Source: Myxococcota bacterium (lineage in GTDB: Bacteria; Myxococcota_A; UBA796; CAJQPC01). From it: 64,000 nucleotides of DNA. Location of the stretch: positions 68,374-132,373 of the forward strand of contig DASCPX010000189.1 of NCBI GenBank assembly GCA_036012755.1. The letters run 5' to 3'. How positions within the stretch are numbered: position 1 is the first letter of the stretch; every line of letters begins with the position of its first letter. A program made the position numbers and the translations under genes. This document shows positions 1 to 64,000 of the stretch, piece after piece. The notes beneath the pieces were generated by a model. The model saw nothing but the letters and a program-made list of their open reading frames with translations, was not told the DNA's origin and did not search any database.

Positions 1-271
1 CCTCGAACACGATGAGCCATGCCCTGGCGCCGCCCCACTCCACGGGACAGCTTCGTGTGCTGAGGATGCGGGGCTCTGGCCCCCCGACCTCGAGGTCGAT
101 GCCGTAGTCCGCGCCGAGATCGAGCGGGAGGGGCAGACCGGAGAGGGCTCCAGCCTCGACCTCGAGGAGCCGCTCCGAGTAGGGGTTGGCGTACTGGACG
201 CCGCCCTCGCACAGGACGGCCACCCCGAGAGGCAGGCGGTCGAGGATCTCCAGGTCGGCGCCTGCTGTCAT
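1..271 (-). CDS. PAS-domain sensor protein, N-terminal part (runs off window)
   Basis: Manual translation from ATG at 271: MTAGADLEILDRLPLGVAVLCEGGVQYANPYSERLL...VEWGGARAWLIVFE, a PAS-like pattern; open to the window edge. Confidence 0.6.
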   Translation of the reverse strand, partial: MTAGADLEILDRLPLGVAVLCEGGVQYANPYSERLLEVEAGALSGLPLPLDLGADYGIDLEVGGPEPRILSTRSCPVEWGGARAWLIVFE

Positions 272-335
272 CTTCGGCGGCACGCCAGATTGTCTCATGG
301 CAGGCAGCGCCGCCGGCTCTGTGCTACCCGAGCGC

Positions 336-1190
336 ATGCGCCACGCCGACTACATCGAGGCTGTCGCCGGCTTGCCCGCTCCGGCGCATCTGCGCGCGAT
401 GATGGTCTGGCTCGCAGGTCAGGAGCAGCTGGCCATCGTCGAACCGCAGGCCCGGGCCGGGCTGCACCCACTGCTCGTCCCGCTCGCGCGCTCCGACGAG
501 GGCACGATGGCCTTGTTGAGGTGGCCGACCCCACCGAAGGGCCTGCCGATGCCGCTCGTGCTCTGCGGCGAACACATCCGCCTGCTGTCGCTGTCAGTGG
601 ACCAGTGGCTCCACCGCCAGCTCGCCAGACGCGACGCCGCGGGGCTGTCCCTCGGTGGCCTCGGGCGGGTCTGCGAGGACCTCTACGTCCAGGGGATGCT
701 CGAGGCCTCCTCGCTCCCCCTGACGGCCTATGTGCTCCTGAAGGTGGGGGGGCAGCCGGATCTGTACGAGGAGCTCGCGGCGGCGCATCTCGACGGGGGC
801 GACGAGCTGGCTGCGCTCGTGACCGCCGACCGCGCGACCACCGCGATCGCCGGTTGGGGGCAGCCGCTGGTCTTCCGCATGCGGCTGCTGGCCCAGCTCG
901 GCCGTGAGGAGGCCGCGAAGGAGGCGGCAAAGGTCGCTCTCTTGGAGCCGGTCTGGACCTTCGGCGGTCCCTTCGCGCCGGTCGCGGAGATGGCGGGCTG
1001 GTCTCAGATCTCGAGCGCGCCCTATCGCCGACTCGTGGACGACGCGGAGCTGCCCTTGGACCGGGCGGCGCACCTCATGGACGCCCTCGCGGTGGAACAG
1101 GGTGACTGGGACGGAGCCCGCGAGGAGCTCGCCGGGTGCTATCGCCAGGCAGGCCTTGCAGAGCTCGCCGCCTTCGTCAGTTCAGCTTGA
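336..1190 (+). CDS. PAB-like protein (similar to plant PROTEIN IN CHLOROPLAST ATPASE BIOGENESIS)
   Basis: ORF 186..1190, start taken at ATG 336; blocks LHPLLVPLAR, ALLRWPTPP, YVLLKVG..PDLYE, GREEAAKEAAKVALLEPVWTFG, CYRQAGL match my recollection of plant PAB. Confidence 0.7.
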   Translation: MRHADYIEAVAGLPAPAHLRAMMVWLAGQEQLAIVEPQARAGLHPLLVPLARSDEGTMALLRWPTPPKGLPMPLVLCGEHIRLLSLSVDQWLHRQLARRDAAGLSLGGLGRVCEDLYVQGMLEASSLPLTAYVLLKVGGQPDLYEELAAAHLDGGDELAALVTADRATTAIAGWGQPLVFRMRLLAQLGREEAAKEAAKVALLEPVWTFGGPFAPVAEMAGWSQISSAPYRRLVDDAELPLDRAAHLMDALAVEQGDWDGAREELAGCYRQAGLAELAAFVSSA

Positions 1191-2148
1191 CCCGGGCCCG
1201 AACGGCGCGATGGTCTGCCTCTGGAAGTCGCAGGTAGCGGATTGCGCTGATGTCGACCTCACCAGCCAGGACCTGGTCGAGGCGGAAGAACGGGGCGTTG
1301 GGCCAGCCGCCACCGGCGGGCCACGTCGAGCCCCAGATACCGAACCAGCGGGTCTCGTCGACCAGGCCGGTGTCGGTGAGGCTGCGGTGTACGCGGCTGC
1401 CGGGCACGTAGTTCATGTCGCCCATCACCAGCACCGGATCCTGGTCGACACAGGGTCCCCAGTCGCCGGCGATGCGGCCTTCGTCCACGTGTTCGACGAC
1501 CTCTGAGACATACGGACTGATCCCTTCGCTGCAGGTCGGCAACGGCGGCGGCGCGTGCATGCCGACGATGCAGATCGCGGCCTCGACCCGGACCAGGGCG
1601 ATGGGCATGCCGCAGCCGGGCAGGTCGCCGAACTCCTCTGTGATCTCGCCCTGACAGAAGAGCTCCTTTCTGCAGAAGACCGCGGATCCGTGGGAGTCGC
1701 GCGGCAAGTCGCGATCGTAGTTGTCGGCCACCCGCTGCATGCCCGGCACGCGTTCGCCGCGCTTCTCCACGGTCACGACGACGTCGGCGTTCAGCTCGCC
1801 CAGGGCATCTTCCAGGGGTCTATCGGCCTCTGAGTAGGCCTGGACGTTGGCGACGACGACGAGCAGCGCTTCCTCGTCATCGGGACCCAGCGGCGGTACG
1901 CCGGCCGCCAACAACGCGAAGACGGCCCAGGCGACGTAGACCTTCCGGCGGTCTCTCCATGCCCAGTAGAGTGCCCACGGCACCCATGCCAGCACGAGCC
2001 AGCGGGGCAGGGTGAGCAGGACCGAGCGGGCCGCGGACCACCAGAGGGCGTCCTCGGAGAGCAGGGCGGCGATGCCTCCGGAGCAGAGCATCGCCAACAG
2101 CGGCAGCGAGAAGCCCGCCCAGAACTTGAGTCGGGCGAGGGACCTCAC
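1177..2148 (-). CDS. Endonuclease/exonuclease/phosphatase family membrane protein
   Basis: N-terminal TM helices; ANVQ, VMGDMN, STWP, RLDQVL, ADHRAV motifs. Confidence 0.85.
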   Translation of the reverse strand: MRSLARLKFWAGFSLPLLAMLCSGGIAALLSEDALWWSAARSVLLTLPRWLVLAWVPWALYWAWRDRRKVYVAWAVFALLAAGVPPLGPDDEEALLVVVANVQAYSEADRPLEDALGELNADVVVTVEKRGERVPGMQRVADNYDRDLPRDSHGSAVFCRKELFCQGEITEEFGDLPGCGMPIALVRVEAAICIVGMHAPPPLPTCSEGISPYVSEVVEHVDEGRIAGDWGPCVDQDPVLVMGDMNYVPGSRVHRSLTDTGLVDETRWFGIWGSTWPAGGGWPNAPFFRLDQVLAGEVDISAIRYLRLPEADHRAVRARVKLN

Positions 2149-2651
2149 TCTTGCCAGGCGGGCGGCATGGCGTCGTTGACGATGACCTTGCCGCCCTCGC
2201 TGCGGACCAGCCGGGCGACGGTGTCGGTGTCGCTGCCGAAGAGCAGCCGACTCACGAAGGGGCGATCAGCGCGGCAGAGGTAGACCACGTCGAAGTCCAC
2301 CGCGGCTTCTCCAGCCAGCTCGGCGTAGTCTCCCTGGATCTCCTCTGCGCTGAAGACGACGCCGTCGAGCGTGCTGGCGCCACGCTTCGCGCGCTCGAGG
2401 CGACGCATCGCGGTGGCGTGGTGCTGCTTCTCCAGCGACTCCAGGATGTGGTCCTGCGGGCTCATGCCGAGGAAGGCCCGGTCATCGACGCTCGACTTCA
2501 CGCGGGCGAGTTCCTCTGTCTCTCTGATGTAGAGGATGTGAAGGCCCGCGGAGCCGTCCACGCTCGCGATGCTGGCCGCTTCGGAGAGCGCGCCGTCCAG
2601 TGATGCCTTCGCGTAGCGTGTCGTCGACAGGATGAGGAGCACGCGCTTCAC
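2145..2651 (-). CDS. Universal stress protein (USP-like)
   Basis: GTG at 2651 overlaps upstream stop; KRVLLILS, LHILYI, SRLLFGSDTDTVAR. Confidence 0.75.
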   Translation of the reverse strand: MKRVLLILSTTRYAKASLDGALSEAASIASVDGSAGLHILYIRETEELARVKSSVDDRAFLGMSPQDHILESLEKQHHATAMRRLERAKRGASTLDGVVFSAEEIQGDYAELAGEAAVDFDVVYLCRADRPFVSRLLFGSDTDTVARLVRSEGGKVIVNDAMPPAWQE

Positions 2652-4051
2652 GTCAGCACCCCGAGTCCGAGGAGGGGCCAGGCGTACATCACGACGAGCA
2701 CCAGGACGCCGAGGGACACCAGGGACAGGACCGAGCCGACCACCACCGCACGACGAATCCCGACGTAGCCGGTACCGAAGACCATCGCCATCGCCGGGGT
2801 AGAGGTGGGCATCGAGAACGCCAGACCGCAGGCGACCGACATGAGGATGGTGACCGTCCGCCCGTCCAGGCCCAGGTGTGGGGAGATGGCGAGCACCGCC
2901 GGGAGAGCCAGGGCGATGACCGCGGCGTTGCTGACGAACTCGGTCATGAGCATGGCCAGACCGGCGATGACCAGGACGGCGACGAAGACCGGTGCCGAGC
3001 CCTGGGGCAGGACCGAGTCGACGACCCAGCCCATCGCGCCGCTCTTGTCGACCCCCGCGCCGATGGCGATGGCGCCGCCGTAGAGCAGCACGATGCCCCA
3101 GTTCACGTAGCGCTCGGCGATCTTCCACTGGAGCACGCCCAGGGCAAAGAGCGAGGCACCACCGAGCAGGGCGACGGTGCCCAGGCCGTAGGTGGGCCCA
3201 TAGATCACGAGGCACGGGATCACCAACGCGAGGACGAACAGGGTGCGGATCTCGAGCGAGGACACGGCGCCCATCTCCGCCACCTCGGCGTCCAGCTTTG
3301 CCACCGCCGGGGCCAGGGGGACGCCCTCCTCGGGGAAGGCCCGCCGCAGCCACAGGAAGACCAGCGGCAAGAGCGCCGTGCAGATGAGCGCGGTCGCGCT
3401 GCTGAACTCCAGGAAGCCGATCGGTGCCGCGTCCTGGTTGTTGTCTGCCATCCAGGTCGAGTAGGTGGAGAGCGCCAGCGAGGCCCTCGCCGACGAGAAC
3501 AGCGTCAGGTTCGAGCCCACGATCGTCCCCCACGCCATCGACAGCAAGAGTCGGCGAGCCAGCCGGGAGCGGGGTCCGAGGTCAAGCGCCTGGATCAGAC
3601 CCAGCACGATCGGCAGCATGAGCGCCGCCACCGCGTGGCTGACGACCACGGCGCACAGGCCCCAGCTCAGCAGCAGCACCGCCCCCGCCAACTGGTCCTC
3701 TGAGCGGGCCATCCGCCGCATGCACCAGAGTGCGAGGCGCTTCGAGAGCCCGGTTCTCAGCATCGCCGCCGCGACGAGGAAGACGCCCACCACGAAGAAC
3801 ACGGCCTGGTTTCCGAAGAGCGAGAAGGCCTCGGCGGGCTCGAGTACACCGAGCACGGGCAACAGGGCGAGCCCGACGAGCGCGGTCACCGGGAGCGCGA
3901 CCGGGGTGAGCAGCCACCAGACGACGCAGAGCGCGAGCACGGCGAGTCCCCGCTGGCCTTCGACCGTCAGGCCCTCTGGCGTGGGCGCGACCATGATGGC
4001 CGTAGCGAGTATCGGCCCCAGGAACAGGCCGATCCGGGCCGGCCACTTCAT
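2648..4051 (-). CDS. SLC13/DASS family anion permease
   Basis: Start MKWPARIG at 4051; many TM helices, VVSHAVAALMLP, TEFVSNAA, PTSTPAMA. Confidence 0.88.
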   Translation of the reverse strand: MKWPARIGLFLGPILATAIMVAPTPEGLTVEGQRGLAVLALCVVWWLLTPVALPVTALVGLALLPVLGVLEPAEAFSLFGNQAVFFVVGVFLVAAAMLRTGLSKRLALWCMRRMARSEDQLAGAVLLLSWGLCAVVVSHAVAALMLPIVLGLIQALDLGPRSRLARRLLLSMAWGTIVGSNLTLFSSARASLALSTYSTWMADNNQDAAPIGFLEFSSATALICTALLPLVFLWLRRAFPEEGVPLAPAVAKLDAEVAEMGAVSSLEIRTLFVLALVIPCLVIYGPTYGLGTVALLGGASLFALGVLQWKIAERYVNWGIVLLYGGAIAIGAGVDKSGAMGWVVDSVLPQGSAPVFVAVLVIAGLAMLMTEFVSNAAVIALALPAVLAISPHLGLDGRTVTILMSVACGLAFSMPTSTPAMAMVFGTGYVGIRRAVVVGSVLSLVSLGVLVLVVMYAWPLLGLGVLT

Positions 4052-4482
4052 TCGGGCAAGAGCCGGTGGGCCACGACGTTGTAGGCGGCGCGGACCTGGG
4101 CCAGCGGTCGAGGATCGCCGTCTTGGAAGAGGTCGACGTTGACCACACCGACGCGGTTCCCGAGCCGCACGACCTGGGCCCGCGCGACGAGATCCCGATC
4201 GGCCTTCGCCGGGCGGAGGTAGTCGATGCGCAGGTCCAGAGTCGCGCAGCTGTGTGCCGGAGGCAGGCGGGAGAAGACAGCGAGGCCTCCTGCGGCGTCT
4301 GCCATCGCGCTCATCACCCCGCCGTGGATGGCGGGCAGGAGGAAGTTGCCGATGTGCTCGGGACGCGCGGGGAGGCGGATCACGCAGGTCCCGTCCGCGA
4401 CGGCGTCGACCTTCATGCCTAGGGTCTTGTTGAAGGGGATGAGCTCTTCGAACAGCTCTGCCAGGCGCTCGCTCCGCTCCAC
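4048..4482 (-). CDS. PaaI-family hotdog thioesterase
   Basis: IHGGVMSAMADAAGG, TLDLRIDYLRPA; stop overlaps next ATG. Confidence 0.9.
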   Translation of the reverse strand: MERSERLAELFEELIPFNKTLGMKVDAVADGTCVIRLPARPEHIGNFLLPAIHGGVMSAMADAAGGLAVFSRLPPAHSCATLDLRIDYLRPAKADRDLVARAQVVRLGNRVGVVNVDLFQDGDPRPLAQVRAAYNVVAHRLLPE

Positions 4483-4559
4483 ATCGTCTCCGCGTCGGGA
4501 GTGTATTCTGGCTTTTGCGGAAGGCGACGATGTCCCGGTGGCGCACCAAGAGTGATCAG

Positions 4560-4754
4560 ATGGCTCCGGATGTGGCGGAGGCGATCGACGAGCAGCTCCT
4601 GGAGATCCGCGAACTCGCCGCGCGCCAGGGGTCGGATCCGCACCTCACCGGCATCCTGCTGGCTTGTTTCGGCCGCCTCGAGAAGACCGCACAGGACAAC
4701 GGGCTCCCGGACCTCGCCGAGGTCGCCGCGGCGCCCTGCCCCCGATCGTCGTGA
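4560..4754 (+). CDS. Small Hpt-like helical ORF, possibly the separated N-terminus of the downstream GGDEF gene
   Basis: MAPDVAEAIDEQLLEI...RLEKTAQDNGLPDLAEVA; stop overlaps GTG/ATG of next ORF. Confidence 0.45.
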   Translation: MAPDVAEAIDEQLLEIRELAARQGSDPHLTGILLACFGRLEKTAQDNGLPDLAEVAAAPCPRSS

Positions 4755-5929
4755 TGGCCGTGCCTGCGCACGGTGTCCGCATCCGCGAAGAGGCCGACTG
4801 CTGCGTGGAGCGCATCGCGGTCGTCAGCGACGTGAGTCAGCTCCGCGAGGCCGTGGCCACCCTCGAGCCCAGCCGCGTCCTGCTCCCCAGTGACGCGCTC
4901 CAGGAGGTCGAGGGCTTCGCGGACGACTATCGCCGAAGCGTCTGGCTGTACCAGCCAGGGGCCGCCATCGACACAGAGGCCCGGGGTGGAGCGTTGCGCA
5001 ATGGCGCGTCCGGCTTCGTGCCCTGGCCGCTCCAGCTCTGCACGGCACTGGCCCGGATGCGCGCCCCGATCGCCGGTGACTGCGACCTGCCCTTCCGGGC
5101 GCTGCTACTGGAGGGCGGTCGCGTCGACAAGGTCGCCGACGTCCTGGAAGGCGGCGACGTCGAGGTCTTCCGGGAGAAGAGCTACGACCGCGTGCTCGAT
5201 GCGCTGGAGCGCGAGGGGAGCGAGATCCTCGTCGTCGACCTCGACAAGCACGGTGGCCGGGGGTTGAACCTCGCGAAGGCGGTCGGAACACACGAGCGTC
5301 TACACCCCGTCGAGGTCGTCGGCATCTCCTCGAAGGGCGCGATGGCGGCTCACGCCAACCAGGCTGGCATCCGCCACTTCGTGCGCCTCCCCATCGCCGA
5401 CGCAGGGCTTCGCGGTCGAGCCCTCGCGGCCCTTCGCGAGGTCCGGTCGGCCTTCGACAACGGCGAGCGCGATCCGCGGACCGGGGCCTACAACCGGGCG
5501 GCCTTCCTGGACCGCGCGGACGAGTGCATCGCCCGCTGTCGGCGGACCGAAGAGCCGCTGGTCGCCGCCGTCGTCGACGTGGTCGGGACCACCGGGATCA
5601 ACGCGACCCACGGCCTCAGCGCTGGCGACCGGGTGCTGCGCCTGGCGGCCGAGGTGCTCGTCGAGGAGCTCCGGCGGACCGACCTGGTCGGGCGCATCGG
5701 CGGCGACGCTCTGGGTGTCCTCTTGCCAGGCTGCACCATGCAGAAGGCGTGGACCCTGATCCGGGACGCCCAGGAGAGCTTCACGGCCTGGTTCCGCCCG
5801 GGATCGCCCCTGGCCGACACGGAGTTCACCGTGGGTGTCGCCGACGCCGGCGACGGCACGGCCGGCCTGCTCTACCGGGCGGAGCAGGCGATGTTCGACG
5901 CCGAGCCCGGGGCCATCAAGGTGGGCTGA
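4751..5929 (+). CDS. Receiver-like domains plus degenerate GGDEF domain
   Basis: DPRTGAYNR, INATHGLSAGDRVL, RRTDLVGRIGGDAL; start uncertain. Confidence 0.8.
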   Translation: MMAVPAHGVRIREEADCCVERIAVVSDVSQLREAVATLEPSRVLLPSDALQEVEGFADDYRRSVWLYQPGAAIDTEARGGALRNGASGFVPWPLQLCTALARMRAPIAGDCDLPFRALLLEGGRVDKVADVLEGGDVEVFREKSYDRVLDALEREGSEILVVDLDKHGGRGLNLAKAVGTHERLHPVEVVGISSKGAMAAHANQAGIRHFVRLPIADAGLRGRALAALREVRSAFDNGERDPRTGAYNRAAFLDRADECIARCRRTEEPLVAAVVDVVGTTGINATHGLSAGDRVLRLAAEVLVEELRRTDLVGRIGGDALGVLLPGCTMQKAWTLIRDAQESFTAWFRPGSPLADTEFTVGVADAGDGTAGLLYRAEQAMFDAEPGAIKVG

Positions 5930-5981
5930 GCGTCAGTGCAGGGCGCTGATTCCGACGTTCTCCGGCACCACGATCTCCACC

Positions 5982-6119
5982 TCAGACCTCGATCACCGGC
6001 GACTGGCGCGGCGTGATCACGGTGACCTGGGGGGCAGGGGGTGGGACCTCGAGCACGGTCGGCGGCATGACGATCGTCGCGGGTTCCTGGGCGAAGGCGG
6101 CACAGACGAGAAGGAACAC
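5982..6119 (-). CDS. Small exported Pro/Val-rich protein (45 aa; possibly frameshifted, alternative end 5933)
   Basis: Manual translation MFLLVCAAFAQEPATIVMPPTVLEVPPPAPQVTVITPRQSPVIEV*; GGAG upstream. Confidence 0.5.
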   Translation of the reverse strand: MFLLVCAAFAQEPATIVMPPTVLEVPPPAPQVTVITPRQSPVIEV

Positions 6120-6147
6120 TTGGACTCCTGCAGCAAGGATCGGACCT

Positions 6148-6687
6148 TCAGGCCTTCTCCTTGTTCCTTTTTCGTGAGAGCCCGAACTGGACCAGCGTGC
6201 CCAGCGCGGCGATCCCGCCCACGACGAGCAGGTTGTCCTGCATGGCCAGTGCCCACGCGAGCGACAGGGCCCCGAGGCAGGCGGTCAGGGGCTTGAGCAG
6301 CGCTCGGAAGGCCCGTGGGAACAGGAAGACACCCACGAGCGCACCGACCAACGCCACCCACCATGGGGTCTCACCGGACATCACGAAGGGCCAGGCCGTG
6401 TAGACCGCGCCACCGCTGAGCACCGCGCCGAAGCTCGCCACGGCTGCTCGCTCGACGAAGCGACAGACCAGGGCACCGAAGACCGCGACGGCGACAGCGG
6501 CGATGGCCTTGATCGGATCGTTGACGCTGTCGGGCAGCGCCAGGCCGACCACGACCCCCAGGAGCAGCCCAGGTGCCATGACGGCGAGCTTGTAGAACCG
6601 AGCCCCCGCCAGGGCAAGCGTCGCGCCCACCAGGCCGGCGACGATTCGAAGGCCCAGGCCTGTCTCCAGATCGTTCATGAAGTCCAT
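6148..6687 (-). CDS. Membrane protein (DUF4203-like)
   Basis: About six TM segments, GATLALAGARFYK, GTLVQF plus basic tail. Confidence 0.65.
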   Translation of the reverse strand: MDFMNDLETGLGLRIVAGLVGATLALAGARFYKLAVMAPGLLLGVVVGLALPDSVNDPIKAIAAVAVAVFGALVCRFVERAAVASFGAVLSGGAVYTAWPFVMSGETPWWVALVGALVGVFLFPRAFRALLKPLTACLGALSLAWALAMQDNLLVVGGIAALGTLVQFGLSRKRNKEKA

Positions 6688-6729
6688 ACATCACGATACG
6701 GAGCGCGGTCTCCGATGATTCCGTCCGCT

Positions 6730-7104
6730 TCAGCGGATGACGGCACGCATTCCGTCGAGCTCGGCGGCGTGGACCTTCAAGGGCTCGACGATCTCTGCGC
6801 CGATCGCCACGATCCTGGCCCGGTCCCGCCCCTCCATCGCGCATCGGAGCAGGCCGAAGCGGAGCTCCAGCTCGACCGACTCCCGGGGTCCGACGAGCTC
6901 CCTCAGCGCCGGCTCCAGCTCCGGCTCGAAGCTGCCCTCGTAGACCATCTGCACCGTCTTGGCGGCCTCGGCGTCGTCTCCGGCGTCCCAGGCCACCAGC
7001 GCCTCGTCGATGCCGGCTTCGACGGTGAGCGCCCGGGCCTCCCACATGCCGGGGTGGTAGGTGGCGTCAGAGGCCATCACGGCGCAGCCGATGAACAGGA
7101 GCAT
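6730..7104 (-). CDS. Hypothetical exported protein/lipoprotein, helical (resembles soluble domains of FTR1-type iron permeases)
   Basis: MLLFIGC start; VYEGSFEPELEPALRE..ELELRFGLLR. Confidence 0.5.
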   Translation of the reverse strand: MLLFIGCAVMASDATYHPGMWEARALTVEAGIDEALVAWDAGDDAEAAKTVQMVYEGSFEPELEPALRELVGPRESVELELRFGLLRCAMEGRDRARIVAIGAEIVEPLKVHAAELDGMRAVIR

Positions 7105-7110
7105 TTGTTG

Positions 7111-7116
7111 AATCTA
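7111..7116 (-). promoter_or_regulatory. Putative -10 box TAGATT 6 nt before ATG 7104 (leaderless)
   Basis: Minus strand TAGATT-CAACAA-ATG, no SD. Confidence 0.55.
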
Positions 7117-7127
7117 CCAGATGAACA

Positions 7128-7820
7128 GTGCTCTTGACGAGTCAACTGATGTTGTTGGCGTGCACCAGGGCCCCGCCGTGTCCTGCGGACATGCTGCTCA
7201 TCGAGGGTGGCACCTTCGAGCTCGGCGAGGTCAGTCCCGGCAAAGGGCACGAGGGTCTCGTCATCACGAGACGCACCATGGTCATCGAGGACTACTGCAT
7301 CGCGACCCATCCCTTCCCCGGCGAGGGCCTCGACTGGCCATCTGACGGGTTGAGCCTGTCCCAGCTCCAGACGTGGGAGCCCCTCGTGAACGAGCGGGGC
7401 CGTCGGGCCTGCACCGTCGAGGAGCTCGTCCGGGCCGCGGCGGGTCCGATGAACCAGCCGCGCTCATCCACGCGCGAGGACTGCGAGTCCAAGGACCACC
7501 AGCCGGGACCAATCGGCAGTCACCCCGCTTGTCGGACCGCAGAGGGCCTCGTCGACTTTGGCGTGCGCAGCTCCTGGGCCCACCTCGCCAGCCTGGATGC
7601 GGAGTTCCCGCGCTACGAGCGCTGGGCCAGCTGGGGTCACACCTGGCGCGACGACACCTTCTACCCCACCACGAACTTCGCGATCCACAGCCACGATCCC
7701 GCCGAAACCAGCTACCTCGACGATGGCTGGCGAAGCTGCGCGAGTCCGCGCCGGGACAAGGGTCGCTGGGCCGAGTTCAGCCAGGCCTTCCCTGGCTCTT
7801 TTGCGGCCTTGCTCGACTAG
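7128..7820 (+). CDS. FGE-sulfatase/SUMF1-like domain lipoprotein
   Basis: CPADMLLIEGGTFELG, GRRACTVEELVRAA, GSHPACRTAEGLVD, GWRSCA. Confidence 0.75.
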   Translation: MLLTSQLMLLACTRAPPCPADMLLIEGGTFELGEVSPGKGHEGLVITRRTMVIEDYCIATHPFPGEGLDWPSDGLSLSQLQTWEPLVNERGRRACTVEELVRAAAGPMNQPRSSTREDCESKDHQPGPIGSHPACRTAEGLVDFGVRSSWAHLASLDAEFPRYERWASWGHTWRDDTFYPTTNFAIHSHDPAETSYLDDGWRSCASPRRDKGRWAEFSQAFPGSFAALLD

Positions 7821-8117
7821 GGCGCTTCAGGATCCGATGGGGGAGTCATGGCACTGTTCCGCCGCCTGCTGTCGTGGTTGTCCGCCCCCTTCCGGGACGA
7901 GCCGGTCCGCCGCAAGCGGATCGCCAGGCGGGCCGACGCCCCCGCTCCAGAAGCCGAGGCTCCAGCGGACCCCACGGCGCCGTGGGAGCGTGGTCGAGCC
8001 GCACCGTGCTTGCAGGCCCGCGCGGTGCGCCGCCACGTCATGGACGTGCTCCACCAGATGGAGGTAGAGAGGCCAGGACCTTCGACGACCGGGCGCTCCT
8101 GAGGCGGCTCCAAGGGG
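7811..8117 (+). repeat. Direct repeat copy 1 (307 bp)
   Basis: Matches 11681..11985 except two substitutions and an extra AG near 8069. Confidence 0.95.
7848..8102 (+). pseudogene. Truncated 5' duplicate of the HDOD gene
   Basis: Same MALFRRLLSWLSAPF N-terminus as 11718; frameshifted and cut off at repeat end. Confidence 0.85.
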
Positions 8118-8277
8118 GGCGCATCCGCCTCCCTCCGATCCGTCGGGGGGCGCGAGGCGACGCGCGGAGTCTGTCCGATGCAACCAGCCCCTAAGTATCG
8201 ACAGGATATAATTTCAACGTATGATACCTCCTGACACCGGAAACCGGAAACCGGCTATACACTCGTGAGGAGGGGAT

Positions 8278-10284
8278 ATGCCCACGAAGTGCAGGTATCC
8301 TCCCCCGGCATGTCTGCTCCTGTGGCTCGGCTGCACATCCACAGACCCGCCCCCCCATGACGGAGGGGGCACCACCCAGGCTCCCCAAACCACCACGACA
8401 GACTCCGGAACACCGCCAACCGGGAACACCACAGCACCCACGGACTGTGCGCTCATCATTACGGAGCCCGATGAGACGGGGCTGCCCTCCTTTGTCCTGA
8501 CATGGAGTGGCCCCGAAGACCCGTCTGTCACCTTCACAGCACCCAGCGAGCTCACCGCCACGACCTCGTTCTTCGGATCTACCTCTCCAGCCGTCACCCT
8601 AGTGGCCACGTACCAGGTCGACCCAGTCGGAGAGCCCCGGCTCGAACACGTTGTACCGACCGTTCCCGTCGAGCGAAGCGACGAGCAATACCTCCAAGAG
8701 TATTTTCGCGAAGATGGCCTTTTGATGGCAACGGTCACTGTTTCGGCCACCTGGAACGGTGGACCACAATGCACAACCGAAACAACCGTTCCCTTTCGCC
8801 AGTGGAGTCACGTCGATGAGCATCAACGTGACTGCAACAAAAACTGCGTTCAGCCAAGCGACTTGTTCCTTCCCACAGTGATCGAAACCGACGCCCTCGT
8901 TCATGCCGTCACAGAGTCCATGAGCGATGTGGTGACACTCCAAACCTATGATCGCTCCCGCCCAGACAAGGACAACTACGTCCTGGCACAGATCCCTCTG
9001 ACTGGAACGCCCCTGCAATTCACCCGAATCGGGCCTGGTATTTTCGATGTCTGGGATCCCCAGCACGAGACATCGGGCGGTACCACGCTCAGCTGCAGTG
9101 TCTGGCACGATGGCACCGAACTGGCCATCACACAGGCGTTTCCCAATGTAGAACAAGCTGTGAGCATCACCCTCGATGCCACCGAGACCGTCAGCGGCCT
9201 CAGCTACACCCAGTCGGACTACAAAGCACTACCCAAAATCGACAGACCTTGGCTTCACCACAACTGCCTGATCGACCCAACCAGCCCCCACGACAGTACA
9301 ATCGCCACGGTCTTTGGCCTCAACTGGGAACCGGCGGGCAACGGTGACGGCAGCTGGGGAAGCACCTTGGTTCGGTTGACAATCGACCAAGACACCAGCG
9401 AGCTGGTTGGAGACCTCGAGCCAGTCTTTTCTCCCTTTGACCTCACGGAAGCCCGCTACAGGTACGGAAACGCGCTCTCGCTGAGCCCTCCAGGATCCGA
9501 CATGCGCAAGTGGATGAGTCTTTCCTACGCCAACGATCACCGGGAAATGACCGAAAAGGAGCGAGCGTTCTATCTCTCTTTCCCATTGACGGACTCAGGA
9601 CCCGAAGCACCCCGTTTCCTCTTTGTCAACGACACACACTTCGACGACAGCTCCCTGGTCCAAGGTTGGCAGGAAACATTCCCTGAGCTTGAGTTAATCA
9701 GGCTGCCCGACGACCCCCTGACGTCGGAATATCCCATTCATTTTCCCCACGCCGCCGAGTTTTTCCAAGTTGAAGCGTCCAGAGATATAGATGGGCAGAC
9801 CTGGGCGATCTACCGACTGGTCATGGCCAGCCTCGGAGGCTCCGGCAATGACAAGAGTCCGTCGTCCGACCTCTATCCAGAGGTGTACATGTTCGATCTG
9901 TATGTACCGAACAACGACAACCCCGGCACATCCTACGTGGACTTTTTCTGCGGTCTATCCCTGCCCATAGAAACTTGGTCACACTTCGACTTCGTGCTGA
10001 CCGCCGGTCCCGAAAAAACACAGCGGCCTGAATGGATCGCAGCCTACACCTCCAACCCCCACGGGGAGTGGTTTTGGCTGGATCTCTGGCAAACCGATCC
10101 CGATGCCTCCGACCGCTGCAGCATCGTAGGGGCTCAGCGACATCAAACACAGAAAAGTACGGCAGGGACCGCTGTCCCAATCTGGACCACCGAGATCGAT
10201 CCCACAGGTTTATACGGCCCCCCCATCACCGATGTGCAGATTCACCTGAATGCAGACACATTACTGCCCGGATTGGTTCCCTGA
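8278..10284 (+). CDS. Hypothetical lipoprotein, 668 aa (possible arylsulfotransferase-like beta-propeller)
   Basis: GAGGAGG SD; LLLWLGC lipobox, Thr/Pro linker; WLHHN, YGNALSL, FPHAAEF loosely follow ASST motif order. Confidence 0.6.
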   Translation: MPTKCRYPPPACLLLWLGCTSTDPPPHDGGGTTQAPQTTTTDSGTPPTGNTTAPTDCALIITEPDETGLPSFVLTWSGPEDPSVTFTAPSELTATTSFFGSTSPAVTLVATYQVDPVGEPRLEHVVPTVPVERSDEQYLQEYFREDGLLMATVTVSATWNGGPQCTTETTVPFRQWSHVDEHQRDCNKNCVQPSDLFLPTVIETDALVHAVTESMSDVVTLQTYDRSRPDKDNYVLAQIPLTGTPLQFTRIGPGIFDVWDPQHETSGGTTLSCSVWHDGTELAITQAFPNVEQAVSITLDATETVSGLSYTQSDYKALPKIDRPWLHHNCLIDPTSPHDSTIATVFGLNWEPAGNGDGSWGSTLVRLTIDQDTSELVGDLEPVFSPFDLTEARYRYGNALSLSPPGSDMRKWMSLSYANDHREMTEKERAFYLSFPLTDSGPEAPRFLFVNDTHFDDSSLVQGWQETFPELELIRLPDDPLTSEYPIHFPHAAEFFQVEASRDIDGQTWAIYRLVMASLGGSGNDKSPSSDLYPEVYMFDLYVPNNDNPGTSYVDFFCGLSLPIETWSHFDFVLTAGPEKTQRPEWIAAYTSNPHGEWFWLDLWQTDPDASDRCSIVGAQRHQTQKSTAGTAVPIWTTEIDPTGLYGPPITDVQIHLNADTLLPGLVP

Positions 10285-10508
10285 GTATCTCGGGCGGTAA
10301 GTAGCGCTGTGCCTGGCCAAAGATAAGACCATCCCTGATGGCCACTCACACTCTGTCACAAAAGCCACGTTCTTCTTCGGCGCCTTCCCACGAGCCACAA
10401 ACACTTCGACTGTAAAACGGCAACATCGGGTCCCCGCACCGGCCAACCAGGATCTACCTCGTGCCCATCCTTCGCCCACTTCACACAAGTCTTGGCAGAA
10501 AACCACCC

Positions 10509-11666
10509 ATGCAACCCACTCTCCTCGGCCACGGTCTTGCCTGCGCTGGCCTCCTCATCGTTAGCTGCGGGACACCCAACGCCAACGAAGCCGACATCTG
10601 CTGGATCGGCGAGGCGGTTCCATCTGAGCCCACACCACAGCTACCCGAAGACGCCTGCGACGACCCTCCCTCCGCAATGTCGAGCGTGGCCGAGGCCGTC
10701 GCCAGTGCTGCAGCGAAGCAAGCCACAGCCATCGAGGCTGAGCTGTTCGCTCCCGAGCGCATCACCGTCATCACCTGTGGCACAGGCAGCCCCATTCCCT
10801 CGGACCGGGCGCAGTCCTGCACAGCGGTCTTCGCCGGTGGCCAAGTTCCTCCTCTTCGACGCGGGCGATGGCGCCCAACGCTCCATGGAGTCCCAACAGC
10901 TTCCCATCGCGGACATCGACGCCGTCTTCCTCACCCACTTCCACTCGGACCACATGGCCGATCTGGGTGAAGTGATCAGCCGAAGTTGGATCTTGGGACG
11001 CCAGCACCTGCTCCCCATCTACGGCGGACCAGCAGTGGACCGGGTCGTTCAAGGCTACAGGTCGGCCTATAGTCCCGACGTCACCTATCGGAATGCCCAC
11101 CACGCTAGCGAAGTGTTCCCTGAGCCCTCGCTTCACGCCGAAGCCGTACAGCTCGAACAAGCCCCAGCCACGGGTGTGGTGATCTATGAGCAGGGTGGGG
11201 TCAGGGTCTGGGCCTATGGTGTGGACCACTCGCCGGTCTCACCCGCCGTGGGCTACCGAATCGAGTACGGCGGACGCGCCATCGGCATCTCGGGTGACAC
11301 CGTCGACAGCGATGGCCTGCGCAACCTGGCCTCGAACGCAGACCTCCTGGTCAGCGAGGTGATGGACAAGACCTTGGTCCTGGATACCGCATGCGCCTTG
11401 GAGATGACCGAAACGAACTATTGTTCAGGGATATCCGCACATATCACACCGACCTCTTGGAGCTGGCCAACACCGCCGCCGAGGGCGGCATCGACACCCT
11501 GATGCTCACCCACATGGTGCCCACCACCGACGCCGCACAAGCTGAGCTTCTCTTCGGTGATCCCATCCGAGACGTTTTCAGCGGCGAGGTTATCGTGGCT
11601 TCCGGCGATACCTGGTTTACCCTCGACGTCGACCCACAACAGGAGACTCAGGGGCTCAGCGAGTAG
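10509..11666 (+). pseudogene. MBL-fold hydrolase (RNase Z/arylsulfatase-like), split by two frameshifts
   Basis: CGTGSP, FDAGDG, THFHSDH, VDH, ISGDT, YHT, LTHMVP spread over three ORFs; shifts near 10845 and 11400. Confidence 0.85.
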
Positions 11667-11680
11667 TCAAACCCCGAATC

Positions 11681-11985
11681 GCTCGACTAGGGCGCTTCAG
11701 GATCCGATGGGGGAGTCATGGCACTGTTCCGCCGCCTGCTGTCGTGGTTGTCCGCCCCCTTCCGGGACGAGCCGGTCCGCCGCAAGCGGATCGCCAGGCG
11801 GGCCGAGGCCCCCGCTCCAGAAGCCGAGGCTCCAGCGGACCCCACGGCGCCGTGGGAGCGTGGTCGAGACGCACCGTGCTTGCAGGCCCGCGCGGTGCGC
11901 CGCCACGTCATGGACGTGCTCCACCAGATGGAGGTAGAGGCCAGGACCTTCGACGACCGGGCGCTCCTGAGGCGGCTCCAAGGGG
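11681..11985 (+). repeat. Direct repeat copy 2 (305 bp)
   Basis: gctcgactagggcgc...ctccaagggg; contains the start of the intact HDOD gene. Confidence 0.95.
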
Positions 11986-12770
11986 TCGTCGCCATGGAGA
12001 ACCTCGGCCTGCCGCCCTTCCCCGGCACGGTGGTGGAGCTCAAGCGCATGCTGGGGAGGGGGGTCGAGGTGCCTTCGTTCCGCCTGGCGAACATCGTCGA
12101 GAAGGACCACGCCCTGGTGGAGGAGGTGCTGCGGCAGGCTCGCGGCCCCAGCTGGTCGAGGCCTCCGGAGAGCCTGCACGCCGCCGTCACGCGCATTGGC
12201 AACAACGCGCTCTGGCGCATCTCCATGCGCTTCGCGCTCGAGGCCACGGTCTTCTTCGTGCCCGGCTACCAGGAGCAGGTCGAGCGCGTCCGCGTCCACA
12301 GCCTCGTGACCGCCGAGGTCGCCGCGTGGATGCTCGGTGACGCAGAGGAGCGAGGCGGCGCCTGGCTCGCGGGGCTCCTGCACGATGTCGGCAAGCTCAT
12401 CGTGCTGCGCGAGGCCGGGGGCCTCGGTGCCCCCCTGAGCCCGGGACTGCTCGACGAGATCATGGACAAGACCCACGCGTCGATCGGCTTCCTGGTGGCC
12501 CGCGCATGGGAGTTCGAGGACCTGGAGTGCGGCGCGATCGCGCTGCATCACGGCGAGCGCCGCAACAGCAGCTCCGAGGCGCGCCTGGGCCACTACCTCC
12601 ATCTCGCGGACGTCGCGGCCCACGGGGTCGAGGCGCGGCACGCGCGCCAGGCCAGCCCCGCCCGCACCTACATCGTCCACGAGGCCAGGGGCATGGGCTT
12701 CGACGGTGACCAGGCCCTGACCGTCGCCGACCGTGCATACACCAGGCTCAGGGCGCTGCGCGCGGCGTAG
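11718..12770 (+). CDS. HDOD domain protein
   Basis: LPPFPGTV, IVEKDHALVEEVLR, AGLLHDVGKL, THASIG, AIALHH. Confidence 0.9.
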   Translation: MALFRRLLSWLSAPFRDEPVRRKRIARRAEAPAPEAEAPADPTAPWERGRDAPCLQARAVRRHVMDVLHQMEVEARTFDDRALLRRLQGVVAMENLGLPPFPGTVVELKRMLGRGVEVPSFRLANIVEKDHALVEEVLRQARGPSWSRPPESLHAAVTRIGNNALWRISMRFALEATVFFVPGYQEQVERVRVHSLVTAEVAAWMLGDAEERGGAWLAGLLHDVGKLIVLREAGGLGAPLSPGLLDEIMDKTHASIGFLVARAWEFEDLECGAIALHHGERRNSSSEARLGHYLHLADVAAHGVEARHARQASPARTYIVHEARGMGFDGDQALTVADRAYTRLRALRAA

Positions 12771-12787
12771 GCTCCGGGGAATCCGAC

Positions 12788-12793
12788 TACGCT
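12788..12793 (+). promoter_or_regulatory. Putative -10 box TACGCT 7 nt before GTG 12801 (leaderless)
   Basis: TACGCT-GATGTGA-GTG, no SD. Confidence 0.55.
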
Positions 12794-12800
12794 GATGTGA

Positions 12801-14816
12801 GTGTTCCTCCTCGCGCTCGCCTGCTCGAGATCGCCGCCGCCGTCGGTGTTGGTCATCACCCTCGACACGACCCGCGCCGACCGACTCGGGCCATACGGCC
12901 ACGCCCTGGCGAACACCCCGACCTACGACCGCCTCGCCGAGGCCGGCACCGTCTTCCAGCGGGCCTACTCCAGCTGCCCGCTGACCATTCCGAGCCACTC
13001 GACGATCTTCACCGGGCGCTATCCGCCTTCCCACGGCGTGCGCGACAACGGCGACTTCATCCTCGGCGCCGAACAGCTCACCCTCGCCGAGCGCCTGCAG
13101 GAGGCCGGCTACGCGACCGCTGCGTTCACGGCTGCCTTTCCGACACAGGCGCGCTGGGGCTTCGACCAGGGCTTCGAGGTCTACCACGACCCGCTGAAGC
13201 GCCGGCCCACCCAGCTCGACTGGCGGGATCGTCGCGAAGCGCGAGAGGTCATCGACGACGCGCTGGCCACCTTGCCGACCCTGGGGGATCGCCCCCTGTT
13301 CGTCTGGGTCCATCTCTTCGACGCCCACTGGCCCTACGAGCCTCCCGAGCCCTACCTCTCCGAGCACGCCGGGCGCCCCTACGACGGTGAGATCGCATAC
13401 GCCGACGCTCAGGTCGGGCGGCTTCTGACCTGGTGGGACCAGCAGAGGCCCGGCGGGCTGGTGATCCTCACCGCGGATCACGGCGAGGGCTTCGGAGACG
13501 GAGGGGAGCGCACCCACGGCTTCCTGCTGCACGACGGCACGATCCACGTCCCGCTCATCGTGCGCGGCGAGGGCTTCGAGGCCGGCGCTGTCGAGGACGA
13601 CGTCGTCGGTCACGCCGACATCGTGCCCACGGTGTTGTCCTACGTGGGTCTGGAGAAGCACGACGGGCTCCAGGGTTGGGAGCTGGGCCTCGGTGGCTCC
13701 GACGAGGTCTACAGCGAGGCCCTCACCGGCCAGTTCAACCTGGGGCTGGCGCCTCTGTTCGCAGTCTCCGACGAACAAGGCCGGTACACGGAGGGTGCGT
13801 GGGGAGCCTTCTACGAACACCGGGCCTTTGGCGTCTCCACCGTGCCCAGCGAGCACATCGAGGCATCTCCACACCAGGCGGCTCTGGCGGTCTTCCGAGG
13901 CAGGCTCGACGAGGTGGTCGCGCCCACCGCCGCCCTCGACGAGCAGGCCTTCGCGCAGCTCGCGGCGCTCGGCTACCTCGGAGGGGACATCAACGCCGTG
14001 GCTGGAGAGGTCGATCCACGGGACGTCATCGACCTCGTGCCCCTGACCTGGGAGGCTCGCCAGTGGATGGGCAGAGGTCGCCTCGACGAGGCGGAAGCGG
14101 CCATCTCGAGGCTGGAGGAGGGCATGCCCGGAACATACGGTGTCGACCTTCTGCGCGCCCAGCTGCTGCGCTCCCGTGGAGACCTGGGCGAGGCCGCCGA
14201 GCACTTCGCCGCGCTGTACCTGCGCAGCCCCTCCAGCACTGTCTCCCTCCAGCTGGCCGCCCTGCATGCGGCCCGGGGGGACTGGCGGGAGGCCGAGTCC
14301 TGGTACGCCGAGGCGCTGTCTCTGCAGCCGGCGAGCCCCGAGGCGATGGCGGGCCGAGTCCACTGCGCGCAAGCCCTCGGCGAGCCGGAGCGGGCTCGGG
14401 AGCTCGCCAACGAAGCCCTGCGTCTGTACCCCGACCACGCCGAGCTGCGGCTGGTCCTCGCCGAGATCCACCTCGGCGACGGCGACCTCGACGCCGCCGA
14501 GCGCGAGGTGGAGTTGGCCATCCAGTACATGGCCCGCTCCCCTTGGGCTCACGCGACCCTCGCCCAGGTGCGCTGGGAGCAAGGTCGGGCGGACCTGGCC
14601 ATCGAGGCCCTCCAGGAGGCGCTGGCGCTCGACCGGTTCAACGTCCCGGTCAGGGTCCGCCTCGTCGAGTGCCTCCTGGACGTGGGTCGCAACGCAGAGG
14701 CGGTCCGAGCGATCACGCCGCTGGCGCGGCTGATGCCGGAGGAGGACGAGGTCCAAGGCCTCGCACGTCGCGCCCAGGCGGCGCTCGATCTGGAGCGGGG
14801 CCTCACATCTCCTTGA
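12801..14816 (+). CDS. Sulfatase-like hydrolase with C-terminal TPR repeats, lipoprotein
   Basis: ITLDTTRAD, TIPSHSTIFTG, HLFDAHWPY, TADHGE, LAALGY, then TPRs. Confidence 0.9.
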   Translation: MFLLALACSRSPPPSVLVITLDTTRADRLGPYGHALANTPTYDRLAEAGTVFQRAYSSCPLTIPSHSTIFTGRYPPSHGVRDNGDFILGAEQLTLAERLQEAGYATAAFTAAFPTQARWGFDQGFEVYHDPLKRRPTQLDWRDRREAREVIDDALATLPTLGDRPLFVWVHLFDAHWPYEPPEPYLSEHAGRPYDGEIAYADAQVGRLLTWWDQQRPGGLVILTADHGEGFGDGGERTHGFLLHDGTIHVPLIVRGEGFEAGAVEDDVVGHADIVPTVLSYVGLEKHDGLQGWELGLGGSDEVYSEALTGQFNLGLAPLFAVSDEQGRYTEGAWGAFYEHRAFGVSTVPSEHIEASPHQAALAVFRGRLDEVVAPTAALDEQAFAQLAALGYLGGDINAVAGEVDPRDVIDLVPLTWEARQWMGRGRLDEAEAAISRLEEGMPGTYGVDLLRAQLLRSRGDLGEAAEHFAALYLRSPSSTVSLQLAALHAARGDWREAESWYAEALSLQPASPEAMAGRVHCAQALGEPERARELANEALRLYPDHAELRLVLAEIHLGDGDLDAAEREVELAIQYMARSPWAHATLAQVRWEQGRADLAIEALQEALALDRFNVPVRVRLVECLLDVGRNAEAVRAITPLARLMPEEDEVQGLARRAQAALDLERGLTSP

Positions 14817-14910
14817 GCAGTGTTCGGACTCCTGTGGTAGTACGGCTCAGTTCGCCCGATGACGGGATCGAGGTGCGGGACGCACGTTACGATCCAAGCT
14901 GGGAGGGTTC

Positions 14911-16176
14911 ATGCGGCGAGAGACTCACACACCGAAGTCCGTCCGCCACCCGGCCGGCAAGGCATCGATAGAGACACTCCTCGGCCTGGCTCGCATCTGG
15001 ATGGACGCTCGCACGGGCCTCCTGCAGATCGGAGGCGAGACGGCGACCCTCGTTCGTGGCGAGCCCCTCGACATCGACGACCTCCAGCTGATCATCGACG
15101 GGCTCTACCGCGGCGGGAAGCCCGCCTTCTCCGAGACCGACCATCCCTCCAGGGGCGTGACGAACCGCCTCGGACTGGAGATCTGGAAGGCGGTGAGCCG
15201 GATCGCGCGCAAGACCCAGATGCGCGGGACGGCCAGCTGCACGATCCACCCCGCCGGCCTCTTCCGCCGGCTCTCGGCCTTTCCGATGCAGCCCGAGACG
15301 GTGGTCCTGCTCGCTCGGGTCGAGTCCGGGCGGGTCCGCGTCGGCGACACGGTGCGCCTCGACAAGCCGACACGGATGGAGGTGTTGGAAGACCTCGCGC
15401 GACTCAAGATGCTGGGTGTGATCCGCCTGGAGAAGGCTGACGAGCGTCTGGCGAACACCCGTCGAGAGGCTCGGCGGAAGCCCAGCTCCGAAGGTGTGGG
15501 GGGCGGTCGGTCGGGCGCGCGCAGCGACCCGAGGCTCGGGGGGCGCCTGAGTCGCGAGCTGGAGAGAATCGAGGGACTCGACGACTGGGCTGCGGTGGGA
15601 TGCAACCCCAGCATGGCTCCGGGGGCGATCGCAGCTCAGTGCCAGCGGATGATCGACCGCTACTCGGCGATCATCAAGGACCGGAGCCAGACGGCGGATT
15701 GCCGCGAGCTCGCTCGGGACATCTTCGATCACGTCGTGGCCTCGGCCGACCGCATCCAGGAGGGCAAGGCCCGCCGAGAGGCCCGGGGTGCGAACCCCTC
15801 GACCGCCTATGACGACGGCATCAGCCTCGTCGCCCAGGGTCGCTTCGACGAGGCGGTGAAGGCCTTCGGTCTTGCTCAACAGTACGAGCCCTACGCGCCG
15901 CGCCACACGGCCTGGCTCGGCTACGCCGTCTTCCACGACCCCACTCGCGATCTCGCCGAGCGCCAGCGCAAGGGCCGGAAGCTGATCGAGAAGGCCCTGC
16001 TGATGGGTACCGGCAACGGGGATCCGAACTTCGTCCAGGCAAAGCTGCTCGTCGAGGACAAGGACCTCGTCCGCGCCTGGAACCACGTCGAGGTGTGCCT
16101 GCGGGCCAATCCAACCCACAGCGGCGCCACCACTTTGAGGGACTCGATCCAGCGCGAGATCAAACGTGACAACTAA
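14911..16176 (+). CDS. Hypothetical protein with degenerate J-like domain and TPRs
   Basis: LDDWAAVGC...QRMIDRY...ARDIFDHV resembles a J domain lacking HPD; TPR helices follow. Confidence 0.6.
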   Translation: MRRETHTPKSVRHPAGKASIETLLGLARIWMDARTGLLQIGGETATLVRGEPLDIDDLQLIIDGLYRGGKPAFSETDHPSRGVTNRLGLEIWKAVSRIARKTQMRGTASCTIHPAGLFRRLSAFPMQPETVVLLARVESGRVRVGDTVRLDKPTRMEVLEDLARLKMLGVIRLEKADERLANTRREARRKPSSEGVGGGRSGARSDPRLGGRLSRELERIEGLDDWAAVGCNPSMAPGAIAAQCQRMIDRYSAIIKDRSQTADCRELARDIFDHVVASADRIQEGKARREARGANPSTAYDDGISLVAQGRFDEAVKAFGLAQQYEPYAPRHTAWLGYAVFHDPTRDLAERQRKGRKLIEKALLMGTGNGDPNFVQAKLLVEDKDLVRAWNHVEVCLRANPTHSGATTLRDSIQREIKRDN

Positions 16177-16239
16177 AGAAGTCCAAATTCTCCAGGAATC
16201 TGGATAGAATCGTCTCCGTTGGCACCGACACGAGGGCCC

Positions 16240-20265
<4,026 letters not shown>

Positions 20266-20271
20266 ACCACC

Positions 20272-20302
20272 TGTTCCAGTCCGGGCCAACCGGTCTGGAA
20301 CA
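20272..20302 (+). terminator. Hairpin after the surface protein gene (no U-tract)
   Basis: TGTTCCAG-T-CCGG / GCCAA / CCGG-T-CTGGAACA. Confidence 0.5.
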
Positions 20303-20381
20303 CCCGGAGACGAGACACCTGATCTCAGCCACTTGGAGCTGGCACGAGGCTTGAACTCCCAAGGACCGACAGGAGGTCCTC

Positions 20382-21348
20382 ATGGTGGTTCCCTTCACCA
20401 CAAGCTCCAGGCAACCCCGGCCAAGCCCAACAGTCCTCGAATCGTGGAGCGCTTGCGCCGCCGCGAGCTCACCCTCGCGCTCGTCGAGGGCCCGGTGAAG
20501 AGCGTGCCTCGTGGCTTCCACGCCGAGGTCGCGGCGGTGGAAGGCTCGGGCCTGTTGCTCGCCGCTCTGCCGCTCTGGCGGTTCGCCGCGACCTTGCACG
20601 CCCTCCGCTGCGGGGACGCAGATCCGATCGGCTTGTCCCACGTGCCGGAGTTCATCGAGGCCATCGACGACATCCCGGCGCCGTTCCTGGCCAAGCCCGC
20701 TGGCGCTGCCCGCATCCGCGAGGCGGTCGAGGAACTCGTCGATCCTCGACCGGTCGTCCTCGAGGCCGAGAACGGCCTGCGAGCGCTCTACGTCCTGCGG
20801 GAGCGTCGCGTCGACCTCGTCGTTGCCGACTGGAGATGCCGGTCCTCGACGACGTCGACATGGCCGAGCGCCTGCGAGGAGACTCCCGCTTCGACCGGAT
20901 CCCGCTGGTCGCGCTCACCGGCCACGACACGGAGGAGCCCCGAGAGGACTGCATCGCCGCGGGTTTCGATCACGTGCTGGTCAAGCCGGTCCGCCGAGAC
21001 GAGCTCGTCGCCTGCGTGGACGGCCTCCTCATCGCGGGGGCCCAGGCCACCGGCGAGGTCGTCCTGGTAGACCCGGACATCGAAGACCTCGTCCCCGCCT
21101 ACCTCTCCGAGCGTAGAGAGGAGATCCCGATCCTCCGAGGGGCGGTGGATGACGGCGACGCCGAGCGCTGCCGCCGCATCGGCCACAGCCTCAAGGGAAC
21201 CGGGGGCGCCTATGGCTTCCAGCGCCTCACCGACCTGGGCGCCCGGCTGGAGGAGGCCGGCCAGCGAGAGGACATGGAGGACTGCGCGGCCTCGGTGGAT
21301 GCGATCGAGGGCTACCTGGCTACAGTTCGCGTCCGCTACGCCTCCTAG
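20382..21348 (+). pseudogene. Response regulator (receiver plus Hpt), frameshifted
   Basis: AGGAGG then ATG 20382; VDLVVAD and MPVLD..IPLVALTG..VKPV in different frames (shift near 20830); Hpt HSLKGTGG; probable second shift near 20438. Confidence 0.7.
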
Positions 21349-21381
21349 CCCGGCTACGATGCCTCCTTGCCGGAGGCAGAC

Positions 21382-22386
21382 ATGTTCGCGCTCCTCGCCT
21401 GTGTTGGTGCCATCGATCTCGACACCGGCGGCGACGGCGTGGTCTCCGGTGAGACTGGCGTGGACCGCTTCAGCGTCGAGATCGACGAGGACGTCCTGTC
21501 CCGGCTGGGGGACCGCCTCGCGGAGGTCCAGAACGACGACGGGAGCTACGACTGGCAGCGAGCCGAGGACGAGGAGCTCATCCCGGAGCTCACGGGCTAC
21601 CAGAACGTCACCGGCGTCAGCGCGTGGGGCTTCTACGCCGCCCAGGAGCGCGTGGGGGAGCGTGAGGACTGGCAGGAGGCCACCGCTCGGGCGGCGGACT
21701 ACTTCGATGGACTGCTCGACGCCGCCATCGCCGATGGCAGCGGACTGTCCTGTCCAAACTACACGGTCCTGGTCTGGGAGCTCGAGTCCAACCCGGATCC
21801 CGTGCTCGAGGCTCGCACCATCGCCGGCTTCGAGGCCATGCTCTCTGCCCACGACGACCGCGCCCGGGGCTTCCTGGAGAACCTCGCCGAGCGGCGCTCC
21901 GCCATCCCCGGGATCATCCCCTGGGACGACGCCCTGTGCGTCGAGGCGGCCCGCGAGATGAGTGAGCTGTCGCCTGTGTTCGCGGAGGACGCCGCGGACG
22001 CCGAGGCCGTACTCGTCGCCGAGCTGGAGGACACCTTCCTGCCCGCTTGGGACGCCGATCCGAGTCTCTTGTGGGGGGACATCTCCATCGGCTGGTCGCT
22101 GCGGGTCCTCGCCGAGAGCCAGGACGCCGAGCTCATCGACGGGCTCACCGAGCGGCTCGTCGTGCTCGTCGACGAGGAGGGTCGGATCACCAACGGGTCC
22201 GACGACGACGGGCCCCAGCAGGCCACCGCATACGGACTCATGGGCCTCAAAGCCGTCGAACACGACCTCTCCCAGAGGGTGCAGGACTTCGCGGAGAGCG
22301 AGGTCGATCCGGACGGCATCGTGCTCGGAGGGGCCGGCGAGACCTACGAAGTCTCCGGCGAACTGCTGCGCGCGCTGGCGGAGTAG
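21382..22386 (+). CDS. Hypothetical lipoprotein, likely alpha-helical barrel
   Basis: GGAGG SD, MFALLAC; LAEVQNDDGSYDW, QATAYGLMGL resemble prenyltransferase/squalene-cyclase repeats. Confidence 0.65.
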   Translation: MFALLACVGAIDLDTGGDGVVSGETGVDRFSVEIDEDVLSRLGDRLAEVQNDDGSYDWQRAEDEELIPELTGYQNVTGVSAWGFYAAQERVGEREDWQEATARAADYFDGLLDAAIADGSGLSCPNYTVLVWELESNPDPVLEARTIAGFEAMLSAHDDRARGFLENLAERRSAIPGIIPWDDALCVEAAREMSELSPVFAEDAADAEAVLVAELEDTFLPAWDADPSLLWGDISIGWSLRVLAESQDAELIDGLTERLVVLVDEEGRITNGSDDDGPQQATAYGLMGLKAVEHDLSQRVQDFAESEVDPDGIVLGGAGETYEVSGELLRALAE

Positions 22387-22387
22387 C

Positions 22388-23477
22388 CTAGCGGAGCCCG
22401 TAGGCCTTGAGCTTGCGATAGATGGTCTGCGACTCCACCGGAGGCAGCGCGTGGAGGTGCCTGCGCGGGGTCTGGCGGCGCATGCGCGGAGGGAGGCCAT
22501 CGACGGTGAGGACCTGGCCGTCCGCGGCGACGAGCGCGCGGTGGATGGCGTTCTTCAGCTCCCGAACGTTGCCGGGCCATCCGTAGGCACGCAGCAGCGC
22601 TTGCAGCTCCTGGGCGAGCTCCGGAACAGGCCGCTCTGGGGGCGTGAGCGCCTGGGCGAAGGCCTTCGCCAGCTCGATGATGTCCTCGCCGCGCTCCCGC
22701 AGCGCGGGGAGCTGCATCTCGTAGACCGCGAGTCGGAAGTAGAGGTCCTGCCTGAAGCTCCCGGCCTCGACCGCCTCGAGCAGATCTATGTGGGTCGCTG
22801 CGACCACTCGGACATCGACCTCGAACTCCCGGCTGCCACCGACCCTGGTGATGCGGCGCTCCTGCAGGACACGGAGCAGCTTGGCCTGTAGGCCCGGGCT
22901 GAGCTCGCCGACCTCGTCGAGGAAGAGCGTGCCACCATCCGCCTGCTCGAAGCGCCCGATGCGTCGCTCCTCGGCACCGGTGAAGGCGCCCTTCTCGTGC
23001 CCGAAGAACTCGGACTCCTGCAGGTTCTCCGGGACCGCTGCGCAGTTCAGCGCCACGAAGGGGGCCCGGCTGCGACCGCTGTGGTCGTGCAGCGCTCGGG
23101 CGACGAGCTCCTTGCCGGTTCCGGACTCGCCGAAGACCAGGACGGTGATCTCGCTCTGCGCCAGTCGCGTGATCTCGCGGTAGACGCGCCGCATGGGCTC
23201 CGAGTTGCCGATCAGCTCGCCGAAGCCGGTCTCGGAGGCCTCTCGCTCGAGGTCGTGGAGCCGGCATCGCATGCGCCGGTGAGCGACGGCGTTGCGAACC
23301 GTCGCCGTCAGCTTCGGGCGGCCCATCGGCTTGGCCAGGTAGTCCCAGCCGCGCGAGGCACTCTCCGCCGGAGCAGGCCTCGATCACCCGGTGCCCGGCC
23401 CGCTCGAGCCAACGGGCGGTCAGGCGGCGGTGCGCGTCGTCATCGTCAACGACGAGGATGAGCCCTGGGGCGTCCAT
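22388..23477 (-). pseudogene. Sigma54-dependent NtrC-family regulator with broken receiver and shortened HTH
   Basis: ILVVDDD joins WDYLAKP out of frame near 23350; intact GESGTGKE, GAFTGA, LFLDEVGE, WPGNVRELKN; only QTIYRKLK of the Fis HTH remains. Confidence 0.8.
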
Positions 23478-23533
23478 GTACAGGTGATCAGCGAGCCGGT
23501 CCCTCTTCCTTAGTCCGAAGGGGGGGCCCGAGC

Positions 23534-25336
23534 TCAGCCCAGGTCGGCCACGTCCGAGTCGCCCATCTCCACGCCGCCGCCCGGGAAGTACTTCTTCCAC
23601 CGATCCGACACGGTCTTCGCCGTGTCCTCATCGCAGAACAGCTCGTCCGGGTATGTGGGCTTCATGCGGGCGTCGATGAGTACGCACCCTGAATAGACGA
23701 TGTGATTGCGATGGATCCGACCCCGGGCGTGAATGTCGGCAGCGGGCTCGAAGCGGGTGAACGTGGTCCACAGGAAGCGCTCGGGTGTCCGGGTCGCCCT
23801 CTTCGCGTCGTCCACCAACACCACCAGCGGCCAGGCCTGGAGATGATCCAGCAGTTCGTCTGCGATATCAGGCTGTTCCGCATAGCTTGGGCCGTCGACG
23901 ACGAGGCAGCCACCGCAGAAGACCTCCGCGGTTCGCAGGGGTCGCGGCAGCGCCTCCCGGTAGTCTCGCAACAGCTCCCGGACAGGGTCGCCGAGGCCGA
24001 CCATCACGCCCTTGCTACCCTGGTTGATCTCTGGCCCGGTGTAGTCCAGCGAGTCCATGGAGAGGTTGGCGAACACATACAGATCTGTCTCGGGGCGGAA
24101 GCGCTCCAGGACCGTCTCGAGAGTCTGTGTGAAGTTCTTCAGATCGACGTCCTGATCCGTGATCAGCAGGAACTTCTGGAGGCTGAGCTGACCCTCGCCG
24201 AGGATGCGGAAGGCGGAGACGAGGGCCTCGCGCTCGAAGCGCTCGCGGACGACCGCGCCGGCCAGGCTGTGGTAGCCGGTCTCGCCGTAGCTCCAGAGCT
24301 GCTTCACGGTCGGCATGACCAGCGGGAACAGGGGAGAGAGCAGCTCCTGGAGGAAGTCCCCGATGTAGAAGTCCTCCTGCCGCGGCTTGCCGACCACGGT
24401 CGCGGGGAAGATCGCGTCCTTGCGGCGGGCCAGCGCCGTGCAGTGGAAGACCGGGTAGTCGTGCTGCAGCGAGTAGTAGCCGTAGTGGTCACCGAAGGGG
24501 CCCTCCGGACGCCGTTGACCCGCGGCGATGTGGCCGCAGAGAGCGAACTCGGCGTCGGCCACCAACGCGTGCGGGTGTCCGTCCGTCGACGTCCGGCCGA
24601 GCTTCTCGCCCAGGAGCAGCGACGCGAGCAGCAGCTCCGGCACGTTCTCGGGCAAAGGCGCGATCGCGCTCAACATGAGGGCCGGGGGGCCACCCAACAA
24701 CACGGTCGCCGTCAGGTCCTCGCCGCGCTCTTCGGCGACGTGCAGGTGAGCCCCTCCGCCGCGGACGATCTGGATGTGCATGCCGGTGGTCTGCGCGTCG
24801 TAGCGCTGCATCCGGTACATGCCGAGGTTGTGCGTGCCGTCGTCCGGGTGCTCCGTGTAGACCAGGGGCAGGGTGATGAAGGCTCCGCCGTCCTCCTGCC
24901 AGGTCTGGAGCATCGGCAGCCGGTCGAGGCCAGCCGGTCGGTCCACGACGTCGAGGACCGGCCCCCGGGCCACACTCCGAAGCCCCACTCGGAGGGCATC
25001 GGCGACCCAATCCCGTTGTTTCCAGATGGTTCCCAAGGAGGGGGGGAGGAGGTCCTGAGGGATCCTGGCTGTGCGCTCGATGAACTCGACCGGCTTCCTG
25101 CCGAATGCGAGCTCCACCCGCCGGGCTGTCCCGAAGAGGTTCGTGACCAGCGGAAAGTGGGCCTCGACGCCCTGGTGATGAGGCTTCGTGAAGATCAACG
25201 CGGGCCCGCCGGCGGCGATGACGCGGCGGTGGATCTCGGCGGCTTCGAGGTAGGTGTCGACCGGCACGTCGACCTCGACCACATCGCCGCTGTCGCGCAG
25301 CAACTCGAGGAAGACGCGGAGATCTCGTGGCGGCAT
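23534..25336 (-). CDS. UbiD-family decarboxylase
   Basis: NLFGT, HNLGMYRMQ, EGPFGDHYGYYS, VGKPRQED. Confidence 0.92.
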   Translation of the reverse strand: MPPRDLRVFLELLRDSGDVVEVDVPVDTYLEAAEIHRRVIAAGGPALIFTKPHHQGVEAHFPLVTNLFGTARRVELAFGRKPVEFIERTARIPQDLLPPSLGTIWKQRDWVADALRVGLRSVARGPVLDVVDRPAGLDRLPMLQTWQEDGGAFITLPLVYTEHPDDGTHNLGMYRMQRYDAQTTGMHIQIVRGGGAHLHVAEERGEDLTATVLLGGPPALMLSAIAPLPENVPELLLASLLLGEKLGRTSTDGHPHALVADAEFALCGHIAAGQRRPEGPFGDHYGYYSLQHDYPVFHCTALARRKDAIFPATVVGKPRQEDFYIGDFLQELLSPLFPLVMPTVKQLWSYGETGYHSLAGAVVRERFEREALVSAFRILGEGQLSLQKFLLITDQDVDLKNFTQTLETVLERFRPETDLYVFANLSMDSLDYTGPEINQGSKGVMVGLGDPVRELLRDYREALPRPLRTAEVFCGGCLVVDGPSYAEQPDIADELLDHLQAWPLVVLVDDAKRATRTPERFLWTTFTRFEPAADIHARGRIHRNHIVYSGCVLIDARMKPTYPDELFCDEDTAKTVSDRWKKYFPGGGVEMGDSDVADLG

Positions 25337-25407
25337 GCGCCCGCCTAACCGAGTTCCTTTGCAAGCCAGCCAGCTTCGCGGCATCATTGACTCAGAGGTG
25401 GTCCACT

Positions 25408-26304
25408 ATGCTCTTGCTCTGCTCGCTCGCTGCTGCTGAAACGGTCGATGGTTGGTCGATGGACGACTTCGGCTCCCCGGGAGACGAGATCGTCGGAAAC
25501 GACGGCTGGGAAGGGGGATATCGCGACGATCCCTGGTGGGTGACGAGCACCGGGTCAGCCGCCTCGGCGACGGACGATTTCGCCGAGACAGAGGACTACG
25601 GGGACGATGCCCCGCAGGACAACTGGATCATCCGTGGTGACGACTTCGAGGATGTCGTGGTCGAGGCCGAGCTCTTCGCCTACGACGATGACGCGGTCGG
25701 CATCGTCAGCAACCACGACGGCGATGACTACTACGCCTGCATCTACGTAGAGGACTCGGCGCCGCCGCCCATCTGGGGTGTGGACGAAGGCACGGTCCTC
25801 ATCATGAAGATCTCCGACGGCGAGGCCGAGCTCCTCGACGCTGGACACGGGGAGCGCGACGACTACGACTTCGAGCTGCGCCTCGAGGTCAACGACGGCG
25901 AGCTCAGCTGCTCCCTGAACGGGCGCGAAGAGGCCAGCGCCAGCGACTCGGATCCCCTCGGCGCGGGGCAGGCGGGGCTCTATGCCTACAACTCGGGCTA
26001 CGGCGAGAGCGGCTACTACAGCGGCTCCACCTGGATCGAGGTGCTCTGGCAGGACGACGACGGCGACGGTGTGGCTGATGATCTCGACAACTGCGAGGAC
26101 ACCGACAACGCCGACCAGGAAGACCTCGACGACGACGGGATCGGTGACGCCTGCGACGACTCGGTCGAGCTCCCCGACACCGGCACGCCTGATGACGACG
26201 GCGGCGGAGATCTCGCGACGGGCGGCTGCGGTTGCGGTGCGATTCCGGTGGCCCCGCTCGCGCTGGGGCTGCTCGGTGTGATCCTGATCCGGAGGCGCCT
26301 GTGA
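25408..26304 (+). CDS. Exported lectin-like/thrombospondin type-3 repeat protein with MYXO-CTERM-like tail
   Basis: DDDAVGIV; DGDGVADDLDNCEDTDNADQEDLDDDGIGDACD; GGCGC..LLGVILIRRRL. Confidence 0.8.
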   Translation: MLLLCSLAAAETVDGWSMDDFGSPGDEIVGNDGWEGGYRDDPWWVTSTGSAASATDDFAETEDYGDDAPQDNWIIRGDDFEDVVVEAELFAYDDDAVGIVSNHDGDDYYACIYVEDSAPPPIWGVDEGTVLIMKISDGEAELLDAGHGERDDYDFELRLEVNDGELSCSLNGREEASASDSDPLGAGQAGLYAYNSGYGESGYYSGSTWIEVLWQDDDGDGVADDLDNCEDTDNADQEDLDDDGIGDACDDSVELPDTGTPDDDGGGDLATGGCGCGAIPVAPLALGLLGVILIRRRL

Positions 26305-26391
26305 GCCGATCCGCGGCGCCGCTCTACGCCGTCTCCGTGCTGAGGCGCCTGTGAGCCGATCCGCGGCGCCGCTCTACGCCGTCTCCGTGCT
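26292..26391 (+). repeat. Exact 50-bp tandem duplication
   Basis: 26292..26341 equals 26342..26391. Confidence 0.97.
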
Positions 26392-29300
26392 CCTGCGCGA
26401 CGGCCCGCTGGGGCCGCTGTGGGCAGGGAGGTACCGCGGGAGCGAGTGCCTCTTTCGGGTCTTCCCGCCGTCGATCTCCGGACCCTACTCGGTGGTGCGA
26501 GAGGCGGTCCGGAACGCTGCGCGGATCGACCACCCCGGTGTCGCACCCGTGCTCGACTTCGGCATCGCCGGACCCGAGCACGCTCGCGGGAGCGGCGGCC
26601 TCATCCCCGAGGGCCAGCTCTACGCGATCACCGCGGCGCCCACGGGCCCGAGCCTCCAGGAGCACGAGGTCCGCTGGCGGGAGCTGCGGGAGGTCGCGCT
26701 CGAGCTGCTCGACATCCTGGCCCATCTCCACGCCCGCGGTCTCGTCCACGGTGACTTCGGCGCGGGCGGTGTCGAGCTCTGCGCCCGCGGCGGCGTTCGC
26801 CTGAGAGACCCCGGCATTCGACTCGCGGCGATGCGCGAGGGACGGATCAGGAACCTCCGCTCCGAACCGGATCGGCGGCCCCCCGAGATCGTCCTGGGAC
26901 GCTGGCGCGAGGTCGGTCCGTGGACCGATCTCTACCTCCTCGGGCGCCTCATCCAGAGCGTGCTCGGACCGAAGGCCGTGGCGGAGAACTCGGTGGTGCA
27001 CACCTGGGTCGATCGACTCCTCGATCGCAGGAATCGCCTGCTCCGTGCGGCTGATGCCCGGCGCGTCCTGTTGTCTTTGGAGGGCCGCAGCGCTGACGTC
27101 TACGCTCCGATGCTCTCGACGAAGCGGGACGCCCCCGTGGCCTCCAGCAACGAGCTGGTGGGACGCGACCAGGTCTGTCGCGAGCTCTGGGACCTGCTCG
27201 GCCAGGTTCAGAAGAGCCGCCAGGTCCGCCTGGTGCTGCTCCAGGGGCCCTCTGGAGTCGGCAAGACCGCGGTCGTCGACTGGCTCTGTCGTCGGGCCCA
27301 CGAGACTGGCGTCGCGACGGTCTTGCGCGGCGAGTACGGCCCGTCCCGGTCTCGCCAGGCCGGGCTGGCGGCGATGATCATGGACTACCTCGACGTCCGC
27401 GGGCTCGAAGGTGACCAGCTCCAGTGGCGAACGCTGGCCGGCCTCTCGACCATGGGCATCGACTCGGTCTACGAGCAGCGAGGGATCGTCGACCTGATCG
27501 TGCGCTGTCGTCGGCGGTCACTGCGCTCTGATGGGAGCCTCCGCGACGCCCTCGTACATCGCTTCCTGGAGGCCTGCTCCGACCCGCCCGGCGGCCCTCG
27601 TCGCCCGGTCGTGGTCTGTCTCGAGGACGTCCAGCTGGGCCTGGAGTCCATCGGCTTCGCACGCTCGCTGCTGGACCGCTCGGGAGAGCTGCCTGTCCTC
27701 GTGCTGCTGACCGCGCGGCAGGCCGAGGGAGAGGACCAGGCGGAGCTTCGCGCCTTGATGGACTCGGCTGGAACCCGCGGCATGCTCGTGGCGCTCTCCG
27801 AGCTCCCGGTCGAGGACCAGGTCCGCCTCGTGCGCGACCGCCTCGGGGTCCCCGAGGAGCTGGCCAAGCGCCTGGCCTTCCGAACCCACGGAAACCCCTT
27901 GCACGCGGTCCAGCTCGTCGAAGCATGGCTGGAGCGAGGCCTGGCCAGGAAGGACGCCGACGGGCGTCTGGAGATGCTCTCCGATCGCCGTCTTGAGTTG
28001 CCGGACGCCATGGACGCGGTGTGGCTCGACCGTCTCTCCGTGACCATTCCTTCGCGCATCAGCTCCGACTGGCTGTCCATGGAGATCGCCGCGGTGCTCG
28101 GTCGGTCGGTCGACATCGCCGAGTGGCGCGAGGTGTGCGGAAAGTGGGGTGTGCGTCCATCAGAGGACCTCATCGCCGTCCTGGCGGATCGCGGGCTCGT
28201 CGACCTCGACGGAGCGGCGGCCTTCCGCTTCGCCTACGTCAGCCTGCAGCGCTCGCTCGAGAAGCTGGCTCGACGCGAGGGCCGCCTCGAGGCGCACCAT
28301 CGCGCTTGTGCCTCCGCGCTGGCTGAGTCCGCGACCGACGCCGAGCGCCTGGGGCTGCACCACCTCGGCTCGGGTGACGTCGAGTTTGCCCTCGAGCCCC
28401 TGATCCAGGCGGCGGAGGAGCGCATCCAGCTCGGTGACTTCGAGCACGCCGAGTGGCTCATCGAGATCTGGGAGTCGACGCTCGCCCAGCAGCATTCCTT
28501 CTTGGACGACAACCGCCGCACGATCGGCTGGACCCTGCTCGCGAACGTCCGCCGTGGCCAGGGGCGCTGCGCCGACGCCATCGAGATCGCTCGGCGGGCG
28601 GAGCAGCGGGCGCGCTGGTGCAACGACTCGATGCTGCTGGGCCGCGCGCTGTTGGAGCTCGGGCTCGCGGCCAGGGAGATCGGAGACCTCGGCCTCGCGC
28701 TCACCTGCCTGACCCAGGCCGAGGCGCTCTTCGAGGGCGTCGAGGACGATCGGCTGCTCGCTCGCGCCCGGCTGGTCAGCGCTGGTGTCCTTGGAGATCT
28801 CGGCGCCTACGACGACGCCACCACTCGCTACAACCACTGTCGGGCCTTCTGCCAGCGCCACGACGACGGCATCGGCATGGCCGAGAGCATTCGTGGCCTG
28901 GGAGACCTCGCGGTCCTTCGTGGGGACCTGGAGCTGGCGACCGTGCTGCTGAACCAGGCTCGCCGGGAGTTCGAGGCCCTGGGCCATCCGTGGGGCGCAG
29001 CCTCCTGCTACAACAGCCTCGGCAACCTGTCGCGCGCCTACGGCGATCTCGACGAGGCGGTGCGCTCCTACCGGTCCTGCACTCGCATCTGTCGCTCGAG
29101 CGGATCGGCGCTGGGAGCGCACGCCCTGATGAACCGCGGCCTGGTCCTGACGCTGCAGGGCAGGTTCGATGATGCCGCCACGGCCTTGCGCGAAGCGCTG
29201 AAGAGCTTCGAGCTCATCGACGCGCGTGGACCCCTCGGGGCCTGCCACCTCTACATGCTGCCATCGATGGTGCGCGCGGCGGACTGGGAGGGCTTCGACA

Positions 29301-29545
29301 CCCACTACGGCCTCGGCGTCGCCCTCCTGATGGAGACCGAGCACATCAGCGCGGACGTGGCCTTCGTCGCCTGGACAAGCGGCGACCTGGCCCTCGCCAA
29401 GGGCCAGGACGAACGGGCCCACCAGGTGCTGGAGCTTGCGCTTCGGCAGTACAGGATGCTCGGCAGCATGGAAGAGATCGACGACGTCCGCAGTCGCATC
29501 GAGAGCCTTGGTTGGCCAGCGAGGACCGTCATCACCGGCGAGTGA
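26351..29545 (+). CDS. Pseudokinase - STAND/AAA ATPase - TPR protein
   Basis: LVHGDFG, RDPG, PPE, TDLYLLG; GPSGVGKT, CLEDVQ, THGNPL; TPR tail. Confidence 0.88.
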   Translation: MSRSAAPLYAVSVLLRDGPLGPLWAGRYRGSECLFRVFPPSISGPYSVVREAVRNAARIDHPGVAPVLDFGIAGPEHARGSGGLIPEGQLYAITAAPTGPSLQEHEVRWRELREVALELLDILAHLHARGLVHGDFGAGGVELCARGGVRLRDPGIRLAAMREGRIRNLRSEPDRRPPEIVLGRWREVGPWTDLYLLGRLIQSVLGPKAVAENSVVHTWVDRLLDRRNRLLRAADARRVLLSLEGRSADVYAPMLSTKRDAPVASSNELVGRDQVCRELWDLLGQVQKSRQVRLVLLQGPSGVGKTAVVDWLCRRAHETGVATVLRGEYGPSRSRQAGLAAMIMDYLDVRGLEGDQLQWRTLAGLSTMGIDSVYEQRGIVDLIVRCRRRSLRSDGSLRDALVHRFLEACSDPPGGPRRPVVVCLEDVQLGLESIGFARSLLDRSGELPVLVLLTARQAEGEDQAELRALMDSAGTRGMLVALSELPVEDQVRLVRDRLGVPEELAKRLAFRTHGNPLHAVQLVEAWLERGLARKDADGRLEMLSDRRLELPDAMDAVWLDRLSVTIPSRISSDWLSMEIAAVLGRSVDIAEWREVCGKWGVRPSEDLIAVLADRGLVDLDGAAAFRFAYVSLQRSLEKLARREGRLEAHHRACASALAESATDAERLGLHHLGSGDVEFALEPLIQAAEERIQLGDFEHAEWLIEIWESTLAQQHSFLDDNRRTIGWTLLANVRRGQGRCADAIEIARRAEQRARWCNDSMLLGRALLELGLAAREIGDLGLALTCLTQAEALFEGVEDDRLLARARLVSAGVLGDLGAYDDATTRYNHCRAFCQRHDDGIGMAESIRGLGDLAVLRGDLELATVLLNQARREFEALGHPWGAASCYNSLGNLSRAYGDLDEAVRSYRSCTRICRSSGSALGAHALMNRGLVLTLQGRFDDAATALREALKSFELIDARGPLGACHLYMLPSMVRAADWEGFDTHYGLGVALLMETEHISADVAFVAWTSGDLALAKGQDERAHQVLELALRQYRMLGSMEEIDDVRSRIESLGWPARTVITGE

Positions 29546-29648
29546 GCGCCCGCGCGACGGCCGTGGGGTCGGTGAGCGCCAGGATCTGTCCCCGGACATG
29601 CCTTGGTCTCTGCACGCCGACTGCACGCCGGTTTGTGACTCTCTGTTC

Positions 29649-30188
29649 GTGCTCCGACAGCTTCCGAGCCTGCTCGCGATTGGCCTCTGGATCTTCCTCC
29701 TGGCCTCCGCTCCCCGTGCCGAACCGTCTCCCACTGCGGATCCCGTGAGTGTCGCGCTCGTCGTCGACCTCTCTGGCTCCATGGCCCTGGAGGGTCGGAT
29801 CGACGAGGTCCGTCGCGGTGTGGCCGGGCTGTCGGAGCACCTTCGCCCACGAGACCGCATCGCCCTCGTCGGCTTCAACCACCAGGCGCAGGTGCTGTTG
29901 CCGCTGGGCCCACCGGACCCGGTGATCCAGACCTTGCTCGCCGCCGCGGAGCCCGAGGGCGCCACGGACCTGCACGCTGGAGTAATGGCTGGAGCCTCGC
30001 AGCTCGCCCGGGCAGAAGGTCGCCGCCGCCTGATCCTCGTTCGAGATGGACCCTCGAACGTCGGAGTCCTCGACCCGGCTGCCCTGGAGCGCACGATCGA
30101 GGCGCTGGAAGCAGAGGGCATGGAGGTCGTGGTGCTGAGCCCGGAAGAGCTCGCCGCGGAGTGGGAGTCGGTCGGACCGGGGGTCTGA
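29649..30188 (+). CDS. Exported VWA domain protein
   Basis: VVDLSGSM (MIDAS), GATDLHAG, LVRDG; start uncertain. Confidence 0.85.
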   Translation: MLRQLPSLLAIGLWIFLLASAPRAEPSPTADPVSVALVVDLSGSMALEGRIDEVRRGVAGLSEHLRPRDRIALVGFNHQAQVLLPLGPPDPVIQTLLAAAEPEGATDLHAGVMAGASQLARAEGRRRLILVRDGPSNVGVLDPAALERTIEALEAEGMEVVVLSPEELAAEWESVGPGV

Positions 30189-30200
30189 CCTCGTGCCGGA

Positions 30201-30984
30201 TCAGCGCTCGCTGGAGAGGTAGATGTATGCCCGTCCAGCGGTCGCCCAGGTCGTGCCGCTGATGTAGTCGTTCGACCACGACGACTCGCCGAAGACGAAG
30301 TCCGTCTCGCCGTCACCGTCGAAGTCCGCCGAGCCGAGCAAGGCGGCGCCGGTGTTGTAGCGGCTCTGGTCGCCCTGCCAGCTCAACAGCGCTGCGTCTT
30401 CGAGATCCGCGACCTCGCCGGAGAAGAGGCAGCCACTGACGAGCGTGATCGTGCCAGGCTCATCCGGGTAGCTGCCTACTCCGTTGTCGTAGTAGAAGTA
30501 GTAGCCGGGCGCAGACACGAGGAAGTCGTCGCAGCCGTCGCCGTCGACGTCGCCCGTCTCCACCAGGTCGTAGCCCAGGTCGGCGCCGTCCTGGTCGCCG
30601 AAGGTCCAGCCATCCGCCAGCGCGGTCGGGTCCAGGCCCGTGCCCAGCAGATCCGCCGCGACCCCGCTGAACATCCAGACCCCGCCGGCGCTCTCGACTC
30701 TGCCGTCCTCGGTGTCGCCCAGAGAGGTCACGACGATGTCCCGGTCGCCGTCGCCGTCGAAGTCCTCGTCGATCCTGCCGTCGCAGTCTTCGTCCACACC
30801 GTCGCAGTCCTCGTCGGCGCCTGGGAAGACGCTCGGATCCTCGTCGTCACAGTCGTTGTCGGTGGTGTAGCCGTCCTGGTCGGCGTCTTCGGGGCCAGAG
30901 GCCTCCGAGTCGTCCAGCGCGGTGGACGTTCGGTAGCGGCCCGGGGTCCTTCAGGCAGGCAACGGTGGCGAGGAGGGCGATCAT
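30201..30984 (-). pseudogene. FG-GAP repeat/MopE-motif lipoprotein, frameshifted near 30943
   Basis: GGAGG then MIALLATVAC at 30984 is one base out of frame with DCDDEDPSVFPGA, GDVDGDGCDDFLVSAP, AGRAYIY. Confidence 0.7.
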
Positions 30985-31014
30985 GTCAGCCTCCGGCGAG
31001 ACCGGAGTGTACGC

Positions 31015-32529
31015 TCAGTCCCGGCGTCGTCGCAGCCCCAGCATTCCGAGGAGCACCAGGATGCCGAGCGCTCCGTCGGCGGTGCCTCGCGTGGACGCGC
31101 AGCCCTTGTCCGGTGGCTCGACGACGAGGGCCTCGGCCAGGTAGCTGCAGGCGTCGCCGCCGTCATCCGACTCGTCGACGACGTTGTCGCAGTCGTTGTC
31201 GATGCCGTCGCAGTCTTCGACCGCGCCCGGGTAGGTCCACGCGTCGTAGTCGTCGCAGTCCCCCTCCGACTCGGTCGCGCCGTCCTGGTCGTCGTCGAAG
31301 GCCCAGGTGCCCTCGTCGATGTGCCCGTCGCAGTCGTTGTCGATCTCGTCCGCCACTTCGTCGGCCTCTGGGCCGATGGTGGCGTCCCTGTCCTCGCAGT
31401 CGCCCTCGCGATTGCTGTAGCCGTCGCCGTCGTCGTCCGCGCGGTTGCCGCCCTCGTCGACCTCGCCGTCGCAGTCGTTGTCGATGAAGTCGTTCGCGAT
31501 CTCGTCCGCGTCGGGGCTCACGGTCGCGTCGTCGTCGAAGCAGTCGCCCTCGTTCTCCGAGTAGCCGTCGCCGTCGTCGTCATTGCTGACGAGATCGGCG
31601 CCCTCGTCGGTCAGGCCGTCGCAGTCGTCGTCGCGTCCGTTGTTCGACTCCTGGGCGTCCGGGTAGACCGTCGCGAGGTTGTCGTCACAGTCGAGGCCGC
31701 AGGCGTAGTAGCCGTCGCCGTCCTTGTCCCAGGACTCGTGCAGCGAGTCCTCGCAGGAGTTGCCGATGACCGTGATGAGCGGCTCCTGGTCCGGGTCGCT
31801 GGTCACCAGGGTGATCTCGGCGCGCTCCTTGGAGTCCTTGCCGGGGATGTACCCGATCTCGATCTCCTCTGTGTCGCCAGGGAGGATGTAGACCGGCGAA
31901 GGGGTCGAGACGTAGTAGCTGGCGCTGGATCCGCTGGAGAAGTCGAAGCCCGCGACCGTCAGGATCACGGAGCCCGTGTTGACGATCGATGCGGTCTCGA
32001 AGAAGGCGCCGCCGACCGCCCGCTGACCGAAGTCGATGAAGGGCGGGTAGTAGGACGAGCTCGGGTAGCGTGCGAGACCTCGCACCTGGAAGACGTGGAC
32101 GCCCCCGCCGTCGTGGAGTCCGTCGATCGGGTCGATCGGGACCACCCGGTTGTCGTTGGTGTCGACGTAGACGGTGGCGCGGAAGTAGCCCTCCGTCTCG
32201 GGTCGGAAGTTGATCTCGATCTCTTCGAAGATCGTGCCGTCGGAGGCGCCGGTCTCGAACTCGAGGTAGTCGTCGGAGCCGTCGTCGTCGAGGTCGGCGT
32301 TGGCCCAGCTCGGCAGCAGGACGAAGGCTTCCTCGTCTTGTTGGTTGAGGATCCCGATGTTGTCGACGGTCAGTCGGCCCCGTCCCACCGAGTACAGCGG
32401 CACGCGAACGGTGAGGCGTTCACCGACCGTGACACCGCCTGCGTCGGCGAGGGGCTGGACGTAGAGCTCACGGGACTGCTCGTAGACGCCGTAGTCGGGC
32501 TGGCAGGCGAGGAGGGAGACGAGCATCAT
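31015..32529 (-). CDS. Surface lipoprotein with Ig/ASH-like domains, MopE-type repeats and MYXO-CTERM-like tail
   Basis: MMLVSLLAC; IDFG..NTGS..L; several DCD..ATV.PDA.E..NDCDG units; GCAS..LVLLGMLGLRRRRD. Confidence 0.85.
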   Translation of the reverse strand: MMLVSLLACQPDYGVYEQSRELYVQPLADAGGVTVGERLTVRVPLYSVGRGRLTVDNIGILNQQDEEAFVLLPSWANADLDDDGSDDYLEFETGASDGTIFEEIEINFRPETEGYFRATVYVDTNDNRVVPIDPIDGLHDGGGVHVFQVRGLARYPSSSYYPPFIDFGQRAVGGAFFETASIVNTGSVILTVAGFDFSSGSSASYYVSTPSPVYILPGDTEEIEIGYIPGKDSKERAEITLVTSDPDQEPLITVIGNSCEDSLHESWDKDGDGYYACGLDCDDNLATVYPDAQESNNGRDDDCDGLTDEGADLVSNDDDGDGYSENEGDCFDDDATVSPDADEIANDFIDNDCDGEVDEGGNRADDDGDGYSNREGDCEDRDATIGPEADEVADEIDNDCDGHIDEGTWAFDDDQDGATESEGDCDDYDAWTYPGAVEDCDGIDNDCDNVVDESDDGGDACSYLAEALVVEPPDKGCASTRGTADGALGILVLLGMLGLRRRRD

Positions 32530-32570
32530 GGCGGAGGGAGCATAGCCTCAAAAGGTGGCGGCTCGTGGTC

Positions 32571-34106
32571 TCAGCGGTCCCCGTGAAGGTCCTTTGACAC
32601 GGCGTCGAGTACACCGACGGTCTTGTTGTAGAGGAAGCGGGCCTGTTGGTGGTTGTCACCGATGCAGACGACACCCAACTTGCCGAACTCGGAGAGCGCT
32701 CCCATGAGGTGGAAGACCACCCCTCGCTCGCTCGCTCCGTGGAAGTGGAGTCCGTGGTAGACGGCGTACTCGACGAGGTCGTCCGGCGAGAGCCCGCGGT
32801 AGAGATCAGAGTGGAGCGTGTCGCTGGCGTAGTAGTACTTCGCGGGCCCTTGGGGCGTGTGGAAGAGCCCGGTGGTGTGGTCGTAGGTTCCGTCGGTCAG
32901 GAACTTCAGCGTCAGGAAGGGGTGGGTCGTTCCGCCCTTTCGCAGGTTGACCTCGATGGCGTAGTGGACCCAGCGGTCGTCCTTGTCCTTGACGCTCACG
33001 AAGTCCGTCGCGAAGCGTCCGACGACGCCCTTGCCGGCGAGCACCTTGGCGACCCGGAAGCCAGCTTCCTGGATGTCGACCCGGTAGTCCTCGCGCGCTG
33101 GGAAGGTGCAGCCCATGAAGACCTGGCCGCTGGGGCCCCCGAGAACCTGGTCGTGGGTCGAGATCGTCATCGCCTCGCCGACGGCGTTCACCCTCGCCTG
33201 GCAGGAGGGCGACTCCTTGGGCGAGCCCTCGATGAAGAGCTCGACGATGCCTTGCATCTCTTCGTACTTGGCCTCGAATGACTCCCAGGTCTCCCGTGGT
33301 GCTTCGAAGCGAAGCTGCGGCAGGTTCTCGCGAATCCAGGCCTTCCGGTCTCCGCTCTCGGGGCAACCGTCGAAGTAGAAGAGCGCGTTGCCCTCGCCGG
33401 AGAAGCCCTCGTTGAGCTTGACCACCGCGCGGCGCATCTCCGGGTGCCGACCCTTCAGCGAATCGAGCGCTTCTGTGATGTCCCCGGCGTCGCGCAGGCG
33501 CTCGAAGCCATCCGGAAAGGTCACGCCCGCGTCGCGGAAGAGCTCCCGGCAGCCACTCTTGCTGCCCAGGGACTGCAGCGCCGGGTCGTTGGCGTAGAGA
33601 GGAATGCCCAGCGCCACGCTCAGGCTGCGCTCCAAGGGCGAGCTGTTGAAGACCGAGATGTGGGAGCTGTCCAGGTCGCCCACGGCATCTCGGATGCGCT
33701 GCTGGAGCATCGGGCGGTCGAGGATCTTGGCCGTCAGCGGGATGGCGGAGGCGTCCAGGCAGGACAGGAGCGTCAGGCGGCGGCGCGCGTGGTTCGTCGG
33801 CACGCCGGAGAGCAGGTGGAGGTAGTAGTCGACGACGCTCGGGTTCAGGGGCTGGCTCGTCACGAAGACCAGGCGGGTCCTGGGTCTCCGCAGCAGCATC
33901 AGCATGTAGAGCAGGCGTTCTTCGTAGTGGTGGACCCCCGAGATCTTCGCCAGCTCGGACTGCTCCAAAGACAGGCTCGGAACGACTACCACCGTGTGCG
34001 GCAGGCGATCGTCGACCGAGACGCTGTGGAACAGACCGGGCAGACGGGCCTTGAGCCCCTCGAAGGCCGCGAGCTCCTCCGGGGAGCCGGGTGCAGGGCG
34101 AGGCAT
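32571..34106 (-). CDS. PGM1-related ATP-grasp peptide ligase
   Basis: VVVPSLS, HYEERLL, GSKSG, KLNEGFSGEGNA, EVNLRKGGTTHP. Confidence 0.85.
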   Translation of the reverse strand: MPRPAPGSPEELAAFEGLKARLPGLFHSVSVDDRLPHTVVVVPSLSLEQSELAKISGVHHYEERLLYMLMLLRRPRTRLVFVTSQPLNPSVVDYYLHLLSGVPTNHARRRLTLLSCLDASAIPLTAKILDRPMLQQRIRDAVGDLDSSHISVFNSSPLERSLSVALGIPLYANDPALQSLGSKSGCRELFRDAGVTFPDGFERLRDAGDITEALDSLKGRHPEMRRAVVKLNEGFSGEGNALFYFDGCPESGDRKAWIRENLPQLRFEAPRETWESFEAKYEEMQGIVELFIEGSPKESPSCQARVNAVGEAMTISTHDQVLGGPSGQVFMGCTFPAREDYRVDIQEAGFRVAKVLAGKGVVGRFATDFVSVKDKDDRWVHYAIEVNLRKGGTTHPFLTLKFLTDGTYDHTTGLFHTPQGPAKYYYASDTLHSDLYRGLSPDDLVEYAVYHGLHFHGASERGVVFHLMGALSEFGKLGVVCIGDNHQQARFLYNKTVGVLDAVSKDLHGDR

Positions 34107-34112
34107 GGTGAG

Positions 34113-34118
34113 AGCTTA
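34113..34118 (-). promoter_or_regulatory. Putative -10 box TAAGCT 6 nt before ATG 34106 (leaderless)
   Basis: Minus strand TAAGCT-CTCACC-ATG. Confidence 0.55.
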
Positions 34119-34169
34119 CTGCAGTTGTCGAAGGTGACCCACGAGCACCTCCTGGTCCATGCCCACGCG

Positions 34170-35627
34170 CTATTTCGCCCCAGTGCCCAACACGACGGCC
34201 AGGGGCGTCTTCAACAGCAGCTTCAGGTCGAGGAAGAGGCTCCAGTTGTCGATGTACTGGAGGTCCAGCTTCATCCAGGTCGAGAAGTCGATGTTGTTGC
34301 GGCCGGAGACCTGCCAGATGCAGGTGATCCCTGGCTTCATCGACAGCCGGCGCATCTGCCAGCGCTCGTACTGCTCGACCTCTGAGGGGATCGGAGGCCG
34401 AGGGCCGACCAGGCTCATCTCGCCGACGAGCACGTTCCAGAACTGGGGGAGCTCGTCGATCGAGGTCTTGCGGATGATGTGCCCGACCCTCGTGATGCGC
34501 GGGTCCTTCGTGATCTTGAAGACCGGCCCGTCCATCTCGTTGTCTGCCTCGAGCGCGGCTCGGAGCTTCTCCGCGTCGGCGACCATCGAGCGGAACTTCC
34601 ACATCGTGAAGGTGCGGCCATAGAGCCCGCTGCGCTCCTGTCCGAAGAAGACACCGCCAGCGGGATCCTCGAGCTTGATCAGCACGGCGGTGACGAGGAA
34701 GACGGGGGCGAGGACAGCCAGCGCGCAGGCGCTGAGCACCACGTCCATGACGCGCTTCACGACGAGGGCTTCTGCGTTCCGAGGGGTGGACGAGAAGGTG
34801 AGGACCGAGTTGCCTTCGAGCTCCGCGAGGTCCGCCTGGGCCACGCGCAGGCCGAGGAAGTTCGCGTCCATCGTGAACTCGACCCCGATCTCCTCGCAGA
34901 CGTCCGCGATGTGGCGGAGGGTGCCGACGTCCGAGGCGTGACCGGTGACGTAGACCTGGTCGACGGGGTTCGACTCGAGGAGCTTCGCGACGTCTCGGAT
35001 GCGGCCGATCACCTTGTAGCCGAGCCCGGTGACCTCCTCGTCCTCGCTCGTGTCGGGGTGGATCACGCCGAGGACCCGGAGGCCCCAGTCGGGGCGGTTC
35101 TCGATGGAGGTGATGAAGGGGAGGGCCTCGCCAGCGCTGCCGACGATGACGACGTTGTGGACGTCGATTCCCTTTCGGAAGCGGGCGCGCAGCCAGGCGA
35201 TGAGGGCGCGCCGACTCGCGGCGACGACGAAGAGCGAAGCGACCGAGAACCCGATGAAGAGCGTGCGGCTCAGCTGGTGGACGAGCTTGAGTATGAAGAG
35301 CGTGCCCAGCGCGATGACCACGCCCGCGGCGACTCCCCGGAGCATGCGGAAGAGCAGCACGTCGCTGCGCACGCGCCGCAGGTTGTCATAGGTGCCGGCC
35401 CACTGCAGGCCGATGAGCCAGGCGGGGAGGATGAGGACCAGCATCTCCAGGTGTGCATCGACCGGGAGGGCCTGCAGCGTGTTCTCTGCGCCCTCGAAGA
35501 GATCCCAGGGCCAGATCTCGCGCACCAGGACCCGGACCTTCATCACCAGCAGGTAGGTCATCGTGATGAGCACGGCATCGGTCACCCGAGCCGCCATCTT
35601 CATCGCCGCGTTCTGCGTCTTCTGCAC
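34170..35627 (-). CDS. Polyprenyl glycosylphosphotransferase (WcaJ/CpsE-type priming sugar transferase)
   Basis: [50 protein letters not shown]; start uncertain. Confidence 0.92.
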
Positions 35628-35718
35628 GCTTACCCCTGGGGCTTGCGGACACGATATCCAGGCCATGGGGCCGGTCGCGAGGGCCGACCAAGATCTTGAT
35701 ATCGCGGAGATAGCGGGC

Positions 35719-36513
35719 ATGCGAGTCGGGAACATCGAGCTGGGCGAAGACCTCGTCCTCATCGCCGGGCCCTGCGTCATCGAATCCCGCGACTCCTGCT
35801 TGCGCCTGGCCGAGGGTCTCGCGGAGCTCTGCGCCGAGCTCGACCTGCCGCTGATCTTCAAGGCCAGCTTCGACAAGGCCAACCGGAGCTCCGGCCAGAG
35901 CTTCCGTGGACCCGGCCTGGAGGAGGGCCTCCGCATCCTCGAGGAGGTGCCGCTGCCGGTGACCACGGACGTGCACCTGCCGGACCAGGCCGCGGCTGTG
36001 GCGGAGGTCGCCGATCTGCTCCAGGTGCCGGCTTTCTTGTGCCGCCAGACGGATTTGCTCGTGGCCTGCGGCCGCACCGGCAAGCCGGTGAACGTGAAGA
36101 AGGGCCAGTTCGTCGCGCCCTGGGACATGCGCGGCGCCGTCGAGAAGGTCGGCGGGCCCGTCATGCTCACCGAGCGGGGATCCAGCTTCGGCTACAACCG
36201 GCTCGTCACGGACATGACCTCGCTCGTCCACATGCGGGCGCTGGGGGTGCCGGTCTGCATGGACGCGACTCACGCCGTCCAGGAGCCCGGGGCCTTCGGG
36301 ATCGCCTCCGGGGGGCAGCGCGAGATGGCGCCGGCCATCGCCCGCGCGGCGGTGGCGGTGGGGATCGACGCGCTCTTCCTGGAGGTCCACGAGGACCCTC
36401 CCACCGCGCGCTCCGACGCCGCGACCCAGCTCCCATTGTCTGGCCTGCGCGAGGTCCTCGAGCCCATCCTCGCCATCGACAGGGTGCTCCGCCAGGGCTC
36501 GGCGCCGGGGTAG
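35719..36513 (+). CDS. kdsA: 3-deoxy-8-phosphooctulonate synthase
   Basis: [41 protein letters not shown]. Confidence 0.96.
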
Positions 36514-36516
36514 GCT
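36511..36516 (+). promoter_or_regulatory. Putative -10 box TAGGCT overlapping the kdsA stop, 6 nt before ATG 36523
   Basis: TAGGCT-GCCGCC-ATG. Confidence 0.5.
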
Positions 36517-36522
36517 GCCGCC

Positions 36523-37230
36523 ATGGTGTTGCTCCTGTTCGCCTGCAAGGCCGACCCGAGCGGGGTCTGGCTGTTCCACCTCGCCGAGACCCCCGACGCA
36601 GAGGACTGCGCCACCACCGTCAGCCACGACTTCGTCGGTGCCGGCCTCCCGGGAGAGGACATCGACGAGAGCGAGTGGCAGATCAGCGAGACCGCGACGT
36701 GGTCGGAGAGCTCGCTGTTCGGGCTCGTGAGCGCTCTGTCCGAGGGCTACACGCTCCTGCTCGACGGGCGCATCTACACCTCCGCCGATGGCGCCACCTT
36801 CACCCACTCGCGCGCCAGCGAGGACGACGAGAGCTGGATCCACCCCAGCGGCTACCAGTGGTCCTCGAGCGCCTCCGCGAGCCTCGAGATGACCGTCACG
36901 GCAAACCTCGAGGAGGGCTGGTCGGGCACCTGGTCCAGCGTCGACTCCACCATCGAGGACTACGAGGAGAGCGACGGCTGGAGCGAGGAGATCGGGATCG
37001 GGACCACCGGCCAGATCCCCTCCGATGACCACCTCGTCGAAGAGGACGACACGGGGACCGAGGTGCCCGTGTCCAACCTCTTCGAGGAGATCGACTGCGC
37101 GGACGACCCCTGCCAGCTGTCGATCTCGACCGACTGCAGCATCGACTGGTCGCTCTCTGCCGAGCTCACATCGCTCACGGCAGAGGACTTCGAGGCGGTC
37201 GCTGGCTACGAGACCGACGCAGGCTATTAG
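36523..37230 (+). CDS. Hypothetical acidic lipoprotein
   Basis: MVLLLFAC start; codon bias matches the host. Confidence 0.75.
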   Translation: MVLLLFACKADPSGVWLFHLAETPDAEDCATTVSHDFVGAGLPGEDIDESEWQISETATWSESSLFGLVSALSEGYTLLLDGRIYTSADGATFTHSRASEDDESWIHPSGYQWSSSASASLEMTVTANLEEGWSGTWSSVDSTIEDYEESDGWSEEIGIGTTGQIPSDDHLVEEDDTGTEVPVSNLFEEIDCADDPCQLSISTDCSIDWSLSAELTSLTAEDFEAVAGYETDAGY

Positions 37231-37247
37231 GCCGCCGAGGTGCCCGA

Positions 37248-38600
37248 ATGCTGCTCGGCCTGATCTCCGTCGCCAACTCCTCTGCCTACTACGTGTCCGA
37301 TGTCGGCACCCGCTCGATGGCCCGCGGAGGCGCCTTCATCGCCGGTGCAGACGACACCACGGCGGTCTACTACAACCCCGCAGCCCTGACCCGCATCGAC
37401 GGCGGGCAGTTCAAGCTCGACTTCGCGGGGGTCCAGCAGTGGATTACCTTCGACCGGGCTGATGTCGGCGACGAGGTCTTCGAGCCCATCGAGAACTGCC
37501 TCTGTCCCTACCCCGTCCCCACCATCGGTCTCGCCCAGGGCTTCGCCGGCGGCCGCGGGGCCTTGGCCTTCAGCGTGTACCCGCCCTATGCGCCGCTCAT
37601 CGAGTACCCGGCGGACGGACCCCAGCGCTACGATCTCGTCGACTCCACCGTCATCGAGATCACCGCCGGCCCGAGCGCCGGCTTCGAGGTCATCCCCGGC
37701 CTCAGCATCGGCGCCGGTCTCCAGTACAAGTGGATGCTGGCCGGTCAGGAGCTTGCCATCACCACTCTCGAGGGGGACGACCCGTCCAACGACATCCTCT
37801 TCGAGATGGAGGCGCGGGATCCCTTCACCCTCTCCTGGAACGCAGGGGTGTTGTGGGAGGACCCCAAGGACCAGCGCTACGCCATCGGCGCTGCCTTCGT
37901 GCCGCCGGTCACCTACGAAGCCCGCGGCTACCTGGCCGCCGACTTCAGCCAGCACGCCTTCTACGAGTCCGGCCAGATCGTCAGCGAGTCGGCCAGGGAC
38001 GACGACATGCTGCTGACCGTCAAGATGCCCATGCAGATCAAGGCGGGGGTGCTCGTGCGTCCGACCGACGCCCTGGAGATCGAGGCAGCAGGGGTCTACC
38101 AGAAGTGGGACGTGGTCGACGAGGTCGTCATCACCGACGTGGACATGGAGATCGACGTCGACATCTTCGGAACCGCCGACACCGTCGAGATCACCGACGA
38201 CGTCGTGCTCCCGGCCGGCTACCGGAACTCCTGGTCGGCGCGCCTGGGTGCCGAGTGGGACGCCGGCGATCGCCTGAGCCTGCGCGCCGGGGGCATCTTC
38301 GAGACCTCGGCCATCCCGCCCGCGACCCAGGGGGTCAACCTCGTCGACGGCAACAAGGTCGGCTACGGCCTGGGCACCACGGTGCACCTCAACCGGCGCT
38401 GGGCGGTCGACGCCGCCTGGACCCAGAACTTCCTGCTCCTGGACGAGATCACCGACAGCGAGGTCCGCCAGATCGTGGTGGATCCGATCTCCGGCGACAT
38501 CAGCGACGGCCGTGTCATCGGCAACGGCACGATGGAGAGCCGCATCGACATCGCCTCGTTGGCGGTGCAGTGTCTCTGGGGCAAGGGCGTGAGGGAGTAG
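37248..38600 (+). CDS. FadL/OmpP1-family outer membrane transporter
   Basis: RSMARGGAFIAGADDTTAVYYNPAAL, YRNSWSARLGAEW, LRAGG. Confidence 0.9.
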   Translation: MLLGLISVANSSAYYVSDVGTRSMARGGAFIAGADDTTAVYYNPAALTRIDGGQFKLDFAGVQQWITFDRADVGDEVFEPIENCLCPYPVPTIGLAQGFAGGRGALAFSVYPPYAPLIEYPADGPQRYDLVDSTVIEITAGPSAGFEVIPGLSIGAGLQYKWMLAGQELAITTLEGDDPSNDILFEMEARDPFTLSWNAGVLWEDPKDQRYAIGAAFVPPVTYEARGYLAADFSQHAFYESGQIVSESARDDDMLLTVKMPMQIKAGVLVRPTDALEIEAAGVYQKWDVVDEVVITDVDMEIDVDIFGTADTVEITDDVVLPAGYRNSWSARLGAEWDAGDRLSLRAGGIFETSAIPPATQGVNLVDGNKVGYGLGTTVHLNRRWAVDAAWTQNFLLLDEITDSEVRQIVVDPISGDISDGRVIGNGTMESRIDIASLAVQCLWGKGVRE

Positions 38601-38603
38601 ACT
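38598..38603 (+). promoter_or_regulatory. Putative -10 box TAGACT 6 nt before GTG 38610
   Basis: TAGACT-CCCGGG-GTG. Confidence 0.5.
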
Positions 38604-38609
38604 CCCGGG

Positions 38610-39494
38610 GTGACGCCGGACCACCAGGGGCCCTCGCTACGTCCGACGGCCCCATCGGACCTGGGCCCGGACCCGCTCGCCCAGCAGACGGGGAACCCGA
38701 CGGTCGCAGAGCTTCGCGCGCTCTGGGAGCACCGGGACCTGCTCTTGCAGTTCGCCTTCAACGACCTGAAGCACCGCTACATCGGCAGCTCCATCGGCGT
38801 GTTCTGGATGGTGATCAACCCCATCGTGGAGCTCTTGACCTACACCTTCGTCTTCGGCGTCTTGATGAACGTGCGCTACTCCGCGGGCGGCGGCGTCGCG
38901 CAGTACTCGCTGTTCCTGTTCTGCGGGATGGTCGCCTGGTTCTCCGTCAGCGAGTCGCTCACGCGCGCGACCACGTCGATCACCGACAACGCACATCTCA
39001 TCAAGAAGGCCCGCTTTCCTGCGGCGATCCTCCCCGGTCACGTCGTGATGAGCGCGCTCTTCAACCAGGCTGTGCGCACCTTGATCCTGGCGGTCGGCGT
39101 CATCTTCCTCGGTCAGGGGCTGTCGGGCTGGTTCCTGCTCGTGCCCGCCTTCATGGTCATCCAGACCTTCTTCGTGCTCGGGCTGGCCTTCTTCCTGGCG
39201 ACGGCCCAGGTCTACTTCCGCGACACGGCCCACTGGGTCAACGCGGTGCTCCTGGCGTGGATGTTCATGACCCCCATCTTCTACCCGCCGAGCGCCTACC
39301 CCGAGCAGTTCAAGATCCTGCTCGTCACGAACCCCCTCGCCCACACCGTGGGCATCTACCAGGAGCTCATCCTGAACCAGCGGCTTCCTCACCAGATCTC
39401 GGTGGCGATGGTGCTGCTGTCAGCGATGATCTTCTTCATCGCGGGCGTCAGCTTCTTCGCCCACCACCGGAAGAAGTTCGCGGATCTCGCCTAG
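38610..39494 (+). CDS. ABC-2 polysaccharide export permease (Wzm-like)
   Basis: DLKHRYIGSSIGVFW..INP, LIKKARFP, YFRD, TPIFYP, NPL, FADL. Confidence 0.92.
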   Translation: MTPDHQGPSLRPTAPSDLGPDPLAQQTGNPTVAELRALWEHRDLLLQFAFNDLKHRYIGSSIGVFWMVINPIVELLTYTFVFGVLMNVRYSAGGGVAQYSLFLFCGMVAWFSVSESLTRATTSITDNAHLIKKARFPAAILPGHVVMSALFNQAVRTLILAVGVIFLGQGLSGWFLLVPAFMVIQTFFVLGLAFFLATAQVYFRDTAHWVNAVLLAWMFMTPIFYPPSAYPEQFKILLVTNPLAHTVGIYQELILNQRLPHQISVAMVLLSAMIFFIAGVSFFAHHRKKFADLA

Positions 39495-39501
39495 GAGAAC
39501 A

Positions 39502-40626
39502 ATGAGCACGACCTTGGACGAGGCCTTCGCCGAGCTGCGCGAGAGCCGCCTGACCCCCGTCGTCCTCCAGGCCCTGGACTTTGTCGTCCCGGGACAGTGG
39601 GAGGACATCTCCACGCTGGATGCCCTGGTCGAGGACGTCGTCGGCGAGCCCGACGTCGCCGTCGCCGCGAAGGCTCGTGAGATCTTCATGGATCCGGAGC
39701 GGCCCTACCAGAAGACGCTGAGGATCTACCAGCTCGTAGACCGGGCTGACCAGGTCGCGGCAGGCGCGGTGCTGGCGAACAAGGTCGGCGGGCACATCAC
39801 CGCCTTGAGCTTCCTGGAGCGCTTCACTCCGAAGCCGGACACGGTCCAGGCCGTCGATGCTGCGCTGAAGCTCGTGGCCGAGATCGTGGCCTTCGGTTTG
39901 CTCGAGGGTCGACCGGAGCTCACCCGCGAGGGGCTCTCCGAGCTGGGCGAGGACCTCGCCGAGTATGTCTCCCACGACCGCGTTCGCATCGCCGCCTGGG
40001 TCGTGGTGGACGGTGTGCTGCCGCTGGGCCCGAGCTTCGTGAAGGTCATCGGCGACAAGCTCACAGAGCTCGGCGCGGGGGGCCTGGGTGACAGCTCGCT
40101 GTTCTCGAAGCTGGGGGACCTCGTGCCCGGCGAGACCGACGAGGACAAGCACGGCTTCATGCTGAAGGCGCTGGCCGCCGCCGAAGCCTGGGTCGCTGGG
40201 CTGGTGGCGGAGAAGGGACTGACCGCCGAGGGCGTGAGCGAGAAGCTGATGAGCATCGTGGAGGGCTTCGACGAGGGCACCGACTACCTCGCGGCGGCCA
40301 TCGACTCGACCACCGCGATCTACCGCCACACGGGCACGTTGACGGTCGCGCGGGCCTGCATCGAGGACGCCCTCGACGAGGTCGACGAGCCGGACGAGGA
40401 GCTCGACGCCCCCGACCCGGAGCTCGCGCCTTGGCATCGCCAGCACCGCCCCGCCCGGCGCGGTCCAGGTGGGCCTCGGGGTCCGCGCGGAGGCCCACCT
40501 CGGGGTCCGCGGGGAGGTCCACCTCGGGGTCCGCGGGGAGGTCCTGGCCGCGGACGGCGTGGTCCCGGGCGTCGCCGTCGCCGCCGCGGGCCACCCGGGC
40601 GCCGGCGGGGCCCCCGCGATCAGTAG
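39502..40626 (+). CDS. Conserved hypothetical protein with Arg/Gly/Pro-rich tail
   Basis: AGGAG SD; ALDFVVPGQW, ANKVG, TPKPD, DGVLPLG, HTGT; GPRGGPPR tail. Confidence 0.8.
   Translation: MSTTLDEAFAELRESRLTPVVLQALDFVVPGQWEDISTLDALVEDVVGEPDVAVAAKAREIFMDPERPYQKTLRIYQLVDRADQVAAGAVLANKVGGHITALSFLERFTPKPDTVQAVDAALKLVAEIVAFGLLEGRPELTREGLSELGEDLAEYVSHDRVRIAAWVVVDGVLPLGPSFVKVIGDKLTELGAGGLGDSSLFSKLGDLVPGETDEDKHGFMLKALAAAEAWVAGLVAEKGLTAEGVSEKLMSIVEGFDEGTDYLAAAIDSTTAIYRHTGTLTVARACIEDALDEVDEPDEELDAPDPELAPWHRQHRPARRGPGGPRGPRGGPPRGPRGGPPRGPRGGPGRGRRGPGRRRRRRGPPGRRRGPRDQ
40474..40545 (+). repeat. Three near-identical 24-bp tandem units (PRGPRGGP)
   Basis: cctcggggtccgcg(c/g)ggagg(c/t)cc(a/t) x3. Confidence 0.9.
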
Positions 40627-42020
40627 ACCGGGACGGCCTTGACGGTCGCGATGGTCGTCGGGAGGTCCTCCAGCGACAGGTCCCGGACCCAGGCGGCGTA
40701 GCCCTCGCGGTCGGCTACTTCGACGAAGCCCTCGCCGGGGGCGTCCCAGCCGAGGACCACGATGCGGCGGCCTTCCACCGGGATCTCGATCTTCGGGGTG
40801 CGCAGGTCCACGACCTTGACGCCGCGGACCAGGTGGCCGCAGACGGCGGCGTCCCAGCGGTCCACCCAGATCACCGTGGTGCGGCCTGGCTTCATCTGGC
40901 TCGACACGAGCGCCGAGTAGGCGTCGTTGACGCGGTCCTGTTGGCGCACGCGGGCCAGGCTCGCGGTCGAGAGAAAGGACAGCTCGGAGCGAAGACGCTC
41001 CGGCCAGGTCTTCTGGTCGAAGGGCTGCTTCGGCGTCCGGTCGGTCTCGACATCGAGGGGCTGGGCCACGAGGAAGAAGAGGGCGCTGGCCAGGGGGGCG
41101 GCGATCTTCAGCGCGCGCGGCACGGAAGCGAAGCAGGCCACCACGGCGACCGCCGGGATGTAGGGCACGAGGTAGCCGGACTTCGCGACATAGACGACCA
41201 GGTGGAAGGCAAAGGGCACCCCTGCCCACAGCGCCAGGACCCTCCATCTCGGTACTCGGCGCACGAAGGGCAACAGCAGCAAGGCGCCTCCGAGCCCCTG
41301 GAGCGTGTACACGGCGAGGTGGTGCACCTGGTGGAGGCGCCAGAAGTCCGGGTGGCCCTCCCGGATCCAGGTGAACTGGAGGATGACGGAGACGAAGAAG
41401 TCGCCGAGGCCCCCGCTGCCGATGGCGGAGGCTCCGACCCAGAGCACAGTAGGGATGGCGGCGCCGAGGAAGGCCTGGTGGAGCCGCCGCCTTCCGACCC
41501 CGTAGGTTGCGAGCGGTGCGAGGAACACGAGCAGGCTGGGTCTCAGCGCTCCGGTGATGCCGAGGGCCAGGCCGACGATGTAGGCGGGGCGCGGCCCTTC
41601 CTCGTCTCGCGCCACCAGCACCGCCCATGCCGTGCAGGCGGCGCCAGCGGCACCGGCGGCGTAGGCGTTCTCGATGAGTCCGTAGAGCCACAGCACGGGG
41701 TTGGCGGCGACCAGGGCAGCGGCGAGAAGGGGGCTCCCGCCGAGGCGCTTCGCGATGGCCCAGGTCGCCAGGACCATCGGGACAGAGGACAGCGCGGCGA
41801 CGAGACGCAGGTTGAGTCCCGGCCCGAAGGGCAACAAGCGTGCGAGACCCACCACCCCCGCGTAGCCGGGTGGGTGAGGCCGCATCTGGGTCGGATCGAA
41901 GTCCTCGACGGCCATGCCGAGCAGCACGGAGTCCACCTCGAAGGGGGACTCGGCGAGGAACAGGAGCCTGGACAGGAGGACCAGCGCGAGCAGCACTGCC
42001 AGCCGCCGGTCGATGTTCAC
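40620..42020 (-). CDS. Polytopic membrane protein, probable GT-C glycosyltransferase
   Basis: EVDSV..DFD...PHPPGY, about ten TM helices. Confidence 0.65.
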   Translation of the reverse strand: MNIDRRLAVLLALVLLSRLLFLAESPFEVDSVLLGMAVEDFDPTQMRPHPPGYAGVVGLARLLPFGPGLNLRLVAALSSVPMVLATWAIAKRLGGSPLLAAALVAANPVLWLYGLIENAYAAGAAGAACTAWAVLVARDEEGPRPAYIVGLALGITGALRPSLLVFLAPLATYGVGRRRLHQAFLGAAIPTVLWVGASAIGSGGLGDFFVSVILQFTWIREGHPDFWRLHQVHHLAVYTLQGLGGALLLLPFVRRVPRWRVLALWAGVPFAFHLVVYVAKSGYLVPYIPAVAVVACFASVPRALKIAAPLASALFFLVAQPLDVETDRTPKQPFDQKTWPERLRSELSFLSTASLARVRQQDRVNDAYSALVSSQMKPGRTTVIWVDRWDAAVCGHLVRGVKVVDLRTPKIEIPVEGRRIVVLGWDAPGEGFVEVADREGYAAWVRDLSLEDLPTTIATVKAVPVY

Positions 42021-42036
42021 AGGCCCTCCGCGATGC

Positions 42037-42930
42037 TCACTCGAGGCTGAAGCCTTCTGCCATCATGCGCTTTCGCAGCCTCTCCTTCAGCCGCCGCTCG
42101 ATCTCGTTCACCCGCTGCTTGCTGATTCCGAACCGCTCGCCAAGGCGACTGTAGGACAAGGGGTCCTCTGCGACCGTCCTCAGGCGCCAGATCTCGAGCT
42201 CGCGGCCCTCCAGGGTCGATGCGAACTTCTCCATCGCCGCGTGCACACGAACCTCGAGGTCTCGCTCGGCCACCCCCTCCTCTGGGTTGGGCAGACGGTC
42301 CTGCGGGATGGTCTCGTGCAAGGGGCGCGTGACGGTGGAGCCGGTCGGGCCGTCCAGGTCGAGCGCCGGGCGATCGAGGTGTGCGGCGACCTCGATGATG
42401 TCGGACTCGGCGACCTCGAGCGCTGCGGCGAGTCGGGGGGTCGAGGGGTCGATCCCGAGGGAGATCAGGCGCTCCCGCTCCTTCTGGAGCTGGAAGAAGA
42501 GCTTGCGTCCGGCTCGAGTGCTGCTGAAGCGCACCATGCGGTAGTTGTCCAGCAAAAACCGCAGGATCATCGCCCGGATCCAGTAGCGTGCGTAGGTCGA
42601 GAAGCGGTTGTGCCGGTAGGGGTCGAAGCGCTCGAGGGCCTCCAGCAGGCCGAGGTTGCCCTCCTGGATGAGGTCGAGCACGTTTGCCCACTGACGGTGG
42701 TACTCGAAGGCCATCTTGACGACCAGCCGCAAGTGCGCTGTCACCAGGCGCTGACCAGCCATCCTGTCGTGCTCGTCGTACCAGCGTCGGGCGAGGTCGA
42801 GCTCGTCTTCGGCGCTCAGGAAGGGGGCCTCTCGCACCTGCGCCAGGTAGACGGACAGCGCGTCTTCCTCGCCCGAGCGGGCGATCGCCGTCGAGCGGCG
42901 GCGAAGCGCGAGGGGCTGCTTTTCGTCCAT
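42037..42930 (-). CDS. rpoH: RNA polymerase sigma factor, RpoH/sigma32 type
   Basis: HLRLVVKMA, DLIQEGNLGL, RFSTYARYWIRA, RpoH-box-like RKLFFQLQK, ISKQRVNEIE. Confidence 0.85.
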   Translation of the reverse strand: MDEKQPLALRRRSTAIARSGEEDALSVYLAQVREAPFLSAEDELDLARRWYDEHDRMAGQRLVTAHLRLVVKMAFEYHRQWANVLDLIQEGNLGLLEALERFDPYRHNRFSTYARYWIRAMILRFLLDNYRMVRFSSTRAGRKLFFQLQKERERLISLGIDPSTPRLAAALEVAESDIIEVAAHLDRPALDLDGPTGSTVTRPLHETIPQDRLPNPEEGVAERDLEVRVHAAMEKFASTLEGRELEIWRLRTVAEDPLSYSRLGERFGISKQRVNEIERRLKERLRKRMMAEGFSLE

Positions 42931-42953
42931 CGACCCCGGGGCTTAACCGGGTC

Positions 42954-43571
42954 TCACCAGCTCCCGGCGCAGTCCTTGGATTGCCAGGTGTAGGTCGCGG
43001 GCGGCACGGGGTCGTCCTCGTCGTCCGGCCAGAACTCACCCCGCGCGAAGTCGTAGTCACCTCGCCACCCCTCCTCGTCACCCCAGGAGCTCTCCCGGTA
43101 CCGGTAGACCAGCATCGCGTTCTCCCAGTTCAGCGTCCCGCTGGGGGTGAGGGTGTCGAAGGTCAACAGCATGTCCTCGTCGTCGCTGCCCCAGCTACCA
43201 CTCTGGATGTCCACCCCGGTCCGGAGCACGGCGTAGCCCTCTTCGTGCTCGGTGTTCTCGATGGCCAGCATCTCGGCCGTCGTCATGCGGGTGCCGACGT
43301 AGGAGTAGGTGTCGATGACGTCGTCTTCCCAGTCTCCGCCGTAGAAGTAGAAGATGCGCTCGGTGAGATCGAGGTTGCCGTCGGCGTCGCTCCGGCCCTC
43401 GGCCAGCCGGTAGTAGCGGGTCTCCCCGTCCTCGCAGGCCGTGACGTCCCAGTACTCGTAGCCCTCGGGCACGTTGGGGTGGATGCCTGGGTCGGAGTCC
43501 TCGACCTGAGCGGAGCCCGAGTCGTCTCCGCCGCCCTGGAACTTGCCGCACGAGAGTAGGAACAGGATCAT
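42954..43571 (-). CDS. Hypothetical acidic lipoprotein
   Basis: GGAGG then MILFLLSC at 43571. Confidence 0.75.
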   Translation of the reverse strand: MILFLLSCGKFQGGGDDSGSAQVEDSDPGIHPNVPEGYEYWDVTACEDGETRYYRLAEGRSDADGNLDLTERIFYFYGGDWEDDVIDTYSYVGTRMTTAEMLAIENTEHEEGYAVLRTGVDIQSGSWGSDDEDMLLTFDTLTPSGTLNWENAMLVYRYRESSWGDEEGWRGDYDFARGEFWPDDEDDPVPPATYTWQSKDCAGSW

Positions 43572-43604
43572 CTTGTCCTCCGGGCCGTCAGTATTGCCCA
43601 ACGG

Positions 43605-44666
43605 TCAGCGGCAGCGAAGCACGCATCCGCCGACGTGGAGGCTGGACCACTTGGCGCGCATGGCCTCATGGACCTCGGGCAGGGGGTAGCTGGCGTCGAT
43701 GTAGGGAGCGAGGTCGCCGAGCTCGACCTTGTCGAGGATCCATGCAAGTCGAGGGCCTCTGATCGACGGATCCTGGACCGTCGAGATGATCGTCGGGCAG
43801 CCCAGCACGTCGAGGCCCTTCATCATCAAGAGGTTCGTGGGCAGCACGTTGGCGTTGGGCGCGCCCCGCTGGCCCTTGCCTCGGGCCACGAAGGGGGTGC
43901 TGGCCCAGCCGACGATGAGGAAGCGCGCGCCGAAGCGCACGCAGCGCAGGCTCTCCAGCGAGATCTCCCCGCCGACGCCGTCGTAGACCAGATCCACGCC
44001 GCGGGGGCAGATGGCCTTCACCTCTTCCCTGAAGCGCCCGACAGACCGGACGACGTGATCGGCTCCCTGGGCCTTCACCACCGCGAGCTTCTCCGGTGAC
44101 CGACCGGTGGCGATGACCCTGGCGCCGGCGGCCTTGGCGACGTGCACGGCCGCCAGTCCGGTGGATCCGGAGGCGCCATGGACGAGCACGGTCTCTCCGG
44201 GCTGGATGCGGCCGCGGGCGATGAGGCAGTGGTAGGCGGTCTCGTAGTTCCCCAGCAGGCATGCGCCTTGATCGAAGGACAGCTGCTCGGGCAGCGGAAG
44301 CAGCGCCTCGGCAGGCGCCAGGGTCCAGGTGGCGAAGCCCCCCCAGCGACGGTGGGCCCCGGACGAGCGAGGCCCGGTCCGGAAGCCGTCCGCGATGACC
44401 CGGTCGCCGACGTCGAGGCCGCTGACGCCGGGGCCCAGCTCGGCGACGACCCCCGTGTACTCCAGGCCGGGCGTGTAGGGCGGCGGCGCCATGTGCTGGT
44501 ACTGGCCACTGGTCATCAGCAGGTCGACCCAGCCGACCGCTGCGCTCCGCACCTCGACGAGCACCTCGCCCTCTCCAGGCTCGGGACGGACCTGGTCGAC
44601 GAGCACGACGTGGCGCTCCAGGGCGGCCATCGGTGTCTCTCCGTAGGCCTCGACGAGGACCTTCAC
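43605..44666 (-). CDS. NADPH:quinone oxidoreductase (MDR family)
   Basis: PYTPGLEYTG, VLVHGASGSTG, GVDLVYDGVGG; GTG overlaps upstream stop. Confidence 0.92.
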   Translation of the reverse strand: MKVLVEAYGETPMAALERHVVLVDQVRPEPGEGEVLVEVRSAAVGWVDLLMTSGQYQHMAPPPYTPGLEYTGVVAELGPGVSGLDVGDRVIADGFRTGPRSSGAHRRWGGFATWTLAPAEALLPLPEQLSFDQGACLLGNYETAYHCLIARGRIQPGETVLVHGASGSTGLAAVHVAKAAGARVIATGRSPEKLAVVKAQGADHVVRSVGRFREEVKAICPRGVDLVYDGVGGEISLESLRCVRFGARFLIVGWASTPFVARGKGQRGAPNANVLPTNLLMMKGLDVLGCPTIISTVQDPSIRGPRLAWILDKVELGDLAPYIDASYPLPEVHEAMRAKWSSLHVGGCVLRCR

Positions 44667-45994
44667 GCGTCCCTCCGGTAGATGAGCCCTTCGGCTCGGC
44701 GGTAGGCCATAGCCGTCGGTGTGACGCCCGCCTCTCGGGCTGCCTCCAGGTTCTGACGAACGCCCTGCCCGCAGACCTGGGCGAGCTGCTCCCGCACACG
44801 GTCCATGCTGGCCTCTTGTCGGTGCTCCCATTCCTCTCGCCCGGCCAGCACGCCGGCCCCGTTGTGCACCCAGTCCACCTGGTAGAGGATGCCGCGCTCG
44901 GCCAGGCGCTCGGCGAGCTCCAGCTCCCCCTCGCGAGAGCTGGCACGCAGCTGGTTGTTCGCGGCTCCCATCACGATCCGGCAACGCAAGCGGTCGATCT
45001 CCTCGGGGCCGAGCACGCTCCCGACGGCGTTCGGAGAGACGATGTCGACCTCGGACGACAGGATCTGCCCGGGCTCCAGGACCTCGGCCGGGGTCTCCAC
45101 GAAGCTCCGGATGCGCTCTGTGTCGGCATCCGCGACCAGCAGACGGGTGACACCCTCGGCCAGCAGCAGGCGGGCCAGGGGTCCTCCGACGGCGCCCAGT
45201 CCCTGCACGGCGACGCTCGCCTCTCGCAGTGGTCGGCCCAGGTGGTGGCGGGCCGCCTCTCGTAGAGCCAGGAGCACCCCCTCGGCGGTGGGACCGCCCG
45301 TGGGACCGAGGGCCCCTCCGGGTCCGCCGACGATGTGGCGAGTGAAGTGCTCGCGAAGGACGTCGGCGTGCTCGGGAGAGAAGCCCATGTCCGGTCCGGT
45401 GAAGCAGCGGGAGCGCGTGATGCACCAGGCGAGGAAGCCCAGGGTCTCCAGGTCGTCCAGCGGCACTGGCGCCGCGTGCACGCAGATCTTGCTGCCGCCG
45501 TAGGGGATGTTCGCGCCCACGTTCTTGAAGCTCATCGCCCGGGCGAGGTTCAGGCCGTCGACGAGCACCTCCTCCTCGGGGTCGGAGGGGTCGTGACGTC
45601 GGATCCCGCCAGCCCTCAGGGCGTGACGGCCGTTGTCCAGTCCCATGGCGTTGGAGTGCATGTTGGAGAGCACGCGCGTCTCCCCGTGAAGCCAGCAGTC
45701 CACGCCCTGGTGGCGGCCCTGGCGCAACAGCTCGAAGGCTCGCTCGAGAGGCTCGAGGCACCCTCTCTGGCGGTACAGCTCGAGCGTGGCCTCGGCGTCG
45801 AGTTGGACACCTCGCGCAGGCAGGGTCTCGTGGTCGAAGTCTCGCCCGTAGCGCGCGAAGCGTCGCCCGGAGTCCCACTGGCGGCCGGCGAGGGCGCAGG
45901 TGTCGCCGCTTCGCCAGTCGTGGCGGAGCTGGAGGGTCGTGAGGCCCTCTGCGATCAGCGGGTCGAAGAGGGAGGGAGTGCTGGGATCGAACAT
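44663..45994 (-). CDS. Glu/Leu/Phe/Val dehydrogenase family protein
   Basis: GGIRR, LARAMSFKN, GGSKI, TGPDMG, VQGLGAVG, GAANNQL, NGAG. Confidence 0.9.
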   Translation of the reverse strand: MFDPSTPSLFDPLIAEGLTTLQLRHDWRSGDTCALAGRQWDSGRRFARYGRDFDHETLPARGVQLDAEATLELYRQRGCLEPLERAFELLRQGRHQGVDCWLHGETRVLSNMHSNAMGLDNGRHALRAGGIRRHDPSDPEEEVLVDGLNLARAMSFKNVGANIPYGGSKICVHAAPVPLDDLETLGFLAWCITRSRCFTGPDMGFSPEHADVLREHFTRHIVGGPGGALGPTGGPTAEGVLLALREAARHHLGRPLREASVAVQGLGAVGGPLARLLLAEGVTRLLVADADTERIRSFVETPAEVLEPGQILSSEVDIVSPNAVGSVLGPEEIDRLRCRIVMGAANNQLRASSREGELELAERLAERGILYQVDWVHNGAGVLAGREEWEHRQEASMDRVREQLAQVCGQGVRQNLEAAREAGVTPTAMAYRRAEGLIYRRDA

Positions 45995-46060
45995 GGGGAG
46001 GGACCGTAGCGGCCCATCGTCCTCGGGGCGAGCGCCTATCGTGCGGCCAGGAGGTGCGAG

Positions 46061-48295
46061 ATGGCCCTCGTCGCCTTGGCGGTCGCGCTGACCTGCCCCC
46101 TCGCTCATGGGCAGGAGAACCTCGACTTCGAGGAGGGAGTGCCCGGCGGTGCGCCGATTGGATGGATGGTCCCCGAGGCGGTCCACGCTGCCGGCTACGA
46201 GGCGACGCTCACAGACGCTTCGCCAGCGTCCGGAGTGATGGCGGCCGAGCTCCGATACGTCGGCGAGGGAGACCCCGAGGGCTTCGGCAACCTGATGCAG
46301 ACCGTCGACGCGGCGCCCTGGCGGGGACATCGCGTGGGGATCAGCGCCAAGATCAGGGTCAAGGGTGGACGCGGGCAGCTCTGGATGCGCGTCGATCTGC
46401 CCGACGGCGAGATGGGTTTCTTCGACAACTCCAATGACCGCCCCGTGACCAGCGACGACTGGACCGAGCTGAAGATCGTCGGTGTCGTCGACGAAGACGC
46501 AGAGGACATCAACTTCGGGCTCCTCTACATCGGAGACGGGCGCGCCTGGATCGACGGCCTCCAGATCGAGGACCTCGGGCTGGTAGGGGAGACAGAGACC
46601 GCCGCGGTCTCTGCCCGCGGGATGGAGAACCTGGTGGCGCTCGCGCGGCTGGCGGGGATCGTGGAGTGTTTCCACCCCACCGATCAGGCGCGGGCGACCG
46701 ATTGGACTCGCCTTGTCGCCGACGCGGCGCTCACCTCGGAGGCTGCCCTTGACGCCGAGGCGCTGGCGGCGGCGCTCCAGGCGGCCTTTGCCCCGATCGC
46801 CCCGACGGTCCAGGTCTGGGCGGGCCCCCCCGAAGAGGCACCCCCGGCGGAGCTTCCCGACGCTCGGCGTGCCATGTGGGTCGAGCACCTCGGGATCGGG
46901 AGCAGCTGGCAGGGAGTGGGCCTCCCGTCCAACATCTACGAGTCCGAGGTCCGCAACGGGCGAACGGTCCAAGCCGAGGATCGCCTCGCGGCGACGACGG
47001 TCGCCCTGGGCGGCGGGGTCTCGGCGCGGATCCCCCTCGTCCTCCCCGCTGATCGCTCGGGCTCCTTGCCGCGGCTCGAGGCTCCACCGCCCCTCGTCGA
47101 GCGGCCCGACTGGTGGGTACCCGAGGTCTCGGATCGCTCCGTTCGCCTTGCCGCGACGATGCGGACCTGGAACGTCTTCCAGCACTTCTACCCCTACTGG
47201 GACGTGGTCGATGCCGACTGGCCAGCGGCGCTCCGAGAGGGCCTCGCTGGTGCCGCGGAGGCCCCCGACGCCGAGACATTCCACTGGGTCCTGTCGCAGA
47301 TGGTCGCTCGGGCCCGCGACGGTCACGGCGCTGTCCACACGGGCGGTGCCAGCCACCAGCTCCCGGTAGAGCTGGCCTGGGTGGAGGGGGAGGTCGTCGT
47401 GCTTCGGACCCTGTCCGAGGCCAGCGCGTTGGCGCCCGGTGATGTCCTCTTGGAGATCGACGGTGCTCCGATCGACGCGGCTCTTGCAGAGGCCCTCTCC
47501 GGGATCTCTGCGGCCGGCGACGGCTGGCTCTACTTCCGCGCGATGAACGAGCTCGCTGAGCGTGACAGCTCCGCGCCCGTCGAGCTCCGCGTGCGTCGGT
47601 TCGGCGAGGGCGAAGAGCTGGTGGTCCAAGCCACCCCCCTCACCGTGAAGGCGGCGGCGGAGGTGCTGGAGACCGAGCTCGGCCCGGTCGACGGAGCCGA
47701 GGTCGGGGACGGGATCTACTACTTCGATCTCGACGGCGCCGACATGGAGGAGCTCGAGCCGTTCTTGAAGACCCTCGCCGATGCTCGAGGCGTGATCTTC
47801 GATCTCCGTGGCTACCCGGGATCAGCAGGATCGCAGCTCCTCGGCTACCTCTCCGACGATTGGCTGCGGAGCGCGATCTGGAAGTCGCCGATCTACACGC
47901 TCCCCGATCAGGAGGCTGTCACCTGGGATCTGTCCGGGCGCTGGAGGCTGAGACCCCGGCGTCCTCGCTTGACCGAGAACGTGGTCTTCATCACCGACGG
48001 TCGGGCGATCTCCTACGCGGAGAGCTGCCTGGGCATCATCGAGCACTACGAGCTCGGAGAGATCGTGGGCGCGCCGTCAGCGGGGACCAACGGCAACATC
48101 AACCTCTTTCAGCCCCTGCCGGGGGTCAACGTGGTCTGGACCGGTATGCGCGTGGTGAAGCACGACGGCTCCGAGCACCACGGAGTCGGCGTCCTCCCCA
48201 CGGTCCCCGTCGAGCCGACCCTGGCGGGGGTTGCCCAGGGACGCGACGAGCTCCTGGAGCGGGCGCTGGAGGTCGCGGAGGCCGCCGCGGAGTAG
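46061..48295 (+). CDS. S41-family peptidase, exported
   Basis: AGGAGG SD, signal peptide; WNVFQHFYPY, PDZ-like LAPGDVLLEIDG, FDLRGYP, ISYAES, SAGTNG, GVGVLP. Confidence 0.9.
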   Translation: MALVALAVALTCPLAHGQENLDFEEGVPGGAPIGWMVPEAVHAAGYEATLTDASPASGVMAAELRYVGEGDPEGFGNLMQTVDAAPWRGHRVGISAKIRVKGGRGQLWMRVDLPDGEMGFFDNSNDRPVTSDDWTELKIVGVVDEDAEDINFGLLYIGDGRAWIDGLQIEDLGLVGETETAAVSARGMENLVALARLAGIVECFHPTDQARATDWTRLVADAALTSEAALDAEALAAALQAAFAPIAPTVQVWAGPPEEAPPAELPDARRAMWVEHLGIGSSWQGVGLPSNIYESEVRNGRTVQAEDRLAATTVALGGGVSARIPLVLPADRSGSLPRLEAPPPLVERPDWWVPEVSDRSVRLAATMRTWNVFQHFYPYWDVVDADWPAALREGLAGAAEAPDAETFHWVLSQMVARARDGHGAVHTGGASHQLPVELAWVEGEVVVLRTLSEASALAPGDVLLEIDGAPIDAALAEALSGISAAGDGWLYFRAMNELAERDSSAPVELRVRRFGEGEELVVQATPLTVKAAAEVLETELGPVDGAEVGDGIYYFDLDGADMEELEPFLKTLADARGVIFDLRGYPGSAGSQLLGYLSDDWLRSAIWKSPIYTLPDQEAVTWDLSGRWRLRPRRPRLTENVVFITDGRAISYAESCLGIIEHYELGEIVGAPSAGTNGNINLFQPLPGVNVVWTGMRVVKHDGSEHHGVGVLPTVPVEPTLAGVAQGRDELLERALEVAEAAAE

Positions 48296-48347
48296 CCGTT
48301 CACCAAGAGACCCACCGCCGAAAACGACGATGGGCCCGCTTTCTGGA

Positions 48348-48423
48348 TGGCAGGGGCACTAGGACTTGAACCCAGGACCTGCTGATTTGGAATCAGCTGC
48401 TCTACCAACTGAGCTATACCCCT
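48348..48423 (-). tRNA. tRNA-Trp(CCA)
   Basis: AGGGGTATAGCTCAGTTGGTAGAGCAGCTGATTCCAAATCAGC...GGTTCAAGTCC..CCTGCCA. Confidence 0.95.
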
Positions 48424-48469
48424 CCAGCTTCGCGAAGCTATCCATGCCCGGGGCGCGAGGCAACCGAGC

Positions 48470-49270
48470 TCAGGCGAACCAGCCCAGGAGCGTTCCGACG
48501 AGGCAGAGCGCCGCGAGCGCCCAGACGTAGAAGGCGAACTTGTCGAAGCCGCCCTCTTTCACGAGCTTCACGAGCAGCACCAGGGCGACGTAGCCGCTGA
48601 GCAGCGCCGCCACTGCTCCGACGAGGAGGGGCAGGACCTCGACCTGGTCCCAGGCGGCGTCCCTGGCCTTCAAGACGAAGGCGCCGAGGATGGCCGGGAT
48701 CGCGAGCAGGAAGCTGAAGCGAGCGGCGTACTCGCGGTTCATGCCGAGGAACAGCGCCACGGCGATGGTGGTGCCGCTGCGGCTGATGCCCGGCGCGATG
48801 GCGATGCCCTGGGCGAGACCGATGACCAGCGCGTGCCACCAGAGCATCGAGCTCTGGTCGGTGTCTCTTGTGCGGGCGTAGCGCGTGGCGAAGAGCAGGG
48901 CGCCGGTGATGGCGAAGGTGAGCGAGAGCACGGAGGGCCGGTCGAACAGCGCCTCGAGCGGGTCTTTCAGGCCGACGCCGATGAGGCCCGTCGGGATCGT
49001 CGCCAGCACCACGAGCAGGATGAGGCGGGTGTTCGGCCTCTCGGACAGGGCTCCGGTCTCGGAGAAGGGGGCCCGCAGCATGTCGAGGATGTTCGCCCGG
49101 TAGAAGTAGAGCACCGGCACCAGCGTGCCCAGGTGGACCACCAGGTCGAAGAGCACCTCGTCCCCTGGCGCGGGCAGGAACTCCTGGAACAGGACCAGGT
49201 GCCCGGACGAGGAGACCGGGAGGAACTCGGTGAGGCCTTGCAGGACTCCCAGGATCAGCGCGGCGAGCAT
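48470..49270 (-). CDS. uppP: Undecaprenyl-diphosphate phosphatase
   Basis: QGLTEFLPVSSSGHL, PGISRSGTT, AARFSFLLAIP. Confidence 0.96.
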   Translation of the reverse strand: MLAALILGVLQGLTEFLPVSSSGHLVLFQEFLPAPGDEVLFDLVVHLGTLVPVLYFYRANILDMLRAPFSETGALSERPNTRLILLVVLATIPTGLIGVGLKDPLEALFDRPSVLSLTFAITGALLFATRYARTRDTDQSSMLWWHALVIGLAQGIAIAPGISRSGTTIAVALFLGMNREYAARFSFLLAIPAILGAFVLKARDAAWDQVEVLPLLVGAVAALLSGYVALVLLVKLVKEGGFDKFAFYVWALAALCLVGTLLGWFA

Positions 49271-49288
49271 GGGCCGCGCTTAACGCGA

Positions 49289-49609
49289 CTACTCTTCGGC
49301 CGGCTTGAAGGTCTCGAGGTAGGCGATGAGGTTGGCGATGTCAGCGTCGGACAGCTGCGGGAAGGGCGCCATCGGCGTGCCGGGCTTGCCGGTCTTGATG
49401 ACCTTCTTCAGCTCCCCCTTGTTGGTCCCGTCCCAGAAGGCCTTGGCGGTGAAGTCAGAGGGCTTCGGGTCGAGCGCCATCGCAGCGGGTCCGTTGCCGT
49501 CGGCCTTGGCTCCGTGACATGCCATGCAGTTGGCCGTGTAGGTGGCCTTGCCCTTGTCGGCGTCGGCGGCCTCGGCGGTGCCGAGTGCGAGGAGGACGGG
49601 GAGGATCAT
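49289..49609 (-). CDS. Monoheme cytochrome c
   Basis: Signal peptide, CMACH, PGTPMAPF. Confidence 0.92.
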   Translation of the reverse strand: MILPVLLALGTAEAADADKGKATYTANCMACHGAKADGNGPAAMALDPKPSDFTAKAFWDGTNKGELKKVIKTGKPGTPMAPFPQLSDADIANLIAYLETFKPAEE

Positions 49610-49682
49610 GGAAGGGCTCCGAGTAGCAAAGCTGGGGAGGACAACAGTAGCGCTGGCTTGGACGAGACGCCCGACCGGGCAT

Positions 49683-50081
49683 TCAGATTCCGCCCTCTGG
49701 CTCCTCTGGCTTCTGGTCGTCGTCGTCCTTCTTTTTCGGGTCTGGCTTCTCTCCGCCGGTGCTCGGCTGGTCCCGGCCGTCTTCGAGGCGTTCCATGTAG
49801 ACGAGCACGCGACGGGCGTCGTGCTTGTCGAACTCGGCGCGGAAGGCGGGCATGTCGCCCTGGCCGTCGAGGATCAGCTCGATGAGCGGGTCCTTGTCGG
49901 TGTAGTCCAGCTCGCCGCGCAGGTCGGGTACGCCTCCGGTCAGCGCCGCCGCGGCGGGACCGTCCCCTGCCATGGAGTCGCCGTGGCACTGCCAGCAGGA
50001 TCGATCGTAGACCTGTCGACCCTTCACGTGGTCGGCAGGCCGTTTCCCCGGTTGGGCGGCGATGAGCAACAGCAGCAGCAT
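49683..50081 (-). CDS. Monoheme cytochrome c with charged tail
   Basis: CWQCH, GQGDMPAF. Confidence 0.9.
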   Translation of the reverse strand: MLLLLLIAAQPGKRPADHVKGRQVYDRSCWQCHGDSMAGDGPAAAALTGGVPDLRGELDYTDKDPLIELILDGQGDMPAFRAEFDKHDARRVLVYMERLEDGRDQPSTGGEKPDPKKKDDDDQKPEEPEGGI

Positions 50082-50121
50082 CGTCTCCGTCTGTTATCGC
50101 GCTGGTCACCCAGAGGTCGAG

Positions 50122-50147
50122 AGCCCCGAGGGCGGACCCTCGGGGCT
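50122..50147 (-). terminator. Hairpin downstream of tRNA-Asp
   Basis: AGCCCCGAGGG-CGGA-CCCTCGGGGCT. Confidence 0.7.
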
Positions 50148-50151
50148 TCGA

Positions 50152-50228
<77 letters not shown>

Positions 50229-50267
50229 AGATCAGCTCGGGCGTCGGCCCCTTTGGGGGGACCACAG

Positions 50268-50338
50268 TAGGCGGAGCGGGGATTGAACCCGCGACCGGAG
50301 CGTGTAAGGCTCCCGCTCTCCCACTGAGCTACCCGCCC
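50268..50338 (-). tRNA. tRNA-Val(TAC), CCA not encoded
   Basis: GGGCGGGTAGCTCAGTGGGAGAGCGGGAGCCTTACACGCTCC...GGTTCAATCC. Confidence 0.93.
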
Positions 50339-50369
50339 AAAGAACGACGCTCCTCGCGAAGCCTCGGGC

Positions 50370-50397
50370 ATTTAATCATGGGCCGTCAGAGTGTCAA
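50370..50397 (-). promoter_or_regulatory. Sigma70-type promoter for tRNA-Val/Asp
   Basis: TTGACA-16 nt-TTAAAT with TG extension. Confidence 0.65.
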
Positions 50398-50425
50398 CAC
50401 CCCGGAGGCGAGGCCTCCGGGGTGT
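50397..50425 (-). terminator. 13-bp hairpin downstream of the HU genes
   Basis: ACACCCCGGAGGC-GAG-GCCTCCGGGGTGT. Confidence 0.7.
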
Positions 50426-50447
50426 CGATCCTACAGCGCCTCGGGGG

Positions 50448-50729
50448 CTACTGGACGGCGTCCTTGAGGGCCTTGCCGCTCTTGAACTTGACGCCCTTGC
50501 TGGCGGGGATGTGCAGCGGCTCCTTCGTGCGGGGGTTGCGGCCCGTGCGGGCTGCGCGCTCACTCACGGAGAAGGTGCCGAAGCCGACGAGGGTGACCTT
50601 GTCGCCGCCTGCCAGCGCGTTGGAGATGCCCTCGGTCAGAGCGTTGAGGGCCTTCTCTGCCTCCGTCTTCTTGATGCCAGCCGAGGCGGCGATGTGGTTG
50701 ACGAGGTCGGACTTGGTGGTGGAAGCCAT
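50448..50729 (-). CDS. hup: HU family DNA-binding protein
   Basis: [24 protein letters not shown]. Confidence 0.95.
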   Translation of the reverse strand: MASTTKSDLVNHIAASAGIKKTEAEKALNALTEGISNALAGGDKVTLVGFGTFSVSERAARTGRNPRTKEPLHIPASKGVKFKSGKALKDAVQ

Positions 50730-50762
50730 CGTGGCTCCTTTTTTGTGTTTGGTGGGGTGGGT

Positions 50763-50785
50763 CGGAGCGGCGGAGTGCCGCTCCG
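50763..50785. other. Hairpin between the two HU genes
   Basis: CGGAGCGGC-GGAGT-GCCGCTCCG. Confidence 0.6.
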
Positions 50786-50808
50786 GAGGGGTGTGGGTTC
50801 GAGTTCGC

Positions 50809-51090
50809 CTAGCGGACCGCGTCCTTGAGCGCCTTGCCCGGCTTGAAGCGCACGCCCTTGCTGGCGGCGATCTGGATGGGCTGGCGGGTGCGGGGGTCCC
50901 GACCGGTGCGGGCCGCGCGCTCGCTCACGGAGAAGGTGCCGAAGCCGACGAGGGTGACCTTGTCCCCGCCTGCCAGGGCTCCCTGGATGCCGCCGATGGC
51001 AGCGGCGAGTGCCTTCTCTGCGCTGGACTTCGTGATGCCTGCTGCGTCAGCGATCTGGTTGACGAGCTGTGCCTTTGTAACTGATGCCAT
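50809..51090 (-). CDS. hup: HU family DNA-binding protein
   Basis: MASVTKAQL...[20 protein letters not shown]. Confidence 0.95.
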
Positions 51091-51136
51091 GCCTTGATCT
51101 CCCTTGAAACTACGGTTTGAGCCAGTCGGCGTGCTT

Positions 51137-51165
51137 GTCCTACCAATACGATCCCATGGTGTCAA
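51137..51165 (-). promoter_or_regulatory. Possible sigma70 promoter for the HU genes
   Basis: TTGACA-17 nt-TAGGAC (weak -10). Confidence 0.45.
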
Positions 51166-51307
51166 CAGGTCTCGGCTACTTTCTCGATCGCCGTCAATCG
51201 GCATTGGGGGCCGATCGACGGCCGATCAGGACCCGCTGACCGCCGTCACCGTCCCCTCCGGTGGCCTCGGCTTCCCCTTAAAGGGGCTGGGCCAAGTAGC
51301 CGATATT

Positions 51308-53698
51308 TCAGTTAGAAGCGGGAGTTTCGGCCAGCGTTGGCTGGCGGAAGAGGTCGTCCGGGTTGGCGATGGCGAGGGCCTCCACGAGCACCTCGTCCAT
51401 GTGGACCACCGTCCGAATGTCCAGCTTCTCCTTGATCAGCCGCGGGATCTCTGCGAGGTCGGGTTCGTTGTCTTTCGGGATGAGGACTCGCCGGATTCCG
51501 GCGCGGTGGGCAGCGAGTAGCTTCTCTTTCAGGCCGCCGATGGGGCGGACCTTGCCCCTCAGCGTGATCTCGCCGGTCATCGCGATCTCGCGCTGCACGG
51601 CGATTCCGGTCACTGCGCTCACGACCGCAGTCGCGATGGTGATTCCAGCCGAAGGACCGTCGACGCCCCAGAGCTCGGGCACGTGGACGTGGATGTCGAG
51701 CTCCTGGTAGAAGTCCGGCTTCAGGCCCAGGTTCGCGGATCGACTCCGGATGTAGGTGATGGCGGCCTGGCAGCTCTCCTGGAAGACGTTGCCGAGCTGC
51801 CCCGTCAGGGTCGTCTTGCCGTTTCCGCGAACAGCAGCCGCCTCGATGGGCACCATGACGCCGCCTGCGCTGGTCCAGGCGAGGCCCTGGACGAACCCGA
51901 TCTCGTCGCGCTCGCTGACCTTGCCGTACCTGTAGCGCGGCACGCCGAGGAGCTTCTCGAGGTTCCTGCTCGTGACCTTCGCGCGGGTGTCGGGGCCCAC
52001 GCGCACGACGCGTTTGGCGACCTTTCGGCACACGGCGGCGATCTCGCGCTCGAGGTTCCGGACGCCGGCTTCCTTGGTGTACCGGCGCACGATCTGCATG
52101 ACCGCCTGCTGCGTGATGACGAGGTTCCCGCTGTCGATCCCGTGGTTCTCCAGCTGCTTCGGTATCAAGTAACGTCGCGAGATCGATAGCTTTTCCTGCT
52201 CGGTATAGCCGGGAAGTCGGATGATCTCGAGGCGGTCCTGGAGCGGCGCTGGGATCCCGTGGAGGCTGTTCGCAGTGCACACGAACATGACCTTGGACAG
52301 ATCGTAGTCGAGGTCGAGGTAGTGGTCGTTGAAGGCCTCGTTCTGCTCCGGATCGAGGACCTCGAGCAGCGCGGAGCTGGGGTCGCCTCGGAAATCGGTC
52401 GACATCTTGTCGATCTCGTCGAGGAGGAAGACCGGGTTCGACGAGCCGGCCTTGCGAAGGGCCTGGATGACCTTGCCGGGCAGGGCGCCGATGTAGGTGC
52501 GGCGATGGCCCCGAATCTCTGCCTCGTCCCGGACCCCGCCGAGCGCCATGCGCACGAAGTTCCGGCTGGTCGAGCGGGCGATGGAGCGCGCGAGCGAGGT
52601 CTTCCCGACACCAGGCGGACCAACCAGGCACAGGATCGGGCCCTTCATCCGCTCGACCAACGAAGCGACGGCGAGGTACTCGAGCACGCGCTCCTTGATC
52701 TTGCGGAGCCCGTAGTGGTCCTCGTCGAGCACGCGGGCCGCGTGGAGAATGTCGAGGCGGTCTTCCGTGTATTCACGCCAAGGGAGCGAGAGCACGACGT
52801 CGATGTAGGTCCGGACCACGTTGGCCTCGGCTGACATCGGGCTCATGAGCTTGAGCTTGCGGAGCTCCTTGCCGAGCTTGGCGAGCGCCTCCGTGGAGAG
52901 GTGCTTGGTGCGGATCCGGCTCTCGAGCTCGGAGAGCTCCGACTTGAACTCGTCCTTTTCGCCGAGCTCCTTCTGGATCGCCTGCATCTGCTCGTTGAGG
53001 TAGTACTCCTTCTGGCTCTTCTCCATCTGCTTCTTGACCCTGCTCTTGATCTTCTTCTCGACCTGCAGGATCTCGATCTCGCCCTGGAGATGCTCGTAGA
53101 TGCGCTCGAGCCGCTTGCGCGGGTCGGGGATCTCGAGCAGCTCCTGGCGCTCGGGGAGCTTGAAGTTGAGCTGAGCGACCAGCGTGTCGGCCAACTTGGA
53201 GGCGTTCTCTATCTGCTGGACCGTGAGCATCATCTCGGGGGGGATGCCCTGGGCCAGCTTGACGTACTGCTCGAAGGCGGTGCGGACCGAGCGCATCAGC
53301 GCTGAGATCTCGACGTCGGTGATCTCCGGCTCTTCGACCGGCGCGAGCTCGACGCGAAAGAAGTCCCCGACGTCGACGTAGCGGACGATCTTGGCGCGCG
53401 AGCGTCCTTCGACCAGCACCTTGACCGTGCCGTCCGGCAGCTTCAAGAGCTGGATGATGCTGGCGACGCACCCCACCTCGTAGATGTCGCCGGGCTGTGG
53501 GTTGTTCGTCCTGGCCTCTCGCTGGGCGGCGAGAAAAAGCGTCTTGTCGCCAGCCTTCGCGGCGTTCAGCGTGGCGATGGACTTCTCCCGCCCCACGATG
53601 AGCGGAACCACCATGTTCGGAAACACGACGAGATCGCGCAGCGGGAGGAGGGGCAGCGTCGTGCCCTGGCCAGCCTGGCGCTTGTCCTTGAAGAACAT
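51308..53698 (-). CDS. lon: ATP-dependent Lon protease
   Basis: [32 protein letters not shown]. Confidence 0.97.
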
Positions 53699-53720
53699 CC
53701 AGAGGCCAGTCTAACTCGCC

Positions 53721-54971
53721 TCAGGCCCAGTCGGCGTCCCGCTCGTACACGAGCACGGGCGGCTTGTTCCCTGTGACCACGTCGTCGCTGATCACGCACT
53801 CCTTGATGTTCGACTTCGAAGGGATGTCGTACATCACGTCGAGCATGATCTCCTCCATGATGGAGCGGAGACCGCGGGCACCGGTCTTGCGCTTGAGCGC
53901 CTCCTTGGCGATGGCGCGCAGGGCGTCCTCCGTGAACTTGAGCTCGACGCCCTCCATCTCGAAGAGCTTCTTGTACTGCTTCACCAGCGAGTTGCGCGGC
54001 TGGGTCAGGATGAGGACGAGCACGTCCTCGTCGAGTTCCTCCAGGGTCGCGAGCACCGGGACACGGCCGATGAACTCGGGGATCATGCCGAACTTCAAGA
54101 GGTCCTCTGTCTCGCACCTCTTGAGGAGTTCGCCCAGGCGGTGCTCCTTCTGCACCTTGACGTTGGCGCCGAAGCCGATGGCCGACTTGTTCACCCGACG
54201 CTCGATGATCTTGTCGAGGCCCACGAAGGCGCCACCGCAGACGAAGAGGATGTTGGTCGTGTCGATCTGCAGGAACTCCTGCTGGGGGTGCTTGCGCCCC
54301 CCCTTCGGCGGGACGTTCGCGACGGTGCCCTCGATCAGCTTCAGCAGGGCCTGCTGGACTCCCTCGCCCGAGACATCTCGCGTGATGGAGGGGTTCTCGG
54401 ACTTGCGGCTGACCTTGTCGATCTCATCGATGTAGATGATGCCCTTCGTCGTCCGCTCGACGTTGTACTCGGCGGACTGGAAGAGGCTCAAGATGACGTT
54501 CTCGACGTCCTCTCCGACGTAGCCGGCCTCTGTCAGGCTGGTCGCGTCGCAGATGGTGAAGGGCACGTTGAGGAAGCGAGCCAGCGTCTGGGCCAGCAGG
54601 GTCTTTCCCGTGCCGGTCGGGCCGATCAGCAGGATGTTGCTCTTCTGGAGCTCGACCTCGTCGTGGCTGCCGCGGGCGTCGATGCGCTTGTAGTGGTTGT
54701 GCACGGCGACCGCGAGGATCTTCTTCGCCCGGTCCTGACCGATGATGTACTGGTCGAGGTGGGCCTTGATGTCCTTTGGCTTGGGCACCAGGGCGCGAGA
54801 CGCGTAGTAGTCCTCGCGCTCGTACTCCTCTGTGATGATCTCGTTGCACAGCTCGACGCACTCGTCGCAGATGTAGACCGAGGGACCGGCGATGAGCTTG
54901 CGGACCTCTTTCTGGGACTTGCCGCAGAATGAGCAGCAGAGCTCCTTGCCATCTGAACCACGCCGACGCAT
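53721..54971 (-). CDS. clpX: ClpX ATPase
   Basis: CSFCGK zinc finger, [26 protein letters not shown]. Confidence 0.98.
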
Positions 54972-55039
54972 CGACTTCTCCTACCGTCTTCGACAACGGT
55001 CGCACGAGGCGACCTCTTGAGTCGATCGACCCACGCCGA

Positions 55040-55612
55040 TCAACCTTCGGTCTCCTGCGCGTCCTTGTCGAGGACATCATCGACGATGCCGTAGTCCTTT
55101 GCGTCGTGGGCGCCGAGGAAGAAGTCACGGTCGCTGTCGGCCTTGACCTTGTCGAAGTCCTGGCCCGTGTGGTGGGCGAGGATCTCGTTGAGGACCCGCT
55201 TCCAGCGGAGGATCTCCTTCGCCGTGATCTCGATGTCCGATGCCTGGCCGCGAGCGCCGCCGAGGGGCTGGTGGATCATCACCCGTGCGTTGGGCAGGAT
55301 CCGGCGCTTGCCCGGGGTGCCAGCCGCCAGCAGCACCGCGGCCATGGACGCCGCCTGGCCGATGCAGATGGTCGAGACGTTCGCGCGGATGAACTGCATC
55401 GTGTCGTAGATGGCCATCCCCGCGGTGACGGCGCCGCCCGGGCTGTTGATGTAGAGGAAGATGTCCTTCTCCGGGTCCTGGCTCTCCATGTAGAGCAGGT
55501 GCGCGACGACGGTGTTCGCGACCGCGTCGTCGATGGCCGTGCCGAGGAAGATGATGCGGTCGTCGTAGAGGCGCTCCCAGATGCTGCGGGGGCGGTCGAA
55601 GTCGTAGGCCAT
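55040..55612 (-). CDS. clpP: ClpP protease subunit
   Basis: YINSPGG, GQAASM, MIHQP, DRDFF; ATG 55612. Confidence 0.96.
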
Positions 55613-55672
55613 GAGGCGGAGGGGCTCCGGAGCTGAGGTGCTGAAAAGGGCTAACACCCGTGATCGAAAAGA

Positions 55673-55705
55673 AAAGGGCGCCGACACAACCTGTCGGCGC
55701 CCTTT
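55673..55705 (-). terminator. Intrinsic terminator after tig
   Basis: AAAGGGCGCCGACA-CAACC-TGTCGGCGCCCTTT; T-rich tract follows on the minus strand. Confidence 0.85.
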
Positions 55706-55731
55706 GTATCGGCTGAAGCCGGAGTTCTGTT

Positions 55732-57210
55732 TCAGCCTTGGAGCAATTCGACCAGCTCTGCCTTCTTCAGCTTGCTGTAGCCCTTGAGACCACGCTCCTT
55801 CGCGAGGGCCTTGAGCGCCGCCGCGGACATGGCGCCGTAGTCCGGAGCCTCGTCGCTGACGCTGGTCTCTGCGGCCGCCACGGGCTCGGTCGCCACGGGC
55901 TCGGTCGCCACGGGCTCGGCCGCCACGGGCTCGGCCGCCACGGGCGGGGTGTCGACGAGCTCGGAGTGCTCCAGCAGCCAGTCCAGCGTCTTCTCCTCGG
56001 CGAGGCGCTCGCGGAGATCCTCCACCGCGTTCTCCTTGAGGAAGTAGCCCTTGATGGCCTCGACCCGCTGGCCGCGGAGGTTGGCGATCTCCTCGTACTT
56101 GAACTCGAGGTCCGCGTCGGTCACCTCGATGCCCTCCACCGTGCTGACGTGGTCGAGGATCAGGCTCGACCTGGCAGCGAAGCGTGCCCGGCTCCGGTAG
56201 TCGGCCATCTCGGCGTCGGTGAACTGGATGCTCTTGGGATCCTCGCCCCGGTAGGCACGCTGGACCTTGATCTCCTGGAGCAGGGCTTTGAGCTGCTGCT
56301 CGACGAGCCCAGCCGGTGCGTCGAAGTCGTTGGCGTCGATCAGCGCCTGCAGCAGGTTCGCCCGGGCCTGGTTCTTCGCGTTGTCGTCGATCCGGCTCTG
56401 CAGCTGCATGCGGATGGCCTCTCGCATGCCCACAGCGCCGCCCTCGAAGCCCATCTCCTCTGCCAGCTCGTCGGTGAGCTCCGGGGTCGTGTAGGCGTTG
56501 ATGGCGCCGATCTTGACCTTCACGTCGAGGGTCTTGCCGGCGAGCTCCTCGAGGATGCAGTCGTCGGCAAAGGTGATGCCCTTCAGGGTCTTGGCGCGGC
56601 CGCCCTTCTTCAGACCCACCAGGCTCTCTTCGAGGCCCTTGTAGGTGCTGTCGCCAGCGGTGTTGATCATCGCGCCGGGGTGGGCGTGCACGGCTTCCTT
56701 GCCGTCCTTGGCCTCCAGCTCCACGAGGACGAGGTCGCCGGCTTCGACCTCTGCCCGGTCGACCTCCGCGAGCACCTTCTGGCCCTGGAGCTTGGAGTCG
56801 ACGTTGGCATCCACGACCTCGTCCGAGACCGTGCTGGAGGGGTAGTAGACCTCCACACCCTTGTACTGGGTGAGCTCCAGCTCCGGCTTCACCTCGATGG
56901 TGATGGAGAACTCGAAGTCGTGGCCGCGGCGGAGGTCTCCCTTGTCGACGGTGGGCTGGCCGAAGAACTCGAGGTCCTTTGCGCCGTCCCGGAAGCTCTG
57001 GTTGATGAGGGTGGCTGCGACCTCCTGCTCGATGCTCTTGCCGAAGCGCTGCTCGAGCACCCGACGGGGGGCCTTGCCCGGACGGAAGCCGCGGAGACGG
57101 ACGCTCTTCGCGAGGTTGCGGTAGGCCTTGTCCAGCTCGCTGGTGACCATGTTTGCGGGGACGGTGAAGCTGAGGCGCTTCTGGATCGGGCTGACGGTTT
57201 CGACGTCCAT
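55732..57210 (-). CDS. tig: Trigger factor with C-terminal Rho-N-like extension
   Basis: [12 protein letters not shown] and C domains; tail [30 protein letters not shown]. Confidence 0.93.
55876..55945 (-). repeat. 15-bp tandem repeat x4.7 (PVA[AT]E linker)
   Basis: cgccacgggctcgg(t/c) on the plus strand. Confidence 0.92.
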
Positions 57211-57237
57211 TCTTTCCTCGAGGCCGCGTTTGAGATG

Positions 57238-57319
57238 TGCGAGAAGGGGGGCTCGAACCCCCACGGGTTGCCCCACTGGCTCCTAAGGCCAGCGCGTCTA
57301 CCAATTCCGCCATTCTCGC
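57238..57319 (-). tRNA. tRNA-Leu(TAG), CCA not encoded
   Basis: GCGAGAATGGCGGAATTGGTAGACGCGCTGGCCTTAGGAGCCAG, long variable arm. Confidence 0.95.
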
Positions 57320-57354
57320 GAAAGGAGGTGTTGGGGACCGGGCCTTCTAACCAG

Positions 57355-58380
57355 TCAGCGCGAGCTGAGCTTGCCGACGGCTTTTCCGCGGTCGTAGCCC
57401 TTCTTCTCCGCCTTCTTCTTCTCTTCCTCGACGCGCTTCTTCGCCCCCCGCTGCCAGCCGATGGTGAGGCCGTCGACCCGGGCTTGCCGGAGCGTCGGCT
57501 CCCCCTTCGTCGCGGCCTCGATCAGCGCGTTCACGTTGATCTTCAAGGCGTGGCCTGACTCCGCGGCGCTGTCCCGCGCCTCTCTGTAGGCCTCGAGCAA
57601 GGGCACCAGGCCCTCTGCCTCGAGCTCGATCTGTGCCTTGTCGGCGCAGGCGTGGCAGGTCTTGGCCGACTCGTAGCTGCGCTGGCGGATCATCGTCGCG
57701 GTGACCGCCGAGCGACCGAAGTGGTCGTTGCAGAAGCCGCCCTCGCAGCCGGGGCACATGTTCTGGCTGGCGAAGATGCCGCGGAGCGACTTGCCGCAGC
57801 CGGGGTGGAGGCAGTTCTCGGACGCCTTGCGCTGGTCCGGGCTGAACTCCGGCGGCGTGGTGGCGTCCCACTCCCGGGCCGAGATCCAGAAGCGCGCCTT
57901 GTTCAGCAGCTCCTCCCACAGGGGGGCGTCGGCGAATCGGATCGACAGGCTCTCGTCGCCGCCGGTGATGCGCGTGTCCTCGCCCCGGGCCGGGTCACTG
58001 CAGGTCTTGGTCGGGACGAAGGTCCTCGACGAGCGGACTCGGAGGACATCGCCCTCGACCACGACTTCGGAGAGTGCGTCGAGAGGGAGGATGCCCATGA
58101 TCGCGACGTCCTCTGAGTCCTTCAGTCCAACGGCGACCAGGTAGCAGCGGGTCAGGGCCAGGAAGCCGTCGCCGTCCATGAACATCATCTTCTTGTCGTT
58201 GAAGATGACCAGGGGATCCGCGAGGTCCGACTGGAGCATGCGGAGTTCCGAGAGCGCCTGGCTCGTCAGGTTCCGGACGCGCTTCTGCCAGGCGTCGTCA
58301 GCGAAGGAGAAGAAGGTGCGGTCGGCGGTGTCGCGGGTTGCCTTGTCGAAGGCTTCGCGGATGAGCTTTTCAGGGTCCAC
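57355..58380 (-). CDS. Hypothetical protein with PH-like region and FYVE-like zinc finger
   Basis: GTG 58380 after GGAG; CLHPGC..CPGCEGGFCNDH..CHAC. Confidence 0.7.
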   Translation of the reverse strand: MDPEKLIREAFDKATRDTADRTFFSFADDAWQKRVRNLTSQALSELRMLQSDLADPLVIFNDKKMMFMDGDGFLALTRCYLVAVGLKDSEDVAIMGILPLDALSEVVVEGDVLRVRSSRTFVPTKTCSDPARGEDTRITGGDESLSIRFADAPLWEELLNKARFWISAREWDATTPPEFSPDQRKASENCLHPGCGKSLRGIFASQNMCPGCEGGFCNDHFGRSAVTATMIRQRSYESAKTCHACADKAQIELEAEGLVPLLEAYREARDSAAESGHALKINVNALIEAATKGEPTLRQARVDGLTIGWQRGAKKRVEEEKKKAEKKGYDRGKAVGKLSSR

Positions 58381-58403
58381 AGGCGGCTCCAGGGAGTCTG
58401 GGA

Positions 58404-60338
58404 CTATAGACCGTGGAGCCCCACGAGGTGGTCCTCGCGATCGGTCAGCCACTGGCGCAGGTAGTCCTTTTCTTCCTCGTAGGAGGTCCAGTCGCTCCGG
58501 TAGGCGCCCCACCAGTGGCTCTTGTGGGCGCTCTCCCACTTAATCCAGTCCCTCTCTGCGCTGGGATCGACCAGCTCCCAGTAGGACTCGACCGTGGACA
58601 GCTGCGCCTCGAGGCTCAGTGGACCTTCGCGCAGCTGGACCCAGCGCTCGAGGAGATCGTCGGGGCGTGACTGTTGGATTGCCCAGAACACCCGGTTGGT
58701 CGAGGTGTAGGCGTTTTCATTCTGGGCGCTGACCCGGGCCGTGTACCAGTTCTGGCCCCAGCTGTGGTTGAAGTCCCAGGGGACGTAGCGGAAGGTCCAG
58801 TCGGCGGGGTCGTTGTAGAGGTAGCTGTTCTTTCCGGCGCTGTCCTCGGAGACCGAGACGTAGACGAGCAGGAACCAGTCCATGAACTCCTCGACGTCGA
58901 TCCAGCCCTCGGCCTCCGCCATCATCGTGTCGGCGTCGGAGTCTCCGGTGAAGGCGACGAGCTGGCGCAGGTCGTCGAACGCGCTGGGGCCCTCCTTCTG
59001 CTCGTAGCCGGCTGCGAGATCGGACTTGTTGCCCCCGTAGGCGCTCACGCGGCTGAAGTTCGCGTCGTGGCTGATGGCCTTGTAGAGGTTGCCGTCCCGG
59101 TCGAGCCCGGCGTGGTCCACGAACTCGTCGTCGACCTTGTCGAGGCCCACGTAGAGGCCGTGGTACTCGCCCTCGAGGTAGACCACGGCGAAGAAGGTGC
59201 GCGGCGTGAGGCGATGCACGCCCTGGTGTTCGGCCATCGCCAACCAGGTGTCGTAGATGAACTTCTGGCGGACATAGGCGTTGTCGTCGAAGGTCGACAG
59301 CAGCACGAGGTGGTTCCGGCTCTTCTCCCAGCCCTCGAGCTGGAACTCCTCGTCGGGGAACTCGAGGGTGTAGCTGGGCTTCGCGAAGCTGGCGCTGGTG
59401 GCGCCGCGGATCTTGACCTGGTGCTCCCAGAGGGCGCCCATGTAGGTGAGCGTCGCGTCCTGGTAGCTCTGCGTGATGGCGGTGCCGACGTCGAGGTGGA
59501 AGACCGGCAGGCCCCACTCCTCCGTGTACGTGAGCGGGTCGACACCGACGCCGAGGTCGGGGTCGTCTGCAACCCAGATGCGGAAGGCCGTGCCCTCGGG
59601 GATGCGTTCGCTGCTCACGTTGGCGCTGAAGACGAGGTCGTAGACCCCGCCGTCCGCCGCGCCCGTGGTCCAGCTCAGCGTGCCGTCGTAGTCGGCCTCG
59701 TCAGGTGCCGCGACGAGCTCGATGGCGGCTGTGGTCTCGCTGCAGATGGGCGTCAACGAAACAGTGTCGCCCTCCAGCAGGTTCGCCTCGTACTCCGCCT
59801 CGAGCCAACACTCACCGCTGACCCCTGTCGGCTCGGGGAGATCGACCTCGGGGTTCGGCTCTCCAGGGGTCGCCTCCGTCGAGAGGTACCAGCCTGCTGC
59901 TGACCGCACCGCCGCGACGTCGGTCACCTGGCGAGGCCACTCCAGCTCTTCGACGAGGCTCCCGTCGGGGTTGATCAGAGCAAGCGAGCCGCCCTCGACC
60001 GCCAGCTCCAGGGCGAGGTGGTCTGGTCCGAGGCTGGGGTCGCCGTCGGCCCAGAGGACCAGGTGGTCGCCGGCCGCGACGACGAGGTCTTCGAGGACGT
60101 GGAGCTCGTCGCCGCTGTGGACGGACCAGTCATCGAGGAGGACCGGGTCGTCCCCCGGGTTGTGGAGCTCCACCCAGTCGGAGGCCTTGTCTCCTGCGTG
60201 GGTCCAGCTCTCGGAGCTGGCCATGAGCTCGGTGATGACGAGGTCGCCGTAGTCACCCGAGATCTCCTCGACGCCCTCCGAGTCGGACACTGGCGTCGGG
60301 GCCGGGTCCGCGGTGCAACTGAGGGCAAGCCAGATCAC
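58404..60338 (-). CDS. CotH-family kinase lipoprotein with lamin-tail domain
   Basis: VITELMA..DWVELHN; KIRGATS..KPSY, GNLYK, KNSYLY, PWDFNHSWG. Confidence 0.9.
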   Translation of the reverse strand: MIWLALSCTADPAPTPVSDSEGVEEISGDYGDLVITELMASSESWTHAGDKASDWVELHNPGDDPVLLDDWSVHSGDELHVLEDLVVAAGDHLVLWADGDPSLGPDHLALELAVEGGSLALINPDGSLVEELEWPRQVTDVAAVRSAAGWYLSTEATPGEPNPEVDLPEPTGVSGECWLEAEYEANLLEGDTVSLTPICSETTAAIELVAAPDEADYDGTLSWTTGAADGGVYDLVFSANVSSERIPEGTAFRIWVADDPDLGVGVDPLTYTEEWGLPVFHLDVGTAITQSYQDATLTYMGALWEHQVKIRGATSASFAKPSYTLEFPDEEFQLEGWEKSRNHLVLLSTFDDNAYVRQKFIYDTWLAMAEHQGVHRLTPRTFFAVVYLEGEYHGLYVGLDKVDDEFVDHAGLDRDGNLYKAISHDANFSRVSAYGGNKSDLAAGYEQKEGPSAFDDLRQLVAFTGDSDADTMMAEAEGWIDVEEFMDWFLLVYVSVSEDSAGKNSYLYNDPADWTFRYVPWDFNHSWGQNWYTARVSAQNENAYTSTNRVFWAIQQSRPDDLLERWVQLREGPLSLEAQLSTVESYWELVDPSAERDWIKWESAHKSHWWGAYRSDWTSYEEEKDYLRQWLTDREDHLVGLHGL

Positions 60339-60344
60339 GGTTGG

Positions 60345-60354
60345 ATGATAGCGT
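60345..60354. promoter_or_regulatory. Overlapping divergent -10 boxes (TATCAT minus, TAGCGT plus), each 6 nt from a GTG
   Basis: 22-nt gap ggttggatgatagcgtcgcgag between the two starts. Confidence 0.6.
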
Positions 60355-60360
60355 CGCGAG

Positions 60361-61329
60361 GTGCTGTTCATCCTCCTGGCCTGTGACCCCGTCGCGGTCC
60401 CGGACGTGCAGCACGAGTCGGCCCTGCCGGAGAGCACCTCTCCCGACGACAGCGTGGCACCCGGACCTGTCGTCTACGTCAACGAGCTCTCCTCCGGAGA
60501 CGACTGGGTCGAGCTCTACAGCGAGGAGGCGTCTGTCTCGCTGGAGGGTCTCACGCTCAGCGACGACTACCTCGAGCCGGACCGGCAGACGCTCTCGGGC
60601 ACCCTGGAGGGCTACCTCGTCGTCGATCTGGTCGTGTTCAGGCTGGCCTCGGAGGGCGAGGCGGTCGGCATCTTCGACGGCTCGGAGCCCCTGGACTGGG
60701 TCGTGTTCCCGGCGCTGCAGGCGGACGAGGTCTACGCTCGGCTGCCCGACGGGGGAGAAGACTGGACGACGATGGTCCGCGGCACCCCCGGCGAGTCGAA
60801 CCGATTGGTTGAGATCGAGGAGATCGCTGCGGTGCCCGCGGGGTCCGAGTGGTCCTACCTGGATGGCGGCGAGGACCCCGAGGAGGGCTGGGATCTGCCT
60901 GGTTTCGACGCAGAGAGCTGGAGCTCCGGGCCGGCTCCCCTCGGCTACGGGGACTCCCAGACCACGGTCGTGAGCTATGGCGACGACGCCAACGACAAGC
61001 ACCCGACCACCTGGTTCCGTCACTCCTTCGAGCACACGGGCTCGGCGATCTCGGCCCAGCTGGGGCTCGTCTGTGACGACGGCTGCCTCGTGCGGCTCAA
61101 CGGTGAGGAGGTCCTTCGGTGGGGTCTCCCGGATGGCGATCTGAGCTCGGACACCTACGCCGACGTCACCGCCAGTGGGTCCGCCGAGACCGAGTGGCAC
61201 ACGCGAACCGTCGACCCGACCCTGTTGCTCGAGGGAGAGAACGTGCTCTCTGGAGAGGTCCACCAGGTCCAGGCGAGCAGCTCGGACATCACCTTCGACG
61301 CGTCCTTGGACCTGGTCGTGGAGCGCTGA
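60361..61329 (+). CDS. Lamin-tail domain lipoprotein with C-terminal jelly-roll domain
   Basis: VYVNEL..DWVELY, ARLPDG; WSYLD, APLGYGD, TTWFRHSF, DDGCLVRLNG, GENVL..EVHQ. Confidence 0.85.
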   Translation: MLFILLACDPVAVPDVQHESALPESTSPDDSVAPGPVVYVNELSSGDDWVELYSEEASVSLEGLTLSDDYLEPDRQTLSGTLEGYLVVDLVVFRLASEGEAVGIFDGSEPLDWVVFPALQADEVYARLPDGGEDWTTMVRGTPGESNRLVEIEEIAAVPAGSEWSYLDGGEDPEEGWDLPGFDAESWSSGPAPLGYGDSQTTVVSYGDDANDKHPTTWFRHSFEHTGSAISAQLGLVCDDGCLVRLNGEEVLRWGLPDGDLSSDTYADVTASGSAETEWHTRTVDPTLLLEGENVLSGEVHQVQASSSDITFDASLDLVVER

Positions 61330-61332
61330 GGG

Positions 61333-62535
61333 CTAGGCGGCCCGAGTGACCCAGACCTTCAGGAAGTGGCCCCACTTCAGGCTCGACTGCCCCTGGGGCT
61401 CGAGCTCCAGCAGCCCCTCCTGGTCTCGAAGGGTGAGGCGGTTTTCCATCTCGACGCTGACGGCCCTGAGCTCCGAGAGCTGGTGCCGCCACACGACCTC
61501 ACCCTCGACCCGGATCCGCAGCTCTGCGGCGTCGAGCTCGACCTCGCCCGCGTGGAGCCGCTCGGAGCCCCCGCCCCGCGCGAGGCGGTGCAGCGCGCCG
61601 GGCCCGCGGAGCACGATCTTGTCCTCTTCGTGACGCGCCGGGTCCATGATCGGTGGGCTTCCGACGTGCTCGATGATGCGGTCGTGGGCCTCGTGGACCC
61701 GCAACGGGTGCTCGCCGTGCATGCGGTTTTCGATGTCGAGGCGCCAATGAGCGCCGCAGGCGGCGCAGCGCACGCAGTCCCGGTCCTCTGAGGTGACCGC
61801 GAGGCCCTCTGGCTCGAAGCACTGCGGGCAGGCCCAAAGGTAGTCGGGCAGGCCCTCGGCGAGGCGAAAGCCCCAGCAGAAGCCATCGGTCTTCGCGTCG
61901 TCGAGGTCGATGCGGATCGCCTCCGAGATCTCCCGGTTGATGTCCTCGACCGTCGCGTCCTCGCCCCAGGTGCGGGGCTCGTCGTAGCTGACCCTGATGG
62001 GAATCCAGCGTGGATAGCGTGCCCAGCGCGGCTGGTAGAGGTGGCCGTTGCCGACACGGGCGCAGACCACGCGGGCGTCGAGCCTCTTGACGAGGCGGCC
62101 CAGGCCGGGGAGCACCGGCTGGGTGCGACCGTCGAAGGTCCGGGTGCCCTCTGGGAAGAGGACGATGACGTCGCCGGCCGCGTAGCGCTCCGCGAGGGTG
62201 CTCATCGAGGCGCGGTCGCTCACGAACTTGGCCTTCGGGAAGCAGCCGCACAGTGGCAGGAGCGAGCCGAGCACGGGGACGCGGAAGAGCGCCACGCTCG
62301 CCATGAAGCTGGCGCGGCGACGGATCCAGAAGGCGATCCAGAGCGGATCCGCGGCGGAGGTGTGGTTCGACACGAGCAGCGTCGGGCCGTCCCGCGGGAC
62401 CCTCCGCGCGTCTCCGCGTCGCCAGCGGAACATCAGGGTCCACGGGGTGGCCATCAGGGCCCACGCGAACCAGTAGAAGACCTGCTGGAAGGGAGAGCCG
62501 AGCGGAAACGGCGGGTTGTAGGGGTCTCGGGCCAC
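61333..62535 (-). CDS. Lysophospholipid acyltransferase (PlsC family) with Cys-pair C-terminal extension
   Basis: NHTSAAD, FPEGTR; CPQC..CAAC. Confidence 0.9.
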   Translation of the reverse strand: MARDPYNPPFPLGSPFQQVFYWFAWALMATPWTLMFRWRRGDARRVPRDGPTLLVSNHTSAADPLWIAFWIRRRASFMASVALFRVPVLGSLLPLCGCFPKAKFVSDRASMSTLAERYAAGDVIVLFPEGTRTFDGRTQPVLPGLGRLVKRLDARVVCARVGNGHLYQPRWARYPRWIPIRVSYDEPRTWGEDATVEDINREISEAIRIDLDDAKTDGFCWGFRLAEGLPDYLWACPQCFEPEGLAVTSEDRDCVRCAACGAHWRLDIENRMHGEHPLRVHEAHDRIIEHVGSPPIMDPARHEEDKIVLRGPGALHRLARGGGSERLHAGEVELDAAELRIRVEGEVVWRHQLSELRAVSVEMENRLTLRDQEGLLELEPQGQSSLKWGHFLKVWVTRAA

Positions 62536-62541
62536 TGCTTC

Positions 62542-63489
62542 CTAGGGGTGTGCCAGGTGCTCTCGGACGGCCTCGCCGATCGCTTTCGTGACCAGGACCC
62601 GGCCCTGGCTGTTGAGGTGCACGTCGTCCTCGAAGTGGCCGGCGGACAGACCATCGACGGCGCCGACGTTCAGGTAGATGGCGCCTGTCTCGTCGAAGAG
62701 GGCGCGCATCTCCTTGCTCTCTGGTGGCGAGCCCTTGCCGACATGGGAGCGCTCCGGCAGCGGCGTGAGCACGACCGGGATCCCGCGGTCTCGGGCCAGC
62801 TCCAGGAAGGCCGCGAGGTAGCGCAGATCCGTGTCCGAGTCCCCAGCCTGGCGGCCGCCTGCGCCTCCGCCGGTCTGGTTGGGAGGGGGCTCCTTGCCGA
62901 CCCCCTCGGGCATCACGGCCCCGGGGGAGAGCACGTAGCCGGGGATCGGGGGCTTGCTGCCGATGCCCTGCCAGAACCGGTTCGCGAGGTAGCCCCGGTA
63001 GCGGTAGGCCCTCGAGCTCTTGCGCGCCCACATCTCGGTCTCGCACTCGGGGTCCTTGCATGCCCAGTCGATGAGCTGGGGGATGTCGTCCCAGGCGGCG
63101 ATCTCCATCACCTGCGACTCGTAGGGTGCCATCAGCTTCGTCAGGTCCCGCTTGCCGTAGGGCACGACGATGGCCTGGACGTTGCTGTCCTCGGGGATGT
63201 GGTTCTTGAGCACCAGGTACATCAGCCGCGAGGTCCCCGCGGGGGTCGCCAGGTTGTAGGAGGTCATGCCCAGCTCCTGCTCGAGCAGGTATAGCTGGAG
63301 GATCTGCTCCGGCAAGCAGGTGCCGAAGATGACCACCTCGGGCTCGGTGTGGGGGAGGCTGTTGTACTCGATGCTCTTGTCGAGCATCGGCGTCGGCGCC
63401 TCGTAGAGCTGGCTGACGCCGAGTTCGAGCGCGACCCCGGTGGCGAGCACCAGGCCCAAGGTGACGAGGACGGGCAGGGGTTTGCTCAC
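62542..63489 (-). CDS. SGNH-like membrane-anchored protein (MBOAT partner type)
   Basis: N-terminal TM; VIFGTC, YNLATPAG, FEDDVHLN; TACCAT 6 nt before GTG 63489. Confidence 0.7.
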   Translation of the reverse strand: MSKPLPVLVTLGLVLATGVALELGVSQLYEAPTPMLDKSIEYNSLPHTEPEVVIFGTCLPEQILQLYLLEQELGMTSYNLATPAGTSRLMYLVLKNHIPEDSNVQAIVVPYGKRDLTKLMAPYESQVMEIAAWDDIPQLIDWACKDPECETEMWARKSSRAYRYRGYLANRFWQGIGSKPPIPGYVLSPGAVMPEGVGKEPPPNQTGGGAGGRQAGDSDTDLRYLAAFLELARDRGIPVVLTPLPERSHVGKGSPPESKEMRALFDETGAIYLNVGAVDGLSAGHFEDDVHLNSQGRVLVTKAIGEAVREHLAHP

Positions 63490-63551
63490 GGGGAGATGGT
63501 ACCGGGTGATGCCCGCCTCGCGTGCTGCGGAGGAGCAAGACGGGAACGAGA

Positions 63552-63584
63552 ATCGACCATCGACCATCGACCATCGACCATCGA
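63552..63584 (+). repeat. Heptamer tandem repeat (ATCGACC)4.7
   Basis: atcgaccatcgaccatcgaccatcgaccatcga. Confidence 0.95.
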
Positions 63585-63859
63585 TCCCCGACTTCCTTGA
63601 TGTTCCAAAGTCGGCACTTCCTTGTCGATCGTCACAAAGTGTGGCGGATGGGACGGACAAGACAGGCTTCTCGGGCCGAAACGCCACGGTTCGTGGCGCT
63701 TCCCGTTCAGAAGGCTCAGCGGGAGAGGCCGGGATCAACGTGCACCAGGCTCCTAGTAGTTCCACTCCTGGTCTTCATCGACCAGGAACAACACGACCTC
63801 GTCATCGGCGGTGGAGCTCAGCTCCAAGCGTCGACCGTCCGTTGCCCTTGTGGGTCGGC

Positions 63860-64000
63860 TCAGAACTGGAAGTAGATGAACTGCTGGCCGTAGGTCGAGC
63901 CCAGCACCACGATGGCCGTGAACAGGGCGATGGCGAGCACGGCTTGGACCGGCCTCGGGAGCTTCCACAGGAGCTCGAGGTCGTCGCCGCGGAGGTACAT
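63860..64000 (-). CDS. MBOAT O-acyltransferase (AlgI-like), C-terminal end
   Basis: Manual translation ends GQQFIYFQF*, a typical AlgI-family terminus. Confidence 0.8.
   Translation of the reverse strand: MYLRGDDLELLWKLPRPVQAVLAIALFTAIVVLGSTYGQQFIYFQF

Follow-up and report, generated by a model that had tools for sequence, protein, structure and literature searches.

The window analyzed here is a 64,000-nucleotide stretch of a Myxococcota genome assembled in 250 contigs. It carries a series of genes whose products begin with a very short, uncharged, hydrophobic leader. They are listed below with coordinates and strand; a slash marks the predicted end of the leader, and start positions with strand serve as gene names in the text.

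6730..7104, minus: 124-aa lipoprotein-type gene, MLLFIG/C; TAG three codons upstream; TAGATT at -12 to -7
7128..7820, plus: 230-aa gene with GTG start, MLLTSQLMLLA/C (Cys 12); stop one codon upstream
12801..14816, plus: sulfatase and TPR protein, (GTG)FLLALA/C; TGA adjoins the GTG; Pfam Sulfatase, 1.1e-41
21382..22386, plus: 334-aa gene, MFALLA/C; GGAGG 5 nt upstream of ATG
25408..26304, plus: 298-aa gene, MLLLCSLAAA/E; MYXO-CTERM-like C terminus
30201..30984, minus: MIALLATVA/C leader and FG-GAP/MopE frame, frameshifted; GGAGG before ATG
31015..32529, minus: 504-aa MopE-repeat/Ig-like protein, MMLVSLLA/C; stop six codons upstream; MYXO-CTERM-like C terminus
36523..37230, plus: 235-aa gene, MVLLLFA/C; TAG three codons upstream; TAGGCT at -12 to -7
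37248..38600, plus: FadL-type outer-membrane protein, non-lipobox MLLGLISVANS/SAYY; Pfam Toluene_X, 6e-35, match from residue 8
42954..43571, minus: 205-aa gene, MILFLLS/C; GGAGG 6 nt upstream of ATG
46061..48295, plus: peptidase S41 protein, N terminus MALVALAVALTCPLAHG/QE without Lys/Arg; Pfam Peptidase_S41
49289..49609, minus: cytochrome c, leader MILPVLLALGTAEA/A; Pfam Cytochrom_C, 1.5e-15
49683..50081, minus: cytochrome c, N terminus MLLLLLIAAQPGK; stop four codons upstream; Pfam Cytochrome_CBB3, 3e-12
58404..60338, minus: CotH and lamin-tail-domain (LTD) protein, (GTG)IWLALS/C; TATCAT at -12 to -7; Pfam CotH, 2.6e-48
60361..61329, plus: 322-aa gene, (GTG)LFILLA/C; TGA and TAG four to five codons upstream; TAGCGT at -12 to -7

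A preliminary description of this DNA listed nine N termini ending in a lipobox. Their translations, coordinates, and strands were all recovered as listed, with GTG read as Met in three (12801+, 60338-, and 60361+). The in-frame stops that it placed within 21 nt upstream of 7104-, 12801+, 32529-, 36523+, and 60361+ are present (three codons away for the nearest at 60361+), and the interval up to the start contains no ATG, GTG, or TTG. An in-frame TTG occurs upstream of both 21382+ and 43571-, each of which has GGAGG 5 to 6 nt before its ATG, and the 60338- start is without a nearby bounding stop. The leader frame of 30984- is open for only 45 codons, while its cargo, with Pfam FG-GAP and Cu-binding_MopE matches at 30201 to 30950, runs on in frame +1; this copy would be either a pseudogene or the product of an assembly indel. 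Among the non-lipobox examples, 25408+, 37248+, and 50081- are real gene starts, whereas the ORF beginning with MFLLVCAAFA (6119-, GTG) spans only 45 codons and was not called as a gene by our caller. Pfam confirmed the cargo families (sulfatase with TPR, FadL/Toluene_X, two cytochromes c, CotH with LTD, MopE repeats, and Peptidase_S41). No Pfam match was obtained for 7104- or for 7128+, the latter of which lacks Lys and Arg before its Cys. Matches to 7104- and 36523+ in G002, a genome of the same genus, retain a short uncharged leader with a terminal Cys.

The frequency of such leaders was determined across the source genome; all counts derive from our own codon-usage gene caller and regular expressions, which do not constitute a validated predictor. 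Met followed by 5 to 9 hydrophobic residues and a lipobox Cys headed the longest possible protein of 369 of 5,331 genes. As a chance control, the identical pattern was sought after internal in-frame start codons and was found after 133 of 74,912, a ~39-fold excess at first starts; the pattern of the nine listed N termini is far above chance. In the 1,680 genes with a single possible start, a lipobox Cys fell at positions 6 to 12 in 217 and at position 13 or later in 49 (217 of 266 lipobox-bearing genes; mode, 8). Leaders in the short-leader set measured 6 to 10 residues in 359 of 367 cases. The distance from the upstream stop to the Cys was at most 10 codons in 84 of these 367 genes and at most 12 codons in 115, so that many of the uncharged, lipobox-ended leaders of 6 to 10 residues on exported-type proteins cannot be longer, as had been claimed; in the other 252 it exceeded 12 codons and the upstream bound is loose.

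The lipobox of the 367 leaders has Leu at -3 in 66%, Leu at -2 in 62%, and Ala, Gly, or Ser at -1 in 70, 16, and 14%, a composition that is only partly independent because the search pattern itself demanded a lipobox-like ending. Positions +3 to +6 after the Cys hold many Pro, Asp, and Glu residues, resembling lipoprotein tethers. Among single-start genes, Lys or Arg was present in 2 of 217 short leaders (mean per leader, 0.01) versus 43 of 48 long leaders; the short class was also more hydrophobic (mean Kyte-Doolittle value of 2.96 versus 2.14) and richer in Leu (53% versus 31%). Net charge at +2 to +11 was -1.34 for short and -1.10 for long leaders, and an acidic early mature region is therefore common to both classes and not specific to the short one. 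About 40 canonical lipoprotein leaders with Lys or Arg occur beside the short ones in this genome, as does the canonical leader of a TonB receptor (MKNSFSRC...). Some long leaders hold an internal short form, which makes the choice of start ambiguous in places. Not every expected lipoprotein fits the short-leader pattern: the BamD homologue of the source genome has no lipobox Cys at all. For nonlipoproteins, an uncharged h-region beginning at Met1 was found in 93 of the 1,680 single-start proteins, and an h-region preceded by Lys or Arg, as in SPI signals, in 87. A small-x-small box before a polar mature start was seen in N termini judged by eye, such as MLLLLSLGLA/AEPE and MILLFATLALA/DDE.

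The canonical lipoprotein rule (PROSITE PS51257-style/DOLOP) places the Cys at about residues 15 to 35, after an n-region with Lys or Arg and an h-region of at least 7 residues, as in E. coli Lpp. The short leaders share with canonical Sec/SPase II signals the lipobox L-[A/S/L]-[A/G/S]-C (search form [LVI][ASTVI][GAS]C, with an invariant Cys at +1), the Pro/Asp/Glu-rich tether, genome-encoded Lgt and LspA, and direct orthology, but they have neither the basic n-region nor the canonical spacing; the Cys lies at 7 to 11, and only ~3 to 6 h-region residues precede the lipobox. Likewise, the nonlipoprotein form has the hydrophobic core, small-x-small box, and polar mature start of Sec/SPase I signals but measures 10 to 15 residues in total, with its h-region starting at Met1 and no basic n-region. 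The Inouye and Kendall laboratories reportedly engineered E. coli signal peptides in which the n-region is neutral or the core is shortened and enriched in Leu. The same apparent trade-off is seen here, a more hydrophobic core tolerating less charge and length; those signals, however, were laboratory mutants of single proteins, whereas these leaders are shorter still and are the natural default of hundreds of genes. Type IV prepilins (class III) also have very short leaders (5 to 10 residues), but these are charged, are cleaved after Gly, and precede a hydrophobic segment of ~20 residues; we rejected this assignment since here the leader itself is hydrophobic and is followed, after the Cys, by polar and acidic residues with many Pro. 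No twin-arginine motif was found in the short leaders. A small OmpA-domain protein encoded on contig C193 of the same genome does have a true RR-type lipoprotein leader.

Orthologues of 32529- form a graded series in which the Cys is always aligned: MMLVSLLAC and MLLLPLLAC in its own genus, MLLLLALAC and MLKLLLLTAC in g4, MTRWTLAIGFLGILTAC in g2, and leaders of 14 to 22 residues with Lys or Arg in six other families. Across 24 orthologous FadL loci, the mature start [AS][AGT][YF][YF] is conserved, behind leaders that range from 11 to 15 residues without Lys or Arg, which occur across the family, to 17 to 26 residues with Lys or Arg. By these alignments, the short leaders are homologous to canonical signals, both SPII and SPI, in relatives. 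The term "non-canonical export code" used in the preliminary description goes beyond these data, given orthology to canonical signals, of which the short forms are truncations, and the ~40 coexisting Lys/Arg leaders.

First starts carried the short lipobox pattern in 12 of 125 genes of the same-genus G002 and in 2 of 194, 3 of 175, and 1 of 180 genes of G003, G021, and G028, respectively, in samples that are small (43 to 194 genes per relative) and phylogenetically nonindependent. The same pipeline found it in 0 of 79, 0 of 65, and 0 of 72 genes (0 of 216 in total) of three distant Myxococcota; the gene caller was trained on the source genome and calls fewer genes in lower-GC controls (2 genes in 60 kb of G029). 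Independent assemblies of other genera showed the same short, stop-bounded leaders. In these samples, the trait peaks in several genera that belong to a single uncultured Myxococcota family, and it is detectable at a lower frequency throughout the order.

We consider it likely, with a probability of roughly 0.75, that these leaders are minimal, Leu-rich Sec signals on genuine starts, stripped of the basic n-region and of most of the h-region. In the lipoprotein form, fMet would be followed by 5 to 9 Leu-rich residues with a lipobox at their end (consensus M-L-L-L-L-L-A-C), and the form on other exported proteins would consist of fMet, 6 to 9 hydrophobic residues, and a small-x-small box, 10 to 15 residues in total. 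Extra hydrophobicity would make up for the lost charge and length. A charge asymmetry orienting the hairpin in SecYEG may come from the free amino terminus together with the net-acidic early mature region, after which Lgt, LspA, and signal peptidase I of the ordinary kind, all encoded in the genome, would lipidate and cleave as usual. We infer export, lipidation, and cleavage of the short-leader proteins from sequence. In this genome, hundreds of exported-type proteins start with only ~7 to 13 uncharged signal residues; because this is far below the textbook form, much of the envelope proteome is probably missed by standard prediction rules. Our literature search found no description of such ultrashort uncharged leaders. 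A leader of 6 to 9 residues is too short for a bilayer-spanning helix, which counts against the minimal-Sec reading as regards access of Lgt and LspA to the Cys.

The short leaders could instead depend on lineage-specific machinery, such as a specialized paralogue of Lgt or LspA, changes in the lateral gate of SecY or the M-domain of Ffh, or obligate cotranslational help from SRP or YidC, or on a different route. This we regard as unlikely, although several observations speak for it. The source genome gave two LspA (PF01252) and five Lgt (PF01790) matches, all above the curated cutoffs; two tandem lspA genes and two tandem lgt genes lie together on contig C59, with three further lgt genes elsewhere. 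The leaders are unusually Leu-rich, and high signal hydrophobicity favors SRP; they are also so short as to be hard to fit to textbook Sec and Lgt geometry. However, the trait is not tracked by the copy number of either LspA or Lgt. Two LspA matches were found in g1, g2, g3, g4, and g6, although the trait is weak in g2 and g3, and only one in g7, which itself bears the trait; Lgt matches ranged from two to five per genome in the 31 genomes searched. SecA, SecY, and Ffh gave one ordinary match each (LolA is also present). The proposed adaptation of Lgt, LspA, or Sec is not supported by these copy numbers. The canonical Lys/Arg leaders in the same genome, including 43 of the 48 long ones and that of the TonB receptor, indicate that the standard export route is still in use.

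Far less probable is a reading of the leaders as decayed, nonfunctional remnants or uncleaved hydrophobic tags on proteins retained in the cytoplasm or at the inner face of the membrane. In its favor, export itself is deduced from sequence, and we know of no functional h-region as short as these. Against it, hundreds of genes in several genera keep the pattern, the lipobox or A-x-A box being well preserved, and the cargos include an outer-membrane barrel, c-type cytochromes, and surface proteins with MYXO-CTERM-like tags, none of which can function if left in the cytoplasm; FadL, the two cytochromes c, and CotH are cargos that must cross the membrane. As an independent test, we used a MYXO-CTERM-like C terminus as the sole selector, with the topology as outlined in PMC11980579. 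The 82 genes selected comprised 53 that fit only the short leader without an n-region, 7 that fit only a Lys/Arg leader, 4 that fit both, and 18 that fit neither, a result informative only for the comparison between the first two classes, because the lenient classifier also assigned "n-less only" to 1,401 of 5,174 other genes. The 32529- protein scored 19.5 bits for MYXO-CTERM (cutoff, 20).

The short-leader starts are real gene starts. The median start lay 1 codon away from the point where coding potential sets in. Longer true N termini with normal n-regions, produced by noncanonical starts, stop read-through, or assembly errors, are scarcely credible: the 252 loosely bounded genes, the ambiguous starts within some long leaders, the frameshifted 30984- example, and the fragmented assembly leave some room for them, but they are largely refuted by the 115 tightly stop-bounded genes and by their counterparts in independent assemblies of other genera, by the correct spacing of Shine-Dalgarno motifs and -10 boxes relative to the short start, by stop-to-start residues that are not signal-like, and by a standard-code coding density of 93% (own gene caller) together with two adjacent, differing stops (TGA and TAG) before 60361+. 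The suggestion that the short leaders are frequently coupled to leaderless mRNAs was overstated. Among the 367 short-leader genes, a TAnnnT box begins at -12 in 63 and at -13 in 17; with a start at -13 to -11, it occurs in ~19% of short-leader genes versus ~10% of other genes, so that leaderless-type starts, as predicted from sequence, are enriched only ~2-fold. A Shine-Dalgarno motif was counted in 163 of the 367 and, in the comparison with other genes, in 50% of short-leader genes.

All nine lipobox-type N-termini of the preliminary description were found as written, and the stops claimed there as leader bounds were borne out. We use short leader for an uncharged hydrophobic N-terminus that starts at Met1 without a basic n-region, of either the lipobox-Cys (SPII) or the cleavage-box (SPI) type. 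The features of the window are as follows.

6119 (-): N-terminus MFLLVCAAFA
7104 (-): short lipobox leader, stop-bounded; TAnnnT hexamer at -12..-7
12801 (+): short lipobox leader, stop-bounded
16219-20265 (+): 1348-aa protein with 15 bacterial TSP3 repeats, an Arg-bearing canonical leader ending in ALA, and a MYXO-CTERM-like tail
21382 (+): short lipobox leader; GGAGG 5-6 nt ahead of the ATG
30984 (-): short lipobox leader MIALLATVAC; GGAGG 5-6 nt ahead of the ATG
32529 (-): short lipobox leader, stop-bounded
36523 (+): short lipobox leader, stop-bounded; TAnnnT hexamer at -12..-7
43571 (-): short lipobox leader; GGAGG 5-6 nt ahead of the ATG
60338 (-): short lipobox leader; TAnnnT hexamer at -12..-7
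60361 (+): short lipobox leader, stop-bounded; TAnnnT hexamer at -12..-7

The TAnnnT spacing is that expected of leaderless transcripts. Pfam scanning of the window proteins identified sulfatase plus TPR, FadL, two cytochromes c, CotH plus LTD, MopE repeats, and S41 peptidase, in agreement with the earlier assignment of several cargos to exported families. Two listed N-termini stood only in part: MIALLATVAC is present, but the FG-GAP/MopE cargo behind it (30201-30984, minus strand) is read in the +1 frame, so that the gene is a pseudogene or the assembly has an indel here, and MFLLVCAAFA, a non-lipobox example, is present on an ORF of just 45 codons. Because 16219-20265 (+) carries a canonical leader, both leader types coexist inside the window. 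The two short-leader genes at 60338-60361 diverge from a 22-nt spacer in which the TAnnnT boxes, each at -12..-7 of its GTG, overlap by 2 bases on opposite strands; the upstream part of each promoter must therefore lie inside the opposite gene. Elsewhere in the window, G+C content falls to 0.61 at 8001-12000 (~0.68-0.70 in the flanks), and a 668-aa ORF at 8278-10284 has no match in Pfam or NCBIfam.

The window is C189:68374-132373 of the assembly under study (G000; 6.73 Mb, 250 contigs, 68% G+C, 96% complete), which several MYXO-CTERM-like tails help to assign to an uncultured Myxococcota lineage. Genome-wide counts were made on G000, for which a codon-usage model of our own, trained on its long ORFs, called 5931 genes; the leader and tag classifiers were likewise home-made. 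The lipobox pattern was defined as Met, 2 to 9 hydrophobic or small residues, a lipobox-like triplet, and Cys. Reported rates rest solely on the longest-ORF start (the earliest ATG, GTG, or TTG past the upstream stop) and on single-start genes, which have one possible start only. A metric that accepted every start close to the coding onset (720 genes in G000) was discarded: internal Met, Leu, or Val codons of normal h-regions satisfy it too, so that distant controls still gave 5-8 hits among 65-79 genes.

The lipobox pattern occurred at the first start of 369 of 5331 scored genes, versus 133 of 74912 internal in-frame start codons. Among 1680 single-start genes, the lipobox Cys fell at residues 6-12 in 217 (mode 8) and at residue 13 or beyond in 49. 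The consensus is M-L-L-L-L-L-A-C, with a length of 6-10 residues in 359/367 leaders; past the Cys come Thr, Ala, Ser, or Gly and then a Pro-, Asp-, and Glu-rich stretch. The upstream stop lies within 10 codons of the Cys in 84/367 genes and within 12 in 115/367, so a canonical leader is impossible in the latter. The median start is one codon off the onset of coding potential, and initiation signals stand in register with the short starts (Shine-Dalgarno motif in 163/367; TAnnnT from -12 in 63 and from -13 in 17). SPI-type leaders are shortened as well: 93 of the 1680 single-start proteins begin with Met and 6-8 hydrophobic residues, mostly followed by an A-x-A-like box and then acidic residues, versus 87 with Lys/Arg before the h-region. 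TonB-dependent receptors have both kinds of leader (MKNSFSRCLLGLSLLWSSTALA and MLWLSMTLALA). A broader count of h-regions starting from Met1 of the longest ORF gave 603/5331 genes (339 lipobox, 264 other).

Stop-codon reassignment or read-through, which would place longer leaders upstream, was rejected: coding density by our caller is 93% under the standard code, the two adjacent upstream stops at 60361 (+) differ in kind (TGA, TAG), and the residues between stop and start do not resemble a signal. By motif counts, the proposed frequent coupling to leaderless mRNAs looks like a modest enrichment and not a tight coupling: TAnnnT at -13..-11 precedes ~19% of short-lipobox genes versus ~10% of other single-start genes, and a Shine-Dalgarno motif precedes 50% versus 42%. 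Judged by these motifs, a leaderless layout seems to be a genome-wide trait of G000, with a modest excess in short-leader genes.

Among orthologues of the 32529 (-) protein the leader varies, but the Cys and the QPDYGV motif next to it are retained: MMLVSLLAC in G000 and MLLLPLLAC in the same genus, MLLLLALAC (stop-bounded, with GGAGG) and MLKLLLLTAC in g4, MTRWTLAIGFLGILTAC in g2 (g1 to g8 are genera of one uncultured Myxococcota family, g1 being that of G000), and, in six other families, leaders of 14-22 residues that contain Arg or Lys. The short leader is thus an SPII signal in truncated form. Likewise, FadL keeps its mature start, [AS][AGT][YF][YF], at 24 orthologous loci, while its leaders have 11-15 uncharged residues across the own family (several stop-bounded) but extend to 17-26 residues and carry Lys/Arg in most other families, with the exception of G030; a non-lipoprotein signal has thus been truncated in the same way.

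Small samples from relative genomes were put through the same pipeline.

Table. First-start lipobox rates in relatives of G000. Given the small samples and the kinship of the genomes, the rates show a trend and are no statistical test.
Genome; placement; rate
G002; same genus; 12/125
G008; g7; 4/70
G014; g7; 6/50
G012; g4; 4/97
G003; g2; 2/194
G004; g3; 1/90
G021; another family; 3/175
G028; another family; 1/180
G020; another family; 0/60
G026; another family; 0/43
G030; another family; 2/63
G039, G038, G036; distant Myxococcota; 0/79, 0/65, 0/72

The broader Met1 h-region count gave 16/125 in G002, 9/63 in g6, 8/50 and 5/70 in g7, 4/97 and 6/94 in g4, 5/194 in g2, 2/90 in g3, 1/60 in g5, and 2/44 in g8; other families yielded 1-6 hits among 43-180 genes, and the distant genomes 0/79, 1/65, and 0/72. 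Rates are high in g1, g6, and g7 and low in g2, g3, and g5.

Export of the short-leader proteins can only be inferred, from cargo families and MYXO-CTERM-like C-termini. The MYXO-CTERM tag, an invariant Cys, then a transmembrane helix, then an Arg-rich tail in the cytoplasm, marks surface-sorted proteins, as outlined in PMC11980579. A regular expression for the Cys motif, transmembrane segment, and Arg tail, independent of the N-terminus, selected 82 G000 genes; it replaced a looser filter (133 genes) that mixed in ordinary C-terminal transmembrane proteins. The automated classifier assigned only a short leader to 53 of these, only Lys/Arg to 7, both to 4, and neither to 18; read by eye, the same classes held about 61, 7, 3, and 11. 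We term the tail of the 32529 (-) protein MYXO-CTERM-like because its TIGR03901 score, 19.5 bits, is below the cut-off of 20. In the sampled relatives the tag accompanies leaders without an n-region in other families of the order too, so loss of the n-region extends beyond the ultrashort lipobox form.

Short leaders exceed the canonical leaders of the same genome in hydrophobicity (Kyte-Doolittle, 2.96 versus 2.14; Leu, 53% versus 31%), and Lys or Arg is present in 2/217 versus 43/48. Net charge over the first ten mature residues is similar (-1.34 versus -1.10 in long-leader proteins). The codon for residue 2 is almost always NTN (T as its middle base in 80%); given the known specificity of methionine aminopeptidase, the initiator Met should then remain on short leaders. 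Hydrophobicity may offset the missing length, with the N-terminal amine and the acidic mature flank supplying the charge asymmetry for hairpin insertion, after which the ordinary machinery (Lgt, LspA, LepB, and Lol) would do its usual work. G000 encodes two LspA, five Lgt, and two LolA proteins, with one match each for SecA, SecY, and Ffh; a tandem lspA-lspA-lgt-lgt cluster lies at C59:100000-102591 (a G000 contig), and three more lgt paralogues lie elsewhere. LspA/Lgt copy number was rejected as an explanation because it does not correlate with the trait; with the machinery compared by copy number and canonical leaders coexisting, there is no call for a separate pathway.

We rate the short leaders as Sec SPI and SPII signals with no n-region and a minimal h-region. 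That a family-level Myxococcota lineage dispenses with the basic n-region and uses Sec signals near the physical minimum (~7-9 residues in lipoproteins, ~10-13 in the rest) as the norm for most of the proteins it exports seems to us slightly better than an even bet (roughly 0.55). Signal peptides are held to be almost universally tripartite, with an n-region that is basic and an h-region no shorter than 7 residues. If the reading is correct, the minimum lengths accepted for Sec targeting, for recognition by Lgt, and for cleavage by LspA do not hold everywhere, and orientation could be set by the N-terminal amine and acidic mature region, perhaps with help from changes specific to the lineage in SecY, SRP, or membrane lipids. 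Rule-based lipoprotein prediction expects Cys at 15-35 and Lys or Arg among the first seven residues and would turn down short-leader proteins, so the envelope and lipoprotein content of these widespread uncultured myxobacteria is probably underestimated; gene callers may also push such starts upstream where the frame stays open. If functional, the leaders would offer hundreds of natural uncharged 7-13-residue sequences as a test set for the minimal needs of SecYEG, SRP, Lgt, and LspA, and biotechnology could make use of such very short sequences as portable tags for secretion or lipidation. The standard picture of lipoprotein signals comprises an n region with positive charge plus an h region (PMC9360617), and the listings and abstract openings returned by a literature search held no description of natural, lineage-wide ultrashort signals without an n-region.

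The BamD/YfiO homologue of G000 (C149:39926-40537, minus strand) starts MFALLLTLSLPAVAAKNQ, without an N-terminal lipobox Cys. Tried as an example of an essential lipoprotein, it failed on that account and may not be one in G000. A short lipobox leader and a MYXO-CTERM-like tag occur on one protein at 31015-32529 (-) and on contigs C1 (two genes) and C5, a combination that would give two predicted lipid-anchoring cysteines per protein. A mature N-terminus FCG[ST]Y[VI]G stands right past the predicted cleavage site on C14 (two genes) and C43 and at loci in two relatives (L057 in G008 and L064 in G028), and these MYXO-CTERM-like proteins look like a conserved family.
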